A stretch of 64,000 nucleotides of DNA from a virus (lineage: Duplodnaviria > Caudoviricetes): positions 32,001 to 96,000 of the IMG/VR virus record IMGVR_UViG_3300029288_000081. The stretch is one strand, 5' to 3'. Positions within the stretch are counted from its first letter, which is position 1. The number at the start of each line of letters is the position of its first letter. This document shows, piece after piece, positions 1 through 64,000 of this stretch. The notes beneath the pieces were generated by a model that did no database searches, had not been told where the DNA came from, and saw only the letters and a program-made list of their open reading frames with translations. The position numbers were made by a program, and so were the translations under genes.

Positions 1-382
1 CATCAACAGCCTCACGGACGTGGCCAAGCGCGCCATCGCCGACGGTCGCATCACCCCGACCGCGGCCGGTCAGCTCGCCGGGCTCAAGCCCGAGGAGCAG
101 AAGGCGGCCCTCGCGGAGCTGCTCGCGGAGGCGGAGGCCACCGGTGAGAAGCCCACCGTCGACAAGGCCAAGGACAAGGTGCGCGCCAAGAAGAACGGCG
201 ACACGGCGACCACGATCGCGCCGAAGCGGCGAGTCCTTCGTCGCGTCATCGAGACCGGCACCGAGGTCCTCTCGGCGGACTTCCTGGCCGGCGTGCGCTT
301 CGCCATCGGAGACCTGAACCCCAAGACCATCAAGGGCCTCACCGCGCTCATGAGCAAGAAGGGCGCGGCGGCGGCGGAGTAG
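1..382 (+). CDS. 5'-truncated protein, C-terminal part of a ParB/Spo0J-like DNA-binding protein
   Basis: Frame open from the window edge; 'AIADGRITPTAAGQLAGLKPEEQKAAL' resembles the ParB post-HTH helices. Confidence 0.45.
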   Translation, partial: INSLTDVAKRAIADGRITPTAAGQLAGLKPEEQKAALAELLAEAEATGEKPTVDKAKDKVRAKKNGDTATTIAPKRRVLRRVIETGTEVLSADFLAGVRFAIGDLNPKTIKGLTALMSKKGAAAAE

Positions 383-385
383 GCC

Positions 386-676
386 ATGTCGGAAGACGCG
401 GAGGAGTGGACGGAGATCGCCCGCAAGTCGCACCTCTCGGTGCAGCCGTCGTACAAGGACAAGTACGACGCCGTCGTTCTCGTCACGGAGATCACCGACG
501 AAGGGTGTGTCCCCGGCCAGGCGCGTGGCCTCAAGTATCGCACGCGCATCCACGTGGACCGCATGTACCGGGATGCTGCGGTGGAGGCTGGGCTTGCAGA
601 CGCGTTCGACGCGCTGATCGCCATGCACCGCCTCTTCGACAAGAGGTTCGAGGAGCGGCTCTCCAAGGTGCAGTGA
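386..676 (+). CDS. hypothetical protein
   Basis: GGAG SD, follows the upstream stop, GC3-rich codons. Confidence 0.7.
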   Translation: MSEDAEEWTEIARKSHLSVQPSYKDKYDAVVLVTEITDEGCVPGQARGLKYRTRIHVDRMYRDAAVEAGLADAFDALIAMHRLFDKRFEERLSKVQ

Positions 677-811
677 CGGCTGACCACACGCGCCGAGCAC
701 GGAAACGGGGAAGTGTGGCGCCGGGAACGACAACCGGCCTGGGGTGCTGAATAACCCTGGATGCCAAGGTCGTGACAGCCGGAGAGACGGCGCTTTTTAC
801 GGAGGTCTCAG

Positions 812-1210
812 ATGCACGTGTTGAACAGCATGAAGATCGTCGCCAAGACGAAGGACGTTCTCGCCGCTCTCATCAAGAACCGGGAGAGGCATCAGAAGAT
901 CGTGGCCGAGGCTCGCGTTGGCTACGCGAAGCGGGCGCGCGAGGCGCTCCTCGAACAGCTCAAGCGGCTGGAGAGCGGCAAGGCCACGATCGTGGTCTTC
1001 TCGCTCACCGCGCCGCAGGACCACACCAAGGTCTACGACACGGCCATCGAGATGATGCGGATGCACACCGGCAAGACGGTGCCTCTCGACTCCGGCCAGG
1101 TCCGCACTCTGATGATGGACGAGTGGGACTGGAAGCGGCACTTCCTGATGGCCAACAGCGCCTACTCCGGCACCGCGGCCGCCGAGTACAGCCCGTCCGA
1201 CGACGAGTAG
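812..1210 (+). CDS. hypothetical phage protein
   Basis: GGAGG SD upstream; typical codon usage. Confidence 0.75.
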   Translation: MHVLNSMKIVAKTKDVLAALIKNRERHQKIVAEARVGYAKRAREALLEQLKRLESGKATIVVFSLTAPQDHTKVYDTAIEMMRMHTGKTVPLDSGQVRTLMMDEWDWKRHFLMANSAYSGTAAAEYSPSDDE

Positions 1211-1218
1211 AGGTAGAG

Positions 1219-1716
1219 ATGATGGACCTCCTGTTCAACGCTGTGCTTCCTCCGGTCTTCCTGGTGCTGATCGCGACGTTCATCTTCGCTGTCGGCTACT
1301 ACCGAGCTGTCGACGTGACGCGACGGGCTGTCGATGCCGAGGTGGACAGGCGCTTGCTTGGAAGGGCGGCGGGCGGCGCAGAGGCAGCAGCGAACGCGGC
1401 AGCGGCGAAGCGCGTGATGGATGCGGAGCCGTTCCCAGAGCCCGACGACGATGTCGACGATGTCGATGTCTGCCTGCGCGTGGGGATGCAGGTCGTCTGC
1501 CGACTGTCCGAGAACTCGCACACGCACGGCGTGCTCCTGGGCTTCACCATGGGAACGAACGCGTCCGGCGGGCCGGACACCGAGGGCCCGATGCTCGCTG
1601 TCGTGGACGTGGGCGCCGCGCACCCGATGCCCATCAACGTCGATCTGGTCGAGCCTCGCGGCGTCGAGCGCGCCGTCGGGTACCGAGAGAACGCGGACCC
1701 GAAGAACTGGAACTGA
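1219..1716 (+). CDS. hypothetical membrane-anchored protein
   Basis: GAGG SD; N-terminal TM segment 'VLPPVFLVLIATFIFAVGYY'. Confidence 0.65.
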   Translation: MMDLLFNAVLPPVFLVLIATFIFAVGYYRAVDVTRRAVDAEVDRRLLGRAAGGAEAAANAAAAKRVMDAEPFPEPDDDVDDVDVCLRVGMQVVCRLSENSHTHGVLLGFTMGTNASGGPDTEGPMLAVVDVGAAHPMPINVDLVEPRGVERAVGYRENADPKNWN

Positions 1717-1717
1717 C

Positions 1718-1990
1718 ATGACCGCGCCGGTCAGAACCATCGTCACATGCGCCCGGTGTAGATCCATTCACCGGATGTCGCTCGGCACCAGCACGCAGGC
1801 CCCCGATGTTCACTGGGTCTGCGACAGGTGTCAGAGAGAAGAACGTGCCCTCTGTCCGATCCACCATGAATCGGTGGAGCGAATGGCCACCTCTGACCTG
1901 ATCGAAGAACTTGTCGGCGGCAACGTGTCGACAGGTCGACGCTCGGCTCTTCGTGCTGAGCTGAACGTGCGCGTCCCGTCGAGGTCCTGA
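1718..1990 (+). CDS. small Cys-rich (Zn-binding) hypothetical protein
   Basis: Two CxxC motifs; TGA/ATG coupling to the helicase. Confidence 0.55.
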   Translation: MTAPVRTIVTCARCRSIHRMSLGTSTQAPDVHWVCDRCQREERALCPIHHESVERMATSDLIEELVGGNVSTGRRSALRAELNVRVPSRS

Positions 1991-4020
1991 TGGCCAAGAA
2001 GGCGGTGGCGGAGTCGCGTCGTCTCAACCCGGAGCAGCAGCTTGTCGCCGACCACCTTCGTGGTCCCTTGCGCGTCGGTGCGGTTGCTGGCTCCGGGAAG
2101 ACGCACGCGTTGATCGAGCGCACGGCCACGCTCGTCGAGGGGCACCGCGTCACGCCGAGCAAGATCCTTCTGATCTCGTTCTCGGTGAACGCGCGCAAGG
2201 AGATGGAGAAGCGCCTGGTGGCGCGCTTGCCTGGCGTGGCGGCCGGTGAGATCTGCCGCACCTTCCACTCCATCGGCCTCGACATCTTCCGAGAGGAGAC
2301 GGACCGGGACAAGCTCTGGCTCGTCGACACCACGGGCCGGCTCTGGCGCAAGTCCATCCGCCTCGCCGCCAAGAAGGTCGGCATCAACCTGGACGCCAAG
2401 CACAGCGAGCTGACCGTCAGGGCAGTCGAGAAGGTCTCCTCGCTCGCCAAGACGCGGATGCTCCTCTCCGACCGCGCGCTGCGCCGGCTGGGCCGTATCG
2501 AGCCCGAGCTGAAGCGCGCCGCGGAGGACGTGGTGGGCCCCGACCTGGCAGATGATGCCCTCGGCATCATGCACGCGGCGGAGGACATCCGAGAGGTCAG
2601 CGGCATCGAAGAGCAGGGCATGTTCCAGCGCTTCGTGACCTTCGACGACATGCTCTACGCGTCCGCGACCCTTCTCCGTAGCCAGGACGTCCGCAAGCGC
2701 TGGGCGCACCGCTGGACGTACGTGATGCAGGACGAGGTGCAGGACGAGAACCCCGTCCAGGGAGAGATCGCCGAGGCGCTCTGCTCTGTCCACCGGAACT
2801 ACATGGTCGTCGGGGACCCAGCGCAGGCCATCTACGGCTTCCGCGCAGCCGACCCCAAGCGGATGCTCCTCTTCCCGTCCACATGGCCTGGGTCGACCAC
2901 GGTGGTGATGGACCGCAACTACCGCTCGGGCATCGAGATCATCGAGACCGCCAACAAGGTCATCGCCAACATGCCGCCCGACACGATCATCGCGCGCTCG
3001 ATGAAGTGCGAGCGGCAGACGCGTGCCCATGTCGCGTGCCATCTCTTCACGGACGAGGCCGTCGAGGCGGCTGCGATCGCGCAGAACATCCGCAGGCACT
3101 TCGACCAGGGGCTGCCCTGGAAGGACCAGGCAATCGTCATCCGGATGAACGCGATGGCCCTCGCGATCGAGGTTGGCCTCGCCACGGCCGCCATCCCCTA
3201 CCGCATCGTGTCCGGCGAGTCGTTCTTCAAGCTCACCGAGGCTGCCGTCATGCTCGGGTACCTCCGTGTGGCTACCGGACGCGCAACCCTCGAAGACGTC
3301 GAGGTGTCGCTGGTCAACCCCAACCGCATGCTCGGTAAGGTCTACTTCGAGCAGCTCGCAGCGGCCAAGGTCGCCAAGCCGGACGAGCCGTGGGCCAGCC
3401 TGGTGCTGATGCCGCAGCTGGGCCGCAAGCAGTACGAGGAGGTCGAGAACTGGGTGAGCCTGATCTCGGAGCTTCATGGACAGGTGAAGCACCAGATGAC
3501 TCCCTACCAGGCGCTGACGTACCTCGTGAAGGAGATCTCCTTGGCAGACTGGCTCCGAGACGGCGACGACGGCGACAACTCGTCCTCGACCAACATCAGC
3601 CAGGTGATGGCCTTCGCCGCGAACTACGACACGGTCGACGGCCTCCTCAGCGCGGTCGACAAGGTGCTCGACAACAAGAAGTCCGCATCGCGCCTCCGGA
3701 ACGTCGTCGAGGTCTCCACCATCCACCGATACAAGGGGCGCGAGGCTTCGGTCGTCTACATGCCCAGCGTCGTCCAGGGGCTGTTCCCCTCGTCCCTGGC
3801 CGACCTGCTCGAAGAGAGGCGCCTCTTCTATGTCGGGGTCACCCGTGCGATGGACGAGCTGTGGGTCTCGTGCTCGGAGTACAAGAGCGACGACACCTCG
3901 AACACGCCGAGCATGTTCCTCGCCGAGGCCGGGCTGAGGCTGGAGCCGGGCTCGACGTACATGCCTGGCCGGAAGATCCAGCCGGTGAAGGTGGGCACGC
4001 AGATGGGGCTGCTGCTGTGA
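1990..4020 (+). CDS. UvrD/PcrA/Rep superfamily 1 DNA helicase
   Basis: LNPEQ Q-motif, AVAGSGKT, QDEVQD, VGDPAQAIYGFRAA, NYRS, STIHRYKGRE, EERRLFYVGVTRA. Confidence 0.95.
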   Translation: MAKKAVAESRRLNPEQQLVADHLRGPLRVGAVAGSGKTHALIERTATLVEGHRVTPSKILLISFSVNARKEMEKRLVARLPGVAAGEICRTFHSIGLDIFREETDRDKLWLVDTTGRLWRKSIRLAAKKVGINLDAKHSELTVRAVEKVSSLAKTRMLLSDRALRRLGRIEPELKRAAEDVVGPDLADDALGIMHAAEDIREVSGIEEQGMFQRFVTFDDMLYASATLLRSQDVRKRWAHRWTYVMQDEVQDENPVQGEIAEALCSVHRNYMVVGDPAQAIYGFRAADPKRMLLFPSTWPGSTTVVMDRNYRSGIEIIETANKVIANMPPDTIIARSMKCERQTRAHVACHLFTDEAVEAAAIAQNIRRHFDQGLPWKDQAIVIRMNAMALAIEVGLATAAIPYRIVSGESFFKLTEAAVMLGYLRVATGRATLEDVEVSLVNPNRMLGKVYFEQLAAAKVAKPDEPWASLVLMPQLGRKQYEEVENWVSLISELHGQVKHQMTPYQALTYLVKEISLADWLRDGDDGDNSSSTNISQVMAFAANYDTVDGLLSAVDKVLDNKKSASRLRNVVEVSTIHRYKGREASVVYMPSVVQGLFPSSLADLLEERRLFYVGVTRAMDELWVSCSEYKSDDTSNTPSMFLAEAGLRLEPGSTYMPGRKIQPVKVGTQMGLLL

Positions 4021-4370
4021 TGCTCGTCTTCTCGATCGCCATGTGGGTGCTGACCCTTGCGCTGTGCGCCTCCTTCTTCTACGGCCTCGGGCACAAGAGA
4101 GCGACGGCACAGGCGCGGCGTGCCGAGGCCATGCGCCGCCTGGGCGCTGAGAGCGAGTGGGAGTTTCGCGAGAGCGGTGAGATCAGACTGCTCGAAACGC
4201 TCATCTACGCTCGCGCGCCCGACGGTACCGAGTACACGTCCGAGGCGTTCAGCCACAAGCCGCAAGGCTGGTTTCGGGTAGACGATGCCGAGGCCGTCAC
4301 CGGAGAGAGCGCCAAGGCGCTCACGCGGCGGCTCATCGCGTTCCGCACGAAGAAGAAGGTGGGTCTATGA
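4020..4370 (+). CDS. hypothetical protein with N-terminal TM
   Basis: TGATG coupling; hydrophobic N-terminus. Confidence 0.6.
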   Translation: MLVFSIAMWVLTLALCASFFYGLGHKRATAQARRAEAMRRLGAESEWEFRESGEIRLLETLIYARAPDGTEYTSEAFSHKPQGWFRVDDAEAVTGESAKALTRRLIAFRTKKKVGL

Positions 4371-4615
4371 CCATCGAGCGCGATGTCGACGGTGACTGCT
4401 GGCGTTGTCCGTTCGCAGAGAAGCACGACTGGGCCAGCGCCGACTGGTCGGGTACCGACATCACGGACTGCATGCTCGGCGCCCCAGACGCGTCCGAGGT
4501 GCCTGGGCACGAAGTTCAGAGGGCTCTGAACTCGCGCTGCGGGGAGCCGCCTTCGTGGTGCAAGCTCCGGGCGAGCGACGTGGTCGTGAAGCTGAGGCTC
4601 AAGCCTCGCGGCTAG
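4367..4615 (+). CDS. small Cys-rich hypothetical protein
   Basis: ATGA overlap; CxxCPF...C...PSWC pattern common in small phage proteins. Confidence 0.6.
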   Translation: MTIERDVDGDCWRCPFAEKHDWASADWSGTDITDCMLGAPDASEVPGHEVQRALNSRCGEPPSWCKLRASDVVVKLRLKPRG

Positions 4616-4756
4616 CCCAGCTTCTTCTCGGCGCGAGCGTCGCGCAGCTCCAGCAACGACGTGGAGCGCAGCTCCTGGATCGACGGGCAGCGCTTGCAGC
4701 GCAGACCGCCGTCGTACTTCCGCAGCGCACACATCCAGCAGCAGCCGACGTAGCGC

Positions 4757-5236
4757 TTACGGCACCTTCTCTTGCGACGAGTCATCGGGGTCCTCCTGCC
4801 GCGCCGCCGCCAGCGGCGCGGACGTGGAGGTGTCACGCACTGGCCCGAGCGTGCCGTCTGCCTGGACCTCGTACCTGAAGCCGCTCGTCTGGTTCTCGTC
4901 GTCGGTGACGACCACGCTCGGGTCGCCCGTGGTTGCGGCAGCCGCGTGCGCGACGATGTCCGAGTAGGGCACGAACGAGTCGCCTGGACGCAACGATCCG
5001 ATCGACCATCCGGCTTCATCCAGGAGTCGCACGGTCGACTCTCCGCGACCCGCCTGCGCCAGCAGCCCGACGAACGTGTACGGCTGCGAGGTGAGGATCT
5101 CCTGGAACGCCTTCTGTCCCGCCTCCTCGTCTTCGATCTCCGAGGCAGCGTACGCGAGCTTGAGCGCGAGCTGCGGGTCCTTCGGGCGGAGAATGGCGAG
5201 CTTGTCACCGTGCTTGATGGCGAACGGGTACTTCAT
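4757..5236 (-). CDS. hypothetical protein
   Basis: AGGAG SD, ATGA overlap with the upstream gene. Confidence 0.6.
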   Translation of the reverse strand: MKYPFAIKHGDKLAILRPKDPQLALKLAYAASEIEDEEAGQKAFQEILTSQPYTFVGLLAQAGRGESTVRLLDEAGWSIGSLRPGDSFVPYSDIVAHAAAATTGDPSVVVTDDENQTSGFRYEVQADGTLGPVRDTSTSAPLAAARQEDPDDSSQEKVP

Positions 5237-5427
5237 GTCACGAACTCCTCGTCGCGCTTGGTGAGGAACGCTTCCTCGATGACCACCGAGTCGTAGTCCC
5301 CATCCTCGCAGGCGACGTCGTACAGGTTGTCCCCCAGCACGAACGCCACGCGACCAACGAACACCGCCTGGGCGCCATCCGCGATGGCCTCGTGCCACAT
5401 CACGCGGTCGCCCACCTGGAACTTCAC
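5233..5427 (-). CDS. small SH3/Tudor-like hypothetical protein
   Basis: GTGA overlap; 'KFQVGDRVMW...YDV' pattern. Confidence 0.5.
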   Translation of the reverse strand: MKFQVGDRVMWHEAIADGAQAVFVGRVAFVLGDNLYDVACEDGDYDSVVIEEAFLTKRDEEFVT

Positions 5428-6200
5428 GCGGCAGCCTTCTGCCGGTACGACCGCGCGACATCCTCGGTGAGGTTCGTGACGGTCACCGAGGTGTCGTTGT
5501 GCATGAGCCCGAAGCCGACGTCGCCGATGGCCATCGTGCCGTCGTCTCGGCGCATCATGTTGCCCGAGTGGATGTCCTCCCAGTCGACGCCGAGGCTGTG
5601 CATCGCGTGGACGCAGGCGCTGACCTCGCCGAGAAGGTGCATCGTCCGGTTGAGGTTCGCCTGGGTGTGCATCTCCTGCACCTCCAGCTCCTCGCGGACG
5701 TAGCTCTTCCACTTGTCGTGCATCGCGCGGTGGTTCGCCCTCGGGAACTTCAGGTCGATGGACGTGTCGCCGTAGAGCACCCACAGGATGTCCACGAGCG
5801 TGATATCCTTCTTCGAGAGCGGGTTGAGGTAGGCGCGATGCACCGCGTACCAGCCCCTGAGCTTCTTCTCGTGCGTCCAGTTCAGCGACCACGTCTGGTA
5901 GATGTCCACGACGTGCTTGTGGTGCTTGCCGCAGAGGAACGCTGAGGCCTGGGCCTCCGTGGGGTCACGGGTGAACTTCAGCACGCTCCTCTTGCCGTTG
6001 AGCAGCTCGACCTCGTACGCCGAGCCGAACGAGCCCTTGCCCAGCCGCTGTGCCGGAGGGTTGTGGATGCCCAGCAGCTCGACCGCCTTGCGGGAGTTCA
6101 GCAGGACATGGCCCAGTGGGTAGTGAGGCTCGCTCAGCACCTGCGTGAGCGTGCCGGGTCCATCGTCGTCGTCGGGCTCTTCGGAGAAGTGGCGGGCCAT
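5424..6200 (-). CDS. protein kinase-like (Ser/Thr) protein
   Basis: LGKGSFGSAY Gly loop, VLKFT catalytic Lys, DIHSGNMM catalytic loop, DVGFG. Confidence 0.85.
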   Translation of the reverse strand: MARHFSEEPDDDDGPGTLTQVLSEPHYPLGHVLLNSRKAVELLGIHNPPAQRLGKGSFGSAYEVELLNGKRSVLKFTRDPTEAQASAFLCGKHHKHVVDIYQTWSLNWTHEKKLRGWYAVHRAYLNPLSKKDITLVDILWVLYGDTSIDLKFPRANHRAMHDKWKSYVREELEVQEMHTQANLNRTMHLLGEVSACVHAMHSLGVDWEDIHSGNMMRRDDGTMAIGDVGFGLMHNDTSVTVTNLTEDVARSYRQKAAA

Positions 6201-6256
6201 GTGTCGGACAGCCTACCCCTTCGCCTTCAACACGCCAAGCGGCTAAGCTAACGGTC

Positions 6257-6709
6257 ATGAGCTACGCACGCGGCCTCGGACAGGCCAAGATGGTTCCGGG
6301 CCAGATCAGCTTCCAGACCCTGCCCGAGGGACGCTCTGGCTTCCCGAGCCTCGACCCGCTCGTGCGGGCCGGCCTGCCGATCGCTCCGTACATCGAGCAT
6401 GGCTCCTGGGCGACGGGGCGGCCGGCGATCATGCGCTACGGGCTCGACCCCTACCGCGGGCTCGCTGGCGACTCCCTCGGGCAGATCCTGACCGGTTCGC
6501 TCTGCGACCCCACGGCGGTCTCAGCGGCCTTCCAGACGCGCCTGCGCGGAGCCCTCAACGCCGGCAGCCAGGCGGCCCTGGTGGGCGGCGCGGTGGCCGG
6601 GGTGGTAGGTGCCCTCTCCGGCAAGCGCAGCCCCATCATCGGGGCCGTGGCGGGCGCGCTGGTGGGTTGGACCGCCAACCTCGTCCTGACGGCCACGCAC
6701 AGAGCGTGA
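6257..6709 (+). CDS. membrane protein with MSYARGLGQ leader (putative virion protein)
   Basis: TAAGCT -10 box 7 nt before ATG; GLGQ and SLGQ motifs; C-terminal Gly-zipper TM segments. Confidence 0.7.
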   Translation: MSYARGLGQAKMVPGQISFQTLPEGRSGFPSLDPLVRAGLPIAPYIEHGSWATGRPAIMRYGLDPYRGLAGDSLGQILTGSLCDPTAVSAAFQTRLRGALNAGSQAALVGGAVAGVVGALSGKRSPIIGAVAGALVGWTANLVLTATHRA

Positions 6710-6734
6710 GCGCCAAGTGCAGAGGGAAGGCGCC

Positions 6735-7148
6735 ATGAGGAAGAACGGTGAGGCGACGGCCCTGCTCGACGCGATCATGAAGGCCGCCCCCAAGCTGCCG
6801 CTGCGCATCAAGGAGGCGCGCTCCTTCGACGGCTACCTCAGAAGCGAGCTTCCCGTGCAGAACGTCTACCCGGCCGACGATGAAGGCGGGGATGAAGGCG
6901 TTGTCCAGGCGCGAGAGTATGGCGACAGCATCGGCACCACGTTCTCGTGGGCCAACTACATCGCGCTGTCCGGCAACGCGCTACCGGCGCTCCTGGAGGT
7001 CGTGAGCGCGGCGCTGGAGTCGACCGACACGAAGGTCCGCGCGAAGGCCGAGGTGGCATCGCGAGAGCTGGTCAAGGTCGTGCAGAAGATCGCCGATGAG
7101 TCGGTCGTTGAGGTTCCTGAGTCAGAAGACGGCGATAGCGGATGGTGA
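6735..7148 (+). CDS. hypothetical protein starting MRKN
   Basis: GGAAGG SD; co-oriented with neighbours. Confidence 0.65.
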   Translation: MRKNGEATALLDAIMKAAPKLPLRIKEARSFDGYLRSELPVQNVYPADDEGGDEGVVQAREYGDSIGTTFSWANYIALSGNALPALLEVVSAALESTDTKVRAKAEVASRELVKVVQKIADESVVEVPESEDGDSGW

Positions 7149-7975
7149 GGCAGCATCAAGCTCTGGCGCAGGTCATCAAGGTTCGCGAAGGCGACCTCTC
7201 GCCCAACACTGGGCTCGCCCCCCTCTACCACGGCTCCGACTTCGAGCTGGACGAGCTGGACGGTGGCAACCCTGGCTACGCGGGCTCGCTCGGCTGGGGC
7301 CTCTACCTCACCACCGATCCAGCGTTCGCGAGGGTCTTCGGCAAGCATGTCTACGAGGTCGAGAGCCCTGTGCCTGACGAGCTGGTCGCCTACATCGAGA
7401 CCGATCTTCATGACTGCGGCGACAGCCTGACCATCGGAACTCCTGGGTCCACGCCGTTCACGTTCGAGATCACCGACCGCAGCACCGGCAAGACGCACCG
7501 CTACTCCGTTCTTGGCAACTGCGACGAGCAGGTGCGCGAAGGGCTTCGCAAGTGGGCCCTCGAAGACTTCAAGGAGACGTCGCAGGAGCTGAAAGACCGT
7601 GTCGCCGCGCTGCCAGCCGCTGCGAAGATTCGCATCGGCAAGGCTGCCGCTGCCGTGCTCGAAGCGATCTCCGAGTCAGAGCGAGTCGACGACATGATCG
7701 ATCTCTTCTTGGAGTCCATGTCCGAGAAGGATGGGGTCGACGACGCAACGCTCGACGGTCAGGTTCGTCCGATCCTCGAAGCGCTCGCAGAGGAGATCGA
7801 GGCGTTCGCCGACGAGAAGATCGCCAAGAGACTGGGCGACGAGATCGACCTCGATGACCTCTCCGCGACCGTCTCCGAGCACGGCTACAGCGCCTTCTTC
7901 ATCTCCGACTACGCGCCAGGCGACGAGTACGTCATCGTCGACAACGAGTACCTGCCGATCCCGGTGACGAAGTAG
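7142..7975 (+). CDS. ADP-ribosyltransferase-like protein (polyvalent-protein ART type)
   Basis: LYHGS...GWGLYLTTDPAFARVFG...VYEV signature, C-terminal DEYVI. Confidence 0.6.
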   Translation: MVRQHQALAQVIKVREGDLSPNTGLAPLYHGSDFELDELDGGNPGYAGSLGWGLYLTTDPAFARVFGKHVYEVESPVPDELVAYIETDLHDCGDSLTIGTPGSTPFTFEITDRSTGKTHRYSVLGNCDEQVREGLRKWALEDFKETSQELKDRVAALPAAAKIRIGKAAAAVLEAISESERVDDMIDLFLESMSEKDGVDDATLDGQVRPILEALAEEIEAFADEKIAKRLGDEIDLDDLSATVSEHGYSAFFISDYAPGDEYVIVDNEYLPIPVTK

Positions 7976-8605
7976 CTACACCCTCTTGTAGACGGCGATC
8001 AGGCGGCGGCGGACGTCCACGCGCTCTGCCGAGTCGTCGGGGAACGGGCCGTCGCAGAAGTGCTCCCCGTGGTCCGTGCCGATGACCGAACGCCCAAGCG
8101 CGCCCGCGATCAGCACCGGGTCGAACACGGCCAGGTGCCAGTCCTCCACGATGTACACGCCTCCGCGCCGGAGCATCGGCCAGCAGATCGCAAACGAGTC
8201 GATCACTGAACCTGCCCCGTGCGCACCGTCGTCGATGATCAGGTCGAACTCGCCGAGCGACCGTGCCGCAGGGTTCGGCATCGGGAGTACCTGACGACGA
8301 ACTCCAGCCCGATCGAGATGCGCCGCAGCTTCGGGGTTGATGTGTCCGAGCGTGATGTCGAGCCCGAGGATCTCTGCCGCCGGCCACAGCTCCCGCCACA
8401 TGGCCAGGCTGCCGCCGCTGTAGATGCCGATCTCCAGCACGCGTCCCGGATCGGCGCGACCGCCGAGCACCTGCTCGTACCCAACCAGCGTCTGCCGATC
8501 CTTCTGATGAACGATGTCGCCCTGCCGTCTCGACGCGGTGTGCAGGTACGAAAGCCTGCTGCCGTCACGCAGCGTCACGGTTCGCGTGAACTTCTCCAGC
8601 TCCAT
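7976..8605 (-). CDS. class I SAM-dependent methyltransferase (sugar O-methyltransferase-like)
   Basis: VLEIGIYSGGSL, GLDI, FDLIIDDGAH, GGVYIVED. Confidence 0.85.
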   Translation of the reverse strand: MELEKFTRTVTLRDGSRLSYLHTASRRQGDIVHQKDRQTLVGYEQVLGGRADPGRVLEIGIYSGGSLAMWRELWPAAEILGLDITLGHINPEAAAHLDRAGVRRQVLPMPNPAARSLGEFDLIIDDGAHGAGSVIDSFAICWPMLRRGGVYIVEDWHLAVFDPVLIAGALGRSVIGTDHGEHFCDGPFPDDSAERVDVRRRLIAVYKRV

Positions 8606-8618
8606 GTGTCTAGCCTCC

Positions 8619-9314
8619 TCAGAACGAGAGATGCGGCTGCGCATCGAACGGGGTAGCGAATCGCTCCTCGCCAGGCAGACCGCCCCACTTCTGAATGTAG
8701 TAGTCGCGGCAGGCACGGAAGCGCACGTGGTGCTGCTCCAGCTCCTTCTGCGAATACTGCTTCATCGTGCCGCTGTTCACGTGGTCGTAACCGCACGGAG
8801 CGATCGCTTCGGTTGCCCCGGCGATCTTCATGCGTCGATGGAAGTCGTTGTCCTCGAAGTACGCCGGCCAAAACATCTCGTCGAAGTATCCGACCTTCTC
8901 GAAGAGCGACAGGCGAACCATGAAGCACGAGAACATCTGGTGCATCGTCGACCGCGCGGGATCTGGAAAGGCGAGGTCTACACCAGTCTCTTCCATCGTC
9001 TTCAGAAGCTGCTCGATGCAATTCGTACCGAGAGAGACGTCGTCGCCGCAGATCAGCAGTCGATCCTCCGGCGTCTTCAGGTTGTCACGCGCAAGAATGT
9101 TCCACGACGGACCCACGCCGAGGTTCTTGCCAGGCCTGACGATCTCGACCGGCCTCGTGTGCAGAGGGTTCTGGTATCCGCCGTCCGCGAGCTTGCCGCC
9201 GTTGTCAACGACGACAATCTGATCCGGCGGAAGCGTGCCGGCGCATGCAGACGCGAGCAGCTCGGCACAGAGGTCGTAACGGTTGAGGGTTGGGACACCC
9301 AGGGTAACGATCAC
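8619..9314 (-). CDS. glycosyltransferase family 2
   Basis: VPTLNR, VVVDNG, NLGVGPSWN, GYFDEMFWPAYFEDNDF. Confidence 0.9.
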   Translation of the reverse strand: MIVTLGVPTLNRYDLCAELLASACAGTLPPDQIVVVDNGGKLADGGYQNPLHTRPVEIVRPGKNLGVGPSWNILARDNLKTPEDRLLICGDDVSLGTNCIEQLLKTMEETGVDLAFPDPARSTMHQMFSCFMVRLSLFEKVGYFDEMFWPAYFEDNDFHRRMKIAGATEAIAPCGYDHVNSGTMKQYSQKELEQHHVRFRACRDYYIQKWGGLPGEERFATPFDAQPHLSF

Positions 9315-9438
9315 GGGCGCTCCCCCTCGTGTCGGATCACCACCGTTGCGAGCCATGCGCGTCGCCCCACTTCGACAGGCTCGTTCTCCCAGTACGCTTC
9401 GATCGTCCTGGCTATCGCAGGCTTGTCCCAGTCGCTCA

Positions 9439-16993: not shown

Positions 16994-19111
16994 TCAGCCC
17001 TTGATACACAAGATCTGCTTCAGCTGCGCCTCGATCTCGACGAGGTCCGCCTGGTTGTCCATGACCGCGTCGATGTCCTTGTAGGCGCCGGGGATCTCGT
17101 CGAGCACCCCGCTGTCCTTGCGGCACTCGACGCCCTTCGTCGCCTCGGCCAGGTCCTCGATGTTGAAGCGACGCTTGGCCTCGCCGCGCGACATGCGCCT
17201 GCCGGCACCGTGCGATGCGGAGTGGAAGCTCTCCGGGTTCCCGAGCCCCTTCACGATGTACGAGCACGTTCCCATCGAGCCCGGGATGATGCCGCGCTCG
17301 CCGAGGCGCGCCGAGATCGCCCCCTTGCGCGTGACGAGCACGTCCTCGCCGAAGTGGTGCTCCTCGCTGACGTAGTTGTGGTGACACGAGACGTGCTCCC
17401 CGAACGAGATGGTCGGGAAGTGGTGACGCAGGATGCCCGCGCAGATCCAGAGCATCACGTCGCGGTTCGACTTCGCGTACTCCTGAGCCCACATCAGGTC
17501 GTGCCTGTAGCTCGCCATCTCGGGCGTCTTCGCGAGGAAGACGGACAGGTCCTTGTCCGGCAGCTCCGCGTTGTGCGCGAGCTTCCGCGCGCGAGCGATG
17601 TGAACCTCGGCCAGGCACTTGCCGATGTTGCGCGAGCCCGAGTGCAGCATGAGCCACACGTGATCGTCTGTGTCGAGGCACAGCTCGATGAAGTGGTTGC
17701 CGCCGCCGAGCGTCCCGAGCTGCTTCTGGGCGTTGCCGAGCTTATCCTGCACGATCGGGTCGAGGTTCTTGAAGCCAGCCCAGAGCGTCGAGCGGATCGC
17801 TAGCCCGTGCGTCTCCGCATGGCTGCTGGGGCCGACGGGGATCTCCTCCTCGATCATCGACCGAAGCGACGACAGCGAGTCCGGCAGCGAGTGCGACGTC
17901 AGGTTCGTTCGCACCGCAGCCATGCCGCAGTTACCCGTCATCACGACGTTTCCGCCGCGACGCATCACCCAAAACCCCGACGGCACCGTGAAGCAATACT
18001 CGAAGCCGTCCGCACTGGGCACGTGTTCGATCGGCGTCTTGGGCGCCCCAGCGATTCCCACCATCGACTCCGCGTGACCGAACACGCGATAGTCGACATC
18101 GCCATCGCTGTCAGTGTCGGCTCGCATCACGGCTCGGCGCCCACTGGCTGCGAAGGCGTACTGGATGAAGTCGGCAGACGCACGGTCACGTGTGAAGAAT
18201 ACGTGGTCGGCGGCAGTGCCGTCCCAGTGCAGGCACTCGTCGCTGATCAGTGCGAGCTGCTGCTGCGAGGCGGCCCAAAAGTCACCATACGTCTTCGTTC
18301 TCACCGGAGCGTCGAAGACGAACGACATGACCTGCCCATCCTCGTACCGCGCGTCACGCGCGACGCTTTCACTGAAGGCGATTCCAGCTTGCACAAGCAG
18401 CTCACGCATGCGGGCCTTCTTGCGATCCTTAACGAGCTTGACGCGCACCCCACTGCCCGTGTTGGCCAGGAAGTGCCCGTCGGCCATGACCGCCACCTGC
18501 ACCCGAAGAGCCGCGTCTTCGACCGGCAGACTCGTCGTCGTCCGCGGACAGAACGCTGTCTGGAACTCCGCCTTGGCGCCGAGAACCAAGCGATCGTGCT
18601 CTGCGGCAAGATCGGAAGCGAGCATGACCATCTGCTCACGACGACGATCACGTCCAGTGATCCTCCAGCACAGCACGCGGTGGTCTGGCGAAAGCATCTG
18701 GTTCACACCGTACTTCGTGCGGAACCAAAGGAACCCGTTCGACGGTCGCTGCACGTAGGCGTCCGGCGCCACGAAGACGCCGTCGCCGGACGTTGGCTCA
18801 TACTGCATCACCAGACCACCATCATACTCGGAGATCCGTCGCCATCCGCCTGGTGACAGGTACTCCGTGTCTGCGTCAACGCAGCCGATGTCCACGCCGA
18901 CCGCAGCCGGCGACAGCGCGTCCTTCATCGCGATGACCGACCCGACCGTTGCCCCCTTGCCGAAGTGAACGTCGGGCATGACGGCCACGTGATGAAAGCA
19001 CCACGGCAGCGCCGCGATGCCCTTGAGCTGGTCGAGCGCAGACGACTCGACCTCGTGGATGGGCGTCCACAGCTTCACCGGAACGACCTTGCCCTTCATC
19101 TCGGAGATCAT
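16994..19111 (-). CDS. rtcB: RtcB RNA ligase containing an intein
   Basis: MPDVHFGKG, VGVDIG|C, LGTLGGGNHFIE, LHSGSR, HHNY, SASHGAGR, DEIPGAYKDI. Confidence 0.95.
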   Translation of the reverse strand: MISEMKGKVVPVKLWTPIHEVESSALDQLKGIAALPWCFHHVAVMPDVHFGKGATVGSVIAMKDALSPAAVGVDIGCVDADTEYLSPGGWRRISEYDGGLVMQYEPTSGDGVFVAPDAYVQRPSNGFLWFRTKYGVNQMLSPDHRVLCWRITGRDRRREQMVMLASDLAAEHDRLVLGAKAEFQTAFCPRTTTSLPVEDAALRVQVAVMADGHFLANTGSGVRVKLVKDRKKARMRELLVQAGIAFSESVARDARYEDGQVMSFVFDAPVRTKTYGDFWAASQQQLALISDECLHWDGTAADHVFFTRDRASADFIQYAFAASGRRAVMRADTDSDGDVDYRVFGHAESMVGIAGAPKTPIEHVPSADGFEYCFTVPSGFWVMRRGGNVVMTGNCGMAAVRTNLTSHSLPDSLSSLRSMIEEEIPVGPSSHAETHGLAIRSTLWAGFKNLDPIVQDKLGNAQKQLGTLGGGNHFIELCLDTDDHVWLMLHSGSRNIGKCLAEVHIARARKLAHNAELPDKDLSVFLAKTPEMASYRHDLMWAQEYAKSNRDVMLWICAGILRHHFPTISFGEHVSCHHNYVSEEHHFGEDVLVTRKGAISARLGERGIIPGSMGTCSYIVKGLGNPESFHSASHGAGRRMSRGEAKRRFNIEDLAEATKGVECRKDSGVLDEIPGAYKDIDAVMDNQADLVEIEAQLKQILCIKG
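17930..18883 (-). mobile_element. intein (318 aa) inserted immediately before the catalytic Cys of RtcB
   Basis: DIG|CVDADTEYL start, SPDHRV block B, VAVMADG degenerate LAGLIDADG, YCFTVPSG...VVMTGN|CG end. Confidence 0.92.
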
Positions 19112-19113
19112 GG

Positions 19114-19395
19114 TCAGACCACCTTCTTCAGATCGCTGATGCTCAGGTCGGGGATCAGCTTCGCGTACTCGCCCAGCTCCATGCCGTGCGGCCCGTCCTC
19201 GTGCTTCGGGCACCAGAACGCCAGGTGCGCCGGCATCGGGCGAACACCAGCGTGCTTCTCGTGCTGGTAGCTCGCGATGTCACACGAGCCCCATGGACGA
19301 CCGTGCGGGAAGGTCGAGTGCTTGCACGTGCCGCACGTCTTCACGATGCGCACGCCCTGGTCCTTCAGGACCTTGAGCTTCGTCTTGTCCGGCAT
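19114..19395 (-). CDS. small Cys/His-rich hypothetical protein
   Basis: CGTC motif; first gene of the rtcB unit, with an operator palindrome upstream. Confidence 0.65.
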   Translation of the reverse strand: MPDKTKLKVLKDQGVRIVKTCGTCKHSTFPHGRPWGSCDIASYQHEKHAGVRPMPAHLAFWCPKHEDGPHGMELGEYAKLIPDLSISDLKKVV

Positions 19396-19398
19396 CGC

Positions 19399-19413
19399 AC
19401 CTGTCTGACAGGT
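19399..19413. promoter_or_regulatory. extended operator palindrome ACCTGTCTGACAGGT (example of at least 14 TGTCnGACA sites)
   Basis: Identical 15-mer at 27696-27710; both lie 3-4 nt upstream of start codons. Confidence 0.75.
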
Positions 19414-19438
19414 TCTCGCGACACACGCAAGCGGTACT

Positions 19439-19843
19439 TCAGTTCGCGTACGGTCGCCCGTCCAGCTCCGGCCTGTACCGAGCGTTCTCGCGGTCCCACT
19501 CTGCGAACGTGGGCTTGAGCTGCTCGCGCACCTCTACCGTTGCGCTCTCGGCCACGATCCGCTTGCACTCGTCCATGTTGGCGAAGACGCGGTCCCTCAG
19601 CCGGCGCCACGAGTTCCTCGACCTCATGAGCGGCTCGGTCGCAGCCATGGCGAAGCTCGGCAGGAACGTCGCGCCGAAGCCACCCGTCGTCGGGACCAAG
19701 CGGTCGAGGATTGCATCGAGAGCATAAACGTCCGCGTTCTCTTCTGCGGTCATCAGCTCGTCGAAGGCGTCGGTCAGCCCCTGCGCCACAGCGATGGTGC
19801 GCGCGATCTGCTTGATGTGGCTCAGGGCAACGGTGTCGGTCAT
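19439..19843 (-). CDS. hypothetical protein
   Basis: ORF directly downstream of the metalloprotease. Confidence 0.6.
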   Translation of the reverse strand: MTDTVALSHIKQIARTIAVAQGLTDAFDELMTAEENADVYALDAILDRLVPTTGGFGATFLPSFAMAATEPLMRSRNSWRRLRDRVFANMDECKRIVAESATVEVREQLKPTFAEWDRENARYRPELDGRPYAN

Positions 19844-19847
19844 GGCT

Positions 19848-20417
19848 CTACTCGCTGAGATAGGTGGAACGGATGAGAGACCTGTCGTGGTCGGTGAACC
19901 ACGGGGGCATCGTGCCATCGGACGACTCGGTCTGCGTGCGCCGCATGATGCTCAGCTCGAAGTCGTCGTGCGCGAGGCCCAGGCAGTGACCCAGCTCGTG
20001 GTAGACGGTCATGGTGCGGACCTCGCCGATGACGTTCGCCGTCTCGATGTCGCAGCCACCTCGACGGATCGTCGCCGAGCCACCGGGCTCCTGCCAGTCC
20101 ATCTCCGCCGGAGCGCCCATGGTCAGCATGACGCGGCAGGTGGCCGCGTTGGTCGAGCGATACGCCTCGAAGCCGAGTCGACCGTTGATGACCGAGATGG
20201 TGTAGTCGGCCGCCTCCGCGTCGCTTCGCAGCACGCGCTCTGACGCGTAGGACCTGACGCAGACATCGAGCGGGAAGTCGCCAGGGGTCCACTCGGGCGT
20301 CTGCTCCATGAAGCCAGGCTCCCGGTGCGTCGTGACGCCGAAGATGACCGCGACGAGGGCGGCGACGGAGAGGACGATGATCAGGACGAGCATCCAGAGC
20401 CGGTTCTTGTCGAACAT
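19848..20417 (-). CDS. membrane-anchored matrixin-like (metzincin) metalloprotease
   Basis: N-terminal TM; HELGHCLGLAH zinc motif and SIM Met-turn. Confidence 0.85.
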   Translation of the reverse strand: MFDKNRLWMLVLIIVLSVAALVAVIFGVTTHREPGFMEQTPEWTPGDFPLDVCVRSYASERVLRSDAEAADYTISVINGRLGFEAYRSTNAATCRVMLTMGAPAEMDWQEPGGSATIRRGGCDIETANVIGEVRTMTVYHELGHCLGLAHDDFELSIMRRTQTESSDGTMPPWFTDHDRSLIRSTYLSE

Positions 20418-20732
20418 GGGCTAAGGGTAGCGCTTTCCCGTCTTCTTCACAGCATCGCCGCCCTCGCGAGCAACGGGCAGGTGAGACGGGGGGTGCGGAT
20501 TTCGACGCTCGCGCACACGGGGCACTCGGGCTCGTCGCACCATCCGTCGTCGTAGCTGAGGTCGTAGCTGAGATCGCCGTCGTCCCATTCACGAGACCGG
20601 AGCGGCCCGACCTGCTCGCGCTCCGAGATGCGAGCGCGTCGCTCGGCCGGTGGTACCCACGCGCGCTCCATCCGCACCCACATGCGGCCTTCTGCGACGT
20701 GGGCGTATCCCGTCGTTCCTCGCACAGGCCAC

Positions 20733-21074
20733 TCAGCGCTTGCTCGCGTACGCCTTGAGCGAGCGCATCGTCGTCTCGTTCGCGTTGCCGCGACGCTCCA
20801 GGCGCTCGTAGAGGTTCTTCGCCAGCTCGGGCGTCGAGACGCGCTTCACCGGCCTGTGGTTGCGCGTCACCGGCTTCTTGCTGAGCATCGCGAAGACGAT
20901 CGCCGCCAGCAGCAAGATGCCGATGATGATGAGGATGCGCTTGGTGTTCGCGTCGAGCGCCAGCGGTGCCGGCCCGGTCGGCACCTGCGAGAGCGGCAGG
21001 AGCTGGTACTGATGCGGCTGGATGGCCGGAGCCAGCGTATGCGGAACGGGACTGGGACCGATGTGATACGACAC
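20733..21074 (-). CDS. single-TM protein with VTRN motif after the TM
   Basis: 'ILIIIGILLLAAIVFAML-SKKPVTRNHR'. Confidence 0.7.
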   Translation of the reverse strand: MSYHIGPSPVPHTLAPAIQPHQYQLLPLSQVPTGPAPLALDANTKRILIIIGILLLAAIVFAMLSKKPVTRNHRPVKRVSTPELAKNLYERLERRGNANETTMRSLKAYASKR

Positions 21075-21078
21075 GCTA

Positions 21079-21633
21079 CTACCCTCCGATGATGGGCGTT
21101 CGCCCGCTGACCGTGAGCTGGGTGACTCCGGTCATGTCCGTTGTCGCGACGCCTGCCTGCACGCGCACGCACCAGCCCTTGCAGTAGTCGCAGGCCCAGC
21201 GCTCGCTGCTGCTGACGACGGGGATGATGTCCTCGTCCATCGTGGGCTTGCCGAGCGTGTTCTTGCAGTGGAACGCCCAGTTGATGCGCAGATGCTTGGG
21301 CGCCTTGCGGTAGGTGACGCGGTCGAGCGTCATGGCCTTGTTGTCCTCGCGGACCGTGAAGTTGTTGCCGCACTTGGGGCACATGCCGACGAGCATGCCG
21401 ATCTGCTCGTTCGAGTTGCTCGCCCGCGGCACCGCGTACAGCTCGCACTCGATGGTGCTGATCTCTTCGCCCTTGTCGTTGACCCACATGATCCACGTCT
21501 TGGGCGCCGTCGCTTCCGCGTCGAACGACGAGCTGGCGAATCGACCCACCTGGCCGCTCGTCCTCCACATCTCCTTGCCGGCGCGAGCTTGCGCGTCGGT
21601 CATCCGAAACAGATCTCTCTTGGAAACGCTCAT
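21079..21633 (-). CDS. hypothetical Zn-finger protein
   Basis: CPKC and CDYC motifs. Confidence 0.7.
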   Translation of the reverse strand: MSVSKRDLFRMTDAQARAGKEMWRTSGQVGRFASSSFDAEATAPKTWIMWVNDKGEEISTIECELYAVPRASNSNEQIGMLVGMCPKCGNNFTVREDNKAMTLDRVTYRKAPKHLRINWAFHCKNTLGKPTMDEDIIPVVSSSERWACDYCKGWCVRVQAGVATTDMTGVTQLTVSGRTPIIGG

Positions 21634-21664
21634 GAGGCTGCCCAGCCCTTTCGTTCTTCTTCGG

Positions 21665-22153
21665 TCAGCGGCGAACCCGGCGACGACGCCGGTTCGCGGA
21701 GATCTTGCCGCGGTTGCGCTGGCCTTCGAGCACCTTGTAGCTGAAGACCGCCGCCATGCCGCTCAGCACGTAGAGCACCGCGAGCGGCGGCATCACGTAC
21801 TGCACGAAGTAGGGCGTCGCACGCTGCGCCACCCGGTCCACCAGCGGCGTGACGACCGTCTCGTCGAGCACGTTCACGACGCGCGGCGCCTGCGTGCGAG
21901 AGAACTGGTCCGGGTTCGCGATGACCTGCGCGCCGATCTGAGCCAGGCTCGCGGCGATCTGAAGCGCCCGCTGCGTGTCGGCCATCGGCGTAGCCGGAGC
22001 CACCTGCCCGAGACCCGCGAAGGTCACGCTCGCACCGTGCTGGACCGCACGGTTCAAGCACGCTCCCTCGTCGGCCATGCCCTGGCACGCCTCGGCGTAC
22101 TGGTTCCAGTACCTCTTGTACGAGGCGGATGACCCGAGTCCCGCGTAGCTCAT
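21665..22153 (-). CDS. membrane protein with MSYAGLG leader and SAN-Arg-rich tail
   Basis: YAGLGS, FAGLGQ, C-terminal TM, KISANRRRRRVRR. Confidence 0.75.
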   Translation of the reverse strand: MSYAGLGSSASYKRYWNQYAEACQGMADEGACLNRAVQHGASVTFAGLGQVAPATPMADTQRALQIAASLAQIGAQVIANPDQFSRTQAPRVVNVLDETVVTPLVDRVAQRATPYFVQYVMPPLAVLYVLSGMAAVFSYKVLEGQRNRGKISANRRRRRVRR

Positions 22154-22563
22154 CGGCGGCTCCCGCGGCGCCGGTTCCGACGCACGCGGCGCCGATTCTT
22201 CCTGAGCGTCAGGTACGAGCCCACGCCCAGGAGCAGCGCGGCTCCGCCGGCCACTCCCCACACCCAGCCCCTGGCGTACCAGGGCGTCGCCGGGGCCTGT
22301 CCGAGCCCCCGCAACGGCACCTGGGCGTACTGGCCGTAGGGGTACGGGCCCTGCGGCTTGAAGAGGTCGCCGTAGCCGCCGAGGTAGAGCACCTGCTCGC
22401 CCCAGACGCCCTTGCCGGCCTGGTAGCCGGCGCCGGGGATCGGCGTCCGCACGCTCCGCGGGTACTGACGGAAGCGTCCGAGGCTGCCGGGAAGGTACAG
22501 CGACGGAAGATAGGGACGGACGTGCGCCGGGGCCGGGTTGACGTGCATGGTGGCAGTCATCAT
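22150..22563 (-). CDS. Gly/Tyr/Pro-rich membrane protein with GLGQ motif and Arg-rich tail
   Basis: LRGLGQ-TM-LRKNRRRVRRNRRRGSRR. Confidence 0.75.
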   Translation of the reverse strand: MMTATMHVNPAPAHVRPYLPSLYLPGSLGRFRQYPRSVRTPIPGAGYQAGKGVWGEQVLYLGGYGDLFKPQGPYPYGQYAQVPLRGLGQAPATPWYARGWVWGVAGGAALLLGVGSYLTLRKNRRRVRRNRRRGSRR

Positions 22564-22594
22564 ACGCGAGGACCCGACGAGGCTCCAGGCGCGC

Positions 22595-22897
22595 TCAGCT
22601 CAGCTCGTGCAGGCGCCGAAGCAGCTTGAGCGCCTCGTTGACGCGCTCCTTCGGCACCGAGACTGTGGAGGGTAGGCGCAGGTACACGTTCTGGTGCGCG
22701 TCCTCCATCAGGACAACGAACGACAGGCCAAGGGGGGAGCCCTTCTTCTTCATGGGTACCGTCAGCCGGACGGTCTCGCGCGGGACGTACACCTCGGGAG
22801 TGATGCTGATGTCGAGAAAACGACGCACGGCTGCCAGCGTCATGGGAGCGCGCTTCGAGGATCGGCGCCTCGGCGCTGCCTTCTTCGCGGCTGCCAT
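22595..22897 (-). CDS. basic hypothetical protein
   Basis: TGATG coupling with the upstream gene. Confidence 0.55.
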   Translation of the reverse strand: MAAAKKAAPRRRSSKRAPMTLAAVRRFLDISITPEVYVPRETVRLTVPMKKKGSPLGLSFVVLMEDAHQNVYLRLPSTVSVPKERVNEALKLLRRLHELS

Positions 22898-23358
22898 CAC
22901 CTTCCCCGCGAGGTCCGCCGCTTGGCGGCGGCAGGGCGCCTGGACCGGGGGCCTGCGAGCGGGCGGCTCGTGCGGCGCCTCGCCACCACGTCGCCCGGCA
23001 TGAGCGTCGGCAAGGCCCGCTTGGTTCGCAGCGCGATGAGCGGCCGCACGGGCTTGCCGGTGCCTCCGGAGAGGACGGCGATGCACCGGCCGCCGGGGTT
23101 GATGAGGGCGACGAGGATCTCCGCCACGCTGCCCGCCGGCACACGCTGCGCCTCGAACACCGCGTACTTCATCGCGGTCCTGCGGTCGTAGATCTTGGCC
23201 GAGAGCGATGTCCACCTCTGCCCCCAGAGCGTCGGCACCCCCTCCGCATCGAGCTTCAGGAAGACCATCTTGTACGCGGGGCCAGCGACCGTCAGCGCAC
23301 CGCTGTCCGCACTCTCGTCCGGTGCCGAGGGCGTCTCGGCTTCGTTGTTATCGACCAT
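22897..23358 (-). CDS. hypothetical protein with Arg-rich C-terminus
   Basis: Leaderless promoter TTGCTC-18-TACAAC-6-ATG. Confidence 0.6.
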   Translation of the reverse strand: MVDNNEAETPSAPDESADSGALTVAGPAYKMVFLKLDAEGVPTLWGQRWTSLSAKIYDRRTAMKYAVFEAQRVPAGSVAEILVALINPGGRCIAVLSGGTGKPVRPLIALRTKRALPTLMPGDVVARRRTSRPLAGPRSRRPAAAKRRTSRGR

Positions 23359-24565
23359 CCGGCCGTTGTACTCCATGTCTGACAAACCGAGCAACCTGTT
23401 CGTACACCGCCACCAGCCGGCGGGTCGTGATGTCGCGCGCGTACGACGCCCCGGTCTTCCGAGCGTTCTCGCGACGCGCCTCGCGCTCGCTTCGCGGCAG
23501 GCGTGACCAGTCGAACAGGGCTCTCGCGAGCGCCTCGGGGCTCAACTCGTTCACGATCTGGCCGTTGAAGCCGCTCTCGACGATGTCCCTGGTGCCGGGG
23601 CCGTCCACCGCGATGATGGGCACGCCCGCGGCCATCGCCTCGGCCAGGACGATGCCCTGCGTCTCGCTCGTCGAGGAGAACGCGAACGCATCCATGGCCC
23701 CGTAGGCGTCGGCGAGGGCCTGGCCACGCTGCACGCCGAGCCATCGGACGCGCGCGGCGACGCGGTTGGCGCGGAAGATCTGATCCATCTCCCTGGAGCA
23801 CGTCCCCTTGCCCACCACGATCGCTCGGGCCGCCGGGTTCGCCGTCATGAACATCGAGATCGACCGCGCGAGGAAGGCCAGGTTCTTCTCCTTGGACAGA
23901 CGACCAACGTGCCCGACCACGAACGCGTCCGGTGCGATGAAGTGCTTCTTGCGCACGCTCTTGCTGTCCGGGCTCGCGAAGAACTCGACGTCGATGCCCG
24001 ACGGGGTCACGTAGACCGGCACCGTCACGCCGCGCTCCATCAGCATCCGCGCGACGCTCCCCGAGAGCGTGCAGACGGCGTCGCACGCGTTGGCGAACAC
24101 CGACGGCACCGTCGTCGCCCCGAGGAACGAGGTGGCCGCTGCGGCAGCCTTGGAGAAGATCGACGCGTGCTTGGGGGCGAAGTGCTGCGTGTAGTGCTCG
24201 TAGAGCGTGTGGTGGTGGAAGATGATGGGCTTGCGCAGCGTCCTCGCCGCCACGAGCGCCGCACGACCCAGGAGGAACGGGTGGTGCGCGTGGACGACAT
24301 CGGGGTTGAACCTCTCGACGATGTTGGTGAGCGGCCCCACCACGTAGAGAGGCATCGAGAAGTCGCTCCCTCCGACGGCGGGGATCGAAGGAACCCGGAT
24401 GTTCCCCTCGCTGTCGGCGTGGATGGGCGTCACGGCGTCAGGGCCCGGGGCGACAACGAGCACCTCGTGCCCGAGCTTGCGCAGCGAGCGCACCATCCGG
24501 TCGACGCCGTTCGCCACGCCTCCGACGTGCGGCAGGTACGTGTTGGTGGCCATGAGGACGCGCAT
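23348..24565 (-). CDS. glycosyltransferase family 4, diacylglycerol glycosyltransferase-like
   Basis: TNTYLPHVGGVA, DVVHAHHPFLLG, HHHTLYEHY, VGRLSKEKN, SETQGIVLAEAMAAG. Confidence 0.9.
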   Translation of the reverse strand: MRVLMATNTYLPHVGGVANGVDRMVRSLRKLGHEVLVVAPGPDAVTPIHADSEGNIRVPSIPAVGGSDFSMPLYVVGPLTNIVERFNPDVVHAHHPFLLGRAALVAARTLRKPIIFHHHTLYEHYTQHFAPKHASIFSKAAAAATSFLGATTVPSVFANACDAVCTLSGSVARMLMERGVTVPVYVTPSGIDVEFFASPDSKSVRKKHFIAPDAFVVGHVGRLSKEKNLAFLARSISMFMTANPAARAIVVGKGTCSREMDQIFRANRVAARVRWLGVQRGQALADAYGAMDAFAFSSTSETQGIVLAEAMAAGVPIIAVDGPGTRDIVESGFNGQIVNELSPEALARALFDWSRLPRSEREARRENARKTGASYARDITTRRLVAVYEQVARFVRHGVQRPDGR

Positions 24566-24590
24566 CGGAAGGCGGTGTATAGTAGCCGCC

Positions 24591-24884
24591 ATGGGCTACT
24601 CGCAGGTCACGGGCATGAGTTCGACGCGCTTCCCTCTGAAGGGGCTGAGCGGGTGTGGTTGCCAGGCCACGAGCGGTCTGGGGCAGGTCGAGAACTCGCC
24701 TCTCGGCGGGCTCCTGGCGCTTGGGCTCTTCGGAACGCTCGCGTACCTGACCTTCACGAGCCCGGGGACGTGGAAGATCGGCAGGGACGTGACCTACACG
24801 AGCGGTGGCTACTACGACCACGGGTTGGGCAAGTGGGTGACCCCGAACCGTCGTCGCCGCGGGCGCGGCCGCCGTCGGCGCTGA
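24591..24884 (+). CDS. small membrane protein with GLGQ motif and TPN-Arg-rich tail
   Basis: TATAGT -10 box 7 nt before ATG; LKGLSGCGC, SGLGQ, TM, VTPNRRRRGRGRRRR. Confidence 0.7.
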   Translation: MGYSQVTGMSSTRFPLKGLSGCGCQATSGLGQVENSPLGGLLALGLFGTLAYLTFTSPGTWKIGRDVTYTSGGYYDHGLGKWVTPNRRRRGRGRRRR

Positions 24885-24891
24885 GGTCTCC

Positions 24892-25104
24892 ATGCGGCCG
24901 ATGTTCATCTGGCGAGATCCTCGCGGCGTCCTGGTCGCCGACGTGGTCCAGATCGCGAAGATGACCCCCGCAGGCCCGCGCGCCTTCTACGTTGCCCGGG
25001 TCCAGGGTGAGCAGGTCGAGAAGCCCCGCTTCGGCTGCGCCAAGCGCGTCGTCGAGGGGTGGCTGCGCCAGAACGGCATCCGGGCAACCGTCAGCGCGGC
25101 GTAG
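24892..25104 (+). CDS. hypothetical protein
   Basis: GAGG SD; follows the previous gene. Confidence 0.5.
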   Translation: MRPMFIWRDPRGVLVADVVQIAKMTPAGPRAFYVARVQGEQVEKPRFGCAKRVVEGWLRQNGIRATVSAA

Positions 25105-25600
25105 TCGCAAGCCTGACCTGCCTCTTCGATGGGAAGTCGAACGACGGTGGCTTGCTGCGCCACACGATGACGATGGCCCCCGACGACCTGTTGGCGTAGG
25201 CAGACCGGGCTCGACGCACGGTCGCCCACGTGCCGGAGCGGGCCTCTTCCTGGTCCATCTTCGGTACCGCGATCAGCAGGTCTCCGGCCGCTGCGATGGG
25301 GCCGTTGCGTTCGAGAGGGGGCATCGGATCGGACAGGAGCTTCGCTCCACGTCGATCGCAGTGGGCTCGCTTGTTGTCCATGTCGGAGGGGTAGATCCCA
25401 CGCATGATGCCCTGCTCGACGCAGATCTCATCGAACATCGCATCCGCACCCACGCAGTCGCCGTGGACCGCCCGCAACCGGCTCCCGTGCCGCGCCTTCA
25501 GCTTCGCGAGCATCTCTGCCACGAAGGCCCGCTGCTCGCGCGTCATCCCGAGCTGCGTGCCCGTGAAGGACACGACGAAGCGGTCGCGCTGCTCGTTCAA
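25091..25600 (-). CDS. SLOG-fold (YspA/DprA-like) protein
   Basis: SFTGTQLGMT, HGDCVGAD, LERN, RSGTWATVRRA. Confidence 0.75.
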   Translation of the reverse strand: MNEQRDRFVVSFTGTQLGMTREQRAFVAEMLAKLKARHGSRLRAVHGDCVGADAMFDEICVEQGIMRGIYPSDMDNKRAHCDRRGAKLLSDPMPPLERNGPIAAAGDLLIAVPKMDQEEARSGTWATVRRARSAYANRSSGAIVIVWRSKPPSFDFPSKRQVRLATTPR

Positions 25601-26010
25601 GGCTTCCAGCCCTTCGGCGGCTTCCAGCCGGCAGCCTGAGCCGTCTTCGCCCATTCCGGCCACGGGACACCCGTCTCGTACTGGGCTCGCGCAGCCTTGA
25701 GGCTCGCCTGCATCTCCTTGAGGAAGCGCCTGGCAACAGAGACGCTCTCGAAGGTGTAGCCTGCCATCGTGGCGGTGACCAGATCCCGGTTCTGCTCCAC
25801 CCACTCCCGGGCATCGACCTCGATCGCAAAATACTCGAAGTCGCTCAGGTCGCGCTTGACGTAGGCCGCATCCTTCTTGGTTCGGAGCTTGGCGACCGGC
25901 GTGCCCTTGTCCTGCCCCACCCAGGCGCCCTCGCCGTCGCCGTCTTCGTCGCACCACGCGACGATCAGGCCTTCGCGCACATCGAAAACGCCCAGCTTGC
26001 TCTTGCTCAT
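25597..26010 (-). CDS. hypothetical protein
   Basis: Translationally coupled, codon bias. Confidence 0.65.
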   Translation of the reverse strand: MSKSKLGVFDVREGLIVAWCDEDGDGEGAWVGQDKGTPVAKLRTKKDAAYVKRDLSDFEYFAIEVDAREWVEQNRDLVTATMAGYTFESVSVARRFLKEMQASLKAARAQYETGVPWPEWAKTAQAAGWKPPKGWKP

Positions 26011-26402
26011 CAGACCGCTCCGTTCGAGTGCAGCCTCCTGAAGGCCTCCCACCGATCATGTTGGATCAGGAGGTAGCGCAGCCGAGAGATCGGCTTGCGC
26101 AGCCGCTGGTCCTCGTAGCTGTTCCAGCTGCGCCTCGGTCCACCCGCCAAGGCCTCCTGCCTGTATCGCTCGGCGCTCTCGATGAACCTCCGCAGTGCGC
26201 TCAACGCGTTCTCGCGGTGCAAGCCGGGTCGTGCGACAGGCTGCGTGTTGATGGAGAGCCTGCTCTGCTGGACGTAGCTATCACGGGTGTCGCACAGGGA
26301 AGGCGCCCTCTTTCCGGACAAGCGCTGCGCCTTCGCAAGACGACCAATGAAGTCGTTCATCGCAGCCTCGGTGTCGCGAGCGAGGCCGAGGGGGTTATCC
26401 AT
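26010..26402 (-). CDS. hypothetical protein
   Basis: Member of a coupled operon. Confidence 0.55.
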   Translation of the reverse strand: MDNPLGLARDTEAAMNDFIGRLAKAQRLSGKRAPSLCDTRDSYVQQSRLSINTQPVARPGLHRENALSALRRFIESAERYRQEALAGGPRRSWNSYEDQRLRKPISRLRYLLIQHDRWEAFRRLHSNGAV

Positions 26403-26405
26403 CTC

Positions 26406-26639
26406 TCACTCTCGTCCCCACGCGTGCAGGTCGCCACGCGCGACGCCGAGCAGGCGGGCCGTGTGATCGAGCGACAGGCCCACGAACTCGGTCTTGGCAT
26501 CCTCCCAGCTCTTGAACGGCGGGAGCGCGAGGTCGAACGATGCGCCGTCGGGACGAGCGCGGATGTACCACTCGCCGTACCGGGCGACCTTGTAGTTCGT
26601 CTGCGGGTCGGGCGGTAGCGCTGTGATCGCGAAGCTCAC
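26406..26639 (-). CDS. hypothetical protein
   Basis: GTGA overlap. Confidence 0.5.
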   Translation of the reverse strand: MSFAITALPPDPQTNYKVARYGEWYIRARPDGASFDLALPPFKSWEDAKTEFVGLSLDHTARLLGVARGDLHAWGRE

Positions 26640-26808
26640 TGGGCCGCCAGCGCCTCGGACGCGTTCGCTGCGTGAGCGCGCATCGCGTTCATCTCGTCGT
26701 TCAGCCGGGTCTCTTCGACGGTCAGCTCGGCCTGCTTGCGGCGGATCGCCTCGATGCGTGCCTGCTTCGCACCGAAGCGGGTGATCACGTCCATGGCCTC
26801 CTCGCGGG

Positions 26809-27042
26809 TCACTTGGCGACCTCGGGCGCCAGCTGGTGCTCCGGGCGCACTGCCACCGCGCGCTTGGCGAAGAAGGCGGCCTCCTGGAGGTGCGTGCGAA
26901 CGAGCGCCATCTCGCGACCGTCCTTGCCGCAGTGCTCTTCGAGGTCGTTGAGCAGGATGGAGAAGCAGGTGGCGATCTCACGCGCCTTCCTGATCCCATC
27001 GTGGTTGAGAACGTGAACGTCGAACTCGGGGCGAATCGTCAT
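26809..27042 (-). CDS. Acb2/Tad1-like cyclic-nucleotide sponge (anti-defence)
   Basis: Helical hairpin 'GREMALVRTHLQEAAFFAKRAVA'; AGGAG SD. Confidence 0.65.
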   Translation of the reverse strand: MTIRPEFDVHVLNHDGIRKAREIATCFSILLNDLEEHCGKDGREMALVRTHLQEAAFFAKRAVAVRPEHQLAPEVAK

Positions 27043-27052
27043 GCTTGTCTCC

Positions 27053-27691
27053 TCACGGCTTGAGCTTGCCGGCATCGAAGTCGGCGAAGGCCTTGCGCAT
27101 CTTGGCGCAGTACCCCGGGTTCACGCCGCCGTTGTACCTGCGCACGAACTCCTCGACGTCGCCCGCCCTCGCGGCCGCGAGCGCCTTCGGGTTGCTGAGC
27201 AGCCACGCGCCGAGCAGCTTGTCCGAGACCCCCGCCGGGTCGGCGTCGAACGCTGCGACGGCTGCGTTCGCCTCCGGAGCGGTGTCCATCGGGCCCGTGC
27301 CCAGCGCCTTCGGGAACGAGCCTCCGAGCTGCTGGTAGGAACCCCACGAGGACGACAGGACGGCCGAGACCGGGTCGAGCTTCCGTGCTGACTCGAACGC
27401 CTCGCGGTTGGTCTCCATGGCGCTCGACGAGGCCGAGCGAGGCTTGCCGTCTCGGGTGGTGCCGGGTGTGTACGGGACCTTGCCGTTGGCCCACGCGTCG
27501 CCACGCATCTGAGCGGCAGCGACCACCCTGGTTCCTCGGGGAATCTCCCGCACGAGGTCCGAGCGGTACCGCTGGAACAGGTGCGGCTCGAAGCGCACCG
27601 CAGCGGGGTTGCCTCCGCTCTCGACGACGCGCACGCCCACGAGGAAGCGGATCGGGCACTTGGTGCGGTCGGCGACGGCCTGGAGGCTCAT
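27053..27691 (-). CDS. N-acetylmuramidase (DUF3380-type) endolysin
   Basis: VESGG, RFEPHLF, SSSWGSYQQLG, FVRRYNG. Confidence 0.85.
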   Translation of the reverse strand: MSLQAVADRTKCPIRFLVGVRVVESGGNPAAVRFEPHLFQRYRSDLVREIPRGTRVVAAAQMRGDAWANGKVPYTPGTTRDGKPRSASSSAMETNREAFESARKLDPVSAVLSSSWGSYQQLGGSFPKALGTGPMDTAPEANAAVAAFDADPAGVSDKLLGAWLLSNPKALAAARAGDVEEFVRRYNGGVNPGYCAKMRKAFADFDAGKLKP

Positions 27692-27838
27692 GTCGACCTG
27701 TCTGACAGGTTCCAGGGAGAAGGTCAAGAACCGAAGAGGATGATGGTCTTGCTCTGGTCCCGGAGCTGCGGCATGCTCTGGTTTCACGCTTTGCCGCAAG
27801 GTGGAGCACAGCCCCCCGCTGGCTCGGGGGAGTCACCC

Positions 27839-27877
27839 AGGGGCCCCCCACCATTCATCGGGGGGCCCCTTTTCTTT
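27839..27877 (+). terminator. GC-rich hairpin with U-tract at the distal end of the tRNA array
   Basis: AGGGGCCCCCC/GGGGGGCCCCT stem followed by TTTCTTT on the + strand; abuts the CCA of the last tRNA. Confidence 0.7.
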
Positions 27878-27965
27878 GGCTTGCGGAGCTGGGCTCGAAC
27901 CAGCGACCCGGTGAGGGGCACGAGATCCAAAGGCTCGCCGCGAGTACCGACATCGCCATCCGCAA
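27877..27965 (-). tRNA. tRNA-Gln(TTG) with long variable arm, CCA encoded
   Basis: TTGCGGA/TCCGCAA acceptor, loop CTTTGGA, G73-CCA. Confidence 0.75.
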
Positions 27966-28038
27966 CGCAGCGTGCCGGAGTCGAACCGAGCCTGGCGAGG
28001 TTGAAAGCCCCGCGACCTCCCACGAAGTCGAACGCTGC
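27966..28038 (-). tRNA. tRNA-Glu(TTC)
   Basis: Cloverleaf, loop CTTTCAA. Confidence 0.8.
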
Positions 28039-28041
28039 AAG

Positions 28042-28114
28042 AGCCCCCAGCCGGTCTCGATCCGGCGACCGCCGGTTTACAAAACCGGTGCTCTGCCAAC
28101 TGAGCTATGGAGGC
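28042..28114 (-). tRNA. tRNA-Thr(TGT)
   Basis: Loop TTTGTAA; T-loop ATCGAGA. Confidence 0.85.
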
Positions 28115-28121
28115 GAAGGAG

Positions 28122-28193
28122 AGCCTCCACCCGGACGTGCGCCGGGCTCTCTCGCTTACGAAGCGAGCGCGTCGCTATCTACGCTTTGGAGGC
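28122..28193 (-). tRNA. tRNA-Thr(CGT)
   Basis: Loop TTCGTAA; atypical T-loop CGCACGT. Confidence 0.75.
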
Positions 28194-28258
28194 GGAACGT
28201 TTGAGGGCCCTGGATGAGGGCCAGGTGACCTGAGCCAACTAGTCGAACAGGACAGAAG

Positions 28259-28344
28259 CGGAAGTTGGAGGGCACGATCCCCACACCGTGAAGGTGCGCA
28301 CCGCCTAGCAAGCGGGCTCGGCGCCACTCGCCGATTCAACTTCC
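28259..28344 (-). tRNA. tRNA-Ser(GCT), 8/4 fold
   Basis: GGAAGTTG/CAACTTCC 8-bp acceptor, 4-bp T-stem, long V-arm. Confidence 0.8.
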
Positions 28345-28346
28345 AA

Positions 28347-28429
28347 TGGAGGACGGAGGAGTCGAACCCCTGCGCCTAAGCGCCGCCCGGTTTCGAGGCG
28401 GGTCCCGTGCCACCACGGGTTCATCCTCC
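28347..28429 (-). tRNA. tRNA-Ser(CGA), 8/4 fold
   Basis: GGAGGATG/CGTCCTCC 8-bp acceptor, 4-bp T-stem, loop CTCGAAA. Confidence 0.8.
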
Positions 28430-28590
28430 GAGATCACTCCGAACATCATCGATCAGCAGGCACGTGAACCCTGCCCCCGCCGCCAAGAGCGCGTCGAGGT
28501 CGAACCCGCAGGCCAGGCTGAACACCGCGCAGGCGGTCATGACCACCGTCGCGGTGTCCAGCAGGTCCTGCACCTTGTCGCCGCGTCGCC

Positions 28591-29103
28591 TCATGCCGCC
28601 TTACCGAAGTAGGGCTTCCACGACTCGGGGACGGTCCTGGCGTCGAACTTCTTCGGCACGACGGGCAGCCAGCCCGGCTTCCTGGGCTGCCTCTGGAGCG
28701 GCATCTTTGCCTCGTCGGGGGTGCGGTCACCCTTCTTCGAGTTGCACTTGTAGCAGGCCGCGACGATGTTCTCCCACTCGGTGCGTCCACCGCGCGAGCG
28801 CGGCAGGACGTGGTCGTAGTTGAGCTGGTGGGGCTCGAACTCCTTCCGGCAATACTGGCAGGTGTGACCGTCGCGCAGGAGCACGTTGGCCCGGGAGAAC
28901 TTGATCGACACCTTCCGCGAGCGCGTCTTGCGCGTCATGCGGATGATGCTCGGCATGTGCATGGTGATGGACGGGGACCGGATCACCTCGTCGGTTGACT
29001 CGACCGTCTCTGCCTTCTCGTCGTAGAGGAGGCAGATCGCTCGCTCCCACGAGACGACCCGGCTGGGTTGGTAGAAGGCGTCGAGGACGAGTACGCGCTG
29101 CAT
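28591..29103 (-). CDS. HNH endonuclease (McrA/HNH_5-like) inside the tRNA array
   Basis: VLVLDAFYQP, RDGHTCQYC, DHVLPRSRGG, ENIVAACYKCNSKKG. Confidence 0.92.
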   Translation of the reverse strand: MQRVLVLDAFYQPSRVVSWERAICLLYDEKAETVESTDEVIRSPSITMHMPSIIRMTRKTRSRKVSIKFSRANVLLRDGHTCQYCRKEFEPHQLNYDHVLPRSRGGRTEWENIVAACYKCNSKKGDRTPDEAKMPLQRQPRKPGWLPVVPKKFDARTVPESWKPYFGKAA

Positions 29104-29125
29104 GATGATCATCTCCGTGTGGTTG

Positions 29126-29210
29126 TGCGCGGGAGAGGAATCGAACCTCCACGTCCCGAAGGACACCGGTGTTTGAAACCGGCCCCGCCTACCTGTTACG
29201 GCACCCGCGC
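29126..29210 (-). tRNA. tRNA-Leu(CAA)
   Basis: Loop TTCAAAC, long V-arm, A73. Confidence 0.85.
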
Positions 29211-29229
29211 GGGTTGTCAGACACTACCA

Positions 29230-29312
29230 TGCGGGAAGGGAGAGTCGAACTCCCACGTCCTTTCGGACACATGGTCCTTAGCCATGCGCGCCTGCCATTC
29301 CGCCATTCCCGC
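29230..29312 (-). tRNA. tRNA-Leu(AAG)
   Basis: CATGG-CTAAGGA-CCATG anticodon arm, Leu-type body. Confidence 0.85.
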
Positions 29313-29318
29313 GAGAGA

Positions 29319-29402
29319 TGCCCCAGGGGAGAGTTGAACTCCCACGTCCTTTCGGACACACCGGTCTGAACGGTGCGCGCCTGCCAGTTCCGCCACCGGG
29401 GC
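29319..29402 (-). tRNA. tRNA-Leu(CAG)
   Basis: Loop TTCAGAC, Leu-type body. Confidence 0.85.
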
Positions 29403-29409
29403 TCGACCA

Positions 29410-29480
29410 TACACGGCCAGGGACTCGAACCCTGCTCGGCGGCGTGTGAGGCCGCTGCGTTCCCCGATCGCTAGCCGTGC
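29410..29480 (-). tRNA. tRNA-Val(CAC)
   Basis: Loop CTCACAC. Confidence 0.8.
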
Positions 29481-29483
29481 TCA

Positions 29484-29555
29484 TCGGGCTGACTGGAATC
29501 GAACCAGCAACATCCGCATCCCGAATGCGGCGGGGTACCATTCCCCTACAGCCCG
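29484..29555 (-). tRNA. tRNA-Pro(CGG)
   Basis: C1-G72, loop TTCGGGA. Confidence 0.88.
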
Positions 29556-29563
29556 GTCATGAA

Positions 29564-29634
29564 TCGCAGCGTCCGGAATCGAACCGGCGACACCCGCATA
29601 TGAAACGGGCCCTCTACCACTGAGGAACGCTGCG
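29564..29634 (-). tRNA. tRNA with CAT anticodon (Met or Ile2)
   Basis: Loop TTCATAT. Confidence 0.8.
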
Positions 29635-29635
29635 T

Positions 29636-29710
29636 TGGGAGCGGGGACTGGACTTGAACCAGCAGCCTGATGGTTATGAGCCATCCGAGGTACCATTCCT
29701 CTACCCCGCA
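29636..29710 (-). tRNA. tRNA-Met(CAT), fMet-like 1:72 mismatch, CCA encoded
   Basis: T1/T72 mismatch, loop CTCATAA. Confidence 0.8.
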
Positions 29711-29783
29711 CGCTGACGACAGGAGTTGAACCTGCATCTTCCGCCTTCGGAGGGCGGCGCTCGTCCAGTCGAGCATCGTCAGC
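29711..29783 (-). tRNA. tRNA-Arg(CCG)
   Basis: Loop CTCCGAA, A20. Confidence 0.85.
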
Positions 29784-29788
29784 AGACA

Positions 29789-29861
29789 CGTTCGCGGAGG
29801 GAGTCGAACCCACAACCACCTGATTCGTAATCAGGGGCTCATCCAGTTGAGCTTCGCGAAC
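29789..29861 (-). tRNA. tRNA-Arg(ACG)
   Basis: Loop TTACGAA, A20. Confidence 0.88.
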
Positions 29862-29867
29862 AGGAGA

Positions 29868-29938
29868 CGCAGCCGACAGGAGTTGAACCCGCACACACCG
29901 GCTTAGAACACCGGCTACCCTCCAGTGGGCACAGCTGC
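29868..29938 (-). tRNA. tRNA-Arg(TCT)
   Basis: Loop GTTCTAA. Confidence 0.75.
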
Positions 29939-29943
29939 AAGAA

Positions 29944-30028
29944 GATCGTCCGCCCGACCCCCCAGGAACCACGCCCGAGGGTAGGACCCACATCCGACCG
30001 CCTGTGGGGACGGCTCATGCGAACGATC
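29944..30028 (-). ncRNA. structured non-tRNA element in the array
   Basis: GATCGTTCGC/GCGGACGATC closing stem enclosing two hairpins. Confidence 0.45.
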
Positions 30029-30029
30029 A

Positions 30030-30099
30030 AGGCGCGAGACGGAGTCGAACCGACCTTCACCGGGTTGCAGCCGGTGTCCTTCCCAGAAGGAATCGCGCC
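30030..30099 (-). tRNA. tRNA-Cys(GCA)
   Basis: Loop CTGCAAC, U73. Confidence 0.85.
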
Positions 30100-30102
30100 A
30101 GA

Positions 30103-30173
30103 AGCGGGTGACAGGAATCGAACCTGCTCAGCTGGAGTGGAAGTCCAGAGCCTGACCATTCGGCATCACCCGC
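30103..30173 (-). tRNA. tRNA-Gly(TCC)
   Basis: GCG start, loop CTTCCAC, U73. Confidence 0.88.
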
Positions 30174-30259
30174 ACGACCGCAGAAGAGAGCGACCTCTGC
30201 GATACACACTGCCTTGCGGCAGCTCGGGGCAACCCCCGACAGCGCCTCGCCCAGCGCAG

Positions 30260-30332
30260 AGCCCCTGACCGGCATCGCACCGGCAACTTCTCGCATACCA
30301 AGCGAGCGTTCTTCTCCTAGAACTTCAGGGGC
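30260..30332 (-). tRNA. tRNA-Thr(GGT)
   Basis: Loop TTGGTAT; T-loop TGCGATG. Confidence 0.8.
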
Positions 30333-30335
30333 ACA

Positions 30336-30409
30336 TGGACCTGGAGGGCTCCGCCCCCTCCACCTCTCGGGTGCAAACCGAGCGCTCTCCTAGAATGAGC
30401 TACAGGCCC
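30336..30409 (-). tRNA. tRNA-Ala(TGC)
   Basis: G3-U70, loop TTTGCAC; T-loop GGCGGAG. Confidence 0.82.
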
Positions 30410-30415
30410 AGATAG

Positions 30416-30627
30416 TTCTGCCGGTGGGAATCGAACCCACACCATTCGCTGCTGCAATCTCTTGTTAGGAAACGCGCTTCCCTAGCGACCAGGGGGCTCC
30501 TTGCCATTCGGTGCATCCGCAACCTCTGAGACCTACCTTCACCCTCTTGCGAGGTAGCCGGCGCAGCGATGCCTTTTACGGTCGTCGGCTCCGTTTTTCC
30601 GATGCTCTTCCGTTGAGCTACGGCAGA
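30416..30627 (-). ncRNA. 212-nt tRNA-framed RNA (acceptor, D and T arms with about 140 extra nt in place of a normal anticodon arm)
   Basis: TCTGCCG/CGGCAGA acceptor, TAGCTCAACGGAAGAGC D-arm, GTGGGTTCGATTCCCAC T-arm. Confidence 0.75.
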
Positions 30628-30700
30628 TCGTCGCGCCGGGTTCCGCCCCCGGGGCCTCCTGCTTGTCGAGCAGGTGCTCTTCTACCTGAGCTACGCGACG
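30628..30700 (-). tRNA. tRNA-Val(GAC)
   Basis: Loop TCGACAA (C33); T-loop GGCGGAA. Confidence 0.75.
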
Positions 30701-30707
30701 AACGAGA

Positions 30708-30780
30708 TAGGCGCACCGGGACTCGAACCCGGACTCTCTCCCTTATCAGGGGAGCGCTCTGACCATTGAACCATGCGCCA
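30708..30780 (-). tRNA. tRNA-Ile(GAT)
   Basis: Loop CTGATAA. Confidence 0.85.
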
Positions 30781-30785
30781 TCGAA

Positions 30786-30858
30786 CGCTCGGGGCAGGAT
30801 TTGAACCCGCGTCGGCCTCTTTAGGAAAGAGGAGCCTGATCCGCTAGGCTACCCGAGC
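30786..30858 (-). tRNA. tRNA-Arg(CCT)
   Basis: Loop TTCCTAA, A20. Confidence 0.88.
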
Positions 30859-30861
30859 AAG

Positions 30862-30935
30862 GGTGATCGACCGGACTTGAACCGGCTTGGACTGCGGCCA
30901 CAACGCAGCGCCTCGACTCTTCGGCCTCGACCACC
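30862..30935 (-). tRNA. tRNA-His(GTG)
   Basis: G-1/C73, loop TTGTGGC. Confidence 0.85.
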
Positions 30936-30950
30936 ATGACTATCAGAGAG

Positions 30951-31022
30951 AGCGGGCGACCGGAATCGAACCGGCTGGTTCCACCATGGCAAGGTGGCGT
31001 CCTACCTTAGAACATCGCCCGC
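30951..31022 (-). tRNA. tRNA-Gly(GCC)
   Basis: Loop TTGCCAT, U73. Confidence 0.85.
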
Positions 31023-31026
31023 AGAG

Positions 31027-31098
31027 CGCCTCGTAGGCGGAATCGAACCCCTCTCAACCGCTCGACAAGCGGCCCGCCACCCAGCAGCGTCACGAGGC
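31027..31098 (-). tRNA. tRNA-Asp(GTC)
   Basis: Loop TTGTCGA, G73. Confidence 0.75.
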
Positions 31099-31101
31099 AG
31101 A

Positions 31102-31166
31102 AGACCGATGCGTTCCGACGGTGCCTTCCAACTTCGCTGGATGCGTCCCACCGGTGCCTTCGGTCT
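31102..31166 (-). ncRNA. two-fold symmetric structured spacer RNA
   Basis: AGACCGA/TCGGTCT closing stem; two copies of GAAGGCACCG-NN-GG(G/A)ACGCATC. Confidence 0.5.
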
Positions 31167-31167
31167 A

Positions 31168-31239
31168 TGCCCACCCGTGGAGTTGAACCACGTCCTCCCG
31201 ATTTTCAGTCGGGCGCTACTCCGCGTTAGCTTGGTGGGC
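31168..31239 (-). tRNA. tRNA-Phe(GAA)
   Basis: Loop CTGAAAA. Confidence 0.85.
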
Positions 31240-31623
31240 GTTCTTCTTCTTTTCGCGCCATGCGCGCTGGTACTCGCGACTCGCGAGCACGCACAGGTCG
31301 CAGCGGCAACCTCGATGGCGATACGTTGCAATAGTTCCGTGTTGTCCCAGTGGCCGGTGCCCAAGATCGATCCGCGTCTTCTTCTCGTGACACCGCTTGC
31401 ACAGCAGCTGGCACATCTTCAGTTCCTTCATGAACTTCGGTAGTCCAACTGACCGCATGTGCTCGAAGCTCATCGTCTTCTTGTGCGGGTCAACGTGATC
31501 GACATGAAGACTCGTCTTCGAGGCACACGCGGCGCACTTGCCGCCCAAAAACTTCAGCGCAATCGCCCGACGCTCGTGGTATCGGCGCTTCATGTAGATG
31601 CGCATGTACTCGTTCGACGGCAT
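31216..31623 (-). CDS. HNH endonuclease inside the tRNA array
   Basis: LGGKCAAC, LHVDHVDP, ELKMCQLLCKRCH, HGT..Y...GCRCDLC; stop codon lies inside tRNA-Phe. Confidence 0.88.
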   Translation of the reverse strand: MPSNEYMRIYMKRRYHERRAIALKFLGGKCAACASKTSLHVDHVDPHKKTMSFEHMRSVGLPKFMKELKMCQLLCKRCHEKKTRIDLGHRPLGQHGTIATYRHRGCRCDLCVLASREYQRAWREKKKNAHQANAE

Positions 31624-31638
31624 GTCAGACAAGTACCA

Positions 31639-31709
31639 CACGTCGGCCAGGAGTCGAACCTGATCGACGACGGATTTGGAGTCCATCCGGCTACCTCAGC
31701 CTCCGACGT
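31639..31709 (-). tRNA. tRNA-Trp(CCA)
   Basis: Loop CTCCAAA, G73. Confidence 0.8.
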
Positions 31710-31713
31710 ATAG

Positions 31714-31796
31714 CTCCAGGGGCAGGAATCGAACCTGCGATGTGCTTGCGCACGAACGGTTAACGGCCGCTTGCGATACCACTTCGCGACCCTGGA
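31714..31796 (-). tRNA. tRNA-Asn(GTT) with long variable arm
   Basis: TCC start (U1-A72), loop CCGTTAA, V-arm GTGC-GCAA-GCAC, G73. Confidence 0.82.
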
Positions 31797-31836
31797 ATGT
31801 GCGAGCGCCCTCACGGACGCCCGCGTCATCATCCTC

Positions 31837-31853
31837 TTCAGTTTTCAACGACC
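31837..31853 (-). promoter_or_regulatory. rrn-type boxA-like antitermination element
   Basis: GGTCGTTGAAAACTGAA, followed by a GTGA-capped hairpin at 31801-31824. Confidence 0.55.
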
Positions 31854-31857
31854 TGAG

Positions 31858-31928
31858 TTCCGAGACAGAGGGTCGAACTCCGATTGCCTGAGCCAGAGTC
31901 AGGCGTCCTGCCATTAGACGATCTCGGA
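31858..31928 (-). tRNA. tRNA-Gln(CTG)
   Basis: U1-A72, loop CTCTGGC. Confidence 0.85.
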
Positions 31929-32002
31929 TGCGTTGGGTGGGGATCGAACCCACGAATCTCCCGGGTAAGAACCGGGGGCTGTTCCAATCTAGCTTCCAAC
32001 GC
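31929..32002 (-). tRNA. tRNA-Lys(CTT)
   Basis: Loop TTCTTAC. Confidence 0.82.
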
Positions 32003-32011
32003 GAACGATCA

Positions 32012-32084
32012 TGGGAGCGAAGAGACTCGAACTCTCACAGTCTTGGGTAAAGGCCAAGTGCCCGGCCAGTTGGGCGACGCTCCC
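32012..32084 (-). tRNA. tRNA-Lys(TTT)
   Basis: Loop CCTTTAC (C33). Confidence 0.82.
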
Positions 32085-32088
32085 GCGC

Positions 32089-32277
32089 TCAGGCCGCGGC
32101 GCGTTTCAGAACCTCTCTGCCGTCGATGCCGAGGATGGTCCTCCTGTCGGCCTCCGACATGCCCGCCCACAGCGCGTCGACCTCGTCCTGATGACGATCT
32201 GCCTCGTCGTTGCCGCGCGCCTGCCGCAGACGCTCTCGCGCCGTCCGGTACCTCTCCACGATGTGATGCGTCGCCAT
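32089..32277 (-). CDS. small hypothetical protein within the tRNA array
   Basis: 62-aa ORF with a purine-rich upstream region. Confidence 0.5.
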   Translation of the reverse strand: MATHHIVERYRTARERLRQARGNDEADRHQDEVDALWAGMSEADRRTILGIDGREVLKRAAA

Positions 32278-32299
32278 GACCGTTCTTCTCTCTCTGCTC

Positions 32300-32379
32300 T
32301 GGAGCCGGCCGGAATCGAACCGACTATGCCCGAAGGCGCCTGATTTACAGTCAGGTGGAGCCCATGCCCCCTCGACTCC
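32300..32379 (-). tRNA. tRNA-Tyr(GTA)
   Basis: Loop CTGTAAA, long V-arm, A73. Confidence 0.85.
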
Positions 32380-32380
32380 G

Positions 32381-32418
32381 AAACGAAGAAGGCCACCCGG
32401 TTTCCCTGGGTGGCCTTC
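32381..32418 (-). terminator. intrinsic terminator/attenuator directly 5' of the first tRNA
   Basis: GAAGGCCACCC/GGGTGGCCTTC stem followed by TTCGTTT. Confidence 0.7.
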
Positions 32419-32571
32419 GTAGATGCTTGGACTCCTGGTCCTTCTACGTTGGCTCACCCGTCGCGATGTAGGGCTTGCGATTGTGCGTATCCTGGGTCCC
32501 CTGGACCAGACGCACTTCACCGGCTCCGCCGCGAAGGCAGAGACCGCTGAAGCTCATCGACATGGACCTGG

Positions 32572-32619
32572 TGTCGGACACGATGTGGAATGTATGGCAG
32601 ACGCCACGAGGGAGGTCAA
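32572..32619 (-). promoter_or_regulatory. tRNA-array promoter with downstream TGTCCGACA operator
   Basis: A-rich UP region, TTGACC-17-CATACA. Confidence 0.65.
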
Positions 32620-32643
32620 GAGTTTTCTTTCGACCCACGAACA

Positions 32644-33132
32644 TCATCGCACCGTCGCGGCGATCCACACGAGCCCGGTCGCCACGACTCCAACGGCGAA
32701 CCACAGGGCAGGATGCTCCCAGAACGACCGCTCTCCAGCCTGCTGAGCGGCCTGCCTGGCCTCACGGAGCTGCATGACCAGCTCGGTCTGCCTCTGCGTC
32801 CACAGCTCGTCACGCAGGCTCACGCGCTCGCCGCAGGCGGCCGTGCGTGCCTGTTCGATCTGCACACGGACACCGCACACCTCTGCATCTCGTTCAGTCG
32901 TGCGAGTGAGGAGATAGCGCATGCGCTCGTATTCGGCGCGGATCTGAAGCAGGTCATCGGCGTCGATGAGCAGACCGTCCCGCGGCGCAAGGTGGCCACC
33001 CCGGACCGGCACGATCTGATGCGCCGGCTCCGTGAGCTGGTAGCCGGCTGGCGGCGTCTCCTGGGCAGCCACCGAGGCCGGCGTGAACAGGTGACAGACC
33101 AGAAGGTAGAGAACGAAGTAGATGACTCTCAT
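32644..33132 (-). CDS. signal peptide plus coiled coil plus C-terminal TM protein (possible spanin-like lysis protein)
   Basis: Hydrophobic N-terminus, coiled coil, 'FWEHPALWFAVGVVATGLVW'. Confidence 0.5.
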   Translation of the reverse strand: MRVIYFVLYLLVCHLFTPASVAAQETPPAGYQLTEPAHQIVPVRGGHLAPRDGLLIDADDLLQIRAEYERMRYLLTRTTERDAEVCGVRVQIEQARTAACGERVSLRDELWTQRQTELVMQLREARQAAQQAGERSFWEHPALWFAVGVVATGLVWIAATVR

Positions 33133-33485
33133 CGGCCAGCATCCCTTCGGCTCCGGTTCCACTCGCTGAGCATCCGCGCTGCGGCTTCGAGATCGTCGCC
33201 ACCGCGCAGGCGCTCGTACTCCTCACGTTGACGAGCATCGAAGGCGGCGAGGTCCTCCTCGAACTTCTCTTCGATCTGCTCGATGTGCGCCTGGTGCGCC
33301 TGGATGGCTCCGTCGAGGCGTTCGTCGATGAGGCGCTCGCCGGGGCCCGCGTCGATGCCGGTGACGATGTCCGGCTGCGGTCCGGGGCCAGGGCCGACGC
33401 ATCGGCTGCCGATCACCCCGCCGACGACGAGCAGGATGAGGGCGACGACGCCGAGAAGGATCGCTTGGGTCCGCGTGATGGTCAT
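33129..33485 (-). CDS. N-terminal TM coiled-coil protein (possible i-spanin-like)
   Basis: TM followed by coiled coil; coupled to the next gene. Confidence 0.5.
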   Translation of the reverse strand: MTITRTQAILLGVVALILLVVGGVIGSRCVGPGPGPQPDIVTGIDAGPGERLIDERLDGAIQAHQAHIEQIEEKFEEDLAAFDARQREEYERLRGGDDLEAAARMLSEWNRSRRDAGR

Positions 33486-34948
33486 GCCTTCACCGCTCCT
33501 CTGTGCCAAAGCTCGTGCGGGTCAAGCTCATCGGGCCAGATCGTTTCGGCGTTGTACTTTGCGCCAATCAGGTCTACGCCGGTCATGTCCGTGCTGCTCA
33601 AGTCCACGTTGCTCAGGTCTGCGTTGCGCAGGACCGCGTTGTTCAGGTAAGTGTTGCGCATGACCGCGTAACGCAGATCCGCATCAGCCAGGTTCGCGTC
33701 GGTCAAGTTCGCGTTGGCCATGTTCGCGCCGGTCAGATCTGCCCCGGCCAGATCCTTCCCCGTCAGGTTCACGTTGGCTAGGTTCACACCGGACAGGCTC
33801 CTCCCCTTGAGGCTCGCTCCTGCCAACAGAAGACCTCGGACGTCGCCGCCCTTCGCCTTGTCGATGAACTCGACGACCATCGTGCGGATCAGCTCGACGA
33901 CCTCCATGACCTCCGCCTGCTCGCGGAGCGGAGGGTCGTTCTTCTGGCCCTCCGTGAACACGTAGTCCACGAACGCCGGATCCCCGATGTTCGAGTTGGT
34001 CTTGCCGAAGATCTGCGCGAACGCCTTGCGTGCCGGCTTCCACTCCATCGTGACGTACGGAACCCCGTCGGGGTCGCGGAGCGAGTAGATGACGCTCTCG
34101 CCGCGATCGATGGCGCTCTTGTACGAAGGGACGCAGTGCGAGAGGAAGCCCTTTTCGCATTCGAGCTGGCGCTTCTCCCTCAGCTCCTCGACGGCCCAGC
34201 CGCTCTTGAACTTGTAGACGACCTCTCCGTGGTGAACCTTCTTCTTCTCACGGAAGTTCGCGCTCGCGTCGAAGACGTCGGCGAGGGACATCTTCATGAT
34301 GTCTGTCCCAGTCGACTTCGCCCACTGTGCGATGAGGTTGCAGGAGCGTCGGAGCCTGTAGAGAGCTTGCACGTAGAAGTCGTACTCGGCGCGCTGGGCC
34401 AGAGGTCCTCCGCCGTCGATCTCGCTGATCGTGTGCTTCGACAGCTTGCTCAGTTCACGTGCCACCCATGGGAAGGTGCCGTCTGCATCGCTCGGCTCAC
34501 GGATGGCACTGTTGAAGCGAGGGAAGCTCTCCGCTCCGATCAGCTCCAGGACCAGTTCGAGTCTTTCACGCAGTGTCGACGCAGGCCTCTGCATGACCTG
34601 CACGCGCTTTTCCACCTCCGGGTCGCCGAACCACCAGTAGCCGAGCTGCTCTCGGTACGAGACGTCGGCCAGTGGTGGCTGCGTGCTGGGCATGATGAGC
34701 CCCGCGTGAAGCTGTCCTCCGTTGCCGAACATGGAACGGAGGCGGCTCGTCATCCGTGTGAACATCTCGCCCCAGACGGGGCTGCCCTGGGCGGCGAGCG
34801 TGTCTTCGAGGTCGTACTCGGGGTTGTCGATGCCGATGGTGTTGAAGATCACGCTGAGCGTGTCGAGCACCACCCACGGCTGCTTCTCGCCGTACGTCTT
34901 GACGATGTACTTGAGCCGATCGATCGGCGCGTTGGGGGTCAGTGACAC
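33482..34948 (-). CDS. PcfJ-like domain plus pentapeptide-repeat protein with LTPN leader
   Basis: 'EKGFLSHCVPSY...IYSLRD...YVTME' and C-terminal A(N/D)Lxx repeats. Confidence 0.75.
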   Translation of the reverse strand: MSLTPNAPIDRLKYIVKTYGEKQPWVVLDTLSVIFNTIGIDNPEYDLEDTLAAQGSPVWGEMFTRMTSRLRSMFGNGGQLHAGLIMPSTQPPLADVSYREQLGYWWFGDPEVEKRVQVMQRPASTLRERLELVLELIGAESFPRFNSAIREPSDADGTFPWVARELSKLSKHTISEIDGGGPLAQRAEYDFYVQALYRLRRSCNLIAQWAKSTGTDIMKMSLADVFDASANFREKKKVHHGEVVYKFKSGWAVEELREKRQLECEKGFLSHCVPSYKSAIDRGESVIYSLRDPDGVPYVTMEWKPARKAFAQIFGKTNSNIGDPAFVDYVFTEGQKNDPPLREQAEVMEVVELIRTMVVEFIDKAKGGDVRGLLLAGASLKGRSLSGVNLANVNLTGKDLAGADLTGANMANANLTDANLADADLRYAVMRNTYLNNAVLRNADLSNVDLSSTDMTGVDLIGAKYNAETIWPDELDPHELWHRGAVKA

Positions 34949-34965
34949 GGGCTCCCCCGGGCGGC

Positions 34966-36243
34966 TCAGCCGCCGCCGCCGGTCGTGTAGAGGGACAGGT
35001 AGAGGCCACGGGCCTGCGCGACCTGTCCTCCGCCTCCGCCGACGATGAAGAGGTCGTACCAGTCGCTGGCAGGAATCGTCACGTTCGCGGCGAGGCCGAC
35101 GTCCTGCATGGCGCCGGTGGCGGCCCAGGTGGCCACGAGCGCTCCGCCAGTGAACGCGCGCATGTTGAGCGTGGCCGTCTCTGCGCCGCCGGCCACGGTC
35201 CCGAGCATGGCCTTGGACCCCGCGAGCAGAACGGTGCCCTGGGGGAAGTAGAGGGAGCCGATCAGTAGCTCGACGACGCCCGTCTGCGTACCGTTGAGAA
35301 CGTGCCGCTCCTTGGTGCCGGCCGACGCGTCGAGGCCGTCGGTGATGGTGACCGTGAGCAGAGACTGTGCTGCGAGGGAAGCGTACGCCGAGTACACCGC
35401 CCTGTTCATGTTGCTCGCGGTGCCGACGATCGCCTGCGGCTGCACCGTGCCGACGTCGTAGCCAATCAGGCCCACGTTGACGATGCCGCCTGTGTTGTCG
35501 GTGACGACCGTGTAGTCACCGGCGTTCGAGATGCCGCGCACGGTGACGTTCAGCGTTGAGCTGCCGGTGCCGGTGGGCGCCAGGTAGAACACGCCCACCG
35601 GCGTGACGCTGACCGAGTCGCCGGTGAACGTGGTGTTGGTGGCATCGACGGTCAGGGCCGCCATGTAGTTGGTCGGCACGAGCCTGAACGGCGACGCCGT
35701 CATGTTCCCGGCGTCGAGCGCCACCGCCAGGTTGTCGAACGCGATCGGCAGATAGCCCGACGTGATGGTCGCGTCCACGCCGTCCATGAAGACGAGCTGC
35801 GCCTGTTCGATGCCGGCACTCCTGAACGTCCAGCCGCTGAAGTCGTAGACCCCGGCGGGGATGGTCGGCGTCATGAACTGCCCGTCGATCAGCACCGTCG
35901 GGTTGGTCAGAGTCGACGCCTCGGTGTACAGCAGGCCGAAGTCTGTGTAGGTGTTGCCCGAGGCCACTCCGCCAGGCTGGTAGACGAGCGGCACGAGGTC
36001 GCAGCAGCCGCCTGCCGCCCCGGTCGGTACCGCGGCCCAGACGGCTGCGCCTGCGGTAGGGTCCGTGCAGAGGTACATGGCGCCGCCACCGGCGACGACC
36101 CAGGCGGCGTCGCCGGCCTGGATCTCGCCCCACTGGGTCGTGGACCCAGCGACGTTCGGCAGCTCGGCTGCGGTACTCCACTTGCCCCACCAGTGATGGA
36201 AGCCCCACGGTGCGACTGGACGTTGGCCTGCGACGAAGCTCAT
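34966..36243 (-). CDS. putative virion structural/fibre protein
   Basis: Gly/Thr/Ala/Val-rich beta composition, 'YLCTDPTAGAAVW' fibre-like motif; leaderless TAGGAT promoter. Confidence 0.55.
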   Translation of the reverse strand: MSFVAGQRPVAPWGFHHWWGKWSTAAELPNVAGSTTQWGEIQAGDAAWVVAGGGAMYLCTDPTAGAAVWAAVPTGAAGGCCDLVPLVYQPGGVASGNTYTDFGLLYTEASTLTNPTVLIDGQFMTPTIPAGVYDFSGWTFRSAGIEQAQLVFMDGVDATITSGYLPIAFDNLAVALDAGNMTASPFRLVPTNYMAALTVDATNTTFTGDSVSVTPVGVFYLAPTGTGSSTLNVTVRGISNAGDYTVVTDNTGGIVNVGLIGYDVGTVQPQAIVGTASNMNRAVYSAYASLAAQSLLTVTITDGLDASAGTKERHVLNGTQTGVVELLIGSLYFPQGTVLLAGSKAMLGTVAGGAETATLNMRAFTGGALVATWAATGAMQDVGLAANVTIPASDWYDLFIVGGGGGQVAQARGLYLSLYTTGGGG

Positions 36244-36276
36244 GGCCGCCATCCTACCCCGAGACTGGCTGTCGCG

Positions 36277-36726
36277 TCAGCCGGGATCGCTCGGAGGATC
36301 CGATGCCGGAGGCTCGCTGTCCGCTGGCGCAGGGGCCGTCGCTCCGGTGTACTTGGACACGAGCGAGCGCACGATGTTCGGGATCTGCGTCACGCTGTCC
36401 TTGACCGCGCCGTAGAGCTGGCCGCTGAACCCGCCCGAGAGCCCGAACCACATCATGCGAGCGACTGCGACATCAGGCACCCAGTTGGGTGCCGGAATGC
36501 TCGTGACCAGGCCGAAGAGGCTGCCCACTGCGAACGGGTGCCACTTGAGCGTCGAGGACCAGAGCCGGTACCACGTCGGCTGCTCCTTCTCGGGGGTCCC
36601 AGCAGGCACCCAGATATGAAGCAACCGCTTGGTCGCCGTGCCGCCCAGGTACACGCAGAACGCGACCGAGAGGAAGGACCAGAACTGCGTGATCCAGTAG
36701 ACGACCTTGTCGGTGTTCGGGTCCAT
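36277..36726 (-). CDS. holin-like multi-TM protein
   Basis: Three hydrophobic segments; TACCAT-6-ATG promoter. Confidence 0.5.
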   Translation of the reverse strand: MDPNTDKVVYWITQFWSFLSVAFCVYLGGTATKRLLHIWVPAGTPEKEQPTWYRLWSSTLKWHPFAVGSLFGLVTSIPAPNWVPDVAVARMMWFGLSGGFSGQLYGAVKDSVTQIPNIVRSLVSKYTGATAPAPADSEPPASDPPSDPG

Positions 36727-36745
36727 CCCCGTATGGTAGCGCAGA

Positions 36746-38932
36746 TCAGCGTCGCGACGTACGCCGCTCGGAGCGCCTGTTGCGTCGCACCCTCGTCGGC
36801 CCAGCGTTCGCCGCCAGGAGCGCGAGCGCGCCGACGGCGCCGATCCCAAGCCACGCCTGGCTCGACAGGCCCATGACGCCGGCCTCGTCGCCCATGCCGC
36901 CCAGGCCCGTCTTCGAGGTGTCCGCCAGGAGCGCAGCGAGCGGGTTCCCGATCGTGTCCCGCTCCTGGTCCGCCTTCTCTCCACCGGACGGCTCGGTCCA
37001 GGTGCCCCACTGCCGATCACAACCGCCAGCGCCGGCCCGGTAGCACGTCTCGCGCTCGCGCGACTTCGTGAGAGCCGCCTGCGCCGCCGAGCGAGCTAGC
37101 GCACGGCCCGCCGGTGTCGTCGGCTGCATGTCGCGGAGCAGTGAGACCAAGCGCTGGCCCGCCTGCACCATCGAGCCGCGGATGTTGTTGCGCTTGACCG
37201 AGTCGGAGTAGTCGGTCGCCTTGAGGTTGCCGTACTGCGAGTCGAGGTAGTTCTTTGCGATGGTCACCTCTTCCAACAGGGCCCTCGCGAGGGGCGCCTC
37301 GGCCTGCGTGTTGGCCTTGTCGATCACGACGGCCTGCTTGTACACGCTGACGAGCGGGCCGATCACCCTGTCCTGCTCGTGCGCGGCCTTGTCGTTGCCG
37401 TGGTCCTCGTTCAACGCGAAACGACCGCATCCGGTCTGGTCGTAGAGGTAGCAGAGCTTCCTGCGGATGGCAGAGAGGAGAGCCTGCTCGGTGAGAACTG
37501 CAACGGGGCGCACCAGCTTCTTGTCCCCCGAGTTCTGCGCGAGCACGAGGGCTTCGCGGAGGCACGCCGCGAGCGCTGCGCCAGCGGCAAGGATCGACTG
37601 CCGGGTGTTGTTGCGCTTCAGCGCGTCGGACCACTTGGTCGCCCTGTAGTGGTCGAACTGTCCGTCGACGTAGCCCTTCATGGCCGCACAGATGCGGAGC
37701 TTGGCGGTGATGAGCGGCTCGTACGCGGCCACCTCGCCGCGGGTAGACAGGGTCCGAGCGAAGTGTGCGTAGGCGGAGATGAGCGGCATCGTGGTGCTCG
37801 CCATCTCCTGGGCCGCCTTCACGTCAGGCTGATCTTCATCGAGCGCGAACGTGCCACACCCGGGCTCGTTCAGGAAGAACCCGCGCCACCGGTCGATCGA
37901 AGCGTTGAGCGCGGCCAGGGTGAGCTTTCCGACGGCGCGCATGCTCGTCATGCTGCCGAAGCTGTACGCGGACGCCCAGACGGTCTGGAGGCAGGCGACG
38001 AGAGTCCGCCCGTCGGCAAGGATCGACTGCCGGGTGTTGTTGCGCTTCAGCGGATCGTTGTTCGTGGCCCTGTAATGCCCCCACTGCCCGTCGATGTAGG
38101 ACTTGAGGAAGGTGCAGGGCCGCAGCATGGCGGCGAGGAACTTCTCGCCGTCGGCCTGCGCAAGAGCCCGCCTCGGGCCTCCGACCTTGGTCACCGCCTG
38201 CATGTAGGCGGCCACGAGCGGTACGATCACTCGGGCCTGCTCCTGGGCGCCCTTCGCGTCGGGCTGATCTTCGTCGAGCGCTTGGGTGCCGCAGCCGCGC
38301 TCGTTGTTGAGGAAGCAGATTCTGCGAGTGATCGCAGAGTCGAGTGCCCGCACGATCGACTGAGCGATGAGCGTCGTCGCCTGGTTGTTCGGCGACTGCA
38401 CGATCGCTTCCGCGTAGGTGGCCGCCAGCGCAGCGCCGCCGGCCAAGATCGACTGCCGGGTGTTGTTGCGCTTCACCAGATCGTTGTTCGTCGCCTTGTA
38501 CTCGTCGAACCACCCGTCGATCTGTGCGCGGGACACGTCTGCCGCGGCCTGAAGCGACGCGGCAGGATCCGTTGGGGCCCCCAGCTCCCGAGCCTGGGCC
38601 AGGCATGCGGCGATCTGCCCTTCGAGCCGCGTCATGCTCGTTCGGTCAGGCGTCGGCAGACTTCGGAGCTGGACGAGGCTCGCTCGCAGGGCATCACACT
38701 CGGCGGCCTTGGCCGCCCTGGCCACCTGCGGGTCGACGGCCGTCGGTCCGGTGGGCAGGGTGCTCTGTGCCGAGGCCGAGGACGGGCTCAGGAGCAGGTA
38801 CGCAGCTCCTCCGGCGGCAACGAGGCCGATCCCGCCCAGCACCAGCATCTTCTTCTTGGACGACGGAGCGGCGGGCGCGGCATCGTTCCGGCGCAGGCGC
38901 CGGCTGGACCTTCTCTTGAGTCGACGGGCCAT
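36746..38932 (-). CDS. 728-aa membrane protein with four ~142-aa internal repeats and Arg-rich/RRN termini
   Basis: MARRLKRRSSRRLRRN-TM ... GLGGMG-TM-VRRNRRSERR; repeat core YxAT..D.xKRNNxR. Confidence 0.8.
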   Translation of the reverse strand: MARRLKRRSSRRLRRNDAAPAAPSSKKKMLVLGGIGLVAAGGAAYLLLSPSSASAQSTLPTGPTAVDPQVARAAKAAECDALRASLVQLRSLPTPDRTSMTRLEGQIAACLAQARELGAPTDPAASLQAAADVSRAQIDGWFDEYKATNNDLVKRNNTRQSILAGGAALAATYAEAIVQSPNNQATTLIAQSIVRALDSAITRRICFLNNERGCGTQALDEDQPDAKGAQEQARVIVPLVAAYMQAVTKVGGPRRALAQADGEKFLAAMLRPCTFLKSYIDGQWGHYRATNNDPLKRNNTRQSILADGRTLVACLQTVWASAYSFGSMTSMRAVGKLTLAALNASIDRWRGFFLNEPGCGTFALDEDQPDVKAAQEMASTTMPLISAYAHFARTLSTRGEVAAYEPLITAKLRICAAMKGYVDGQFDHYRATKWSDALKRNNTRQSILAAGAALAACLREALVLAQNSGDKKLVRPVAVLTEQALLSAIRRKLCYLYDQTGCGRFALNEDHGNDKAAHEQDRVIGPLVSVYKQAVVIDKANTQAEAPLARALLEEVTIAKNYLDSQYGNLKATDYSDSVKRNNIRGSMVQAGQRLVSLLRDMQPTTPAGRALARSAAQAALTKSRERETCYRAGAGGCDRQWGTWTEPSGGEKADQERDTIGNPLAALLADTSKTGLGGMGDEAGVMGLSSQAWLGIGAVGALALLAANAGPTRVRRNRRSERRTSRR

Positions 38933-39050
38933 CACTCCCACTCCGGCGTGACGAACATGCCGCCGAACAGGGCCAGATACCCCACGGCCAAGGCGGCCAG
39001 CAAGACCAGGATCAGCATGCGGTCGAGCGTAACACGAGACGCCCCACCGG

Positions 39051-39311
39051 TCAGAGCCCCCGCCCCCCACCCAGCTTCCGGTAGTTCTGGAGGTTGAAGG
39101 GGTTGCTGTCCTGCGGGTTGCCCAGACGGCGCAGAGCCTCACACCGCTTGGCGCACTCGGGCTTGTCGCAGACGTGCGGACTGTTCCCGAAGGGTCGCGA
39201 CACTTCCTTCCCGCACCCGTCGCATGGACCAACTCGCATGAGCTGGTTGAACGGGCTGTGCTCCAGGAAGTCCGACTTCGGCCTGGTCTTGTACCCGTCT
39301 CGGACCTTCAT
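39051..39311 (-). CDS. Cys-rich hypothetical protein
   Basis: CDGC and CDKPEC motifs; ATGA overlap. Confidence 0.55.
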   Translation of the reverse strand: MKVRDGYKTRPKSDFLEHSPFNQLMRVGPCDGCGKEVSRPFGNSPHVCDKPECAKRCEALRRLGNPQDSNPFNLQNYRKLGGGRGL

Positions 39312-39547
39312 CGGAAGCACGCTGCGCACATGCAGCCGTGACCGTGCTCGTTCCACACGGTCCCCCGCTTCAGTGCGGACCATCGGCCCTGGCACTTCTT
39401 CGAGCAGAAGCGCAGGCAGGTGGGGTCCACGACGGCCTCGTCCTCCAGCTCGACCCTGGCGATCATGTCCTGCGGCAGGATGACGCCCATGTCTGCTGGG
39501 AGCTTCTTCCCGCACATCTCGCAGATGTAGGGCTTCTCGACGCTCAT
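39308..39547 (-). CDS. TRASH/Zn-finger-like small protein
   Basis: CEMCG...FCSKKC. Confidence 0.55.
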   Translation of the reverse strand: MSVEKPYICEMCGKKLPADMGVILPQDMIARVELEDEAVVDPTCLRFCSKKCQGRWSALKRGTVWNEHGHGCMCAACFR

Positions 39548-39990
39548 CAGTAGCCTCGGCGCGGCAAGACCGCGAGCAACGCGTCGATGGTTGGGTACAC
39601 GAGGACGGAAGAGTCGAATGACCAGACGAAGCCGCGCGGGTCTCCGACGATGAAGATCTTCTTCCTGAGAGACTCGATCCGCGAGGCGTGATGAAGAGCG
39701 ACCGCGTACGCGACCTCTCCAGCCGTCCCCGCCGACATCCCTCCCTCGGAGCGCGTGAGCGCGATGACGAAGTCGGCGCGGTCGAGACCGTGCCTGTTCA
39801 TCAGGCAGTTCTCGGTCATGAACTCCGGCGGCACCTCCGCGTCTGTCTTCCATCCCCGCTTGCGCTCTTCGAGTACGCGCTCCCACCACGGCGTCGCGAG
39901 AACGAATCCTCGCTCCTCCAGGAGAGCGACGCAGGAGATCACCCGTTCCACTTCCCTCGCCGGACCAGCCAGGTAGACGTTCGGCAGCAT
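39547..39990 (-). CDS. nucleoside 2'-deoxyribosyltransferase-like protein
   Basis: VYLAGP, ADFVIAL, SAGTAGEVAYAVAL. Confidence 0.65.
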   Translation of the reverse strand: MLPNVYLAGPAREVERVISCVALLEERGFVLATPWWERVLEERKRGWKTDAEVPPEFMTENCLMNRHGLDRADFVIALTRSEGGMSAGTAGEVAYAVALHHASRIESLRKKIFIVGDPRGFVWSFDSSVLVYPTIDALLAVLPRRGY

Positions 39991-40582
39991 CACTCCCCCC
40001 TTCGTCCGAACAGGCCGTTGCCCACGTCCCACGTGGCAGCCATCCGTTCGGCAGCCTTCAGATCATCTTCGTGCTCCGCGCACGCCTCGCGGTACCGAGG
40101 TCCGTTCGTGCGAAGCGTGTTCATGGTTGCCGCCAGAGCTGCGGACTGTGCGTCCGCACGAACGCGCTGTGCGACCTCGGCGGCGCGTCGAGCAACCGCG
40201 TCGTTCTCCATCTCGACGAAGCACCGCTGGCACATGGGCGCCAGCGACTCTCGTTCGACGGCTCTCCGTCCCTTTCCACGCAGCCACCGCGAGCCGTCGG
40301 TGTTGAGGTAGCGCACCTCGATCCCTTCCGCTCCGACCGTGTCGCACACGGGGCAGACAGGGCCTCCGAGGCGGCGCAGGGCCTCACCGCGACGAGTCAG
40401 CATCGGGCTTGATGGTACCACCGGAGCGACGGTCGAACACCGCTCCGATCGCCGTGAGGAGCTGCTCGCGGCTGACGCCTCCCATGATGCGCATCGTCCT
40501 CTCGCCGAGGTGATCGCTCCAGCGGAGCCGAGCGCCCCAGCGCACGCCGTCGCGCAGCGGATAGAGAAGCACCTCAAGCGCG

Positions 40583-40996
40583 TCACGCCCCGGCGCCATC
40601 TTCGCCACCTCGGCGTCCAGCGAAACGCTGGTGCCACCCTCCAGGGCCATGGTCGCCGTACACGATCGTGATGCTGAGCGCGCTTCGCGTCTCGGGGTCG
40701 GGGTTCGATTCGATCTCACGCCGCATCAGCGATGCCGCCGCTCCGATGGCACACGTGGCATGAGCGCGCTCGACATCGCCGAGACCTCGCAACTGGATGG
40801 GCATCTCTGCCAGCGCAGCACCGTCGGTGACCGCCTGCCCGATAGTCGTGAGCTGCGCCCTGGCCGCGGAGAGAGCGCGTGCCAGCGCCACGGTCGTGGC
40901 ATCCCACGAGTCGCCACGGTCGATGCTCGCCAGGATTTCCGCAAGACGCGCAGGAGGCATCCTGTCGTCGGCCTCGGTGTTCGTGTTCATGGTCAT
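40583..40996 (-). CDS. hypothetical protein
   Basis: AGGAG SD. Confidence 0.5.
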   Translation of the reverse strand: MTMNTNTEADDRMPPARLAEILASIDRGDSWDATTVALARALSAARAQLTTIGQAVTDGAALAEMPIQLRGLGDVERAHATCAIGAAASLMRREIESNPDPETRSALSITIVYGDHGPGGWHQRFAGRRGGEDGAGA

Positions 40997-41223
40997 CGCT
41001 CACTCCTGCTTGAACAGATCTTCCATCTCGGTCTGGTTCAGGTCCTCGCCGTAGACGGCGCGAACCACGGCGCGAAGCGACGGTCGCGTGCCGAGCACGC
41101 GCTTCGCCATCGTTACGAGAACAAGGACAGCGACGTGTTCTTCGACGGTCAGCTTCGTCAGGTGCTGCTTCTGCTCGGGACCGCCAGCGAGTTGTTCGGC
41201 GACCTTGATCGCGTGGGTGAGCT

Positions 41224-42123
41224 TCACGCTGCCACCACCGAGCGCATCTGGTCGAGCGCCAGGAGCAGCGCGTCCACCCGAGCCAGCTCGATCTTCTTGG
41301 CGGCCAGCGTCTCTTCGATGCGCAGCGTCTCTTCGACCAGATCGTCCATGGCCACGACGAGCATGCTGCGCTTGGTGATCAGGTTGTCGCGCATGGTCGA
41401 GCCCTTCTCGATCCAGGCGTTCACTTCTGCGTCGATCGGCGCAGCGACCGGCGCGGTGACGGCCGGCGCCTCGGCTACAGGCGGCGCGGGAACGGCGACC
41501 GGAGCGGGGGGCGGTGCCCGCCTCACCGTGACCTCGGGCTCGGCTGCTCGGCGCTCCACGCGCCCGTCTGCCATGGCGACGGCACCGGCCGTTGGGGGCG
41601 GGATGGCCGGGACCGGGGCGTGGATCTCGATTTCGTTGAACCGCACCGTGCGCGGCTCGTCCTCGTCGTCGATCCTCACGTTGACCGCACCGCGCATCAC
41701 CTGATTTACACGGGCGGGGCGGAGCTTCGTCTGGTCCGCGTATCGAACCCGGACGAAGACTCGCTGCCCCCTGCTCAGATCTTCTCGTCGCGTCATCTTC
41801 GCTGCTCCTCGCGCTGCTTCCAGCGCTTCTGCCGCCGACTCCTCGGCTGCCTCCGCTCTCGCCAGTGCCATCCCGAAAGCGCGTGCCTCGCGCCTCTCCT
41901 CCGCGTCTGCCTCGGCGGCGACGCGCTCGTGCTCGATCGCAGCGTCGTTGCCACCGCGGCAGAACGCCACCGTCCGCCTGAACACCTTCCACGGGACCTT
42001 GCCGCCCTCATCGCAGTAGACCGCGTACAGGGTCCTGTTCCCGACGCCAGCAGGCAGGTCGTGAACGAGGTTGGCGATCTTCACCAGATCCACCGTAGGC
42101 GGCGGGTCGACGGCCTTCTTCAT
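41224..42123 (-). CDS. hypothetical protein (SH3-like segment and C-terminal coiled coil)
   Basis: TAGGTT-6-ATG leaderless promoter; codon bias. Confidence 0.65.
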   Translation of the reverse strand: MKKAVDPPPTVDLVKIANLVHDLPAGVGNRTLYAVYCDEGGKVPWKVFRRTVAFCRGGNDAAIEHERVAAEADAEERREARAFGMALARAEAAEESAAEALEAARGAAKMTRREDLSRGQRVFVRVRYADQTKLRPARVNQVMRGAVNVRIDDEDEPRTVRFNEIEIHAPVPAIPPPTAGAVAMADGRVERRAAEPEVTVRRAPPPAPVAVPAPPVAEAPAVTAPVAAPIDAEVNAWIEKGSTMRDNLITKRSMLVVAMDDLVEETLRIEETLAAKKIELARVDALLLALDQMRSVVAA

Positions 42124-42194
42124 GCGACGAACCTAACGCCTCGCTCCACGAGGCGCAACAACTTTCGACACACGGTCGTGCTACTCTCGCGAGC

Positions 42195-43658
42195 ATGGAA
42201 ACAGAAGGAGCCGGCTTCGCTGTCATCGACGAGGATGGCGTCGCGTTTCACATCGCCGAGACGTACGACGAGGCTCTCGCCGTTGCTGCCGAGGCGCTCC
42301 CGGACGCCGACGTCTGGTACGAGGGCCCTCCGCCGTGGGAAGCCGCGTCCGCAGAGTCGGAGGCGCTCGCGATGGCGGCGAACGTCGGCGGGGTCATCCA
42401 GCTCCGCACCAAGAAGTCGGCGTTCGAGGACGAGCCGCGGCGAGCGTTCGGTCTGATCGGACTGAGGCCGATGTCGAACACCGAGATCGAGTCCATCTCG
42501 CTGGAGGACGCGTACGACGCGCTCCGTCCCTTCTTCCCGACCTCGAAGACCGGCAAGGCCGGCAACGTCAAGAAGGTCCTCGCCTACGACCGGCCCAGCA
42601 AGATGGTCGAGAGGATCTTCGGCGGGAACCACAAGCTCGTGAAGTCCTCGCGGCCTGGCGTTCCGAAGAGCCAGTCCACGGGCCTCAACCTGATGCCGTC
42701 GAACAACTGGAAGCGCGACGACATCGCAAGGGTCGTGGACGTCGCGGCCAGCAAGTACGGGGTCAAGAAGATCAAGCTGCCGCCCGGTCAGCGAACCACG
42801 CTGTGCGCGAGCGCGACCGCGCAGTGCAAGGCGAGCTGCCTCGTCTTCTCTGGGCAGAACCTCAACGACCGCTACAACACCATCAAGAAGCTCTCGCTCA
42901 CGATGAGCCTCTTCCACGAGCCGCTGGCGTTCATGCGCATGCTCTACGCCGCGACGGAGAAGTGGGTCAACGAGTGCTCCTGCGAGGGCTCTGTTCCGTT
43001 CCTGCGCCTCAACGTCTACTCCGACATCCCCTGGGAGCTTCTCGCTCCGGAGATGTTCGAGCGCTTCCGCAGCGTCCGCTTCTACGACTACACCAAGGTC
43101 GCCGGACGGATGCCGATGCGCGCCGGGAAGTACCCCGTTCCCAACTATGACCTCACCTTCTCGTACGCTGGGACTCAGGGGAACCTCGACGCACTCGACT
43201 ACGAGGTGAACCAGAACCGACGTCGTGTCGCGGTGACGTTCGCCACCCTCGGCACGAGCCGGTACATCGCGCCCGGTCAGAAGATCCCCACGCAGCCTCC
43301 GCGCCCCGGCACGAAGGAGACGGCTCACCGGTGGCCGTACATCCCCGAGATCGGCCTGCCCTCCGAGTTCATGGGCCTGACCGTCATCGACGGTGACCAG
43401 AGCGACTTCTGTCCCTACGACCCCGGCGCCTGTGTCGTGGGCCTGCGCTGGAAGATCCCCCAGAGCCAGCACGTGACCGCCGCCAAGGCACGCCTCTTCA
43501 TCGTGCCCGGCTACCTCGTGAAGGGTGCGGGCACGAAGAAGACGACCTTCGTGGTCATGGAGCTGCCTCGCTACACGGCCGCGTTCGGCGCAGCGCCGCC
43601 GCCGTGGAAGGACATGGACCTCAGCGACGTCGCCTCGACGATCGAGGAAGCGGACTGA
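42195..43658 (+). CDS. Gp88-family phage protein with acidic N-terminal leader ending MAAN
   Basis: LCASATAQCKASCL, RLNVYSDIPWE, FYDYTK, NYDLTFS, IDGDQSD. Confidence 0.75.
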   Translation: METEGAGFAVIDEDGVAFHIAETYDEALAVAAEALPDADVWYEGPPPWEAASAESEALAMAANVGGVIQLRTKKSAFEDEPRRAFGLIGLRPMSNTEIESISLEDAYDALRPFFPTSKTGKAGNVKKVLAYDRPSKMVERIFGGNHKLVKSSRPGVPKSQSTGLNLMPSNNWKRDDIARVVDVAASKYGVKKIKLPPGQRTTLCASATAQCKASCLVFSGQNLNDRYNTIKKLSLTMSLFHEPLAFMRMLYAATEKWVNECSCEGSVPFLRLNVYSDIPWELLAPEMFERFRSVRFYDYTKVAGRMPMRAGKYPVPNYDLTFSYAGTQGNLDALDYEVNQNRRRVAVTFATLGTSRYIAPGQKIPTQPPRPGTKETAHRWPYIPEIGLPSEFMGLTVIDGDQSDFCPYDPGACVVGLRWKIPQSQHVTAAKARLFIVPGYLVKGAGTKKTTFVVMELPRYTAAFGAAPPPWKDMDLSDVASTIEEAD

Positions 43659-44893
43659 CCGCCGTCCAGCGCTCAAGCGTCAGGGATCTTTGGCTTCTCC
43701 ATCCCAACGACATGGATGCCAGGTGCGCCAAGGATCGCAGCGATGCCTGGGCAGTCAGCCGAGCACTCCGGCGTCTGTCCGCAGAACTCACATGGCGGGT
43801 AGACGTAGGTGCAGGCGACGGCGAGGGCCTCCTCATAGAGTCCGGTGAAGCCGCAGTAGTGACACCGCCAGCGTCGTGGTGGATGACTGCGCGGCGGGTC
43901 AATCGCCTTGAGATAGTTGTGCGGGTTGAGCCTGCTCACGAGCGCCTCACCAGTAGTACCCGTGCTTCTTCCTCAGCAGAGGCATGAGGTCGTAGCGTCC
44001 GATGCGGATGTGATGCTTGCAGCGTGCGCGGAACAGCCTGGAGTGCTGACGACGGAACCAGGCGGGATCACGCCAACGAGCGGCGTGGTTGTGGTGACGG
44101 GTGCGGGACATGATGATTCTCCTGGCCCCCGGAGTCGGTCCGGGGTCCTAAGAACCAGTCACGCTCGCGTTCACGCCTCGACACGTGAAGTCGCCTGTGC
44201 CGAGATGTTTTCGGGCGAACGGTCATGCGCGATCGCTTCGAGATAGAGGAGGAGGTCCGCCTCCATCTCGGCTCCCACGCTGCGGTTGGTCCGGACCAGC
44301 AGCGAGACGATCTCGTGAGAGTTGCCCATCGCGACGAGCTTCTCCATGGCAGCGATGGTGCCGATCAGGTCCGTGAGGTCCGTGAGGGAGAGACCAACCA
44401 GAGCGCCATCGTCGCCATCGTGGATCGCCGCGAAGTTCGCGTGCGCGTACTCGTCGAGGGAGTCGGGGTCATCGCTCGCCTGAACGATCCTCGCGACCTC
44501 GCAGTACATGCTGTTGATCGCGGTCGTCAGGCAGCGAATCCTGGCCTGGTCTCGTTCAGCTCGCGTGCTCATCTCGTGTACTCCCGGCTCAGCCGCATCG
44601 TGGTGAGCAGGTAGACCTCGCGAGCCCTCGGGTGCGTGAGAAGGAAGTTCACCGCGCCCGCAAGCTGAATCAGGCGCCACTTCGTGTCGAGGCTCCCGAA
44701 CATCCGGGTTGCTCCCGCGGCGCCTCCGTTGTCTTCGACGACGCAGATCTGACCGGTGACGACACCAGAAGCGTCCGCGTCCATGTAGGAGTCGAAGAAC
44801 ATCGCCGCGATCTCATGCGAAGAGATCGCGGTGAAGGGAGGCTCCACCGCGAACGTCAGCTTCGTGAGGGGCGGCATCCCCGAGATGCGGATC

Positions 44894-45097
44894 TCACCCA
44901 AGGGTGAGGTCCTGCGGCCTGAACTCGTAGCTCTTGCCGCGCACGCCGACGGACACCCTGGCGACTCGGCCCTCGGTGCGGACGCCCTCGATCTTGCCGG
45001 AGACGCTCTCCTTCAGCCCGTACTCCTTCTGCATCGCGACCGGCACCCGCACGGACACCTTCGCGTTCTTCTTCTTGACCAGCTCGGAGACCTTCAT
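44894..45097 (-). CDS. small basic SH3-like hypothetical protein (first of a short minus-strand operon to about 43670)
   Basis: AAGGA SD; promoter TTGACC-17-CACAGT. Confidence 0.6.
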   Translation of the reverse strand: MKVSELVKKKNAKVSVRVPVAMQKEYGLKESVSGKIEGVRTEGRVARVSVGVRGKSYEFRPQDLTLG

Positions 45098-45186
45098 CTG
45101 TCGTTCGTCCTTTCGACACACTTGGCGTGTCCAGCGGACTGTGTCAGACAGCGCCACGTTGGTCAAGAAGTAGGTATGCTTGGCGC

Positions 45187-46233
45187 ATGAGCGTCTCTTC
45201 CGAGCTGACCTTCGTTCCTCGCGACAGTCATCTGCTGGCCCGCTTCGGCAAGGGCAACGACACCAAGCTGAAGATGCACCTGTTGATGCTTGCTGCGTTC
45301 CTGGAGGGCAAGCCCGAGAACACGAAGCGCTCGTACCGCGCGGCGATCCGTCAGTTCTTCACGCTGTTCGACTGGGTCTGCCCCGAGGACGTGACCATCG
45401 CTCACGCGGTCGCCTTCAAGCGCCATCTGATGGAGCACGTCAGCGACGCGACGGCCTACTACCGGCTGTCGGCCATGAGCAGCTACTTCGAGTTCCTTCG
45501 TCGGCCTGCCGGCGCGACCGACGAGCCGCTCATCAAGAACAACCCGTTCAGCGCCGTCCCACGCTCGGACATCAAGCCGACGCCGTATGGGCGCGCGGTG
45601 CCGATGGAATGGAAGACCCTGAAGCTGATCATGGACAAGCTGCCGACGGATCCGTCGGGCATCCGTGACCGGGCCATCCTCCTCTTCTTCGCGTTCACCG
45701 GGCGGCGCCGCACCGAGGTGGCGTCGCTCGTGATGAAGGACCTCGACCTGAAGAGCGAGACCAAGACGTACCGGTGCCGCGTGAAGGGCGGAGCGCTGAA
45801 GCACTTCGAGCTGCCGTCGATCTGCTACGACGCGCTGAAGGCGTACTGGATCGCCTCGGGGCGGCTCGCGACCCTGCACGCGAACGCGGGCGTCTTCGCC
45901 TCGATGCGCGACTGCTCGCTCACCAAGGGCTGCGATCCGGACAAGCCGCTCTCGCCGCGCATGATGAACAACATCCTGCGTCGAGCAGCCAAGCGTGCCG
46001 ACGTCGACCTCGCGATCGTCCGCCTGCACGGCCTTCGGCACATGGCCGCGAAGGACCTCGACAAGGCTGGGGCGCGCCTCCAGGACATCCAGGAGTTCCT
46101 CGGGCACCTGAGCCCGAACACGACCGCCGTCTACCTCCAGAAGCTCGGTGGGCCGGCCAAGGCGCACGAGGGGATGTTCATGCAGGTCCGTGAGGCGGCA
46201 GCGGAGATGGCGCGGAACCTCAGCGAGAGCTGA
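45187..46233 (+). CDS. tyrosine recombinase (XerC/D-like)
   Basis: RDRAIL..TGRRRTEV, VKGG, HGLRH, LGH...TTAVY. Confidence 0.93.
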   Translation: MSVSSELTFVPRDSHLLARFGKGNDTKLKMHLLMLAAFLEGKPENTKRSYRAAIRQFFTLFDWVCPEDVTIAHAVAFKRHLMEHVSDATAYYRLSAMSSYFEFLRRPAGATDEPLIKNNPFSAVPRSDIKPTPYGRAVPMEWKTLKLIMDKLPTDPSGIRDRAILLFFAFTGRRRTEVASLVMKDLDLKSETKTYRCRVKGGALKHFELPSICYDALKAYWIASGRLATLHANAGVFASMRDCSLTKGCDPDKPLSPRMMNNILRRAAKRADVDLAIVRLHGLRHMAAKDLDKAGARLQDIQEFLGHLSPNTTAVYLQKLGGPAKAHEGMFMQVREAAAEMARNLSES

Positions 46234-46570
46234 CCTGCCGGAGCACGTGAGCGACGAAGGCGGCAGGAGGTCGCACACTGTGCTCGCGCAGGTAGTGGCC
46301 GAATCCTTCCGGCCACACGTAGACGCCGTCGGAGTAGTCGGCGCTGCCGTTGTTCCAGATGCGACAGATGCGGCACGTAGACATGCCGCGGTACTGGTCG
46401 CCAAGGAAGCGACTGTCCGAGACGTACCTGATCACCTTGTCTCGCTCGGCCCAGTTCCAGCTCGGGTCGACGAAGGCACGCACGTCCGGGTACTTGCCAT
46501 CGTCGTTTCGCGGGTCGAGGCTCTTCCAGAATCCGACCTCGATCGGCTGTCGCCGCGCCGTGTAGCTCAT
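46220..46570 (-). CDS. hypothetical protein
   Basis: GAGG SD, ATGA overlap; 'YRGMSTCRIC...DGVYVWPEGFGHYLREH'. Confidence 0.7.
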   Translation of the reverse strand: MSYTARRQPIEVGFWKSLDPRNDDGKYPDVRAFVDPSWNWAERDKVIRYVSDSRFLGDQYRGMSTCRICRIWNNGSADYSDGVYVWPEGFGHYLREHSVRPPAAFVAHVLRQVSSR

Positions 46571-47322
46571 CGACCTCTCCGGCGGTTGCGCTTCACGTGC
46601 TTGCTCCTGCCGTAGGCCCACCAGGCGAAGGCGGCGCCAGCTCCGAGGACGGCGAGCCCAGGTACGTAGATGGGCACGGTCGTGGCCGCGCGAGCCCGAC
46701 CCGCCAACGACGGTCCTGCGACGCGCCCCTCGTCCTCGATCGTCACGAAGTCAGCAGGCCACGAGTTCGTCTGGCTCTCGGTGATGTACCAGTTGCCGTC
46801 TCGCAGGACGATGGCCGAGGACGGGTGCCGCAGCAGGTAGTTGGTCGTGACGGGCGCGTTCGCGAAGTTGGCGGCGCGCGGCACCGGGTTCGGCAGCCGG
46901 GCGGTCGCGAACTTGACGATGACCTCGCGGACCGCGGGACGAATCTCCGACCACGGCATCGTCGCTGCCCGGTCTCGAACCGCGAGCCTTCGTTCCGCGC
47001 ATTCATCCCTGCCGTGGTAGGCGCCGCCGGGACGGCACTTCGTCCCGTCGCGACGCCAGATGGGGTTCACCGGCTGACTGTGCGCCTGAACGAGCCCCTT
47101 CAGGCTGCTGCCGCGGCGCATCGCCAGGAGCTGCGCGTACGTCCACGCGGTCGCCTCGTTGTTGCCTGCCTCGTGCTGAACAGAACGGGCCAGCCACAGG
47201 AGATCGTCGGGCGTCATCTGGTACGACCAGCCGCCCTGGGTCTTGATTTGCCCAGGTGTCGGGATCGAGCTGACGTCCACCGGCTCTTCGCTCTGTCCCA
47301 GGCCCATCATCGCGTACGACAT
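46567..47322 (-). CDS. cell-wall hydrolase-like (SleB-type) membrane protein with MSYAMMGLGQ leader and VKRN-Arg tail
   Basis: 'DLLWLARSVQHEAG' catalytic Glu motif; C-terminal TM. Confidence 0.65.
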   Translation of the reverse strand: MSYAMMGLGQSEEPVDVSSIPTPGQIKTQGGWSYQMTPDDLLWLARSVQHEAGNNEATAWTYAQLLAMRRGSSLKGLVQAHSQPVNPIWRRDGTKCRPGGAYHGRDECAERRLAVRDRAATMPWSEIRPAVREVIVKFATARLPNPVPRAANFANAPVTTNYLLRHPSSAIVLRDGNWYITESQTNSWPADFVTIEDEGRVAGPSLAGRARAATTVPIYVPGLAVLGAGAAFAWWAYGRSKHVKRNRRRGR

Positions 47323-47387
47323 GGACCGAATCGTATCCGATCTGCTTGCCCCTTGCTCGTGTCTGACACCCGGTGCATCCTCGGGCG

Positions 47388-47873
47388 GTGAACGACAAGA
47401 AGCGCGACATCATCTTCGAGATCCCCAAGACGGAGCTTCCGCCGTCCGTTCGCGAGCTGATGGACAGGGCGGAGGCGCGGATGAAGGACGCCGAAGAGGT
47501 CGCGTCCGATCTTCTCAACGAGCCGCTGGAGATCGACTTCAGCGTCCAGAACGACAAGGTGATCTACTCGATCATGATGACCAGCTCCGACGTCGCCGGT
47601 CAGGTCGTGCTCGCGAAGTCGATCATCCGCGCCGTCCAGAGCTACGGGGTCGTGGCAACCGAGATGAAGGGCAAGACGATGCCCTCGACGCGGCTCGGCG
47701 AGCCGCAGACGAGCTACAACCGCGCCGTGCGCATCGACTGGAAGGCGCAGAAGATCTTCACCAACTTCAAGCCCAGCGAGGGAGACTCGTTCCTCGGGGC
47801 CATGGCCATCGTCGTCGAAGATCTTCAGCGCGGCGCTGGTCACCGCAAGGACGCAGAGGAGCCGAAGTCATGA
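47388..47873 (+). CDS. hypothetical protein
   Basis: TTGCTC-17-CATCCT-6-GTG leaderless promoter. Confidence 0.7.
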   Translation: MNDKKRDIIFEIPKTELPPSVRELMDRAEARMKDAEEVASDLLNEPLEIDFSVQNDKVIYSIMMTSSDVAGQVVLAKSIIRAVQSYGVVATEMKGKTMPSTRLGEPQTSYNRAVRIDWKAQKIFTNFKPSEGDSFLGAMAIVVEDLQRGAGHRKDAEEPKS

Positions 47874-48109
47874 CGCGTGACGAGTTCGAGGATTGGTTGG
47901 AGGAGCGCGAGTCCAACGCGCTCGACGAGGTGCAGCAGTCCGACGCCCCCGCGCAGAGGTGGCTGACCCGGCTCTTCGCTGCCCTGAAGCGGACCGCCGA
48001 CGAAGAGGACGAGGCACGCGAGGAGGAAGACGAGGACCTCTTCGAGGAGGAGGTCGAGAACGACCCGGAGGACGCCTTCGACCCCGAGAACGAATCCGAG
48101 GGCACGTGA
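47870..48109 (+). CDS. small highly acidic protein
   Basis: ATGA overlap; over 40% Asp/Glu. Confidence 0.65.
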   Translation: MTRDEFEDWLEERESNALDEVQQSDAPAQRWLTRLFAALKRTADEEDEAREEEDEDLFEEEVENDPEDAFDPENESEGT

Positions 48110-49320
48110 TCCGCTTCCGCTTCCAGGAAGACGAACGCCGCTTCATCCGCCTCCACGCAGAGCTGTTCGAGAAGCTCGCACGCGCCGGCCTCTCGGAGGT
48201 GGTCGGCAGCGAGACGCTGCGCAACGTCTCCAAGATCGAGCAGATGGCGCACATGGAGGGCATCCGACAGGGCCTGGCCATGGCCGCGATCGCGCGGCAG
48301 ATGAACGAGGAAGAGGCGCTGCCGATCCCTGACCCGTACGGCCAGAAGGCATTCCAGCTCCACGCGCTGATCTACGGCAGCTCGGACACACCGCTCCGCG
48401 CGATCGAGAAGGAGTGGCTCGATAAGCTCGGCCTCGATCCCGAGCACTTCGCCAAGTCCTGGCTCGACGACAAGCCCATGCGCTACGCGCCCGCGACGCT
48501 TCAGGAGCTGGATGGGACCGTGCCGCCCATCGCCCCGATGATGTCGATCCGCGCCCCCCACAAGCCCATGCCCGTGAAGCCGTCCGCTCCCGGCATGACC
48601 GACCTGATGGTCACCCCCGAAGACATCGACGACTACCTGCCTCCCTCTGAGGCCATGCACGGCGCCGAGGTGACCGTGCCCGAGCCGTGGCAGAAGGGCG
48701 AGTACGAGCCCGACGATCCCGAGCCGTTCGATACCGGCGTCGCATCCGGCTATCGGCCGCAGTCGCAAGCCGGGACGCAGTGCCACGACGTCGAAGAGAT
48801 CCGGCCCGAGAGCCCCGAGTTCCTCGACATCGTCCGAGACGCCATCCAGACGAAGAAGAGCGCCGGCTGGGACCCGAAGACCTGGCAGGACATCATCCTC
48901 GACCTGCACCGTCACATGGGCGTGGACGCGGGCTTCCTCGACATCCAGCTCACCACCCACGTCGGACGCACCGTGCTCGACCAGTGCGGCCTCGTCGGGA
49001 TGGCGCCTCCCGACATGATGAGCTTCGAGTTCCTCAGCAACCTGCCCGGCAAGAGCGGCGGCATGCTCGAAGAAGACCGTCGCACGCTCGAACGGATCGA
49101 CGAGGGCGTCACCAGTCACGACTTGTCTTCGATCACGGAGCTTGGTGAAGGGGAGGACTTCGAGTTGCTCGCCAACATCTCGCCGCCGCTCGCCGGCAAG
49201 GTGCCGTCGCCGCCGCTCATGGTGCGCAACGAGGACGGTGAGCTTCACTCCTCGCTCGGGGAGCCCGGGGAAGGGACGATGGGCTTCGGGAAGGCCCACG
49301 ACTGGGACGACGAGATCTAA
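48106..49320 (+). CDS. acidic hypothetical protein
   Basis: GTGA overlap; strong codon bias. Confidence 0.7.
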   Translation: MIRFRFQEDERRFIRLHAELFEKLARAGLSEVVGSETLRNVSKIEQMAHMEGIRQGLAMAAIARQMNEEEALPIPDPYGQKAFQLHALIYGSSDTPLRAIEKEWLDKLGLDPEHFAKSWLDDKPMRYAPATLQELDGTVPPIAPMMSIRAPHKPMPVKPSAPGMTDLMVTPEDIDDYLPPSEAMHGAEVTVPEPWQKGEYEPDDPEPFDTGVASGYRPQSQAGTQCHDVEEIRPESPEFLDIVRDAIQTKKSAGWDPKTWQDIILDLHRHMGVDAGFLDIQLTTHVGRTVLDQCGLVGMAPPDMMSFEFLSNLPGKSGGMLEEDRRTLERIDEGVTSHDLSSITELGEGEDFELLANISPPLAGKVPSPPLMVRNEDGELHSSLGEPGEGTMGFGKAHDWDDEI

Positions 49321-49988
49321 CTCCGATGCCTGTTCCGGCGCACAGGACGCCGCAGGAGCCACCAGAGCAGCCCGAGGGTACCGATGGCGCCAGCGGCGGC
49401 GAGAGCCAGCCTACCGGCGCCCTCGGGAGGGCCCAGGGAGGCTCCGCCTCCACCTCCCCCGGTGACGGGCGCGATGGACGTAGGTGGGGCGCCGGCCAGG
49501 AAGCGCTGCACGGCGGTCGCCATCGCGCTGCCCCACGGGGCTGCGCCGGTGGGGGTGAAGTGGGGATTGGTGGGGCTCGCCCTGGGAAGATTCAGCGGTG
49601 TGACCGGGTAGGCGTCGATGTAACGGTCCCCGAAGATACGTGCGTTCATGGACCGCAGCGCGTCCCCTTCCGCGTGGTCACGCGCGGTCGGGTACTGCGG
49701 TGGACCGCTCATCAGCACCGGAGGAGCCACGTCCATCTTCATCTTGCGAAGCGCCGCCTCCGTTGCTGGAGTCGCCAGGGAGTTGTGGCCGAAGATCAGC
49801 AGGACAACGTCGGCACCCCTCGCGGCCTGTGTGTACTGATCCCAGTAGGGGGCTCGCGTCTGCACGATCGGAGACTTGCTGTCGTTGTGGACTACCGTGA
49901 CCGAGTGGCCGGCGGCAACGAGGGCTCGCTTCGCCGCGTTGCCTGGAGTCCCGGCTTGAGAGTCGCCCCAGATGAGAACCTTCGCCAT
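49317..49988 (-). CDS. SGNH/GDSL-like esterase with C-terminal TM and VRRN-Arg tail
   Basis: LIWGDSQ, FGHN, 'PHFTPTG'; TACCAT-7-ATG. Confidence 0.75.
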   Translation of the reverse strand: MAKVLIWGDSQAGTPGNAAKRALVAAGHSVTVVHNDSKSPIVQTRAPYWDQYTQAARGADVVLLIFGHNSLATPATEAALRKMKMDVAPPVLMSGPPQYPTARDHAEGDALRSMNARIFGDRYIDAYPVTPLNLPRASPTNPHFTPTGAAPWGSAMATAVQRFLAGAPPTSIAPVTGGGGGGASLGPPEGAGRLALAAAGAIGTLGLLWWLLRRPVRRNRHRS

Positions 49989-50036
49989 GCCCCCGATGGT
50001 AGCGCGACGCGCCGATCGGTGGGAGGGGAGTGGTAG

Positions 50037-50459
50037 ATGTCCAAGACCTCGGTCCAACTCGCTGCCGTCGAAGCAGAACTCGCGAAGATCCAGGCGGAGT
50101 ATGACGGCCTGAGCGGTGCGCTCGGAGACCCGGCCATCACCACATGGATCGCCGACATGGGTCGAGCGGCCCCGCGGAAGCTCTCCACGTTCGAGGCCGC
50201 CACCGTGAAGCGGATCGCGAGCCTGGAGCCCAAGCTCGACAAGCTCGAAGACCAGCGAGACGACCTTCGAGCAGAGCTGATCTGCGAGCTGGCCGGCATC
50301 CCAACCGACAGCGACATCCAGGACCCCGAAACCCTCCTGCGTGCCGCCCTCGTCGTGCTCAACCGAGCCCACAAGGCAGGGCAGTCGACCATCGAGGGGC
50401 GGACGGTCATGCGAGCGTTGATCGACTACCTCAAGAGCCTCGCTGCGGACGACGAGTAG
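50037..50459 (+). CDS. coiled-coil hypothetical protein
   Basis: GGAG SD. Confidence 0.7.
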   Translation: MSKTSVQLAAVEAELAKIQAEYDGLSGALGDPAITTWIADMGRAAPRKLSTFEAATVKRIASLEPKLDKLEDQRDDLRAELICELAGIPTDSDIQDPETLLRAALVVLNRAHKAGQSTIEGRTVMRALIDYLKSLAADDE

Positions 50460-50801
50460 CTAGTCGCCTGCCTGCCGCAGAACGTGCATACGCGGCTGAC
50501 CGTCGGTGTCTGCAACGGTCAAGCAAGCTCCGGCTGACATGCGGCTCATGACACCTGGCGCGTCAGCCCGAAACGCAGCGACGCTCACCGTCTCGTGGTC
50601 GCCTCTTGCGTCCCAGAGGTCGGGCCAGGAGCGCTCCGACTCGCGCTCGACCACTTCGCGCTCCTCATCGGTGAGCGTCTCGTAGAGATCTTCGAGGCTC
50701 CCGAGCGCAGCTCGATCGTCCTCTGGCTTCCAGCCTGGCTGACGCCGAGCTTCACGCAGGTCATCCACGAGCTGCTGGTAGATGGCGAGCGGAGAGTTCA
50801 C
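50460..50801 (-). CDS. hypothetical protein with Phd/YefM-like C-terminus
   Basis: 'ETVSVAAFRADAPGVMSR' resembles the Phd N-terminal motif. Confidence 0.4.
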   Translation of the reverse strand: MNSPLAIYQQLVDDLREARRQPGWKPEDDRAALGSLEDLYETLTDEEREVVERESERSWPDLWDARGDHETVSVAAFRADAPGVMSRMSAGACLTVADTDGQPRMHVLRQAGD

Positions 50802-52678
50802 GGGCCGAGCCTCCGCGGACGCACGCTCTTGCCCTGGCACGCCACGCACTGGACGTCCTTGCTGTCGTACTTGATCGTCCTGCCGAACACCGTCTTGGCG
50901 ATCGCATCGGCACGTCGTTCGACGCCCGCCGGCAGGCGCTGCCCGAGCATCTTCCCGAGATTGTTGCCGTAGCGGTAGTCGAGCGCGTGCCCGAACTCGT
51001 GTGCCATCAGGCCGCGGATGTTCGCGACCGGCAGGTCCTCGGTCTTCGCGGCGAAGGCGACGCGGATGGGGCTACCGTCCATGCAGTAGCCGAACTGCCG
51101 CTCGGAGCCGTGGCCGTTGTCGCCGCCGGCCTTCTCGTCGTGGTGCAGTTCCAGGTCGCCGAAGTCGGGGAACTGCTCGACGAGCGCGTCGAAGCACTCG
51201 TCGAAGGCGGCGCGGACCTTGATCATGGAGTGGCCGTTCGGCGCCAGCCCTGCTTTCGCTCTCGCCTCCATCTTCGTCAGCCGCGTGTAGTAGTCGGGGA
51301 ACTCGCGCAGGTGGTCCATGGCGATCTTGCCGGCCTCGCGCATGTCGCCCGTGTGCTCCTGCTCGACCTCGATTCCCATGCGCAGCTCGTCCATGTCGAC
51401 CGTCGGAGATCCGAGGTCACGCCAGACGGTGAGCGTCTGCCGTTCGGTGGGCTTCATAGCGCTCTCCTGAGTGTGCAGCGTCGGAACGCGACCGTTTGGA
51501 GTCCACAGCTCTCCCGACGCACCCGTTGAACCGAGGACAGGCTCTGGCAAAGTCTTGCCGTCGATAGCGATCACTTCAACCGGCGAGTGGGCGAGCATCG
51601 ACACTTCTGACTGGTCGGTCCCGTAGTACATGAACGACGTGAATCCAAACTCCCAGTCCACGTCTTCCGGTTGCACGACAGCCGTCAGAACGACCTCGCG
51701 CTCGTCCTCGCCAACCGTCTTGTTGTAGACGCCAGCGCCACGCCGGTCGTACGACCAGGACTTCCCCAGCTTATCGAAGCGGATCTTCTCGTGAGACGGC
51801 ACGGACACGGCTCGGTGGACCTCGATGCTACCGTTGCGCCATGCCTTCTGAGCAAAGCCAGCATACTCGGAGGCCCTATCTTCCAGGGTCTCCCTGTCGT
51901 CGTCCCAGTCCAAATCGTTCACGTATCGCTTCGCCCACCCGACAGCGGCTGATTCGCTGCTCAGGAACGCGGGGAACTTCGCGCGCTTTGCGACGCGTCC
52001 CGAGTTCGACGCCATCGTGATCGGCTTCATGACGAACGCGTCTCGGAGGCTACCGTGCCCGAAGTCGATGATGACCGGCCGCTTGCCGGACGCGTACCCA
52101 AGGTTGCCGTGGTGCAGGTCGACGACCTCGACCCCGCGCCACGAGAGCCACTTCACGCCATCGCGGATCTGACGAACGAAGGCTACAGACTCCTCGCTGG
52201 GGAGAAGGGCTTCCTCGCTCGGGTGAAGTACCGCCTCCTGAAGCAGGCGAGCGCGAGGGCCAGCCAGCGTCCTGCTCAGGTTCGTCTTGTTGGCGGTGGT
52301 GACCGGCTCCATCACGATGGCGAACAGGGGGCGTGACCTGTGGACGTCCGTCTCGTCTTCGTAGACGTCCCCGGGCAGACGGTGCACCGAGCGGACGTAC
52401 GGCAAGCCGGTGGGTGCGGTCCCCGTCTTCTTGACGTAGTCGAAGATCATCTTGCAGACGCGCGCGTCCTCTTCGTCGTCGGTGACCTTGAGCACGTCTC
52501 CGCTCGGCAACGCGAAGGCGTGGGCGTAGTGTCCCAGGCCGAGCTGCTTCAGCGGCAGCGTCCGCCCGTCTTCGCTGTGTAGGCCGAGGCTCGCGAGGAA
52601 GTTCGGGGCGCGCAGCAGCGTCGCCTCGATGTCTTCGATGGTCGCACGGTTGGCGGTGAGGCTGACGATCTTGGGCAC
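50798..52678 (-). CDS. polyvalent protein: kinase, unknown domain, DUF5661-like domain, zincin peptidase
   Basis: LGLGHY/VLKVT/DLHHGN/IDFG; 'MGIEVEQEH...IAMDHLREFPDYY'; AHEFGH...ERRAD. Confidence 0.8.
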   Translation of the reverse strand: MPKIVSLTANRATIEDIEATLLRAPNFLASLGLHSEDGRTLPLKQLGLGHYAHAFALPSGDVLKVTDDEEDARVCKMIFDYVKKTGTAPTGLPYVRSVHRLPGDVYEDETDVHRSRPLFAIVMEPVTTANKTNLSRTLAGPRARLLQEAVLHPSEEALLPSEESVAFVRQIRDGVKWLSWRGVEVVDLHHGNLGYASGKRPVIIDFGHGSLRDAFVMKPITMASNSGRVAKRAKFPAFLSSESAAVGWAKRYVNDLDWDDDRETLEDRASEYAGFAQKAWRNGSIEVHRAVSVPSHEKIRFDKLGKSWSYDRRGAGVYNKTVGEDEREVVLTAVVQPEDVDWEFGFTSFMYYGTDQSEVSMLAHSPVEVIAIDGKTLPEPVLGSTGASGELWTPNGRVPTLHTQESAMKPTERQTLTVWRDLGSPTVDMDELRMGIEVEQEHTGDMREAGKIAMDHLREFPDYYTRLTKMEARAKAGLAPNGHSMIKVRAAFDECFDALVEQFPDFGDLELHHDEKAGGDNGHGSERQFGYCMDGSPIRVAFAAKTEDLPVANIRGLMAHEFGHALDYRYGNNLGKMLGQRLPAGVERRADAIAKTVFGRTIKYDSKDVQCVACQGKSVRPRRLGP

Positions 52679-52702
52679 CGCGCCATGGTAGCTCGACGGG
52701 CG

Positions 52703-53107
52703 TCAGTCTCGCCAGATGTCCTCTGTGTCGCCCGCGGCGACGATGGGCTTCCAGCACACGAAGATCATGCCCTTGTGGAACTGTAGGCCGAGCACCGTTG
52801 CCCCACCGCACGTCTCACAAGACAGCCCGATCTCCAACTGCGCTCCGCGAAGACCCACAACGCTGTCGGGCTGCTGCGCGAACGGAAACGTGCCATCGCG
52901 GACGCGTTCCGCGAGCTTACCCGTCTCCGCGTCGAGCGTCCTGACGCCACTCAAGTGAAGGCCGGACGTCGAGGCGCACGAGGGGCAACACAGCGCAGCG
53001 TCGGACATGCCGTCGTCGTTCGTGACCGTGCCCACCGAGCGCCACGGCTCTGAATCGCTGAGTCGTTCGATCGCTTCTCGTCGCCTCTTCTCATCGCCCA
53101 CGGTCAT
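52703..53107 (-). CDS. Zn-ribbon hypothetical protein
   Basis: CPSC, CETC and FHKG motifs. Confidence 0.6.
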   Translation of the reverse strand: MTVGDEKRRREAIERLSDSEPWRSVGTVTNDDGMSDAALCCPSCASTSGLHLSGVRTLDAETGKLAERVRDGTFPFAQQPDSVVGLRGAQLEIGLSCETCGGATVLGLQFHKGMIFVCWKPIVAAGDTEDIWRD

Positions 53108-53110
53108 CGT

Positions 53111-53380
53111 TCAGTTCTCCTTCATCCCGCGGAACCTCTCCACGAGCGCCTCGTACTCTGCGATTCCATCCCGCATCTCCATAGCGTCCGCGATGGCGTG
53201 CTCCAGCTTCCGCTTGAGGTCCACGCGTCCGCCGCCGACAGCGATGATTTCCATGTTAGCCGCTACGAACAGCAGCGCTGCGACCTGAGTCTCCGGAGGT
53301 ATGAGTTCCTTCGACATCTGCGCGAGCGCTGCATGGATCAGGCGCTGTGCGTTCTGGCTGTTGTCGTCGTCGTCCATCAC
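53111..53380 (-). CDS. hypothetical protein
   Basis: Member of a coupled operon. Confidence 0.55.
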   Translation of the reverse strand: MMDDDDNSQNAQRLIHAALAQMSKELIPPETQVAALLFVAANMEIIAVGGGRVDLKRKLEHAIADAMEMRDGIAEYEALVERFRGMKEN

Positions 53381-53841
53381 GTCCCCGCTTTCGTGGCTTC
53401 ATTCTCTCGGAGCGTGGCCAGTGCGCGATCTCCTGCTGCGAGAGCGGGCCCCGCAGACGTGCGAGCCGCCTCCATCGCGTCGAGCGCGCCCGCCACGAAG
53501 TGCTCCGACCTCTTCAGGAACTCCGCACGCACCATCAGCGTCGTCTCGCGAAGTGGGGTGACCGTGGCCACGACGGCCGCTTTCGACTGCGAGGTCATCG
53601 CCATCACCACGTCGATCAGCATTCCCGTCGGAGTCTGCAACTCGTGAAAGAAGAGTCCCCAGGTTCCGCGCCGACGTTCCAGAACGATGTATGCGACCGA
53701 GACGCTGGCACTCCGAGGCGGCATCGACATCGAGAACTCGACCGGGTCTTGGCGAGCACGCTCTGCAAGAGCTGCTTCGATTGCCGCGACTCGATCGGCT
53801 ACCTGCTGAGCAACCGTGACCAGATGAACTTCTTCCGACAT
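53377..53841 (-). CDS. hypothetical protein
   Basis: TGATG coupling. Confidence 0.55.
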   Translation of the reverse strand: MSEEVHLVTVAQQVADRVAAIEAALAERARQDPVEFSMSMPPRSASVSVAYIVLERRRGTWGLFFHELQTPTGMLIDVVMAMTSQSKAAVVATVTPLRETTLMVRAEFLKRSEHFVAGALDAMEAARTSAGPALAAGDRALATLRENEATKAGT

Positions 53842-55106
53842 CAGCGCCTCGCTCGACAGAGAACACAGATCGACCGCAGCTCGTTGTGGGGACACGAGGG
53901 TGGGCGCGGCGGGGTGACGAGCTTCACGTTGGGGTCCGCCCAGTGCAGCCGCTTCGACGGGTCGCCCGGAAGCGGACCGGTCATGAACATGCCGTCGAGC
54001 TTCGGCTCGGCGATTGCTGCCAGGTAGCCCTCGGTCTGCGTGTGGGCGAACGACGCTTCGAGCTGCTCGACGACACCGGGGCCGGTCAGAGCGGGCAGAG
54101 GTGCGTCAGAGACCTCGACCTTGAACATCTGCCTCGGTCCCTCCTGGTGCGGGACCCCGAGAGCGTCGAGCGTTTCGAGGATGCCCTCGCCGACCGGGAT
54201 CGGCTTCGTTCCGAGCTGACCAGCATGGTCAGCGAAGACGTCCCAGGCCTTCTCGCGCACCTCGGCCGGAGCGTTCGGGTCGAACACGTCCTCGGGGTCG
54301 AGGACGGGCTCTTCGCCCTGCTCGCGCAGGGCCTGCGCGGCCTCGGCGGCGCCGCTGGGCAGGTCTCGCTCTGCGATGCCTCCGGACTCGGCCATCGAGC
54401 GTCTGTCTTCGTCGGTGGGCGGCGAGATGGCAGCAGTCTTCTTCGCACGCGTCTTCTTCGGCGGCGGCTCGGGCTCCGTCGGAGACTCGGGGGCGGTCTG
54501 CGAGATCTCCATGGCGGACGCGACCACCGCGGCATCGTTGCCCCAGCTCGTCCACTCGGGACGCAGGGACCTCGCGAAGAACTCGACGTACGGACCCTGG
54601 GAGCGAGACTCGATCATGTCGTAAAAGACCTTCGGCTTCGCCGAGTGCTTCCGCTTGCCGTTCTCCATCTCGTGCTCGGCCTCGATGGAATCGCCATCGG
54701 GGAAGTAACTGTCGCCGTCCGCCTCGTCCGTGTCGAGCGCGCTCTCGATGTCGTTGGGAGCCGTCCTCACCGCCCAGCCACGACCGATCGTGCCGAACAG
54801 GAGCAGCTCGTGCTTGCCGCGGAAGTACCGGCCGATTCCCGGACGCTTCTTCGTCCACGCGACGTTCGTGATGTACCGAACGCCCAGCTCGTTCAGAAGC
54901 CATAGGCCGTCGGGCAAGAAGTTGTTCGTCACCCAGCAGTACACGTGCGCGTTCTCGCCCGGCGTCCACAGTCCCGATGCGCGAATCACACCGGGCATGG
55001 CCGTCGTCTTCAGCAGGTCATAGTGCCTCTGCGCGCCCCGCTTGATCTTGCCTGCGCCGCGCTCTTCCCACGGAGGGTCAAGTAGAGATGTCTTCCAGAT
55101 GATCAT
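53841..55106 (-). CDS. MT-A70 family N6-adenine methyltransferase with long acidic C-terminal extension
   Basis: DPPW, WVTN, RGKHELLLFG, HSAKP, EFFAR..WGN. Confidence 0.9.
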   Translation of the reverse strand: MIIWKTSLLDPPWEERGAGKIKRGAQRHYDLLKTTAMPGVIRASGLWTPGENAHVYCWVTNNFLPDGLWLLNELGVRYITNVAWTKKRPGIGRYFRGKHELLLFGTIGRGWAVRTAPNDIESALDTDEADGDSYFPDGDSIEAEHEMENGKRKHSAKPKVFYDMIESRSQGPYVEFFARSLRPEWTSWGNDAAVVASAMEISQTAPESPTEPEPPPKKTRAKKTAAISPPTDEDRRSMAESGGIAERDLPSGAAEAAQALREQGEEPVLDPEDVFDPNAPAEVREKAWDVFADHAGQLGTKPIPVGEGILETLDALGVPHQEGPRQMFKVEVSDAPLPALTGPGVVEQLEASFAHTQTEGYLAAIAEPKLDGMFMTGPLPGDPSKRLHWADPNVKLVTPPRPPSCPHNELRSICVLCRARR

Positions 55107-55582
55107 CGGATCCCCTTGTACGTGCGACCGGTGCGAACCTGGCTCACGGCGCCTGGTGTCACACCAAGCGACGCGGCAATCCTTGACGCCGTCTCACCTG
55201 CCGCCAGCCGGCGACGCACGGCTCTCAGGTGCTCACGCAGAAGACTCGTGTGCTTCTTGCGTCCACCTGCCATCCGCCCCTTGTTGAGAGCGTCGCGGAT
55301 GTTCTGCTTGCGCGTTCCAACAAACAGGTGACGCAAGTTCAAGCACCTCCGGACGTCGCACCTGTGACAGACGTCGAGGTGAGAAGGCACGGCCCCGTGC
55401 TTCAGTTCGTACGCGACACGATGCGCCTGCTTCATACGCTTTCGGCCATCGACCCAGACCATGATCACGCCGTAGCCCTTGTTGGTCGCAGCGCACCACA
55501 GGTGGCACCCGTGCGGGCCGGCGGCGCGATCCACCTTCGCCTCAAGACGATCTCGCAGGTCGCGGCGCGTGCCGTTATTCAC
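55103..55582 (-). CDS. HNH homing endonuclease (HNH_3) with C-terminal HTH
   Basis: CHLW, KGYG, AHRVAY, CHRCDVRRCLNLRHLFVGT..N. Confidence 0.9.
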   Translation of the reverse strand: MNNGTRRDLRDRLEAKVDRAAGPHGCHLWCAATNKGYGVIMVWVDGRKRMKQAHRVAYELKHGAVPSHLDVCHRCDVRRCLNLRHLFVGTRKQNIRDALNKGRMAGGRKKHTSLLREHLRAVRRRLAAGETASRIAASLGVTPGAVSQVRTGRTYKGIR

Positions 55583-55993
55583 GGCCGCTCTCCTGACCCG
55601 CGCAGGACTCGGCGCAGCGGTTCACGCACGTGAGCATAGACGCAGGCGAGGGCCTGGACCTCGCCGCCAAGGCTGCGGTTGTCGTGTGGTAGGTCATGAT
55701 GTTCCAGACCACCCAGCCCAGCAGCGTCGCGCCGCTCATGACGAGCATCACCCACATCTTCTGATCTCCACTCATCGCGTTCTTCCTTCTCTCCTCATCC
55801 AAGTCCGGCCCTCCGAGGCGGCGCATCGCTTCTGCTCGCCGCTGACTCACGCGAGCCGCGAGAAGTGCGACCAGTGTGTGGTAGGCCGCGACAACAAGCG
55901 CAAGCAGCGCGAGCGGTGCGAGCGTGAGTGCCATGTTGCCGAACGGGGTGGTGCGCAGATCGGCGATCAGTGCGCTCAGCGCGTCCATCTGAC

Positions 55994-56152
55994 TCAGCGT
56001 TCCTGCTGCCAGCGCCACACGGTCGACGGCACACGGCCGATCTTCTTGGCGATCTCACGCATCGTCGCGCCCGCGCGGGTCATGACCTTGATGGTCTTCT
56101 TCTCCTTGTCGGAGAGCCGCGTCGCCTTCTTCTTGGTCTTCTTCTTCGCCAT
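55994..56152 (-). CDS. small helix-turn-helix protein
   Basis: 'LSDKEK...GATMREIAKKIGRVPSTVWR'; GGAGG SD. Confidence 0.75.
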   Translation of the reverse strand: MAKKKTKKKATRLSDKEKKTIKVMTRAGATMREIAKKIGRVPSTVWRWQQER

Positions 56153-56160
56153 GGGTCCTC

Positions 56161-56493
56161 CTAGAACCTCCGCAGCCACTCGTTCGTCAGGTTTCGTACC
56201 CGCGCCTCCGTCTTGCCCAACCGGGCAAGCGAGCCATGCCCGTGCTTCCGTTCGAGCATCCGGAGGATGTTGCGCAGGTGCGATGTCTCCAGCTCGCGGA
56301 TGAGCAGGACTTCGCCTTCCTTCGTCTGCCACAGGTGCGGGTCCAGCCCGTTCTCGGTGTCGAACGGATCCCAGTCGAGGTCGTTACCGCTGTCGTCCCC
56401 GAACCCCAGCGGCGGCCCCCACTCACCGAGGAGCGGGTACCACGCCTGACCGGCAGGCATCGGGCCGTCGGGGACTGGGATAATCTTGCTCAC
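56161..56493 (-). CDS. hypothetical phage protein
   Basis: 'WQTKEG...IRELETSHLRNILRML' phage-type motif. Confidence 0.65.
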   Translation of the reverse strand: MSKIIPVPDGPMPAGQAWYPLLGEWGPPLGFGDDSGNDLDWDPFDTENGLDPHLWQTKEGEVLLIRELETSHLRNILRMLERKHGHGSLARLGKTEARVRNLTNEWLRRF

Positions 56494-57005
56494 CGCTCCA
56501 CGCGCCCCGTTGCCTCGCGCATCGCGTCGAGCATCGCGCGCTTCTCCTCTTCGATCTTCTTGAGGTCGATCCCGTAGTAGCTGGCGAGCAGGTCCTCGGT
56601 GCTCTTGCGGACGCGGACGTACTCGCCGTCGCGACCGGACTCAGGGTTGACGTAGCGCTCGCAGAGCGCGATGCCCTGCGCGCCCAGCCACTCCAGGAAG
56701 AAGGCGATCGTGTGCGAGCTGGACGAGACGAGCTTCAGCTTCTCGTGCTCTGGGTACTCATTCACCGGACACCTCCGCCCCGCCCGAAGCCGGCCCCGGG
56801 GGCGCGGTGGTCGCGGGCACGTGGACCTCAACGATGGGCAGATCGTAGAGCACGGCGACGGCGAGCAGGACGCGCGTCGTCTCGTCCGCGTCGAGAGGCC
56901 TGAGCGCCAGGAGGACGTCCCGGAGAGCGTCCTCGATCTTTTCGACCCTGACCCACTCGTCCCTCTCGGCCTTCTCATCGGCTTCGTTCGGATTGGTTGT
57001 CACGA

Positions 57006-57386
57006 TCACCGGACACCTCCGCCCGGCTTGAAGCCGTTGGGGTACCGACGGGCGACCTTGTCCCGGTTGTGCTCGGCGATCTCGGCGAGGTTGCTGTCGA
57101 TCGCCTCCGCGAGGCACTGGAGATAGAAGAGCGTGTCACCGGCCTCCTCGATCATCTTGGCGCGATCGAGCGGCTTGCCGTGGAAGAGGTGCTTCTTGAT
57201 GAGGTCGATCAGCTCCCCGCCCTCACCAGCGAGTCCGAGCGCACCGAGCGTCAGCAGCTCCCTACGCTGCTCGTCGGTGAACGGCGGCAGAGTCAGACCG
57301 ACCCGCTTCGTGCTCGGCGGAAGGTTTCGCCGAACAGCCTCGGCGTAGTCTTCGATGTGGAAGTCCTTCTGGCAGCCGTACCCCAT
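57006..57386 (-). CDS. MazG-like nucleotide pyrophosphohydrolase
   Basis: LGLAGEGGE..D..KKHLFHG, EEAGDTLFY, N.DK..RYP.GF. Confidence 0.9.
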   Translation of the reverse strand: MGYGCQKDFHIEDYAEAVRRNLPPSTKRVGLTLPPFTDEQRRELLTLGALGLAGEGGELIDLIKKHLFHGKPLDRAKMIEEAGDTLFYLQCLAEAIDSNLAEIAEHNRDKVARRYPNGFKPGGGVR

Positions 57387-57434
57387 GCGTCGCTCCTTCT
57401 GCTATCCTCTGAACCTGTCTGACACCGCACTGTA

Positions 57435-58478
57435 GTGGTGCGTCGAAAGAAAGCAAGCGATAAGTCGGTGCGACGCGGTGAACGCAAAGTGACCACTGTT
57501 TCACCGCAGGCGCTGTGGTACCGGCAGCGTGTGAACGATCCTGGTTTTCGGGAGACCAGAAACGCTGCCGCACGCTCTGCGCGAGCGAGCACGGCGCCCG
57601 AAGAGCGTAGGGCGAACGGGATCAAGAAAAACGCGGCTCAACGCGCCGCGTACGCCGCACTGTCGCCAGGTGAACGAAGCGCTCGTGCCCAGAGATCGAC
57701 GGAGGCGAGCAGGCTTCGTCTGGCCGCGTTGACGCCGGCCGAGCAAGAGAAGCGCAGGCTCAAGAAGAACGCGGACCAGAACGCGAGGCGTGCCGCGCTG
57801 CCGCTGGATGAGCGAAGGGCTATCGCCAAGAGGCCGGAGGCGGTCCGGCTCAGAGTAAACGCGGCCCAGAACGCGAAGCGCGCCGTGATGTCACCGGCAG
57901 AGCGCAAGGCAAAAGACGCCGCGGGTCAGGCCGGGCGATCGAAGGCAAGCCTGATCAAGAAGAACGGGTACGAGCGCGAAAAATACAGGCGCCGCGTCGC
58001 CTTCGTGAACTCTCTGAAGAAAGACCCGTGCCTCGACTGCGGAAAGCGGTACGCGCCGTACGTCATGGACTTCGATCACCGCCCGGGAACCACGAAGGTG
58101 TCCGCCGTGGGGAATATGTTCGGGGTGAGCATCGAGCGTGTTCTCGAAGAGATCTCGAAGTGCGACCTCGTCTGCTCGAACTGTCACCGGGAGCGCACGC
58201 ACCTGCGCCGTGGCCCCAGCGCGACCTCGAAAAACGCACGTCAGCGCGCTTTGATCGCATCACACAAAAACGCACCGTGCGCTGACTGCTGTGTCACGTA
58301 TCCCCCGTACGTGATGGATCTTGACCATCGTCCAGGAGTCACGAAAGTGGCGGCAGTTGGAGCGCTACTGGGACGGTGCGCGCCGCCGAGCCGTATCTCA
58401 GAGGAGATTGCGAAGTGCGACGCGGTCTGCTCCAACTGTCACCGCGAACGCACTTACCAGCGAAGGAAGCAAACGTGA
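57435..58478 (+). CDS. tandem double HNH endonuclease with N-terminal basic helical repeats
   Basis: Two copies of PCxDC...YVMDxDHRPG...KCDxVCSNCHRERT. Confidence 0.85.
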   Translation: MVRRKKASDKSVRRGERKVTTVSPQALWYRQRVNDPGFRETRNAAARSARASTAPEERRANGIKKNAAQRAAYAALSPGERSARAQRSTEASRLRLAALTPAEQEKRRLKKNADQNARRAALPLDERRAIAKRPEAVRLRVNAAQNAKRAVMSPAERKAKDAAGQAGRSKASLIKKNGYEREKYRRRVAFVNSLKKDPCLDCGKRYAPYVMDFDHRPGTTKVSAVGNMFGVSIERVLEEISKCDLVCSNCHRERTHLRRGPSATSKNARQRALIASHKNAPCADCCVTYPPYVMDLDHRPGVTKVAAVGALLGRCAPPSRISEEIAKCDAVCSNCHRERTYQRRKQT

Positions 58479-58909
58479 AATCGCACAACTGGATCACCGA
58501 CAACATCGCTCAGGGTGGGGCGCTGGCTCTGCCATCGGCCTTCGAGGTCGCCGACATTCTGGTCCTCTGTGCAGAGGAATTGCAAAAGCCGAAGCTGGTC
58601 GTGCCGCCTGGCAAGACCGTCATCCGGCTCGGCTTCGACGACGATATCTACCGGCCGATCCCGCCCGAGGCCGGCAAGATCTTCCACGCTCACGCGCAGC
58701 AGCTCGGCAAGCTCGCTCTGTCCGGGCGCAAGATCATGATCACCTGCGCGATGGGTCTGAACCGCTCCGGGCTCATCACGGCCCTGACGCTCATGCACGG
58801 CTACCGGATGCGCCCATCAGAGGCCATCAAGCTCATCCGCGGTCGCCGCAGCAAGGACTGCCTCTGCAACCCGATGTTCGAGCAGTGGCTCCTGAGCCAC
58901 GAGCGATGA
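58475..58909 (+). CDS. dual-specificity protein phosphatase
   Basis: FDDD acid loop, CAMGLNRS (Cx5R), NPMF. Confidence 0.88.
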   Translation: MKSHNWITDNIAQGGALALPSAFEVADILVLCAEELQKPKLVVPPGKTVIRLGFDDDIYRPIPPEAGKIFHAHAQQLGKLALSGRKIMITCAMGLNRSGLITALTLMHGYRMRPSEAIKLIRGRRSKDCLCNPMFEQWLLSHER

Positions 58910-59310
58910 CGGTCGGCGAGCGGGGAGTCATCATCGAGTTCGACAAGCTGCCGAAGCAGCTTGGGCGGGTGGGGAGTGTCGAAGCGCTCTACGCGGCCTG
59001 GCGCAGGATGCAGTCGTCGGTGTGCTCGCATGCCCTGCTCAACGGCATGCCGAAGGTGATCTGGTACCTCGCCAAGCGCATCTACGAGGTCGAGCCGCAC
59101 ATGGCCGCCGAGGCCATCCGCCGCGGGGACTCAGCCGTGTTCGTGCTGGTGCTCGTGCGGCTGTCTCAGATCGACGCCGCCATGGTGGCCGCCGGTAAGT
59201 CGCTCGCCGACCGTTCGCCGGTCATCTACGCGAAGCACCTCGTCGAGGGCTTCCGCACCGTCGCCGACGAGTCGTTCGTCGCGCTGGGCGGCACGCCGCT
59301 GCCGCTCTAG
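58906..59310 (+). CDS. hypothetical protein
   Basis: ATGA overlap. Confidence 0.6.
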   Translation: MTVGERGVIIEFDKLPKQLGRVGSVEALYAAWRRMQSSVCSHALLNGMPKVIWYLAKRIYEVEPHMAAEAIRRGDSAVFVLVLVRLSQIDAAMVAAGKSLADRSPVIYAKHLVEGFRTVADESFVALGGTPLPL

Positions 59311-59711
59311 GAGCGGGCTCGCAGGCGGTCGATCTGCGCCAGGAGCGCTGCAATCGTGTGCCGTGGCCCCCTGGGCAGCCAAGCGCCGAGCATGTGGGCG
59401 CGTGCTTCCGCCTCGATGGTCGCGAGGTCCTCGTCCGTGTCGCAGGCTGTGATGGCGGAGATCTCCGCAGCCACGGACGCAGGCGGCACCTGCGACTGGA
59501 GCTGCGTCACGAGCGCCTTGCGGTCCGCATCGGAGAGGCTCGCCAGGAGCGTCGCGGTCGTCTGCTCCAGCGTCGGGCCACGCCTCGCGTCGTGGAACGC
59601 GTTGCGCTGCGCTCGGGTCACCAGGCCCGTGTCACGGCATGTGCCGCAGGGACCGGCGATGTTCCCGTTGTCGCACGCCGGGCATCCGTAGGTACGGCTG
59701 AGGTCGCTCAC
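59307..59711 (-). CDS. hypothetical protein with DnaJ-like CxxCxxG motifs
   Basis: CPACDNG and CGTCRDTG. Confidence 0.55.
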   Translation of the reverse strand: MSDLSRTYGCPACDNGNIAGPCGTCRDTGLVTRAQRNAFHDARRGPTLEQTTATLLASLSDADRKALVTQLQSQVPPASVAAEISAITACDTDEDLATIEAEARAHMLGAWLPRGPRHTIAALLAQIDRLRARS

Positions 59712-60109
59712 CGCTGAACCGCCCGAAGGATGGCCGGGTCGAGGGACCCGGAGCGGATGCCGACGTCGACCCAGCGACGCACCTCGTCCCAGTCGATCCT
59801 GAGCGGGCTGAGCTTGCCGCAGGCGCAGCCCATCGGGACGATGATGCCCTGCCGCGTCGGCTGCCACGGGGGCGGCTGCACGTTCGGGACCTGGCCGCAG
59901 AACATCATCGCGACCTCACCCCACGGGGAGATGGCCTTCCACTGCCGGCCGCAGTGCTTGCAGTTGCCGGTCATGATCATCCCGCGCCGGGTCGAGGCGT
60001 CCTGAACCATCAGGTCCTGCTCGTCGCCGAGCCCGGCCATCATGTCCTCGGCCGTCGCCTTGCTGTCCTGGCCATCGCTCCAGGCCTTGGTCTTGTCCAC
60101 GATGCTCAT
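59708..60109 (-). CDS. Zn-binding hypothetical protein
   Basis: TTGTCC-17-TAGGCT-6-ATG promoter; CKHC and CAC motifs. Confidence 0.65.
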   Translation of the reverse strand: MSIVDKTKAWSDGQDSKATAEDMMAGLGDEQDLMVQDASTRRGMIMTGNCKHCGRQWKAISPWGEVAMMFCGQVPNVQPPPWQPTRQGIIVPMGCACGKLSPLRIDWDEVRRWVDVGIRSGSLDPAILRAVQR

Positions 60110-60118
60110 GGCCGGAGC

Positions 60119-64000: not shown

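Follow-up and report, generated by a model that had tools for sequence, protein, structure and literature searches.

A four-part tag set on membrane proteins of a large uncultured bacterial virus, with a candidate processing enzyme

About 20 unrelated late proteins of an uncultured bacterial virus carry a set of tags that is statistically real and selected at the protein level. The set has four parts, an MSY N-terminus, a G-L-G motif, a single transmembrane (TM) helix and an Arg-rich tail, and it probably marks the virion membrane proteins of a particle without recognisable head, tail or packaging genes. The tags may serve as a modular sorting and maturation signal on these proteins, with the product of gene g231 as the candidate cutter, a reading that is put forward tentatively and at a little under an even chance.

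The viral genome is 171 kb in length (66% G+C; record estimated complete), and its clade is one of uncultured, large bacterial viruses. Counts for this genome refer to our own call of 266 genes, in which starts were chosen partly by Shine-Dalgarno score, and comparisons were made with two complete relatives, G001 and G002 (59% and 68% G+C). The following tagged genes and neighbours lie in the window, a stretch of 64,000 nucleotides of this genome, to which the coordinates refer.

g074, 6257..6709, plus strand, 150 aa: MSYARGLGQ leader and a second site, SLGQ; no Arg tail; two Gly/Ala-rich hydrophobic segments at the C-terminus, with a weak glycine-zipper Pfam match; orthologues in G001 and G002 retain MSY and [LM]GQ.
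g093, 20733..21074, minus strand, 113 aa: MSY start and one strong TM segment (residues 47-65); no G[LM]G; MSY orthologues in G001 and G002.
g095, 21665..22153, minus strand, 162 aa: MSYAGLGS leader, FAGLGQ at residue 47, TM 120-138 and ANRRRRRVRR tail; orthologues retain MSY, an [LM]GQ site and the NRRRRR tail.
g096, 22150..22563, minus strand, 137 aa: LRGLGQ 12 residues ahead of the TM, then KNRRRVRRNRRRGSRR tail.
g098, 22897..23376, minus strand, 159 aa: weak hydrophobic segment and Arg-rich tail; no G[LM]G; no Pfam match.
g099, 23348..24565, minus strand: GT4-family glycosyltransferase (Pfam Glyco_transf_4, 1e-30; Glycos_transf_1, 4e-29), untagged, yet sitting among tagged genes.
g100, 24591..24884, plus strand, 97 aa: MGY start, LKGLSG, TSGLGQ 6 residues before the TM (38-56), and PNRRRRGRGRRRR tail.
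g118, 36746..38932, minus strand, 728 aa: N-terminal Arg tag, then a TM and four internal repeats (domain common to g239); TGLGGMG 12 residues before the last TM, then VRRNRRSERRTSRR tail; no Pfam match.
g133, 46220..46570, minus strand, 116 aa: MSY start, no TM and no tail; paralogue of g014.
g134, 46567..47322, minus strand, 251 aa: MSYAMMGLGQ leader, wall hydrolase-like domain (SleB-like by eye), TM 215-233 and VKRNRRRGR tail.
g138, 49317..49988, minus strand, 223 aa: soluble domain, then a TM and VRRNRHRS tail; no G[LM]G; no Pfam match.
g159, 63097..63909, minus strand: M23 peptidase (Pfam Peptidase_M23 at 5e-16) with VMGLDG (192) and DALGQ (201) upstream of the TM (228-246), then PNRRRSGPRKSR tail; the G001 orthologue retains the NRRR tail.

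A sequence-only reading of the window had singled out the G-L-G peptides as a Gly-site processing signal. Each peptide it quoted was found at the gene named for it, and the pattern holds across the genome and the clade; most fall in the range assigned to the motif (6257-47322), with only the two sites of the M23 peptidase lying beyond it. The claim that all bearers are TM proteins is borne out by a hydrophobic segment in every quoted gene, and the claim that most have an Asn-Arg tail by such a tail at the end of all of them except g074.

The conserved core of the motif is hydrophobic-x-[G/A/S]-[L/M]-G-[Q/small], lying at a distance of 5-25 residues from the N-terminus or, where it precedes a TM helix, of 6-25 residues from that helix, and the junction into the Arg-rich tail is hydrophobic-x-x-Asn. 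Among the non-homologous proteins that bear the tags are an M23 peptidase, a repeat protein, a wall hydrolase-like protein and small membrane proteins. Orthologues can differ at the first Gly (GLGQ to ALGQ, GMGQ or SLGQ); the L/M-G pair is constant and Q is frequent. The tags recur in both complete relatives. They are found as well in 120 orthologues of g134 from databases, which retain the TM segment and basic tail throughout; in some 35-40 of these the leader of MSY plus hydrophobic-x-G-L-G is preserved too, its two parts separated by a spacer that varies. Several tagged proteins go without one or more of the modules, and the motif is a loose one. MSY also starts the soluble helicase g016 and the polymerase exonuclease subunit g177, which have no motif, TM or tail, and MSY may therefore have another cause.

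Sites of this kind might be expected from composition, gene calling or recent duplication, since a high G+C content favours Gly, Ala and Arg codons and the gene caller weighs Shine-Dalgarno boxes in picking starts. The counts are not reproduced, however, by shuffles that preserve the composition of each protein: GLGQ occurs 11 times (0.85±0.95 in shuffles) and LGQ 25 times (10.7±3.2), and the control tripeptides LGE, LGN, LGS, IGQ and VGQ are not enriched. MSY starts number 19 where 1.5 are expected (binomial p 4e-16), and excesses are also found in G001 (MSY 8 vs 1.3 expected) and G002 (MSY 10 vs 1.2; GLGQ 10 vs 0.8). Eleven of the 19 MSY proteins have G[LM]G within their first 22 residues, as against 2 of the 247 others, and the MSY start is associated with a basic tail (Fisher p 2e-5). 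Moreover, the tags persist in relatives at lower and higher G+C and in the g134 orthologues, whose genes were called by others, and the tagged proteins are mostly not paralogues by all-against-all BLASTP, so that an artefact is effectively refuted. The Ser codon after ATG varies among the MSY genes (AGC 14, TCG 4, TCC 1) and a Shine-Dalgarno box is the only element common to their upstream DNA; the signal therefore resides in the protein. Enrichment, orthologues and relatives together uphold the earlier suggestion that the signal on these membrane-anchored late proteins is genuine and conserved.

In each of the 11 clean single-pass proteins one TM separates the motif from the Arg tag, so that the two lie across the membrane from each other. 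This rule is for the most part a product of an N-terminal motif and a C-terminal tail; independent tests come from two of the 11 only, g118, with an Arg tag at each end, and g247, whose elements stand in the reverse order. An arrangement of short motif, TM helix and basic cluster is familiar from the C-terminal LPXTG/sortase, PEP-CTERM/exosortase and GlyGly-CTERM/rhombosortase signals. Five proteins (g096, g100, g118, g159 and g236), with the motif 6-25 residues before the TM, resemble these tripartite signals, whereas many other motifs are N-terminal and more than 100 residues from the TM, and the tails much exceed the basic clusters of those signals in length and Arg content.

A candidate for an enzyme acting on the motif is encoded at genome positions 143545-144141, outside the window, by g231. 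This gene adjoins the tagged block directly upstream in all three genomes, and its product shares 83% and 66% identity with its counterparts in the two relatives. The protein alone falls below every Pfam threshold; among 725 relatives found, His157 and Asp174 are invariant and Cys119 nearly so, and Pfam Transglut_core is matched by 71 of 96 relatives and BTLCP (Peptidase_C93) by 6 of the 96. The family profile matches PNGase (E 0.002) and 4u65_E, a 'Putative cystine protease' that we take to be LapG (E 0.024), in the PDB. These similarities predict for g231 a transglutaminase/papain-like fold with Cys-His-Asp order and make it a candidate for the processing role; the transglutaminase fold is also that of some cross-linkers and amidases. 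LapG is a C-H-D enzyme of this fold that works as a protease, and its substrate is cut at one defined position close to the N-terminus (PMC3032545). The triad and predicted fold are shared, and the BTLCP similarity is weak. LapG acts in the periplasm on a giant adhesin, depends on calcium and is under c-di-GMP control, whereas g231 belongs to the late genes of a virus and would have many substrates.

The MSY/G-L-G element would most likely be cut by g231, in a manner like that of the adenovirus protease at IVGL-G or of T4 capsid-targeting leaders. Cleavage of adenovirus pVI at IVGL-G is documented (PMC4246237). The sites of adenain (AVP; pVI, pVII, pX/Mu) are likewise short and Gly-centred, with a hydrophobic residue two before the first Gly (in this virus, at 60% of TM-protein G[LM]G sites vs 29% background); they too are common to many unrelated virion precursors, with Arg-rich DNA-condensing core proteins among the substrates. 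MMGLG, LRGLG, FAGLG and YAGLG are adenain-like without being strict adenain sites, and because the first Gly is exchangeable the exact consensus match claimed by the sequence-only reading holds for some sites and fails for others. Unlike adenovirus, this virus has a bacterial host, membrane-anchored putative substrates, Q favoured after the motif and no identified double jelly-roll hexon. Nor is there a clan CE protease: a six-frame search with Peptidase_C5 was empty at E<=10, and no adenain or Ulp1-type gene was found in the genome. The protease that had been anticipated has a counterpart, of another type, in a candidate cysteine protease heading the late module.

In T4, a short conserved N-terminal leader takes otherwise unrelated proteins into the assembling particle (PMC3012670). 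That capsid targeting sequence, removed by prohead protease gp21, is comparable to the leaders described here, which in addition are joined to a TM segment and Arg tail; T4, by contrast, is tailed, with an HK97-fold capsid and soluble cargo. The gp21 protease cuts at L/I-x-E, and the genome matched no prohead protease family, of gp21 type or any other.

Recruitment need not involve cutting, and the MSY/G-L-G element could instead dock onto a shell, sub-capsomer or scaffold protein, g231 having some other job. The retention of both leader elements across a variable spacer is as expected of a short linear binding motif; a leader of 5-10 residues would be an odd propeptide, and cutting at the internal motifs just before TM helices would free whole ectodomains. 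No tagged protein's annotated mature end begins at the motif. Docking alone is nevertheless considered unlikely, given the conserved papain-like enzyme beside the tagged genes in three genomes and the fact that a motif of small residues, with a hydrophobic one two positions ahead of it, is characteristic of sites cut by viral proteases (PMC4246237).

More improbable still is that g231 is a true transglutaminase that joins the Gln of G-L-G-Q to lysines of the shell or core, stapling the membrane layer to the particle. The superfamily of its relatives, the excess of Q after G[LM]G and the retention of Q at sites whose first Gly has changed (GLGQ to ALGQ; also SLGQ to GMGQ) would suit such a role. 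In the g134 orthologues, however, Q is freely exchanged for A, S, T or D with G-L-G unchanged, many sites in the 171-kb genome end in S, D, T or R, and the sole true protein-glutamine transferase among the PDB matches of the family is weak (E 0.26).

As to the particle itself, about 95 proteins, including all of at least 280 aa, were scanned against PHROGs and Pfam without a match to terminase, portal, HK97 capsid, sheath, tube, tape-measure or tail families, in a scan that easily detected replication and lysis genes. The TerL, portal and HK97 Pfam families are also absent from three relatives, of which one is 90% complete and the others are estimated to be complete. With no HK97 capsid, portal, terminase or tail module detected in the complete genome and a candidate protease present, the combination named in advance as counting against a membrane-containing virion, a conventional tailed-phage module with no such protease, was not seen. 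The expected A32-type packaging ATPase was not forthcoming (no A32 match, and no P-loop protein in the late module), and neither was a double jelly-roll capsid. Of the two most conserved late proteins, g256 and g257, it is g257 that models as a single jelly roll, with generic matches only. The late module also encodes the strongly basic proteins g258, g262 and g263. A tailless particle with an internal membrane is therefore plausible and moderately likely, from the lack of structural and packaging matches in the genome and relatives and the g257 jelly roll; of the earlier proposal, the non-tailed, membrane-bearing aspect gains from the missing module and the tagged proteins, and the double jelly-roll and A32 aspect does not.

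To our knowledge every known prokaryotic dsDNA virus above ~50 kb is tailed, and a very divergent tailed phage has to be weighed, with genes for capsid, portal, terminase and tail that profile searches miss. Its tagged proteins would then serve in ejection, inside the head or in the remodelling of host membranes and would not belong to a viral membrane, and the tag would still direct packaging and maturation, much as in T4 or the phiKZ-like phages. The automatic taxon labels of related Atlas clusters are Uroviricota, g257 has its best VIA match in a tailed-cyanophage cement protein (several others being tailed-phage decoration or tail proteins), weak matches link g166 to pectate lyases and g192 to tail-fibre assembly, and g256, g228, g006 and g235 have no assigned fold. 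Against this stand the empty structural scan in a record estimated complete, terminal repeats in one relative, the hallmark families absent from three relatives, the late module without a P-loop protein, and g228 itself, whose long Glu/Arg coiled-coil centre is not portal-like and whose 100 homologues are all without a known domain. A tailed phage in disguise is accordingly judged doubtful.

For a tailless particle with an internal membrane there are partial parallels. In SPV1 (Sulfolobus polyhedral virus 1, Portogloboviridae) a polymerase or replication-initiation gene is not identifiable (PMC8459092). The late module described here, with protamine-like and many membrane proteins, is similar to SPV1 in features rather than by demonstrated protein homology; SPV1 is a 20-kb archaeal virus for which such a tag grammar is not described, as opposed to a 171-kb genome of bacterial type with 30 tRNAs and its own replication genes. 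We know of no packaging ATPase in SPV1. Phages of the PRD1 and PM2 types are alike in their clusters of small membrane proteins made late and in wall hydrolases associated with the membrane, within a shell that is icosahedral. Tectiviridae and Corticoviridae differ in their 10-15 kb genomes, in having no Arg-tail or MSY/GLG tags, and in a double jelly-roll capsid and FtsK/A32-type ATPase, neither of which was found here.

On this reading of the tags as a sorting and maturation signal, the Arg tails would hold the proteins against DNA on one face of the viral membrane and the MSY/G-L-G element would act as the signal on the other, in a particle that is probably tailless and may be built of an internal membrane and a protamine-like nucleoprotein core.

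Membrane proteins of this virus carry a four-part tag, comprising an MSY start, a hydrophobic-x-G-L-G-Q motif, a transmembrane (TM) segment and an Asn-Arg-rich tail. The tag was counted over the 266 genes (g001-g266) of a self-trained call that covers 92% of the 171,466-bp record, which is 100% complete by CheckV, has 66% G+C and encodes 30 tRNA genes; the window corresponds to bases 32001-96000 of this record. Nineteen proteins start with MSY where 1.5 are expected (p 4e-16), and G[LM]G is found within 22 residues in 11 of these 19 versus 2 of the 247 other proteins. GLGQ is seen 11 times, whereas shuffles that preserve composition give 0.85; LGQ is enriched, and five control tripeptides are not. 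Tails with at least seven Arg/Lys in the last 20 residues close 35 proteins, 19 of which contain Asn followed by at least three Arg/Lys. Two positions ahead of the first Gly, 60% of G[LM]G sites in TM proteins have a hydrophobic residue, compared with a background of 29%, and Y, F, T or P are likewise found there. All of the peptides quoted in the sequence-only reading were recovered in the translations of the genes. Tagged genes are densest at g232-g250 (144-157 kb of the genome, beyond the window), and 12 relevant genes lie within the window.

The Ser codon after the ATG is variable and the upstream DNA has only a Shine-Dalgarno box in common, and selection therefore acts on the protein. A nucleotide-level cause of the MSY start, such as a conserved start region, is ruled out by this codon variation. 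Paralogy is also ruled out as the origin of the common tags, the tagged proteins being mostly non-paralogous apart from the pairs g118/g239, g233/g234 and g254/g255. A third candidate, that the motif is a TM-adjacent glycine zipper, is rejected for the many cases in which over 100 residues separate the motif from the TM segment. Several individual proteins carry part of the tag or a sequence feature of their own:

Genome 8518-11433 (L001): a soluble SNF2-type helicase that starts with MSY.
Genome 109339-109998 (L004:1339-1998): a soluble DNA polymerase exonuclease subunit that starts with MSY, a start kept in its orthologue in the relative G001.
Window 49317-49988, minus strand: g138, with an N-terminal VLIWGDSQAG that by eye resembles a GDSL/SGNH hydrolase block.
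Genome 158770-162425 (L007:5770-9425): g254 (924 aa) and g255 (245 aa), which have a Gly/Ala-rich membrane region in common.

The MSY-headed helicase and exonuclease subunit have neither G-L-G, TM segment nor tail, and Tyr at position 3 is generally enriched (28 of 266 proteins). The C-terminus of g138 consists of a TM segment and a VRRNRHRS tail; the protein has no Pfam match and may be a further membrane-anchored enzyme of the tagged set. The region common to g254 and g255 closes with the same C-terminus, GG-x-FARHLF-x-GM, and is kept in all relatives.

Two related genomes, G001 (161.5 kb, with terminal repeats) and G002 (152.9 kb), are both complete and were fetched whole. MSY starts number 8 in G001 and 10 in G002, versus 1.3 and 1.2 expected, and GLGQ occurs 10 times in G002 versus 0.8 expected. 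Among orthologues the core of the leader is kept while its flanks change, as in the series MSYARGLGQ to MSYRRRALGQ, FAGLGQ to ASGMGQ, and MSYFNGHSRTGLMGLG to MSYAQAMAGLGQ to MGPGLMGLGQ. The longest series is that of g134, a tagged wall hydrolase-like protein for which 120 database orthologues of 40-88% identity were compared. Almost all of the 120 have the C-terminal TM segment and basic tail, and about 35-40 have the leader, with MSY fixed at the very start and hydrophobic-x-G-L-G following 5-25 residues later across a spacer that drifts; the remaining orthologues begin directly at the catalytic domain. Judged from this comparison, the g134 leader behaves as a short linear signal in two parts, both kept by selection. 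Within the motif, [L/M]-G is constant, with a small residue before it and Q or another small or polar residue after it, and orthologues have A, S or H in place of the Gly at P2. Because [L/M]-G is constant and the preceding small residue varies, the sequences follow the strict adenain rule (Gly at P2) only in part. The claim that the motif is a Gly-site signal, with MMGLG and LRGLG matching the adenain consensus exactly, can thus be divided: enrichment and conservation across the clade bear out a conserved signal, and the agreement with the adenain consensus is partial.

The adenain-type protease predicted along with the motif did not materialize, as a six-frame search of the entire genome with PF00770 gave no match at E<=10 and no clan CE protease family appears among about 95 proteins scanned. 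The motif system is not an adenain system. A different candidate enzyme adjoins the tagged genes:

Genome 143545-144141 (L006:5545-6141): g231, a candidate processing enzyme, immediately upstream of the tagged block.

g231 itself has no match in Pfam or PHROGs, and a six-frame search of the genome with Pfam Transglut_core found nothing. An exhaustive phmmer search recovered 725 relatives (E down to 1e-9). When g231 is aligned with 96 of them, His157 and Asp174 are invariant and Cys119 is nearly so, in the context GDCDD...SHVF...LDP and in the order Cys, His, Asp, as in the transglutaminase-like superfamily (the Pfam clan of PF01841, PF04473 and PF06035). Among the 96, PF01841 (Transglut_core) is matched by 71, DUF553 by 22 and BTLCP by 6, and it is by transitive homology only that g231 is assigned to this superfamily. 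The family profile gives weak matches in the PDB to peptide N-glycanase (E 0.002) and to a "Putative cystine protease", 4u65_E (E 0.024), which we take to be LapG. LapG has a transglutaminase-type fold that is able to act as a site-specific protease (PMC3032545), and the adenovirus protease cuts pVI at IVGL-G (PMC4246237). The identity of g231 is 83% in G001 and 66% in G002, where it occupies the same position ahead of the tagged genes, and its conservation equals that of the best late proteins. Adjacency, co-conservation and precedent make it plausible that g231 is the putative processing enzyme of the motif. Alternatively, g231 could possibly be a cross-linker acting through the Gln that is frequent in the motif. 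As far as comparison of sequences goes, the motif is a conserved signal, and its processing by g231 is plausible.

The arrangement of the two ends of the tag relative to the membrane was read with a hydropathy-based TM caller that is crude and over-calls Ala/Gly-rich stretches; for this reason a raw odd/even count of 16 to 9 was set aside and only 11 clean single-pass cases were used. In these 11 proteins, each with a single clear TM helix, the motif lies across the helix from the Arg tag. In g247 the order is reversed, with RRNP followed by the TM segment and GMG, and the two are still on opposite sides, and in g118 there is an Arg tag at each end, each beside a TM helix, with repeats and TGLGGMG between them. 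Since most motifs are N-terminal and most tails C-terminal, only g247 and g118 provide independent support for this topology.

The genes expected of a tailed phage were sought in a PHROGs/Pfam scan of about 95 proteins, including all of at least 280 aa. Matches were obtained for replication-type proteins (helicases, exonucleases, a polymerase exonuclease subunit and a primase-like protein), for an endolysin and an M23 peptidase, for glycosyltransferases, and for a PhoH-RtcB fusion, an integrase and a methyltransferase. Families of terminase, portal, capsid and protease-scaffold, and those of tape measure, tube, sheath and baseplate, were matched by none of the proteins scanned, and six-frame searches of the genome gave no match to HK97 capsid (PF05065), Terminase_6N (PF03237), NCLDV capsid (PF04451) or, at E<=10, Pox_A32 (PF04665). 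Four related records, of which three are at least 90% complete, likewise lack TerL_ATPase (PF03354), Phage_portal (PF04860) and Phage_capsid (PF05065). A Walker A/P-loop motif occurs in no late-module protein, and tail-related matches are weak (tail-fibre assembly, E 7e-4; tail assembly chaperone, E 0.037). The portal-sized g228, whose centre is a long Glu/Arg coiled coil, has about 100 homologues, none with a known domain, and its family profile has no PDB match; single-sequence PDB searches of g228, g006, g170 and g158 returned nothing meaningful. Candidate surface proteins are encoded at two places:

Window 34966-36243, minus strand: g116, which has a C-terminal module of about 90 residues in common with g165.
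L003:5004-8171: g165 and its neighbour g166, the latter with a weak pectate-lyase-like match (E 0.012).

It is possible that g116, g165 and g166 are spike or fibre proteins.

The late module itself spans both ends of the record, which is circularly permuted, because orthologues of g001, g004 and g006 lie directly after g264 in related contigs. The following proteins, recognized by eye, flank it:

L001:25-471, L006:18319-18756 and L007:17286-18233: g001, g249 and g266, accessory proteins.

g001 (L001:25-471) has the J-domain signature KYHPD, g266 an HExxH SprT-like motif, and g249 a Nudix-like look. Elsewhere in the genome the following were observed:

Window 7976-16250, minus strand: a sugar-modification cluster with a methyltransferase, galactosyl/glycosyl transferases, an acetyltransferase, an aminotransferase and a 774-aa glycosyltransferase-containing protein.
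Window 16476-19111: a PhoH-like and RtcB fusion protein of 705 aa beside odd tRNA-like genes, one of which has an "anticodon" of four bases, gcga.
Window 27877-32379: an array of 28 tRNA genes.
Genome 21935-22776 (L002): the small neighbours g043 and g044, identical in their N-terminal 20 residues (MTHDALRRLG...).

The sugar-modification cluster could serve glycosylation of virion or host surface components, and an (E/D)ALxRLG-like motif recurs in many small early proteins. No catalytic DNA polymerase and no RNA polymerase subunit was recognised anywhere in the genome, although it has helicases, exonucleases and a primase-like protein. For two large proteins, g158 (979 aa) and g170 (1078 aa), neither a family nor a PDB match was obtained. 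Against 50,697 phage records, neither megablast with 20 kb nor tblastn with g257 and g228 found a match, a search for related loci with g242 as query found no relatives, and ESM Atlas look-ups yielded unnamed viral clusters only.

Among the late proteins, g256 and g257 are the most conserved, with 52-81% identity across relatives. In the g257 model (pLDDT 62, pTM 0.55) a single jelly roll comes after a long helix, and Foldseek places vaccinia D13 and PBCV-1 Vp54 at the top, with E no better than 2e-3 and TM 0.23. The predicted fold is, with moderate confidence, a jelly roll and not HK97. AlphaFold of g256 with eight orthologues gave no usable fold (pLDDT 29), the g256 family profile matched nothing among PDB sequences, and the g257 and g256 families showed no homology by hhalign; the predicted complex of g256 and g257 scored 0.00 and was used neither way. 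Strongly basic proteins of the late module include g258, composed almost wholly of Arg/Lys/Ser, and the Arg-tailed g262 and g263.

The sequence-only reading held that an internal-membrane virion fits this genome. In its favour, PHROGs/Pfam profiles detected no HK97 capsid, portal or terminase, and with no head, tail or packaging match the idea is plausible. The A32-type packaging ATPase that it pointed to was not borne out, given the lack of a PF04665 match and of a Walker A in the late module, and of the double jelly-roll capsid there is no PF04451 match, only the one jelly roll modelled for g257. About 20 late TM proteins carry common tags, which is indirect evidence for lipid beneath the shell. 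On balance, and mostly on negative evidence, the particle is probably tailless and contains an internal membrane as well as a protein-condensed core. With these features it would resemble SPV1 (PMC8459092).

A broader reading, which we advance tentatively and at somewhat under an even chance, is of a clade of bacterial viruses of 140-300 kb with no tail, portal or packaging motor, a membrane under a jelly-roll shell, and tags read by a transglutaminase-fold protease. DNA would be condensed by Arg-tailed and protamine-like proteins under the internal membrane, within the shell, and more than 20 membrane proteins would be sorted and matured via MSY, hydrophobic-x-G-L-G-Q, the TM segment and an x-x-N-Arg tail, with the dedicated protease as reader of this grammar. 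Hosts of the clade would possibly be Planctomycetota or other PVC bacteria. Members of the g256 family were observed on metagenome-assembled (MAG) contigs (L036-L043) whose binning points mainly to Planctomycetota and other PVC lineages. The bins are Phycisphaeraceae, Planctomycetota, Pirellulales and Lentisphaeraceae, and also Deltaproteobacteria, Acidobacteriota and Pseudomonadota; resting on binning, this is a weak clue to a PVC host.

In T4 and adenovirus, virion proteins are known to be loaded and matured by way of common leader tags. We know of no description of a conserved four-part tag on membrane-anchored proteins together with a transglutaminase-fold enzyme, and to our knowledge the only viruses with a tailless, membrane-lined, motor-free particle are about ten times smaller. 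Each of the core proteins g256, g134, g228 and g231 has some 100-725 relatives in the databases, and with the tag as a simple sequence rule the probable membrane proteins of the virion can be listed for a virus clade that is widespread and wholly without annotation. If true, a tailless, membrane-lined particle at 171 kb would break the rule that tails are universal among large prokaryotic dsDNA viruses, and protein-condensed, motor-free genome packing would extend to bacteria.

What the first reader, a model, noticed from the sequence alone, without database searches (positions are those of the whole stretch)
30416..30627. 212-nt tRNA-framed RNA with a pseudoknot and a large inserted domain
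Seen (minus strand): perfect 7-bp acceptor and canonical D and T arms. After the D-arm come a possible H-type pseudoknot (TCGG/CCGA with ACGG/CCGT) and then a stem TCGCTGC/GCAGCGA that encloses about 100 nt of further hairpins (for example CCTC-GCAA-GAGG) in place of an anticodon loop. It abuts tRNA-Val, so it should be released by tRNA processing. It lacks the Ala identity of tmRNA and is short for a group I intron. Inference: a novel tRNA-scaffolded ncRNA, or an RtcB-spliced tRNA.
Basis: partly seen in the sequence, partly recalled or inferred. Interest (0 to 1): 0.72.

Follow-up and report, generated by a model that had tools for sequence, protein, structure and literature searches.

The report
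tRNA-shaped Y-RNA-like gene in phage
The 212-base stretch is a real gene for a folded RNA with the ends and elbow of a tRNA but no anticodon. It belongs to a widespread RNA family that I could not find described, and it most likely works as a docking partner ("Y RNA") for the RNA-surveillance protein Ro60.

Summary
Window 30416-30627 (minus strand) has a 7-bp acceptor stem, D arm, T arm, the UCGG/CCGA hairpin and the UCGCUGC/GCAGCGA stem.

It is not an intron-bearing tRNA. I collected 26 homologues of 152-243 nt. They come from cultured Streptomyces phages (GiJojo, Francob, Gilson, Kela, all unannotated there), IMG/VR phages and Myxococcota chromosomes. Every helix of the tRNA frame, the hairpin and two stems of the long arm covary.

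The long arm ends in a roughly 70-nt four-way-junction core with 34 invariant bases, including CCGAAUGG. That string contains the CGAA motif through which Y RNAs bind Ro60. No Rfam 15 family matches.

A Ro60 (TROVE) gene is present in 16 of 22 records that hold the RNA, and lies directly downstream of it in three phages. In Sandaracinaceae all 9 RNA-positive genomes have Ro60, against 9 of 23 RNA-negative ones.

This phage has no Ro60 gene, so a host Ro60 or some other partner must be assumed. Binding is inferred, not shown. RtcB splicing is not supported: 0 of 5 other carrier phages have RtcB, and no anticodon loop can be restored.

The scan met this family before on other DNA (e1-5712825, e1-5712842).

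The parts
30416..30627 (-). Whole 212-nt tRNA-framed RNA gene. It abuts tRNA-Val(GAC) upstream and lies 6 nt before tRNA-Ala(UGC). No CCA is encoded.
30621..30627 (-). Acceptor stem, 5' strand (RNA 1-7, UCUGCCG). It pairs with 30417-30423.
   Evidence: All 7 pairs show double changes across 26 sequences, with 100% of cells paired.
30604..30618 (-). D arm (RNA 10-24), GCUC-AACGGAA-GAGC, with G18 and G19 kept.
   Evidence: Three of the 4 pairs covary, and the GG of the loop is nearly invariant.
30585..30602 (-). Hairpin A (RNA 26-43): a 4-bp stem UCGG/CCGA with the conserved 10-nt loop AAAAACGGAG. It follows position 26 directly, as an anticodon arm would, but has no U33 and no 7-nt loop.
   Evidence: All 4 pairs covary (CG, UA, GC and AU types). 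The loop motif AAAACG is conserved.
30571..30581 (-). CCGUAAAAGGC (RNA 47-57), conserved only in long-form relatives.
   Evidence: One search finds the motif C[CU]GUAA[AG][AU]GGC in 11 of 11 long forms. There are no compensatory changes for the pseudoknot.
30563..30569 (-). Extension stem, 5' strand (RNA 59-65, UCGCUGC). It pairs with 30446-30452 (RNA 176-182, GCAGCGA).
   Evidence: Long forms have different but complementary helices here: 8 bp in 6 of 11 and 7 bp in the window. Eleven percent of mismatched-partner controls reach 8 bp. The C177U change in L022 keeps the pair as G-U.
30533..30562 (-). Side branch of the three-way junction (RNA 66-95): the CCUC-GCAA-GAGG hairpin, flanked by the conserved strands ..CUAC and GGGUG(U/A)(G/A)GGUAG.
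   Evidence: The hairpin stem varies and pairs in relatives, while the flanking strands are conserved.
30456..30533 (-). Conserved core domain (RNA 95-172): a closing helix GGUCUC/GAGAUU around a four-way junction of three hairpins.
   Evidence: Core model R1 scores 81.1 bits, E = 5e-23, and this is the only copy in the genome. The closing helix is 6 bp in 23 of 26 sequences, with 22 distinct helices, against 11% in controls. The U172C change in L022 turns a G-U pair into G-C.
30510..30524 (-). Core hairpin H1 (RNA 104-118): GG-U-UGC[GGAU]GCA-CC.
   Evidence: RNAalifold consensus. The stem is invariant and only the tetraloop varies (GGAU, AGAG, AGAA).
30504..30511 (-). Invariant CCGAAUGG (RNA 117-124), the predicted Ro60-docking motif. 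It matches the CGAA / GNCGAAN0-1G motif of bacterial and phage Y RNAs.
   Evidence: All eight bases are invariant in 24 of 24 core sequences. The Rfam YrlA consensus reads ..ggCgaAUGC... The motif is defined in PMC4201824 and PMC12135203.
30487..30505 (-). Core hairpin H2 (RNA 123-141): an invariant base GGC/GUC with a variable distal stem-loop.
   Evidence: The distal pairs covary (CG, GC, UG and AU types).
30468..30482 (-). Core hairpin H3 (RNA 146-160): GGG[AAGCGCGUU]UCC. Loop bases A149-G155 (AAGCGCG) are invariant.
30424..30440 (-). T arm (RNA 188-204), GUGGG-UUCGAUU-CCCAC.
   Evidence: Four of the 5 pairs covary. U54, U55, C56 and A58 are invariant.
30416..30423 (-). Acceptor stem, 3' strand (RNA 205-211), plus discriminator A212.

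Best explanation
The gene encodes a non-decoding RNA built on a complete tRNA frame.

Proposed course of events:
1. It is probably transcribed with the phage's tRNA array.
2. The enzymes that mature tRNAs probably cut it out (RNase P at U1, 3' trimming, possibly CCA addition).
3. It folds into the acceptor/T/D 'top half' of a tRNA.

It carries two extra arms. One is a short hairpin where the anticodon arm would be, with a conserved loop AAAAACGGAG that cannot decode. The other is a long arm: a 7-bp stem, then a three-way junction with a GCAA hairpin, then a four-way-junction core.

The core displays the invariant string CCGAAUGG. This contains the CGAA motif through which bacterial and phage Y RNAs are bound by the ring protein Ro60 (Rsr).

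I therefore read it as a new architectural class of Y-like RNA. In it the Ro60-docking module is grafted onto a true tRNA body, the inverse of YrlA, where a closed tRNA-like module sits on a Ro60-binding stem formed by the RNA's ends.

Like other Y RNAs it would dock on Ro60 and couple it to a second factor. That factor could be PNPase or something that recognises the tRNA elbow or acceptor. The effect would be to redirect RNA surveillance or decay during infection.

This phage encodes no Ro60, so the partner here would have to be the host's Ro60.

Shown: the structure, the conservation, the shared motif and the genomic association. Inferred: processing, Ro60 binding and the downstream effect.
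For: 1. Family and structure.
- 26 homologues share the frame and core.
- 97.6% of cells pair, with 149 double-change cells against 38 in shuffles.
- The closing helix has 22 distinct complementary versions, and the extension stem covaries.

2. The core has 34 invariant columns, including CCGAAUGG.
- Chen et al. 2014 define the Rsr-binding motif GNCGAAN0-1G, which resembles the vertebrate GGUCCGA (PMC4201824).
- The phiLo study used the CGAA motif to find Yrl1 and Yrl2 and showed that both bind phage Ro60 (PMC12135203).
- The Rfam YrlA consensus has ggCgaAUGC at that site.

3. Co-occurrence with Ro60.
- A TROVE/Ro60-like gene is found in 16 of 22 records that hold the RNA. Pfam TROVE and Ro60-vWA hits confirm it.
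- Ro60 was found in only 2 of 14 control genomes.

4. Adjacency. The RNA lies directly upstream of the Ro60 gene, on the same strand, in three phages whose Ro60 proteins are only 22-42% identical.
- G001, where a YrlA-like RNA sits beside it as well.
- G003.
- G013.

5. Within Sandaracinaceae (32 genomes) the RNA is in 9 and Ro60 in 18, and all 9 RNA-positive genomes are Ro60-positive. The hypergeometric p is about 0.002, without phylogenetic correction.

6. The tRNA elbow determinants (G18, G19, U54, U55, C56, A58) are invariant or nearly so. These suit recognition by tRNA-handling enzymes, as shown experimentally for YrlA (PMC4201824).

7. Of the four substitutions in the near-identical copy L022, two keep or improve pairs (U172C, C177U). 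One hits a linker position that also varies elsewhere in the family (U144C).
Against: - This phage, rated 100% complete by CheckV, has no Ro60 gene. Three searches found none: the Pfam TROVE search, a family-specific HMM over all six frames, and a profile search. Another complete carrier phage, G006, also has none.
- The host is unknown, so whether it has Ro60 is untested.
- The motif here begins A-C-C-GAA, not G-N-C-GAA. It sits inside a four-way junction, not in a stem formed by the RNA's ends.
- Rfam's YrlA model does not recognise the RNA.
- In a sample of 61 Polyangiaceae genomes only 3 of 5 RNA hits, four of them weak, fall in Ro60-positive genomes. The base rate there is 17 of 61, so this is not significant.
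- Co-occurrence counts are not corrected for shared ancestry.
- Nothing explains the equally invariant H3 loop AAGCGCGUU or the hairpin-A loop.
- There are no expression or binding data.
Confidence: 0.55

Rival explanations
1. A tRNA-scaffolded RNA whose conserved core serves a partner other than Ro60. Candidates include PNPase, another RNase, a tRNA-modifying or repair enzyme, or a host tRNA-targeting defence nuclease for which it acts as a decoy or sponge. On this view the Ro60 co-occurrence only reflects a shared 'RNA-repair' gene set in tRNA-rich phages.
For: - Two complete phages, this one and G006, keep an intact core without any Ro60 gene.
- The most conserved loops (AAGCGCGUU, AAAACGG) are not known Ro60 determinants.
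- This phage also carries other anticodon-less tRNA mimics next to RtcB.
- The replicate test in Polyangiaceae is weak.
Against: - The RNA is adjacent to Ro60 genes, on the same strand, in three phages with highly diverged Ro60.
- All 9 RNA-positive Sandaracinaceae genomes are Ro60-positive.
- The invariant CGAA-type motif is shared with YrlA.
- The RNA is chromosomal among ordinary cellular genes in the Polyangiaceae MAG and lies mid-chromosome in two single-contig Sandaracinaceae genomes. This argues against a purely anti-defence role.
Confidence: 0.25
2. An intron-containing tRNA. The extra 140 nt would be removed either by self-splicing or by an endonuclease plus the phage's RtcB ligase, yielding a tRNA of about 75 nt.
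For: - The phage encodes an intein-bearing RtcB at 16994-19213.
- UCGCU/AGCGA plus AUGGU could serve as an anticodon stem and variable loop.
- The direct repeat GCAUCG (RNA 23-28 and 56-61) would allow a clean join after the D arm.
- ARAGORN in intron mode returns a call.
Against: - No excision gives a 7-nt loop with U33. The only candidate (UUGCAGC) loses U33 in the near-identical copy L022.
- ARAGORN's calls differ between the two copies (Arg-ACG versus Ala-CGC).
- The 'intron' core is invariant across phyla while the 'exons' vary.
- Short-form relatives have no second stem that could act as an anticodon stem.
- None of 5 other carrier phages has RtcB.
- There is no hit to group I or II introns or to any self-cleaving ribozyme at E up to 10.
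- 140 nt is well below the smallest self-splicing group I introns I know of (about 200 nt; from my own knowledge).
Confidence: 0.04
3. A chargeable, possibly decoding, derivative of tRNA-Arg(ACG) with a giant variable arm. Hairpin A would be its anticodon arm, and the RNA would deliver arginine to the ribosome or to a transferase.
For: - The hairpin-A loop keeps ACG, and one relative has GCG, which is also an Arg anticodon.
- Most members have A at D-loop position 20, an ArgRS identity element (from my own knowledge).
- A normal tRNA-Arg(ACG) lies directly upstream of the element in several relatives: L056, L059, L053, L042 and Kela.
Against: - The loop is 8-10 nt with no U33.
- Myxococcota members change it to ACGC, AUGG or ACGU.
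- A20 is replaced by C or U in six members.
- Acceptor sequences and discriminators vary freely, and a G3-U70 pair occurs in some members. No single synthetase identity is therefore conserved.
- This phage already has tRNA-Arg(ACG).
Confidence: 0.05
4. A dead tRNA gene disrupted by an insertion, with no function.
For: - The fold is not more stable than shuffled sequence (z = -0.95).
- A close relative (run X4) has 188 unlike bases in this slot.
Against: - There are 26 homologues across phages and bacteria, with 34 invariant core positions and pervasive compensatory changes.
- Only one copy exists per genome.
Confidence: 0.01

Closest known systems
YrlA-type bacterial and phage Y RNAs (Rfam RF02553; Chen et al. 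2014, PMC4201824)
   Same: - Non-decoding RNA with tRNA-like D and T arms.
- A CGAA-type motif..CGAAUG.. in both.
- Encoded beside or together with Ro60 (TROVE) genes in bacteria and phages.
- In phage G001 a YrlA-like RNA and a member of this family sit side by side upstream of Ro60.
   Different: - The topology is inverted. Here the RNA's ends form a genuine 7-bp acceptor stem with a free 3' end, and the Ro60-type motif lies in an internal four-way junction on a long arm. In YrlA the ends form the Ro60-binding stem and the 'acceptor' is a closed hairpin.
- It is longer (152-243 nt, against 114 positions in the Rfam YrlA model).
- It has extra invariant loops.
- It usually sits inside tRNA arrays.
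- RF02553 does not detect it.
- This phage has no Ro60.
Yrl1 and Yrl2 of Thermus phage phiLo with phage Ro60 (PMC12135203)
   Same: Phage-encoded RNAs upstream of a phage Ro60 gene, identified by the CGAA motif. They were shown to bind Ro60 and host PNPase, which gives a precedent for phages redirecting host RNA decay.
   Different: The phiLo RNAs are simple stem-bulge-stem molecules with no tRNA frame. I found no sequence relationship beyond the motif.
tmRNA
   Same: A tRNA-like acceptor and T arm formed by the two ends of a longer structured RNA, and it is found in phages that carry large tRNA sets.
   Different: - No G3-U70 alanine identity (U3-A70).
- A full D arm is present.
- No tag reading frame with a typical ending.
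- ARAGORN and Rfam find no tmRNA.
Bacterial tRNA genes with group I introns (cyanobacterial tRNA-Leu and tRNA-fMet, Azoarcus tRNA-Ile; from my own knowledge)
   Same: A tRNA frame interrupted by structured RNA.
   Different: - The insert is too small.
- No group I core is detected.
- No anticodon loop is regenerated.
- The conservation pattern is reversed: the insert is conserved and the frame is variable.

Membership tests
Y RNA / YrlA (Ro60 partner RNAs) | Physically bound by Ro60 (Rsr) | not testable with these tools
   No binding data exist. This is inferred from the motif and from genomic association only.
Y RNA / YrlA (Ro60 partner RNAs) | Conserved CGAA-type motif (GNCGAAN0-1G; vertebrate GGUCCGA) | tested here: met
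   CCGAAUGG is invariant in 24 of 24 core sequences. It fits NCGAANG, although the first G of the published motif is A here. The YrlA consensus reads ggCgaAUGC.
Y RNA / YrlA (Ro60 partner RNAs) | Encoded next to, or in genomes with, a Ro60/TROVE gene | tested here: inconclusive
   For the family, Ro60 is present in 16 of 22 records, is adjacent in 3 phages, and is in 9 of 9 RNA-positive Sandaracinaceae. For this phage, no Ro60 was found and the host is unknown.
Y RNA / YrlA (Ro60 partner RNAs) | The Ro60-binding site lies in a stem formed by the RNA's 5' and 3' ends | tested here: not met
   The ends form a tRNA acceptor stem, and the motif lies in an internal four-way junction.
Y RNA / YrlA (Ro60 partner RNAs) | Match to Rfam RF02553 | tested here: not met
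   Only a 23.6-bit partial hit (gathering score 69), and it spans the junction with the neighbouring tRNA. There is no hit on the homologues.
tRNA (RF00005), decoding | Acceptor, D and T arms with elbow nucleotides | tested here: met
tRNA (RF00005), decoding | A 7-nt anticodon loop with U33 on a 5-bp stem | tested here: not met
   Hairpin A has a 4-bp stem and a 10-nt loop with no U. No excision restores a proper loop. The Rfam tRNA model matches only the T arm (14.6 bits).
tmRNA | G3-U70 alanine identity, a tag reading frame and pseudoknots | tested here: not met
   The 3:70 pair is U-A. ARAGORN in tmRNA mode finds nothing. Rfam has no hit.
Group I intron in a tRNA, or ribozyme-flanked intron | A recognisable catalytic core and regeneration of the anticodon loop | tested here: not met
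   No intron or ribozyme family appears at E up to 10, and no loop is restored.
Protein-spliced (RtcB-ligated) tRNA intron | Bulge-helix-bulge or other defined cut sites, with ligase co-occurrence | tested here: not met
   I saw no bulge-helix-bulge motif by eye. RtcB is absent from 5 of 5 other carrier phages. Cleavage itself cannot be tested here.

The most novel reading that the evidence does not exclude
The core (H1, GAAU, H2, and H3 with its invariant AAGCGCGUU loop), together with the AAAACGG hairpin, is a new functional RNA module in its own right. It could be a ligand- or protein-sensing device, or a catalytic one, mounted on a processable tRNA body that may be CCA-tagged or chargeable.

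Phages lacking Ro60, like this one, would use it to take over host RNA surveillance or tRNA metabolism by a mechanism not covered by the Y-RNA 'gate and tether' model.
Probability: 0.15. Interest if true: 0.85.

Novelty: new variant of a known kind. Interest (0 to 1): 0.68.

Why it matters
Ro60 and Y RNAs are conserved from bacteria to humans, yet what the tRNA-like part of bacterial Y RNAs does is still open.

This family would be a second, structurally inverted solution: a true tRNA body carrying the Ro60-type motif. It is widespread in phage tRNA arrays and on myxobacterial chromosomes. It is unannotated even in cultured Streptomyces phages, which makes it directly testable at the bench.

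Its retention in phages that have lost, or never had, Ro60 suggests that phages can address the host's RNA-surveillance machinery with an RNA alone.

It also explains a recurrent class of 'giant tRNA' oddities in phage annotation. It adds a candidate family for Rfam.

Tried and rejected
- **Rfam 15.** Gathering thresholds over the whole genome, and E up to 10 on the element, gave no family. There were only T-arm and YrlA fragments.
- **ARAGORN with introns.** It gave forced and mutually inconsistent calls.
- **tmRNA.** Rejected: no G3-U70 and no plausible tag frame.
- **BLAST of the full 212 nt against cultured phages at E 1e-5.** Nothing was found. Only the inner 81 nt at a relaxed E revealed homologues.
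- **Exact-pattern scans of IMG/VR with three element- or tRNA-specific strings.** Nothing was found.
- **Flanking-protein searches for related loci.** Nothing was found.
- **Metagenome scan with the tRNA-Val 3' end.** It returned 24 chance hits and one near-identical copy, L022.
- **Sequencing runs.** No RNA holder is listed, so there is no expression evidence either way.
- **Laid contigs.** Run X4 has near-identical flanking tRNAs but 188 unlike letters in place of the element. I could not read those letters, so I cannot say whether it is a divergent family member or something else.
- **Ro60 in this phage.** Not found by Pfam, by a custom HMM or by a profile search. The best weak hit is a DUF2201/VWA protein carrying an intein.
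- **Canonical YrlA in this phage.** Not found.
- **Loop-loop kissing** between AACG of hairpin A and CGUU of the H3 loop. It is compatible with two wobble changes, but L059 and Gilson break a pair without compensation, so it is unsupported.
It has no covariation.
- **Helix CUACC/GGUAG** from the single-sequence fold. It is not kept across the family, and the U93C change in L022 would break it.
- **Polyangiaceae replicate of the Ro60 association.** Not significant.
- **Haloarchaeal-virus idea** (archaeal-type introns). Dropped because the DNA comes from landfill, sludge and freshwater samples.
- **Two review papers on bacterial Y RNAs.** They were not held in the library.

Full report
**What is there.**
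- The window lies in a 171-kb virus record of 65% GC, rated complete by CheckV. The DNA is held by landfill, activated-sludge and freshwater metagenomes.
- Positions 27.9-32.4 kb hold more than 30 tRNA genes on the minus strand, interleaved with HNH endonuclease genes.
  - a perfect 7-bp acceptor stem (1-7/205-211);
  - U8 and A9;
  - D arm GCUC-AACGGAA-GAGC;
  - A at position 26;
  - hairpin UCGG/CCGA with a 10-nt loop;
  - stem UCGCUGC/GCAGCGA enclosing 110 nt;
  - a 5-nt AUGGU;
  - T arm GUGGG-UUCGAUU-CCCAC;
  - discriminator A.
- The element starts immediately after tRNA-Val(GAC) and ends 6 nt before a tRNA-Ala(UGC) that only Rfam detected.

**What it is not.**
- No Rfam 15 family matches, even at E up to 10.
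- The fold is not unusually stable (z = -0.95).
- ARAGORN in intron mode calls tRNA-Arg(ACG) with a 118-nt intron here. For a copy differing at four bases it calls tRNA-Ala(CGC) with a 138-nt intron. These are forced fits.
- No removal of the extra RNA recreates a 7-nt loop with U33.
- There is no G3-U70 pair, and ARAGORN finds no tmRNA.

**Finding relatives.**
- Full-length BLAST and exact-string scans failed.
- Laying metagenome contigs on the region gave the first lead. Unrelated contigs matched only RNA positions ~104-160.
- Searching that inner piece at relaxed E found 11 Streptomyces phages, always in unannotated gaps of their tRNA clusters.
- The GiJojo copy then retrieved 21 phages.
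- A two-anchor pattern taken from the conserved core found 14 IMG/VR contigs and 9 contigs of GTDB genomes.
- Each hit sits inside a complete tRNA frame of 152-243 nt.
- Most lie in phage tRNA arrays.
- In Polyangiaceae the gene is chromosomal, among a thermolysin-like peptidase, a PLP-dependent decarboxylase and a multicopper oxidase. In two single-contig Sandaracinaceae genomes it lies mid-chromosome.

**Structure.**
- On the 26-sequence alignment A1, the acceptor, D, hairpin-A and T stems all show compensatory changes.
- Overall 97.6% of cells pair, against 79% after shuffling and 40-50% after sliding. There are 149 double-change cells against 38.
- The long arm is closed by a helix that is 6 bp in 23 of 26 sequences, with 22 different complementary versions. 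The mismatched-partner control gives 11%.
- Inside the closing helix is a four-way junction of three hairpins:
  - H1: GG-U-UGC[loop]GCA-CC;
  - linker GAAU;
  - H2: GGC...GUC with a covarying tip;
  - linker GCUA or UGUA;
  - H3: GGG[AAGCGCGUU]UCC.
- The core has 34 invariant columns.
- The window's RNA is a 'long form'. Ten relatives share three extra features with it:
  - the motif CCGUAA(A/G)(A/U)GGC;
  - a side hairpin that makes a three-way junction.
- Helix 2 (ACGG/CCGU) has no compensatory support, and its 3' strand is missing in short forms.
- Of the four differences in the near-identical copy L022, three fit the model. U172C turns a G-U pair into G-C in the closing helix. C177U turns G-C into G-U in the extension stem. 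U144C falls in a linker that also varies elsewhere in the family.

**The Ro60 link.**
- The invariant CCGAAUGG contains the CGAA motif. Chen et al. define it as GNCGAAN0-1G, the likely Rsr (Ro60) contact in bacterial Y RNAs, and note that it resembles vertebrate GGUCCGA (PMC4201824).
- The phiLo study used CGAA to locate two phage RNAs that it then showed bind phage Ro60 and host PNPase (PMC12135203).
- The Rfam YrlA consensus reads ggCgaAUGC at that site.
I tested it here.
- TROVE/Ro60-like genes occur in 16 of 22 records that carry the RNA, and Pfam confirms them.
  - All four cultured phage genomes tested have one.
  - Six further phage contigs have one.
  - Six Myxococcota genomes have one.
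- In three phages the RNA lies directly upstream of the Ro60 gene on the same strand: G001, G003 and G013.
- In G001 a YrlA-like RNA sits beside it.
- Those three Ro60 proteins are only 22-42% identical, so the linkage is old or recurrent.
- Among 32 Sandaracinaceae genomes the RNA is in 9 and Ro60 in 18, and all 9 RNA carriers have Ro60. The p value is about 0.002, uncorrected for phylogeny.
- A replicate in 61 Polyangiaceae genomes is inconclusive. Three of 5 RNA hits, mostly weak, fall in Ro60-positive genomes, against a 28% base rate.

**This phage in particular.**
- It has a single copy with a fully intact core (81 bits).
- It has no Ro60 by three search methods and no canonical YrlA.
- Another complete carrier phage, G006, also lacks Ro60.
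- So either the RNA works with the host's Ro60 (host unknown), or Ro60 is not its only partner.
- The phage does have an intein-bearing RtcB. RtcB is absent from five other carrier phages, so it is not part of this RNA's conserved context.

**Verdict.**
- The finding is real. It belongs to a widespread, strongly structured family of tRNA-framed RNAs that I could not find in Rfam or in the searchable literature.
- The best reading, at about 55%, is a new architectural class of Y-like RNA in which a Ro60-docking module is mounted on a genuine tRNA body.
- The main rival, at about 25%, is the same scaffold serving another partner.
- The spliced-tRNA, decoding-tRNA and pseudogene readings are each unlikely.
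- Binding, processing and function are inferred and untested. Cultured Streptomyces phages offer a direct test.
- The scan had already met this family on other DNA (e1-5712825, e1-5712842, e1-984664, e1-5828450 and e1-5828464).

Noticed in passing
window ~30863-30935 (-): A tRNA-His(GUG)-like gene missed by both ARAGORN and Rfam. It has G-1 plus acceptor GUGGUCG/CGAUCAC, anticodon loop UUGUGGC, T arm (G)CCGG-UUCAAGU-CCGG(U) and an odd D arm.
   Followed up: partly
window 28122-28193, 29868-29938, 30336-30409 (-): Three further tRNA genes found only by Rfam (41, 38 and 45 bits). The last is tRNA-Ala(UGC). ARAGORN's list of 30 is therefore incomplete.
   Followed up: partly
window 16476-16556 and 16634-16709 (+): Two tRNA-shaped genes whose anticodon arm is replaced by a long stem capped CA-GCGA-UG. 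They flank a tRNA-Ile-like gene, just downstream of RtcB on the opposite strand. This is a different kind of anticodon-less tRNA mimic in the same phage, and the core model R1 does not match it.
   Followed up: partly
window 16994-19213 (-); 13926-16547 (-); L031:7307-9799 (-): Three phage genes appear to carry inteins. RtcB matches its family in two stretches and is 739 aa long. A glycosyltransferase has a LAGLIDADG domain. A DUF2201 metallopeptidase/VWA protein has LAGLIDADG and intein-splicing hits.
   Followed up: no
window 28591-29166 and 31216-31686 (-): HNH endonuclease genes sit inside the tRNA array. The related array in L022 is a mosaic, with a 650-bp insertion and a replaced block of about 300 bp relative to the window.
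   Followed up: partly
window 31099-31167 (-): A 69-nt spacer between tRNA-Asp and tRNA-Phe holds an internal direct repeat, GAAGGCACCG-N-GG(G/A)ACGCAUC twice, flanked by complementary ends (UAGACCGA...UCGGUCU). It may be a small structured RNA.
   Followed up: no
window 30410-30626 versus run X4: A freshwater contig has tRNA-Ala and tRNA-Val/Ile flanks about 99% identical to the window, but 188 unlike bases replace the 217 bases of the element. This looks like cassette-style replacement, and I could not read the replacement.
   Followed up: partly
L034:1278-1442 (GiJojo); also L036 and L037: A second unannotated stretch of about 165 nt lies directly upstream of the family member in GiJojo-like Streptomyces phages. 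It is conserved (GGGAGUACCGCUA...UAGUAGGCAC(A/G)AGGGAUGAGACC) around a hairpin whose stem differs between phages but stays complementary. It may be another RNA gene, and it has no Rfam hit.
   Followed up: partly
L068:3076-3214 (-) and L072:2362-2506 (-): Sub-threshold but full-length YrlA matches (50 and 63 bits, gathering score 69) lie next to divergent Ro60 genes in a 424-kb phage and in a Sandaracinaceae genome. Rfam's cut-off misses these.
   Followed up: partly
L056, L059, L053, L042, L039 (Kela): In several relatives a normal tRNA-Arg(ACG) lies immediately upstream of the family member, and the hairpin-A loop keeps ACG. This hints that the family arose from a duplicated tRNA-Arg.
   Followed up: partly

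Follow-up and report, generated by a model that had tools for sequence, protein, structure and literature searches.

Shuffled effector modules joined at a hydrophobic-x-x-Asn motif, a possible cleavage site, in a predicted polyvalent protein of an uncultured bacterial virus

One gene in the window, which is the 64,000-nucleotide stretch of viral DNA analysed here (positions 32,001 to 96,000 of IMG/VR record IMGVR_UViG_3300029288_000081), encodes a 626-residue protein that is best explained as a polyvalent effector polyprotein, with predicted kinase, ADP-ribosyltransferase (ART), DUF5661 and zincin modules. Ahead of each module lies a short stretch of disordered sequence with the motif hydrophobic-x-x-Asn (φ-x-x-N, the hydrophobic residue being L, M, V or I and once W). 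Comparison of homologues strongly supports this motif as a conserved junction signal, and the best explanation for it is proteolytic cutting at the Asn, to which we give a probability of about one in two.

The gene (Table 1) belongs to the 171-kb genome of an uncultured bacterial virus and lies outside the presumed late block. Its start codon is GTG, followed by a Pro codon (M-PKIVSLTAN), its GC3 is 0.86 and a contig of 171,440 bp on record encodes an identical protein. BLASTN and TBLASTN searches with the gene and its protein gave no match among 50,697 phage records. There was also no PHROGs match for the protein and few matches when 40 further large ORFs from this genome were searched, and for this reason its capsid and protease genes could not be named. 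With PHROGs mostly blank, the virus is very divergent.

Table 1. Coordinates of the gene, its modules and motif copies, and its downstream neighbour (positions in the window).
Feature	Positions	Strand	Basis or remark
Whole ORF	50798..52678	-	626 aa plus stop
N-terminal leader, aa 1-10, MPKIVSLTAN, motif copy 1 at its end	52649..52678	-	pLDDT, conservation
Domain 1, aa 11-221, protein-kinase-like	52016..52648	-	Foldseek, invariant residues
Motif copy 2, MASN, aa 222-225, kinase-to-ART joint	52004..52015	-	pLDDT, conservation
Domain 2, aa 226-391, putative minimal ADP-ribosyltransferase fold	51506..52003	-	AF2, VIA-align, conserved residues
Motif copy 3, WTPN, aa 392-395, ART-to-DUF5661 joint	51494..51505	-	atypical copy
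Domain 3 region, aa 396-477, four-helix DUF5661	51248..51493	-	Pfam PF18905 match aa 427-473
Motif copy 4, LAPN, aa 478-481, DUF5661-to-zincin joint	51236..51247	-	between helices, conserved N481
Domain 4, aa 482-626, zincin-type metallopeptidase domain	50801..51235	-	invariant columns, fold pattern
Downstream syntenic neighbour, SGNH-like (weak)	49317..50372	-	match below Pfam cut-off

Domain 1 has the hallmarks of the protein kinase-like superfamily, namely a Gly-rich loop (G47xG49xxA52), the β3 Lys (K64), D187-x4-N192 and D205-F-G, all invariant in 30 homologues, together with a kinase fold. It has no Pfam match, and a Foldseek search returned PKR, MAPKs and others (E-value about 1e-4, probability 1.00). 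The domain, best explained as a truncated kinase of the Ser/Thr type, consists of the N-lobe and catalytic core without the C-terminal subdomain, ending approximately 15 residues past the DFG.

Domain 2, listed in the earlier note as an unknown domain of ~165 residues, can now be assigned from fold lists and its R-S-E residues as a putative minimal ADP-ribosyltransferase fold of the R-S-E type. As the full-length AlphaFold2 (AF2) model, built on a shallow alignment, left this domain unfolded, it was modelled separately, with a pLDDT of 87.6. R289 on strand 1, S309 on strand 2 and Q356-x-E358 lie on the strands expected for R-S-E ARTs, the R, S and E being invariant or nearly so in 28 sequences. 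ART-fold proteins and toxins form the large majority of the best 50 VIA-align rows, yet with Z-scores of at most 5.1. Foldseek gave no match at E <= 1e-3 (all E > 0.3) and there was no Pfam ART match. Many relatives of this domain are stand-alone proteins of ~180 aa.

DUF5661 (PF18905) is the sole Pfam match of the protein, scoring 59.2 bits against a cut-off of 27 (E-value 5e-16), and the helices of domain 3 (residues 412-475) are modelled with a pLDDT of about 90. Domain 4 possesses the zincin motif HEFGH (residues 560-564; 50987-51001) and a downstream Glu (E587), both invariant, as well as conserved C532, C611 and C614 and a C-terminal RPRRLG; its model shows strands, then the HExxH helix and the Glu helix. 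Neither Pfam nor a profile search of PDB sequences gave a match for this domain, and an Atlas lead to Peptidase_U49/M78/M48 (0.89) was sub-threshold. In distant relatives the zincin is a stand-alone protein of ~180 aa.

The product thus unites at least two disparate activities in one viral polypeptide (predicted kinase, ART, DUF5661 and zincin), which is the mark of a polyvalent protein. Background given in the earlier note, that such proteins combine kinase, ART and zincin domains and are proposed to be delivered early in infection, agrees with Iyer, Burroughs, Anand, de Souza and Aravind (Iyer et al., 2017; PMC5512222), and that paper also proposes processing by the zincin domain and delivery with DNA. 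Shared with those proteins are the presence of disparate effector enzymes in one chain and extensive module shuffling between relatives, and the kinase without a C-lobe resembles polyvalent kinases lacking the C-terminal subdomain described in the same paper. However, two modules differ. For the zincin family MPTase-PolyVal (PF18818), neither the protein nor a six-frame search of the genome gave a match at E <= 1. The putative ART is of the R-S-E type, and R-S-E ARTs of the Alt/VIP2 clade are stated in that paper to be absent from genuine polyvalent proteins, whose ARTs are of the Tox-ART-HYD2 clade. Term searches of PMC5512222 gave no conserved junction signature.

The motif had been noted at four positions of the protein, one per boundary, and its coordinates prove exact. 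Among 15 Asn residues, [LMIVW]xxN sites occur only at N10, N225, N395 and N481, one in each leader or inter-domain segment, with LTAN occupying residues 7-10 (52649-52660, minus strand). Their number is ordinary, since shuffling of the protein yields about the same count (3.56 +/- 1.62), while their placement is non-random. Leader and linker residues, delimited from AlphaFold2 confidence, secondary structure and homology ends, amount to 64 (10%) and hold all four sites (P = 1e-4; P = 3e-6 for one in each). The expectation that the motifs lie in disordered linkers was borne out by the AF2 models, where they occupy low-confidence, non-regular segments. Residues 1-9 have a pLDDT below 50, helix one beginning at residue 14, as do residues 220-227 around MASN in the domain 2 model, and LAPN sits between helices 463-475 and 486-502 in a block of pLDDT 63. 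A helix N-cap role for the Asn was rejected, as helices begin 4-17 residues past it.

In alignable homologues or HSPs, N10 is kept in 95%, N225 in 82% and N481 in 89% (119 HSPs), compared with 95% for the catalytic N192 and 0-49% of HSPs for other Asn residues. In these alignments, N10, N225 and N481 are conserved like catalytic residues, N225 being invariant in alignment A2. WTPN is atypical, as domain 2 itself ends in this conserved W, W is near-absent from the hydrophobic position elsewhere and N395 is kept in only 32%. The pattern W-x-P-N also precedes Arg-rich tails in the stand-alone relatives P0176 and P0164. As for the residue following the Asn, it is R at the first site and then S, G and G, so the small residue earlier reported after the internal copies is present here; across the family, P is commonest (39%), followed by G (23%), A (13%), R (8%) and S (5%).

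Modules are shuffled, lost or stand-alone among 186 homologues. A search for rearranged homologues retaining the motif, proposed in the earlier note, was answered, for example, by P0003, which has the order kinase-DUF5661-ART-zincin with the motif at each joint. The motif lies within 12 residues of 229 of 317 homology junctions, which were defined independently of it, against 55 +/- 7 at random positions. The density of homology breaks within 5 residues of φ-x-x-N is 5.1 times uniform across the 186 homologues, with control values of 1.06 for other Asn residues and 0.74-0.94 for φ-x-x-(D/Q/S/G/T/E). In cleavage-site numbering, P4 is L (.54), M (.21), V (.15) or I (.09) and P1 is N. Conservation is confined to P4 and P1; P3, P2 and the flanking residues vary and the joint codons differ synonymously, so that selection on two residues, not shared descent, is indicated. 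Because related viruses retain the signature though they exchange the modules, it probably serves as a cutting signal. Seven related viral contigs share the locus in synteny, with differing module sets. Where the zincin is not C-terminal, LKAN, LRAN or LKPN comes next, and where it is C-terminal no Asn follows.

Use of the motif is not confined to this family. φ-x-x-N is enriched in the genome, with z of 3.2-3.6 for two blocks. It is likewise found ahead of Arg-rich tails on other proteins encoded there, 13/22 sites with an Asn plus an Arg run having a hydrophobic residue at -3. The downstream neighbour, for instance, ends in a hydrophobic helix and then VRRN-RHRS, a motif with a basic tail, and this tail is an indirect hint that packaging and delivery might occur.

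φ-x-x-N is a portable protein-level junction signal common to the whole family. Most likely it is recognised by a virus-encoded endopeptidase which would cut at the Asn, removing the N-terminal leader and freeing the four modules as separate proteins, possibly to be packaged and delivered. Consistent with cutting, the motif is present where there is nothing to link, in MxxN leaders with N at position 4 (29/186 proteins). There are two candidate cutters. One is the zincin of the polyprotein itself, which could act in cis or trans. The other is a transglutaminase-like Cys-His-Asp protein encoded at genome positions 143491-144141 and conserved in 8/8 complete related genomes tested. Its assignment (P0188) was made from the C...H...D pattern and an Atlas score of 0.97, a comparison with PDB sequences giving a spurious repeat match only. 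Both candidates are present in every related genome tested, including G006 in which the motif is not enriched. Enzyme presence therefore does not track the motif, and choosing the protease by presence or absence of the two was abandoned.

Two difficulties attend the cutting explanation. Pro is next to the Asn in 39% of sites, and to our knowledge few endopeptidases cut an X-Pro bond. The other is that no Asn-specific protease was recognisable in the genome, HMM searches of which gave no match to C13 (legumain), C5 (adenain), S77, S78, Transglut_core, MPTase-PolyVal or the HK97 capsid. For C13 (PF01650) there was no match at E <= 1, with the control positive in Caulobacter, whereas the S77 (prohead protease) control was positive in no genome; an adenain/Ulp1-like protease was likewise not found by this search. 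Natural proteins ending in Asn, considered as a footprint of cleavage, showed no excess in the family or the genome. The literature searched yielded nothing relevant on Asn-directed cutting within phage virions, and no published account of the motif was found. The position of the gene outside the presumed late block also counts against cutting. A more specific form of the explanation, offered tentatively as possible rather than probable, is that φ-x-x-N is the cleavage code of an undescribed Asn-directed maturation endopeptidase in a lineage of uncultured bacterial viruses of 130-180 kb, the protein being a true polyprotein. This endopeptidase would be either the conserved zincin, whose S1' or S1 pocket would take up the Asn, or else the transglutaminase-like Cys-His-Asp protein. 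Four products would result (kinase, ADP-ribosyltransferase, DUF5661 protein and protease), and the conserved PKIVSL...AAAGLxPN spacer may be a peptide for targeting or exosite binding that can be removed.

The motif could instead be a short linear motif that is never cut and serves docking or sorting (particle loading, chaperone or scaffold binding) on a single polyvalent chain. A binding motif would have the same conservation pattern, the Pro-rich surroundings and frequent N-P are easier to reconcile with docking than with a scissile bond, and the lack of natural C-termini at Asn favours it too. N4 vRNAP, ArdC and TraC1 are transferred uncleaved, according to PMC5512222. Left unexplained, however, are the four-residue MxxN leaders and the exact placement at each joint between modules, even on either side of a conserved 20-aa spacer, and docking is considered rather unlikely. 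That the motif is functionless in itself, being a linker inherited with the modules or a DNA-level recombination joint, would fit with modules clearly being exchanged at these points. It is nevertheless improbable, as P4 and P1 alone are constrained, with free variation at P3, P2 and in the flanks, and as the same two-residue rule is found on unrelated Arg-tailed proteins. Four variable codons are too few for homologous recombination, and their synonymous variation led to the rejection of the DNA-level joint.

N-P is the classic self-cleaving pair, and with the Asn the sole invariant residue and Pro the commonest next, the chain might cut itself by Asn cyclisation (succinimide) at N-P or N-G without a protease, as in FlhB/EscU NPTH, reovirus mu1 N42-P43 and autotransporters. 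Known cases need a folded, straining turn with fixed downstream residues, whereas the sites here are in low-pLDDT, non-regular linkers, where the neighbouring residues vary and neither T-H nor any comparable context is conserved. Moreover, the hydrophobic P4 has no role in the chemistry and N-G would deamidate rather than cut, making self-cleavage quite improbable. Covalent modification of the Asn, by cross-linking or deamidation through a transglutaminase-like enzyme or by N-glycosylation, could draw on the Cys-His-Asp protein found in 8/8 genomes and on several glycosyltransferases encoded in the window. Transglutaminases, however, use Gln and not Asn. N-glycosylation was set aside because no clear N-x-S/T sequon emerges: at the second residue past the Asn the commonest are R, G, A and S, each with.15-.17, and T is outside the first seven. 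As boundary placement is also left unexplained, modification is very improbable.

Cutting at the Asn would have parallels in known viral processing systems. T4 IPI-III and Alt carry a capsid-targeting leader which is trimmed by the prohead protease gp21 at (L/I)xE. Common to T4 and the proteins studied here are a short N-terminal leader with a hydrophobic residue at a set distance from P1, an ADP-ribosyltransferase (a putative one here) as actual or possible cargo and a single site rule across many unrelated virus proteins. T4, in contrast, has Glu at P1 and the hydrophobic residue at P3, in place of Asn and P4, and the sites here are also internal, between modules; an S77-type protease and HK97-type capsid were not detected, with the limit on the S77 control given above. 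Adenovirus protease sites are (M/I/L)XGG-X or (M/I/L)XGX-G, and ASFV pp220 and pp62 are cut at GG-X. These likewise use a hydrophobic P4 and a fixed small or polar P1 as a virus-wide code, and ASFV is a precedent for dsDNA-virus polyproteins cut into several mature proteins, although P1 is Asn here and the predicted products are enzymes rather than core or shell proteins. In legumain (C13), FlhB/EscU NPTH and reovirus mu1 it is Asn that defines the scissile position and N-P is frequent, but no C13 match was found here and the folded context of Asn self-cleavage is absent.

Polyvalent phage proteins are predicted to be processed, and no processing signal has so far been defined for them. Here two residues, a hydrophobic one at P4 and Asn at P1, are enough to mark nearly three quarters of all module junctions across more than 170 proteins. 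If this rule is a cleavage code, it would represent a new viral protease specificity, would make the boundaries of mature effectors predictable from sequence alone for a large set of uncultured viruses and would provide a natural toolkit of portable, cuttable linkers. In these viruses, new effector combinations evolve by the swapping of self-contained, site-flanked cassettes at one syntenic locus.

Longer zincin ORFs on distant contigs (L021, L024, L037), considered as motif-free fusions, look like spurious upstream extensions. Longer leaders in homologues follow the pattern (M or MxxN)-PKIVSL...AAAGLxPN. Of 67 occurrences of the PK[ILV]V spacer, 13 come after the initiator Met and 40 after an Asn. 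In the relative L017, an Arg-rich tag is followed by LVQN-PKIVGFS-LMPN and then the zincin.

The polyprotein ORF, of coding-type composition (GC3 0.86), contains four hydrophobic-x-x-Asn (phi-x-x-N) tetrapeptides, LTAN, MASN, WTPN and LAPN, ending at N10, N225, N395 and N481, exactly where the earlier note had put them. Their number is ordinary but their placement is not. Of the 15 Asn residues, only four are preceded at -3 by L, M, I, V or W, with 3.56 ± 1.62 such sites expected in the shuffled polyprotein. Leader and linker segments were delimited independently of the motif, using AlphaFold2 confidence, secondary structure and homology ends, and each of the four segments holds one of the four sites (chance of 4/4 in linkers, P = 1e-4; of one in each, P = 3e-6). 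LTAN lies within the N-terminal segment of pLDDT <50, ahead of the first helix; MASN in an inter-domain stretch of pLDDT <50 in the model of domain 2; and LAPN in the coil separating helix 463-475 from helix 486-502 (block pLDDT 63). WTPN is located past the last strand of domain 2, where model confidence falls off, its W being the nearly invariant final residue of that domain, stand-alone relatives included. The proposal that the motif sits at each domain boundary, with AlphaFold as the check for linkers, is thus borne out.

Coordinates of the polyprotein, its leader and linkers, and associated genes
Feature	Position	Strand	Remarks
Polyprotein ORF	window 50798-52678	-	626 aa; GTG start, Pro as next codon
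Leader/linker segments of polyprotein	aa 1-13; aa 221-235; aa 386-411; aa 476-485		10% of chain
SGNH-like downstream gene	window 49317-50372	-	weak match: E 0.013, below Pfam cut-off
MT-A70-type methyltransferase	window 53841-55106	-	upstream of polyprotein, same strand; long acidic, Pro-rich C-terminal extension
Proteins with hydrophobic-x-x-N + Arg-run C-termini	window 36746-39232, 21665-22261, 46567-47322, 63097-63999	all -	LLAAN..., ISAN-RRRRRVRR, VKRN-RRRGR, MQPN-RRRSG...
P0188, transglutaminase-like protein	genome 143491-144141 (L006:3491-4141, a block of this genome)	+	216 aa; C...H...D pattern (DCDD, HTHVF, LDP)

Domain 1 (aa 11-221) folds as a protein kinase, with Foldseek matches to PKR, ERK and JNK (E about 1e-4, prob 1.00) and an invariant GxGxxA loop, K64, D187-x4-N192 and D205-F-G. 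It ends soon after DFG and therefore lacks the C-terminal subdomain, as do the kinases of polyvalent proteins according to the description in PMC5512222. Domain 2 (aa 226-391), modelled alone, gives a confident fold (pLDDT 87.6), and the label "unknown" probably does not hold for it, as its nearest structures are almost all of the ADP-ribosyltransferase (ART) fold, though with weak scores (Z ≤ 5.1): TreX, IcmQ, CARDS, diphtheria, pertussis, LT, Arr, PltA, scabin, PARPs and DarT. Its conserved R289, S309 and Q356-x-E358 are each on the expected strand, and R289/S309/E358 appear to be the signature of an R-S-E type ART. Domain 3 is DUF5661 (E 5e-16), a four-helix unit. In domain 4 (aa 482-626), HEFGH (560-564) and E587 are invariant and lie on two consecutive helices behind a small sheet, a predicted Glu-zincin layout; Pfam and PDB sequence profiles, MPTase-PolyVal included, gave no match to it. 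The polyprotein belongs to the polyvalent-protein class as a previously undescribed member, and no description of an Asn junction code was found in the literature searched.

Two database searches yielded 186 relatives, in which the modules are shuffled, duplicated, dropped, encoded singly or joined to further effectors (ART-PolyVal, GNAT, Arr). Homologues with shuffled domains that keep the motif do exist: P0003 has the order kinase-DUF5661-ART-zincin, every joint bearing it. In an all-against-all comparison, homology breaks within 5 residues of phi-x-x-N were 5.1 times as dense as uniform, compared with 1.06 for other Asn and 0.74-0.94 for phi-x-x-(D/Q/S/G/T/E). Likewise, 229 of 317 junctions, called blind to the motif in 172 proteins, have phi-x-x-N within 12 residues (55 ± 7 at random positions), and no control pattern exceeded expectation. 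The sites have L (.54), M (.21), V (.15) or I (.09) at P4, predominantly A at P3 and P or A at P2, N at P1, and P (.39), G (.23), A (.13), R (.08) or S (.05) at P1'. Alignable homologues retain N10 in 95%, N225 in 82% and N481 in 89%, similar to catalytic N192 (95%), but N395 in only 32%, other Asn being at 0-49%. Joints differ in synonymous codons and vary at P3/P2, so selection is on two protein residues and not on DNA. Among multidomain proteins more distantly related to the ART module (P0150, P0187, P0147, P0154), the joints are basic-x-x-N-P (RRGN-P, RRDN-P, RRKN-P). Since these joints keep N-P but lack the hydrophobic P4, the signal may have N-P as its older core.

Several observations argue that the motif is not a mere spacer. 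It is also present where there is nothing to link, as four-residue N-terminal leaders: Asn occupies position 4 in 29 of the 186 proteins (MRRN, MTPN, MRSN and similar), with 1-9 at adjacent positions. An internal zincin is followed by LKAN, LRAN or LKPN, while a C-terminal one runs to the chain end without Asn. A conserved spacer, PK(I/L)V...AAAGLxPN, has Asn at both ends, and among its 67 copies the Pro follows the initiator Met in 13 and Asn in 40, the remainder mostly following a GTG start that is probably mis-called. Removal of Met and cleavage at Asn would therefore expose an identical N-terminus. In a late-block ORF (genome 162554-163429, +), M-PKIVGT occurs at residue 14, and this Met may be the true start, which would give another PKIV-initial protein.

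The most likely reading, given a probability of about 0.5, is that the motif is a protease recognition site cut at Asn, which would make this a true polyprotein. Such cutting would resemble that of T4 capsid-targeting leaders by gp21, and the code would resemble those of adenovirus and ASFV; it also agrees with the processing of polyvalent proteins proposed in PMC5512222. Counting against it are Pro at P1' in 39% of sites, a C13 (PF01650) profile search of the genome that detected no Asn-specific protease family, and no excess of natural C-termini ending in Asn in the family and genome. An uncleaved docking or sorting signal is rather unlikely, and the remaining readings are less probable still.

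If the motif is cut, one candidate enzyme would be the zincin domain of the polyprotein itself. Zincins usually select P1', and Asn would then be the new N-terminus; the Met/Asn equivalence is compatible with a cut on either side. The other candidate is P0188, a Cys-His-Asp protein whose Atlas features give 0.97 to viral transglutaminase-like/BTLCP clusters and which has relatives in all eight complete related viral genomes examined. Neither is preferred, because both also occur in related genomes G006, without motif enrichment, and G007, with weak motif use.

The window (32001-96000 of a complete IMG/VR virus record of 171,466 bp) has a G+C content of 65%. In this genome phi-x-x-N is enriched in two blocks (z 3.2 and 3.6). 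Sites combining Asn with an Arg run have a hydrophobic residue at -3 in 13 of 22 cases, among them the SGNH-like gene, whose product ends in a hydrophobic helix and VRRN-RHRS, an Asn motif with a basic tail. On a related contig, the protein of L017:2776-3447 (+) runs from an N-terminal Arg/Ser/Thr-rich tag through LVQN-PKIVGFS-LMPN to a zincin, so that arginine-tag grammar and polyvalent-family spacer occur together in a single protein. Synteny of the locus extends to seven related viral contigs, where the SGNH-like gene adjoins the zincin gene downstream; the methylase is syntenic upstream in two (L014, L015). The module sets at this locus nevertheless differ, being kinase-zincin, DUF5661-zincin, DUF5661-kinase-zincin, zincin with other modules after it, and zincin alone. 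In relatives further removed (25-32% identity), the zincin is present only as a separate protein of about 180 aa, which makes the fused, motif-jointed architecture a trait of this clade. The window also has about 30 tRNA genes, and a 739-aa ORF adjoining the tRNA cluster (window 16994-19213, -) matches a PhoH-like ATPase over aa 109-437 and RtcB tRNA ligase over aa 429-739.
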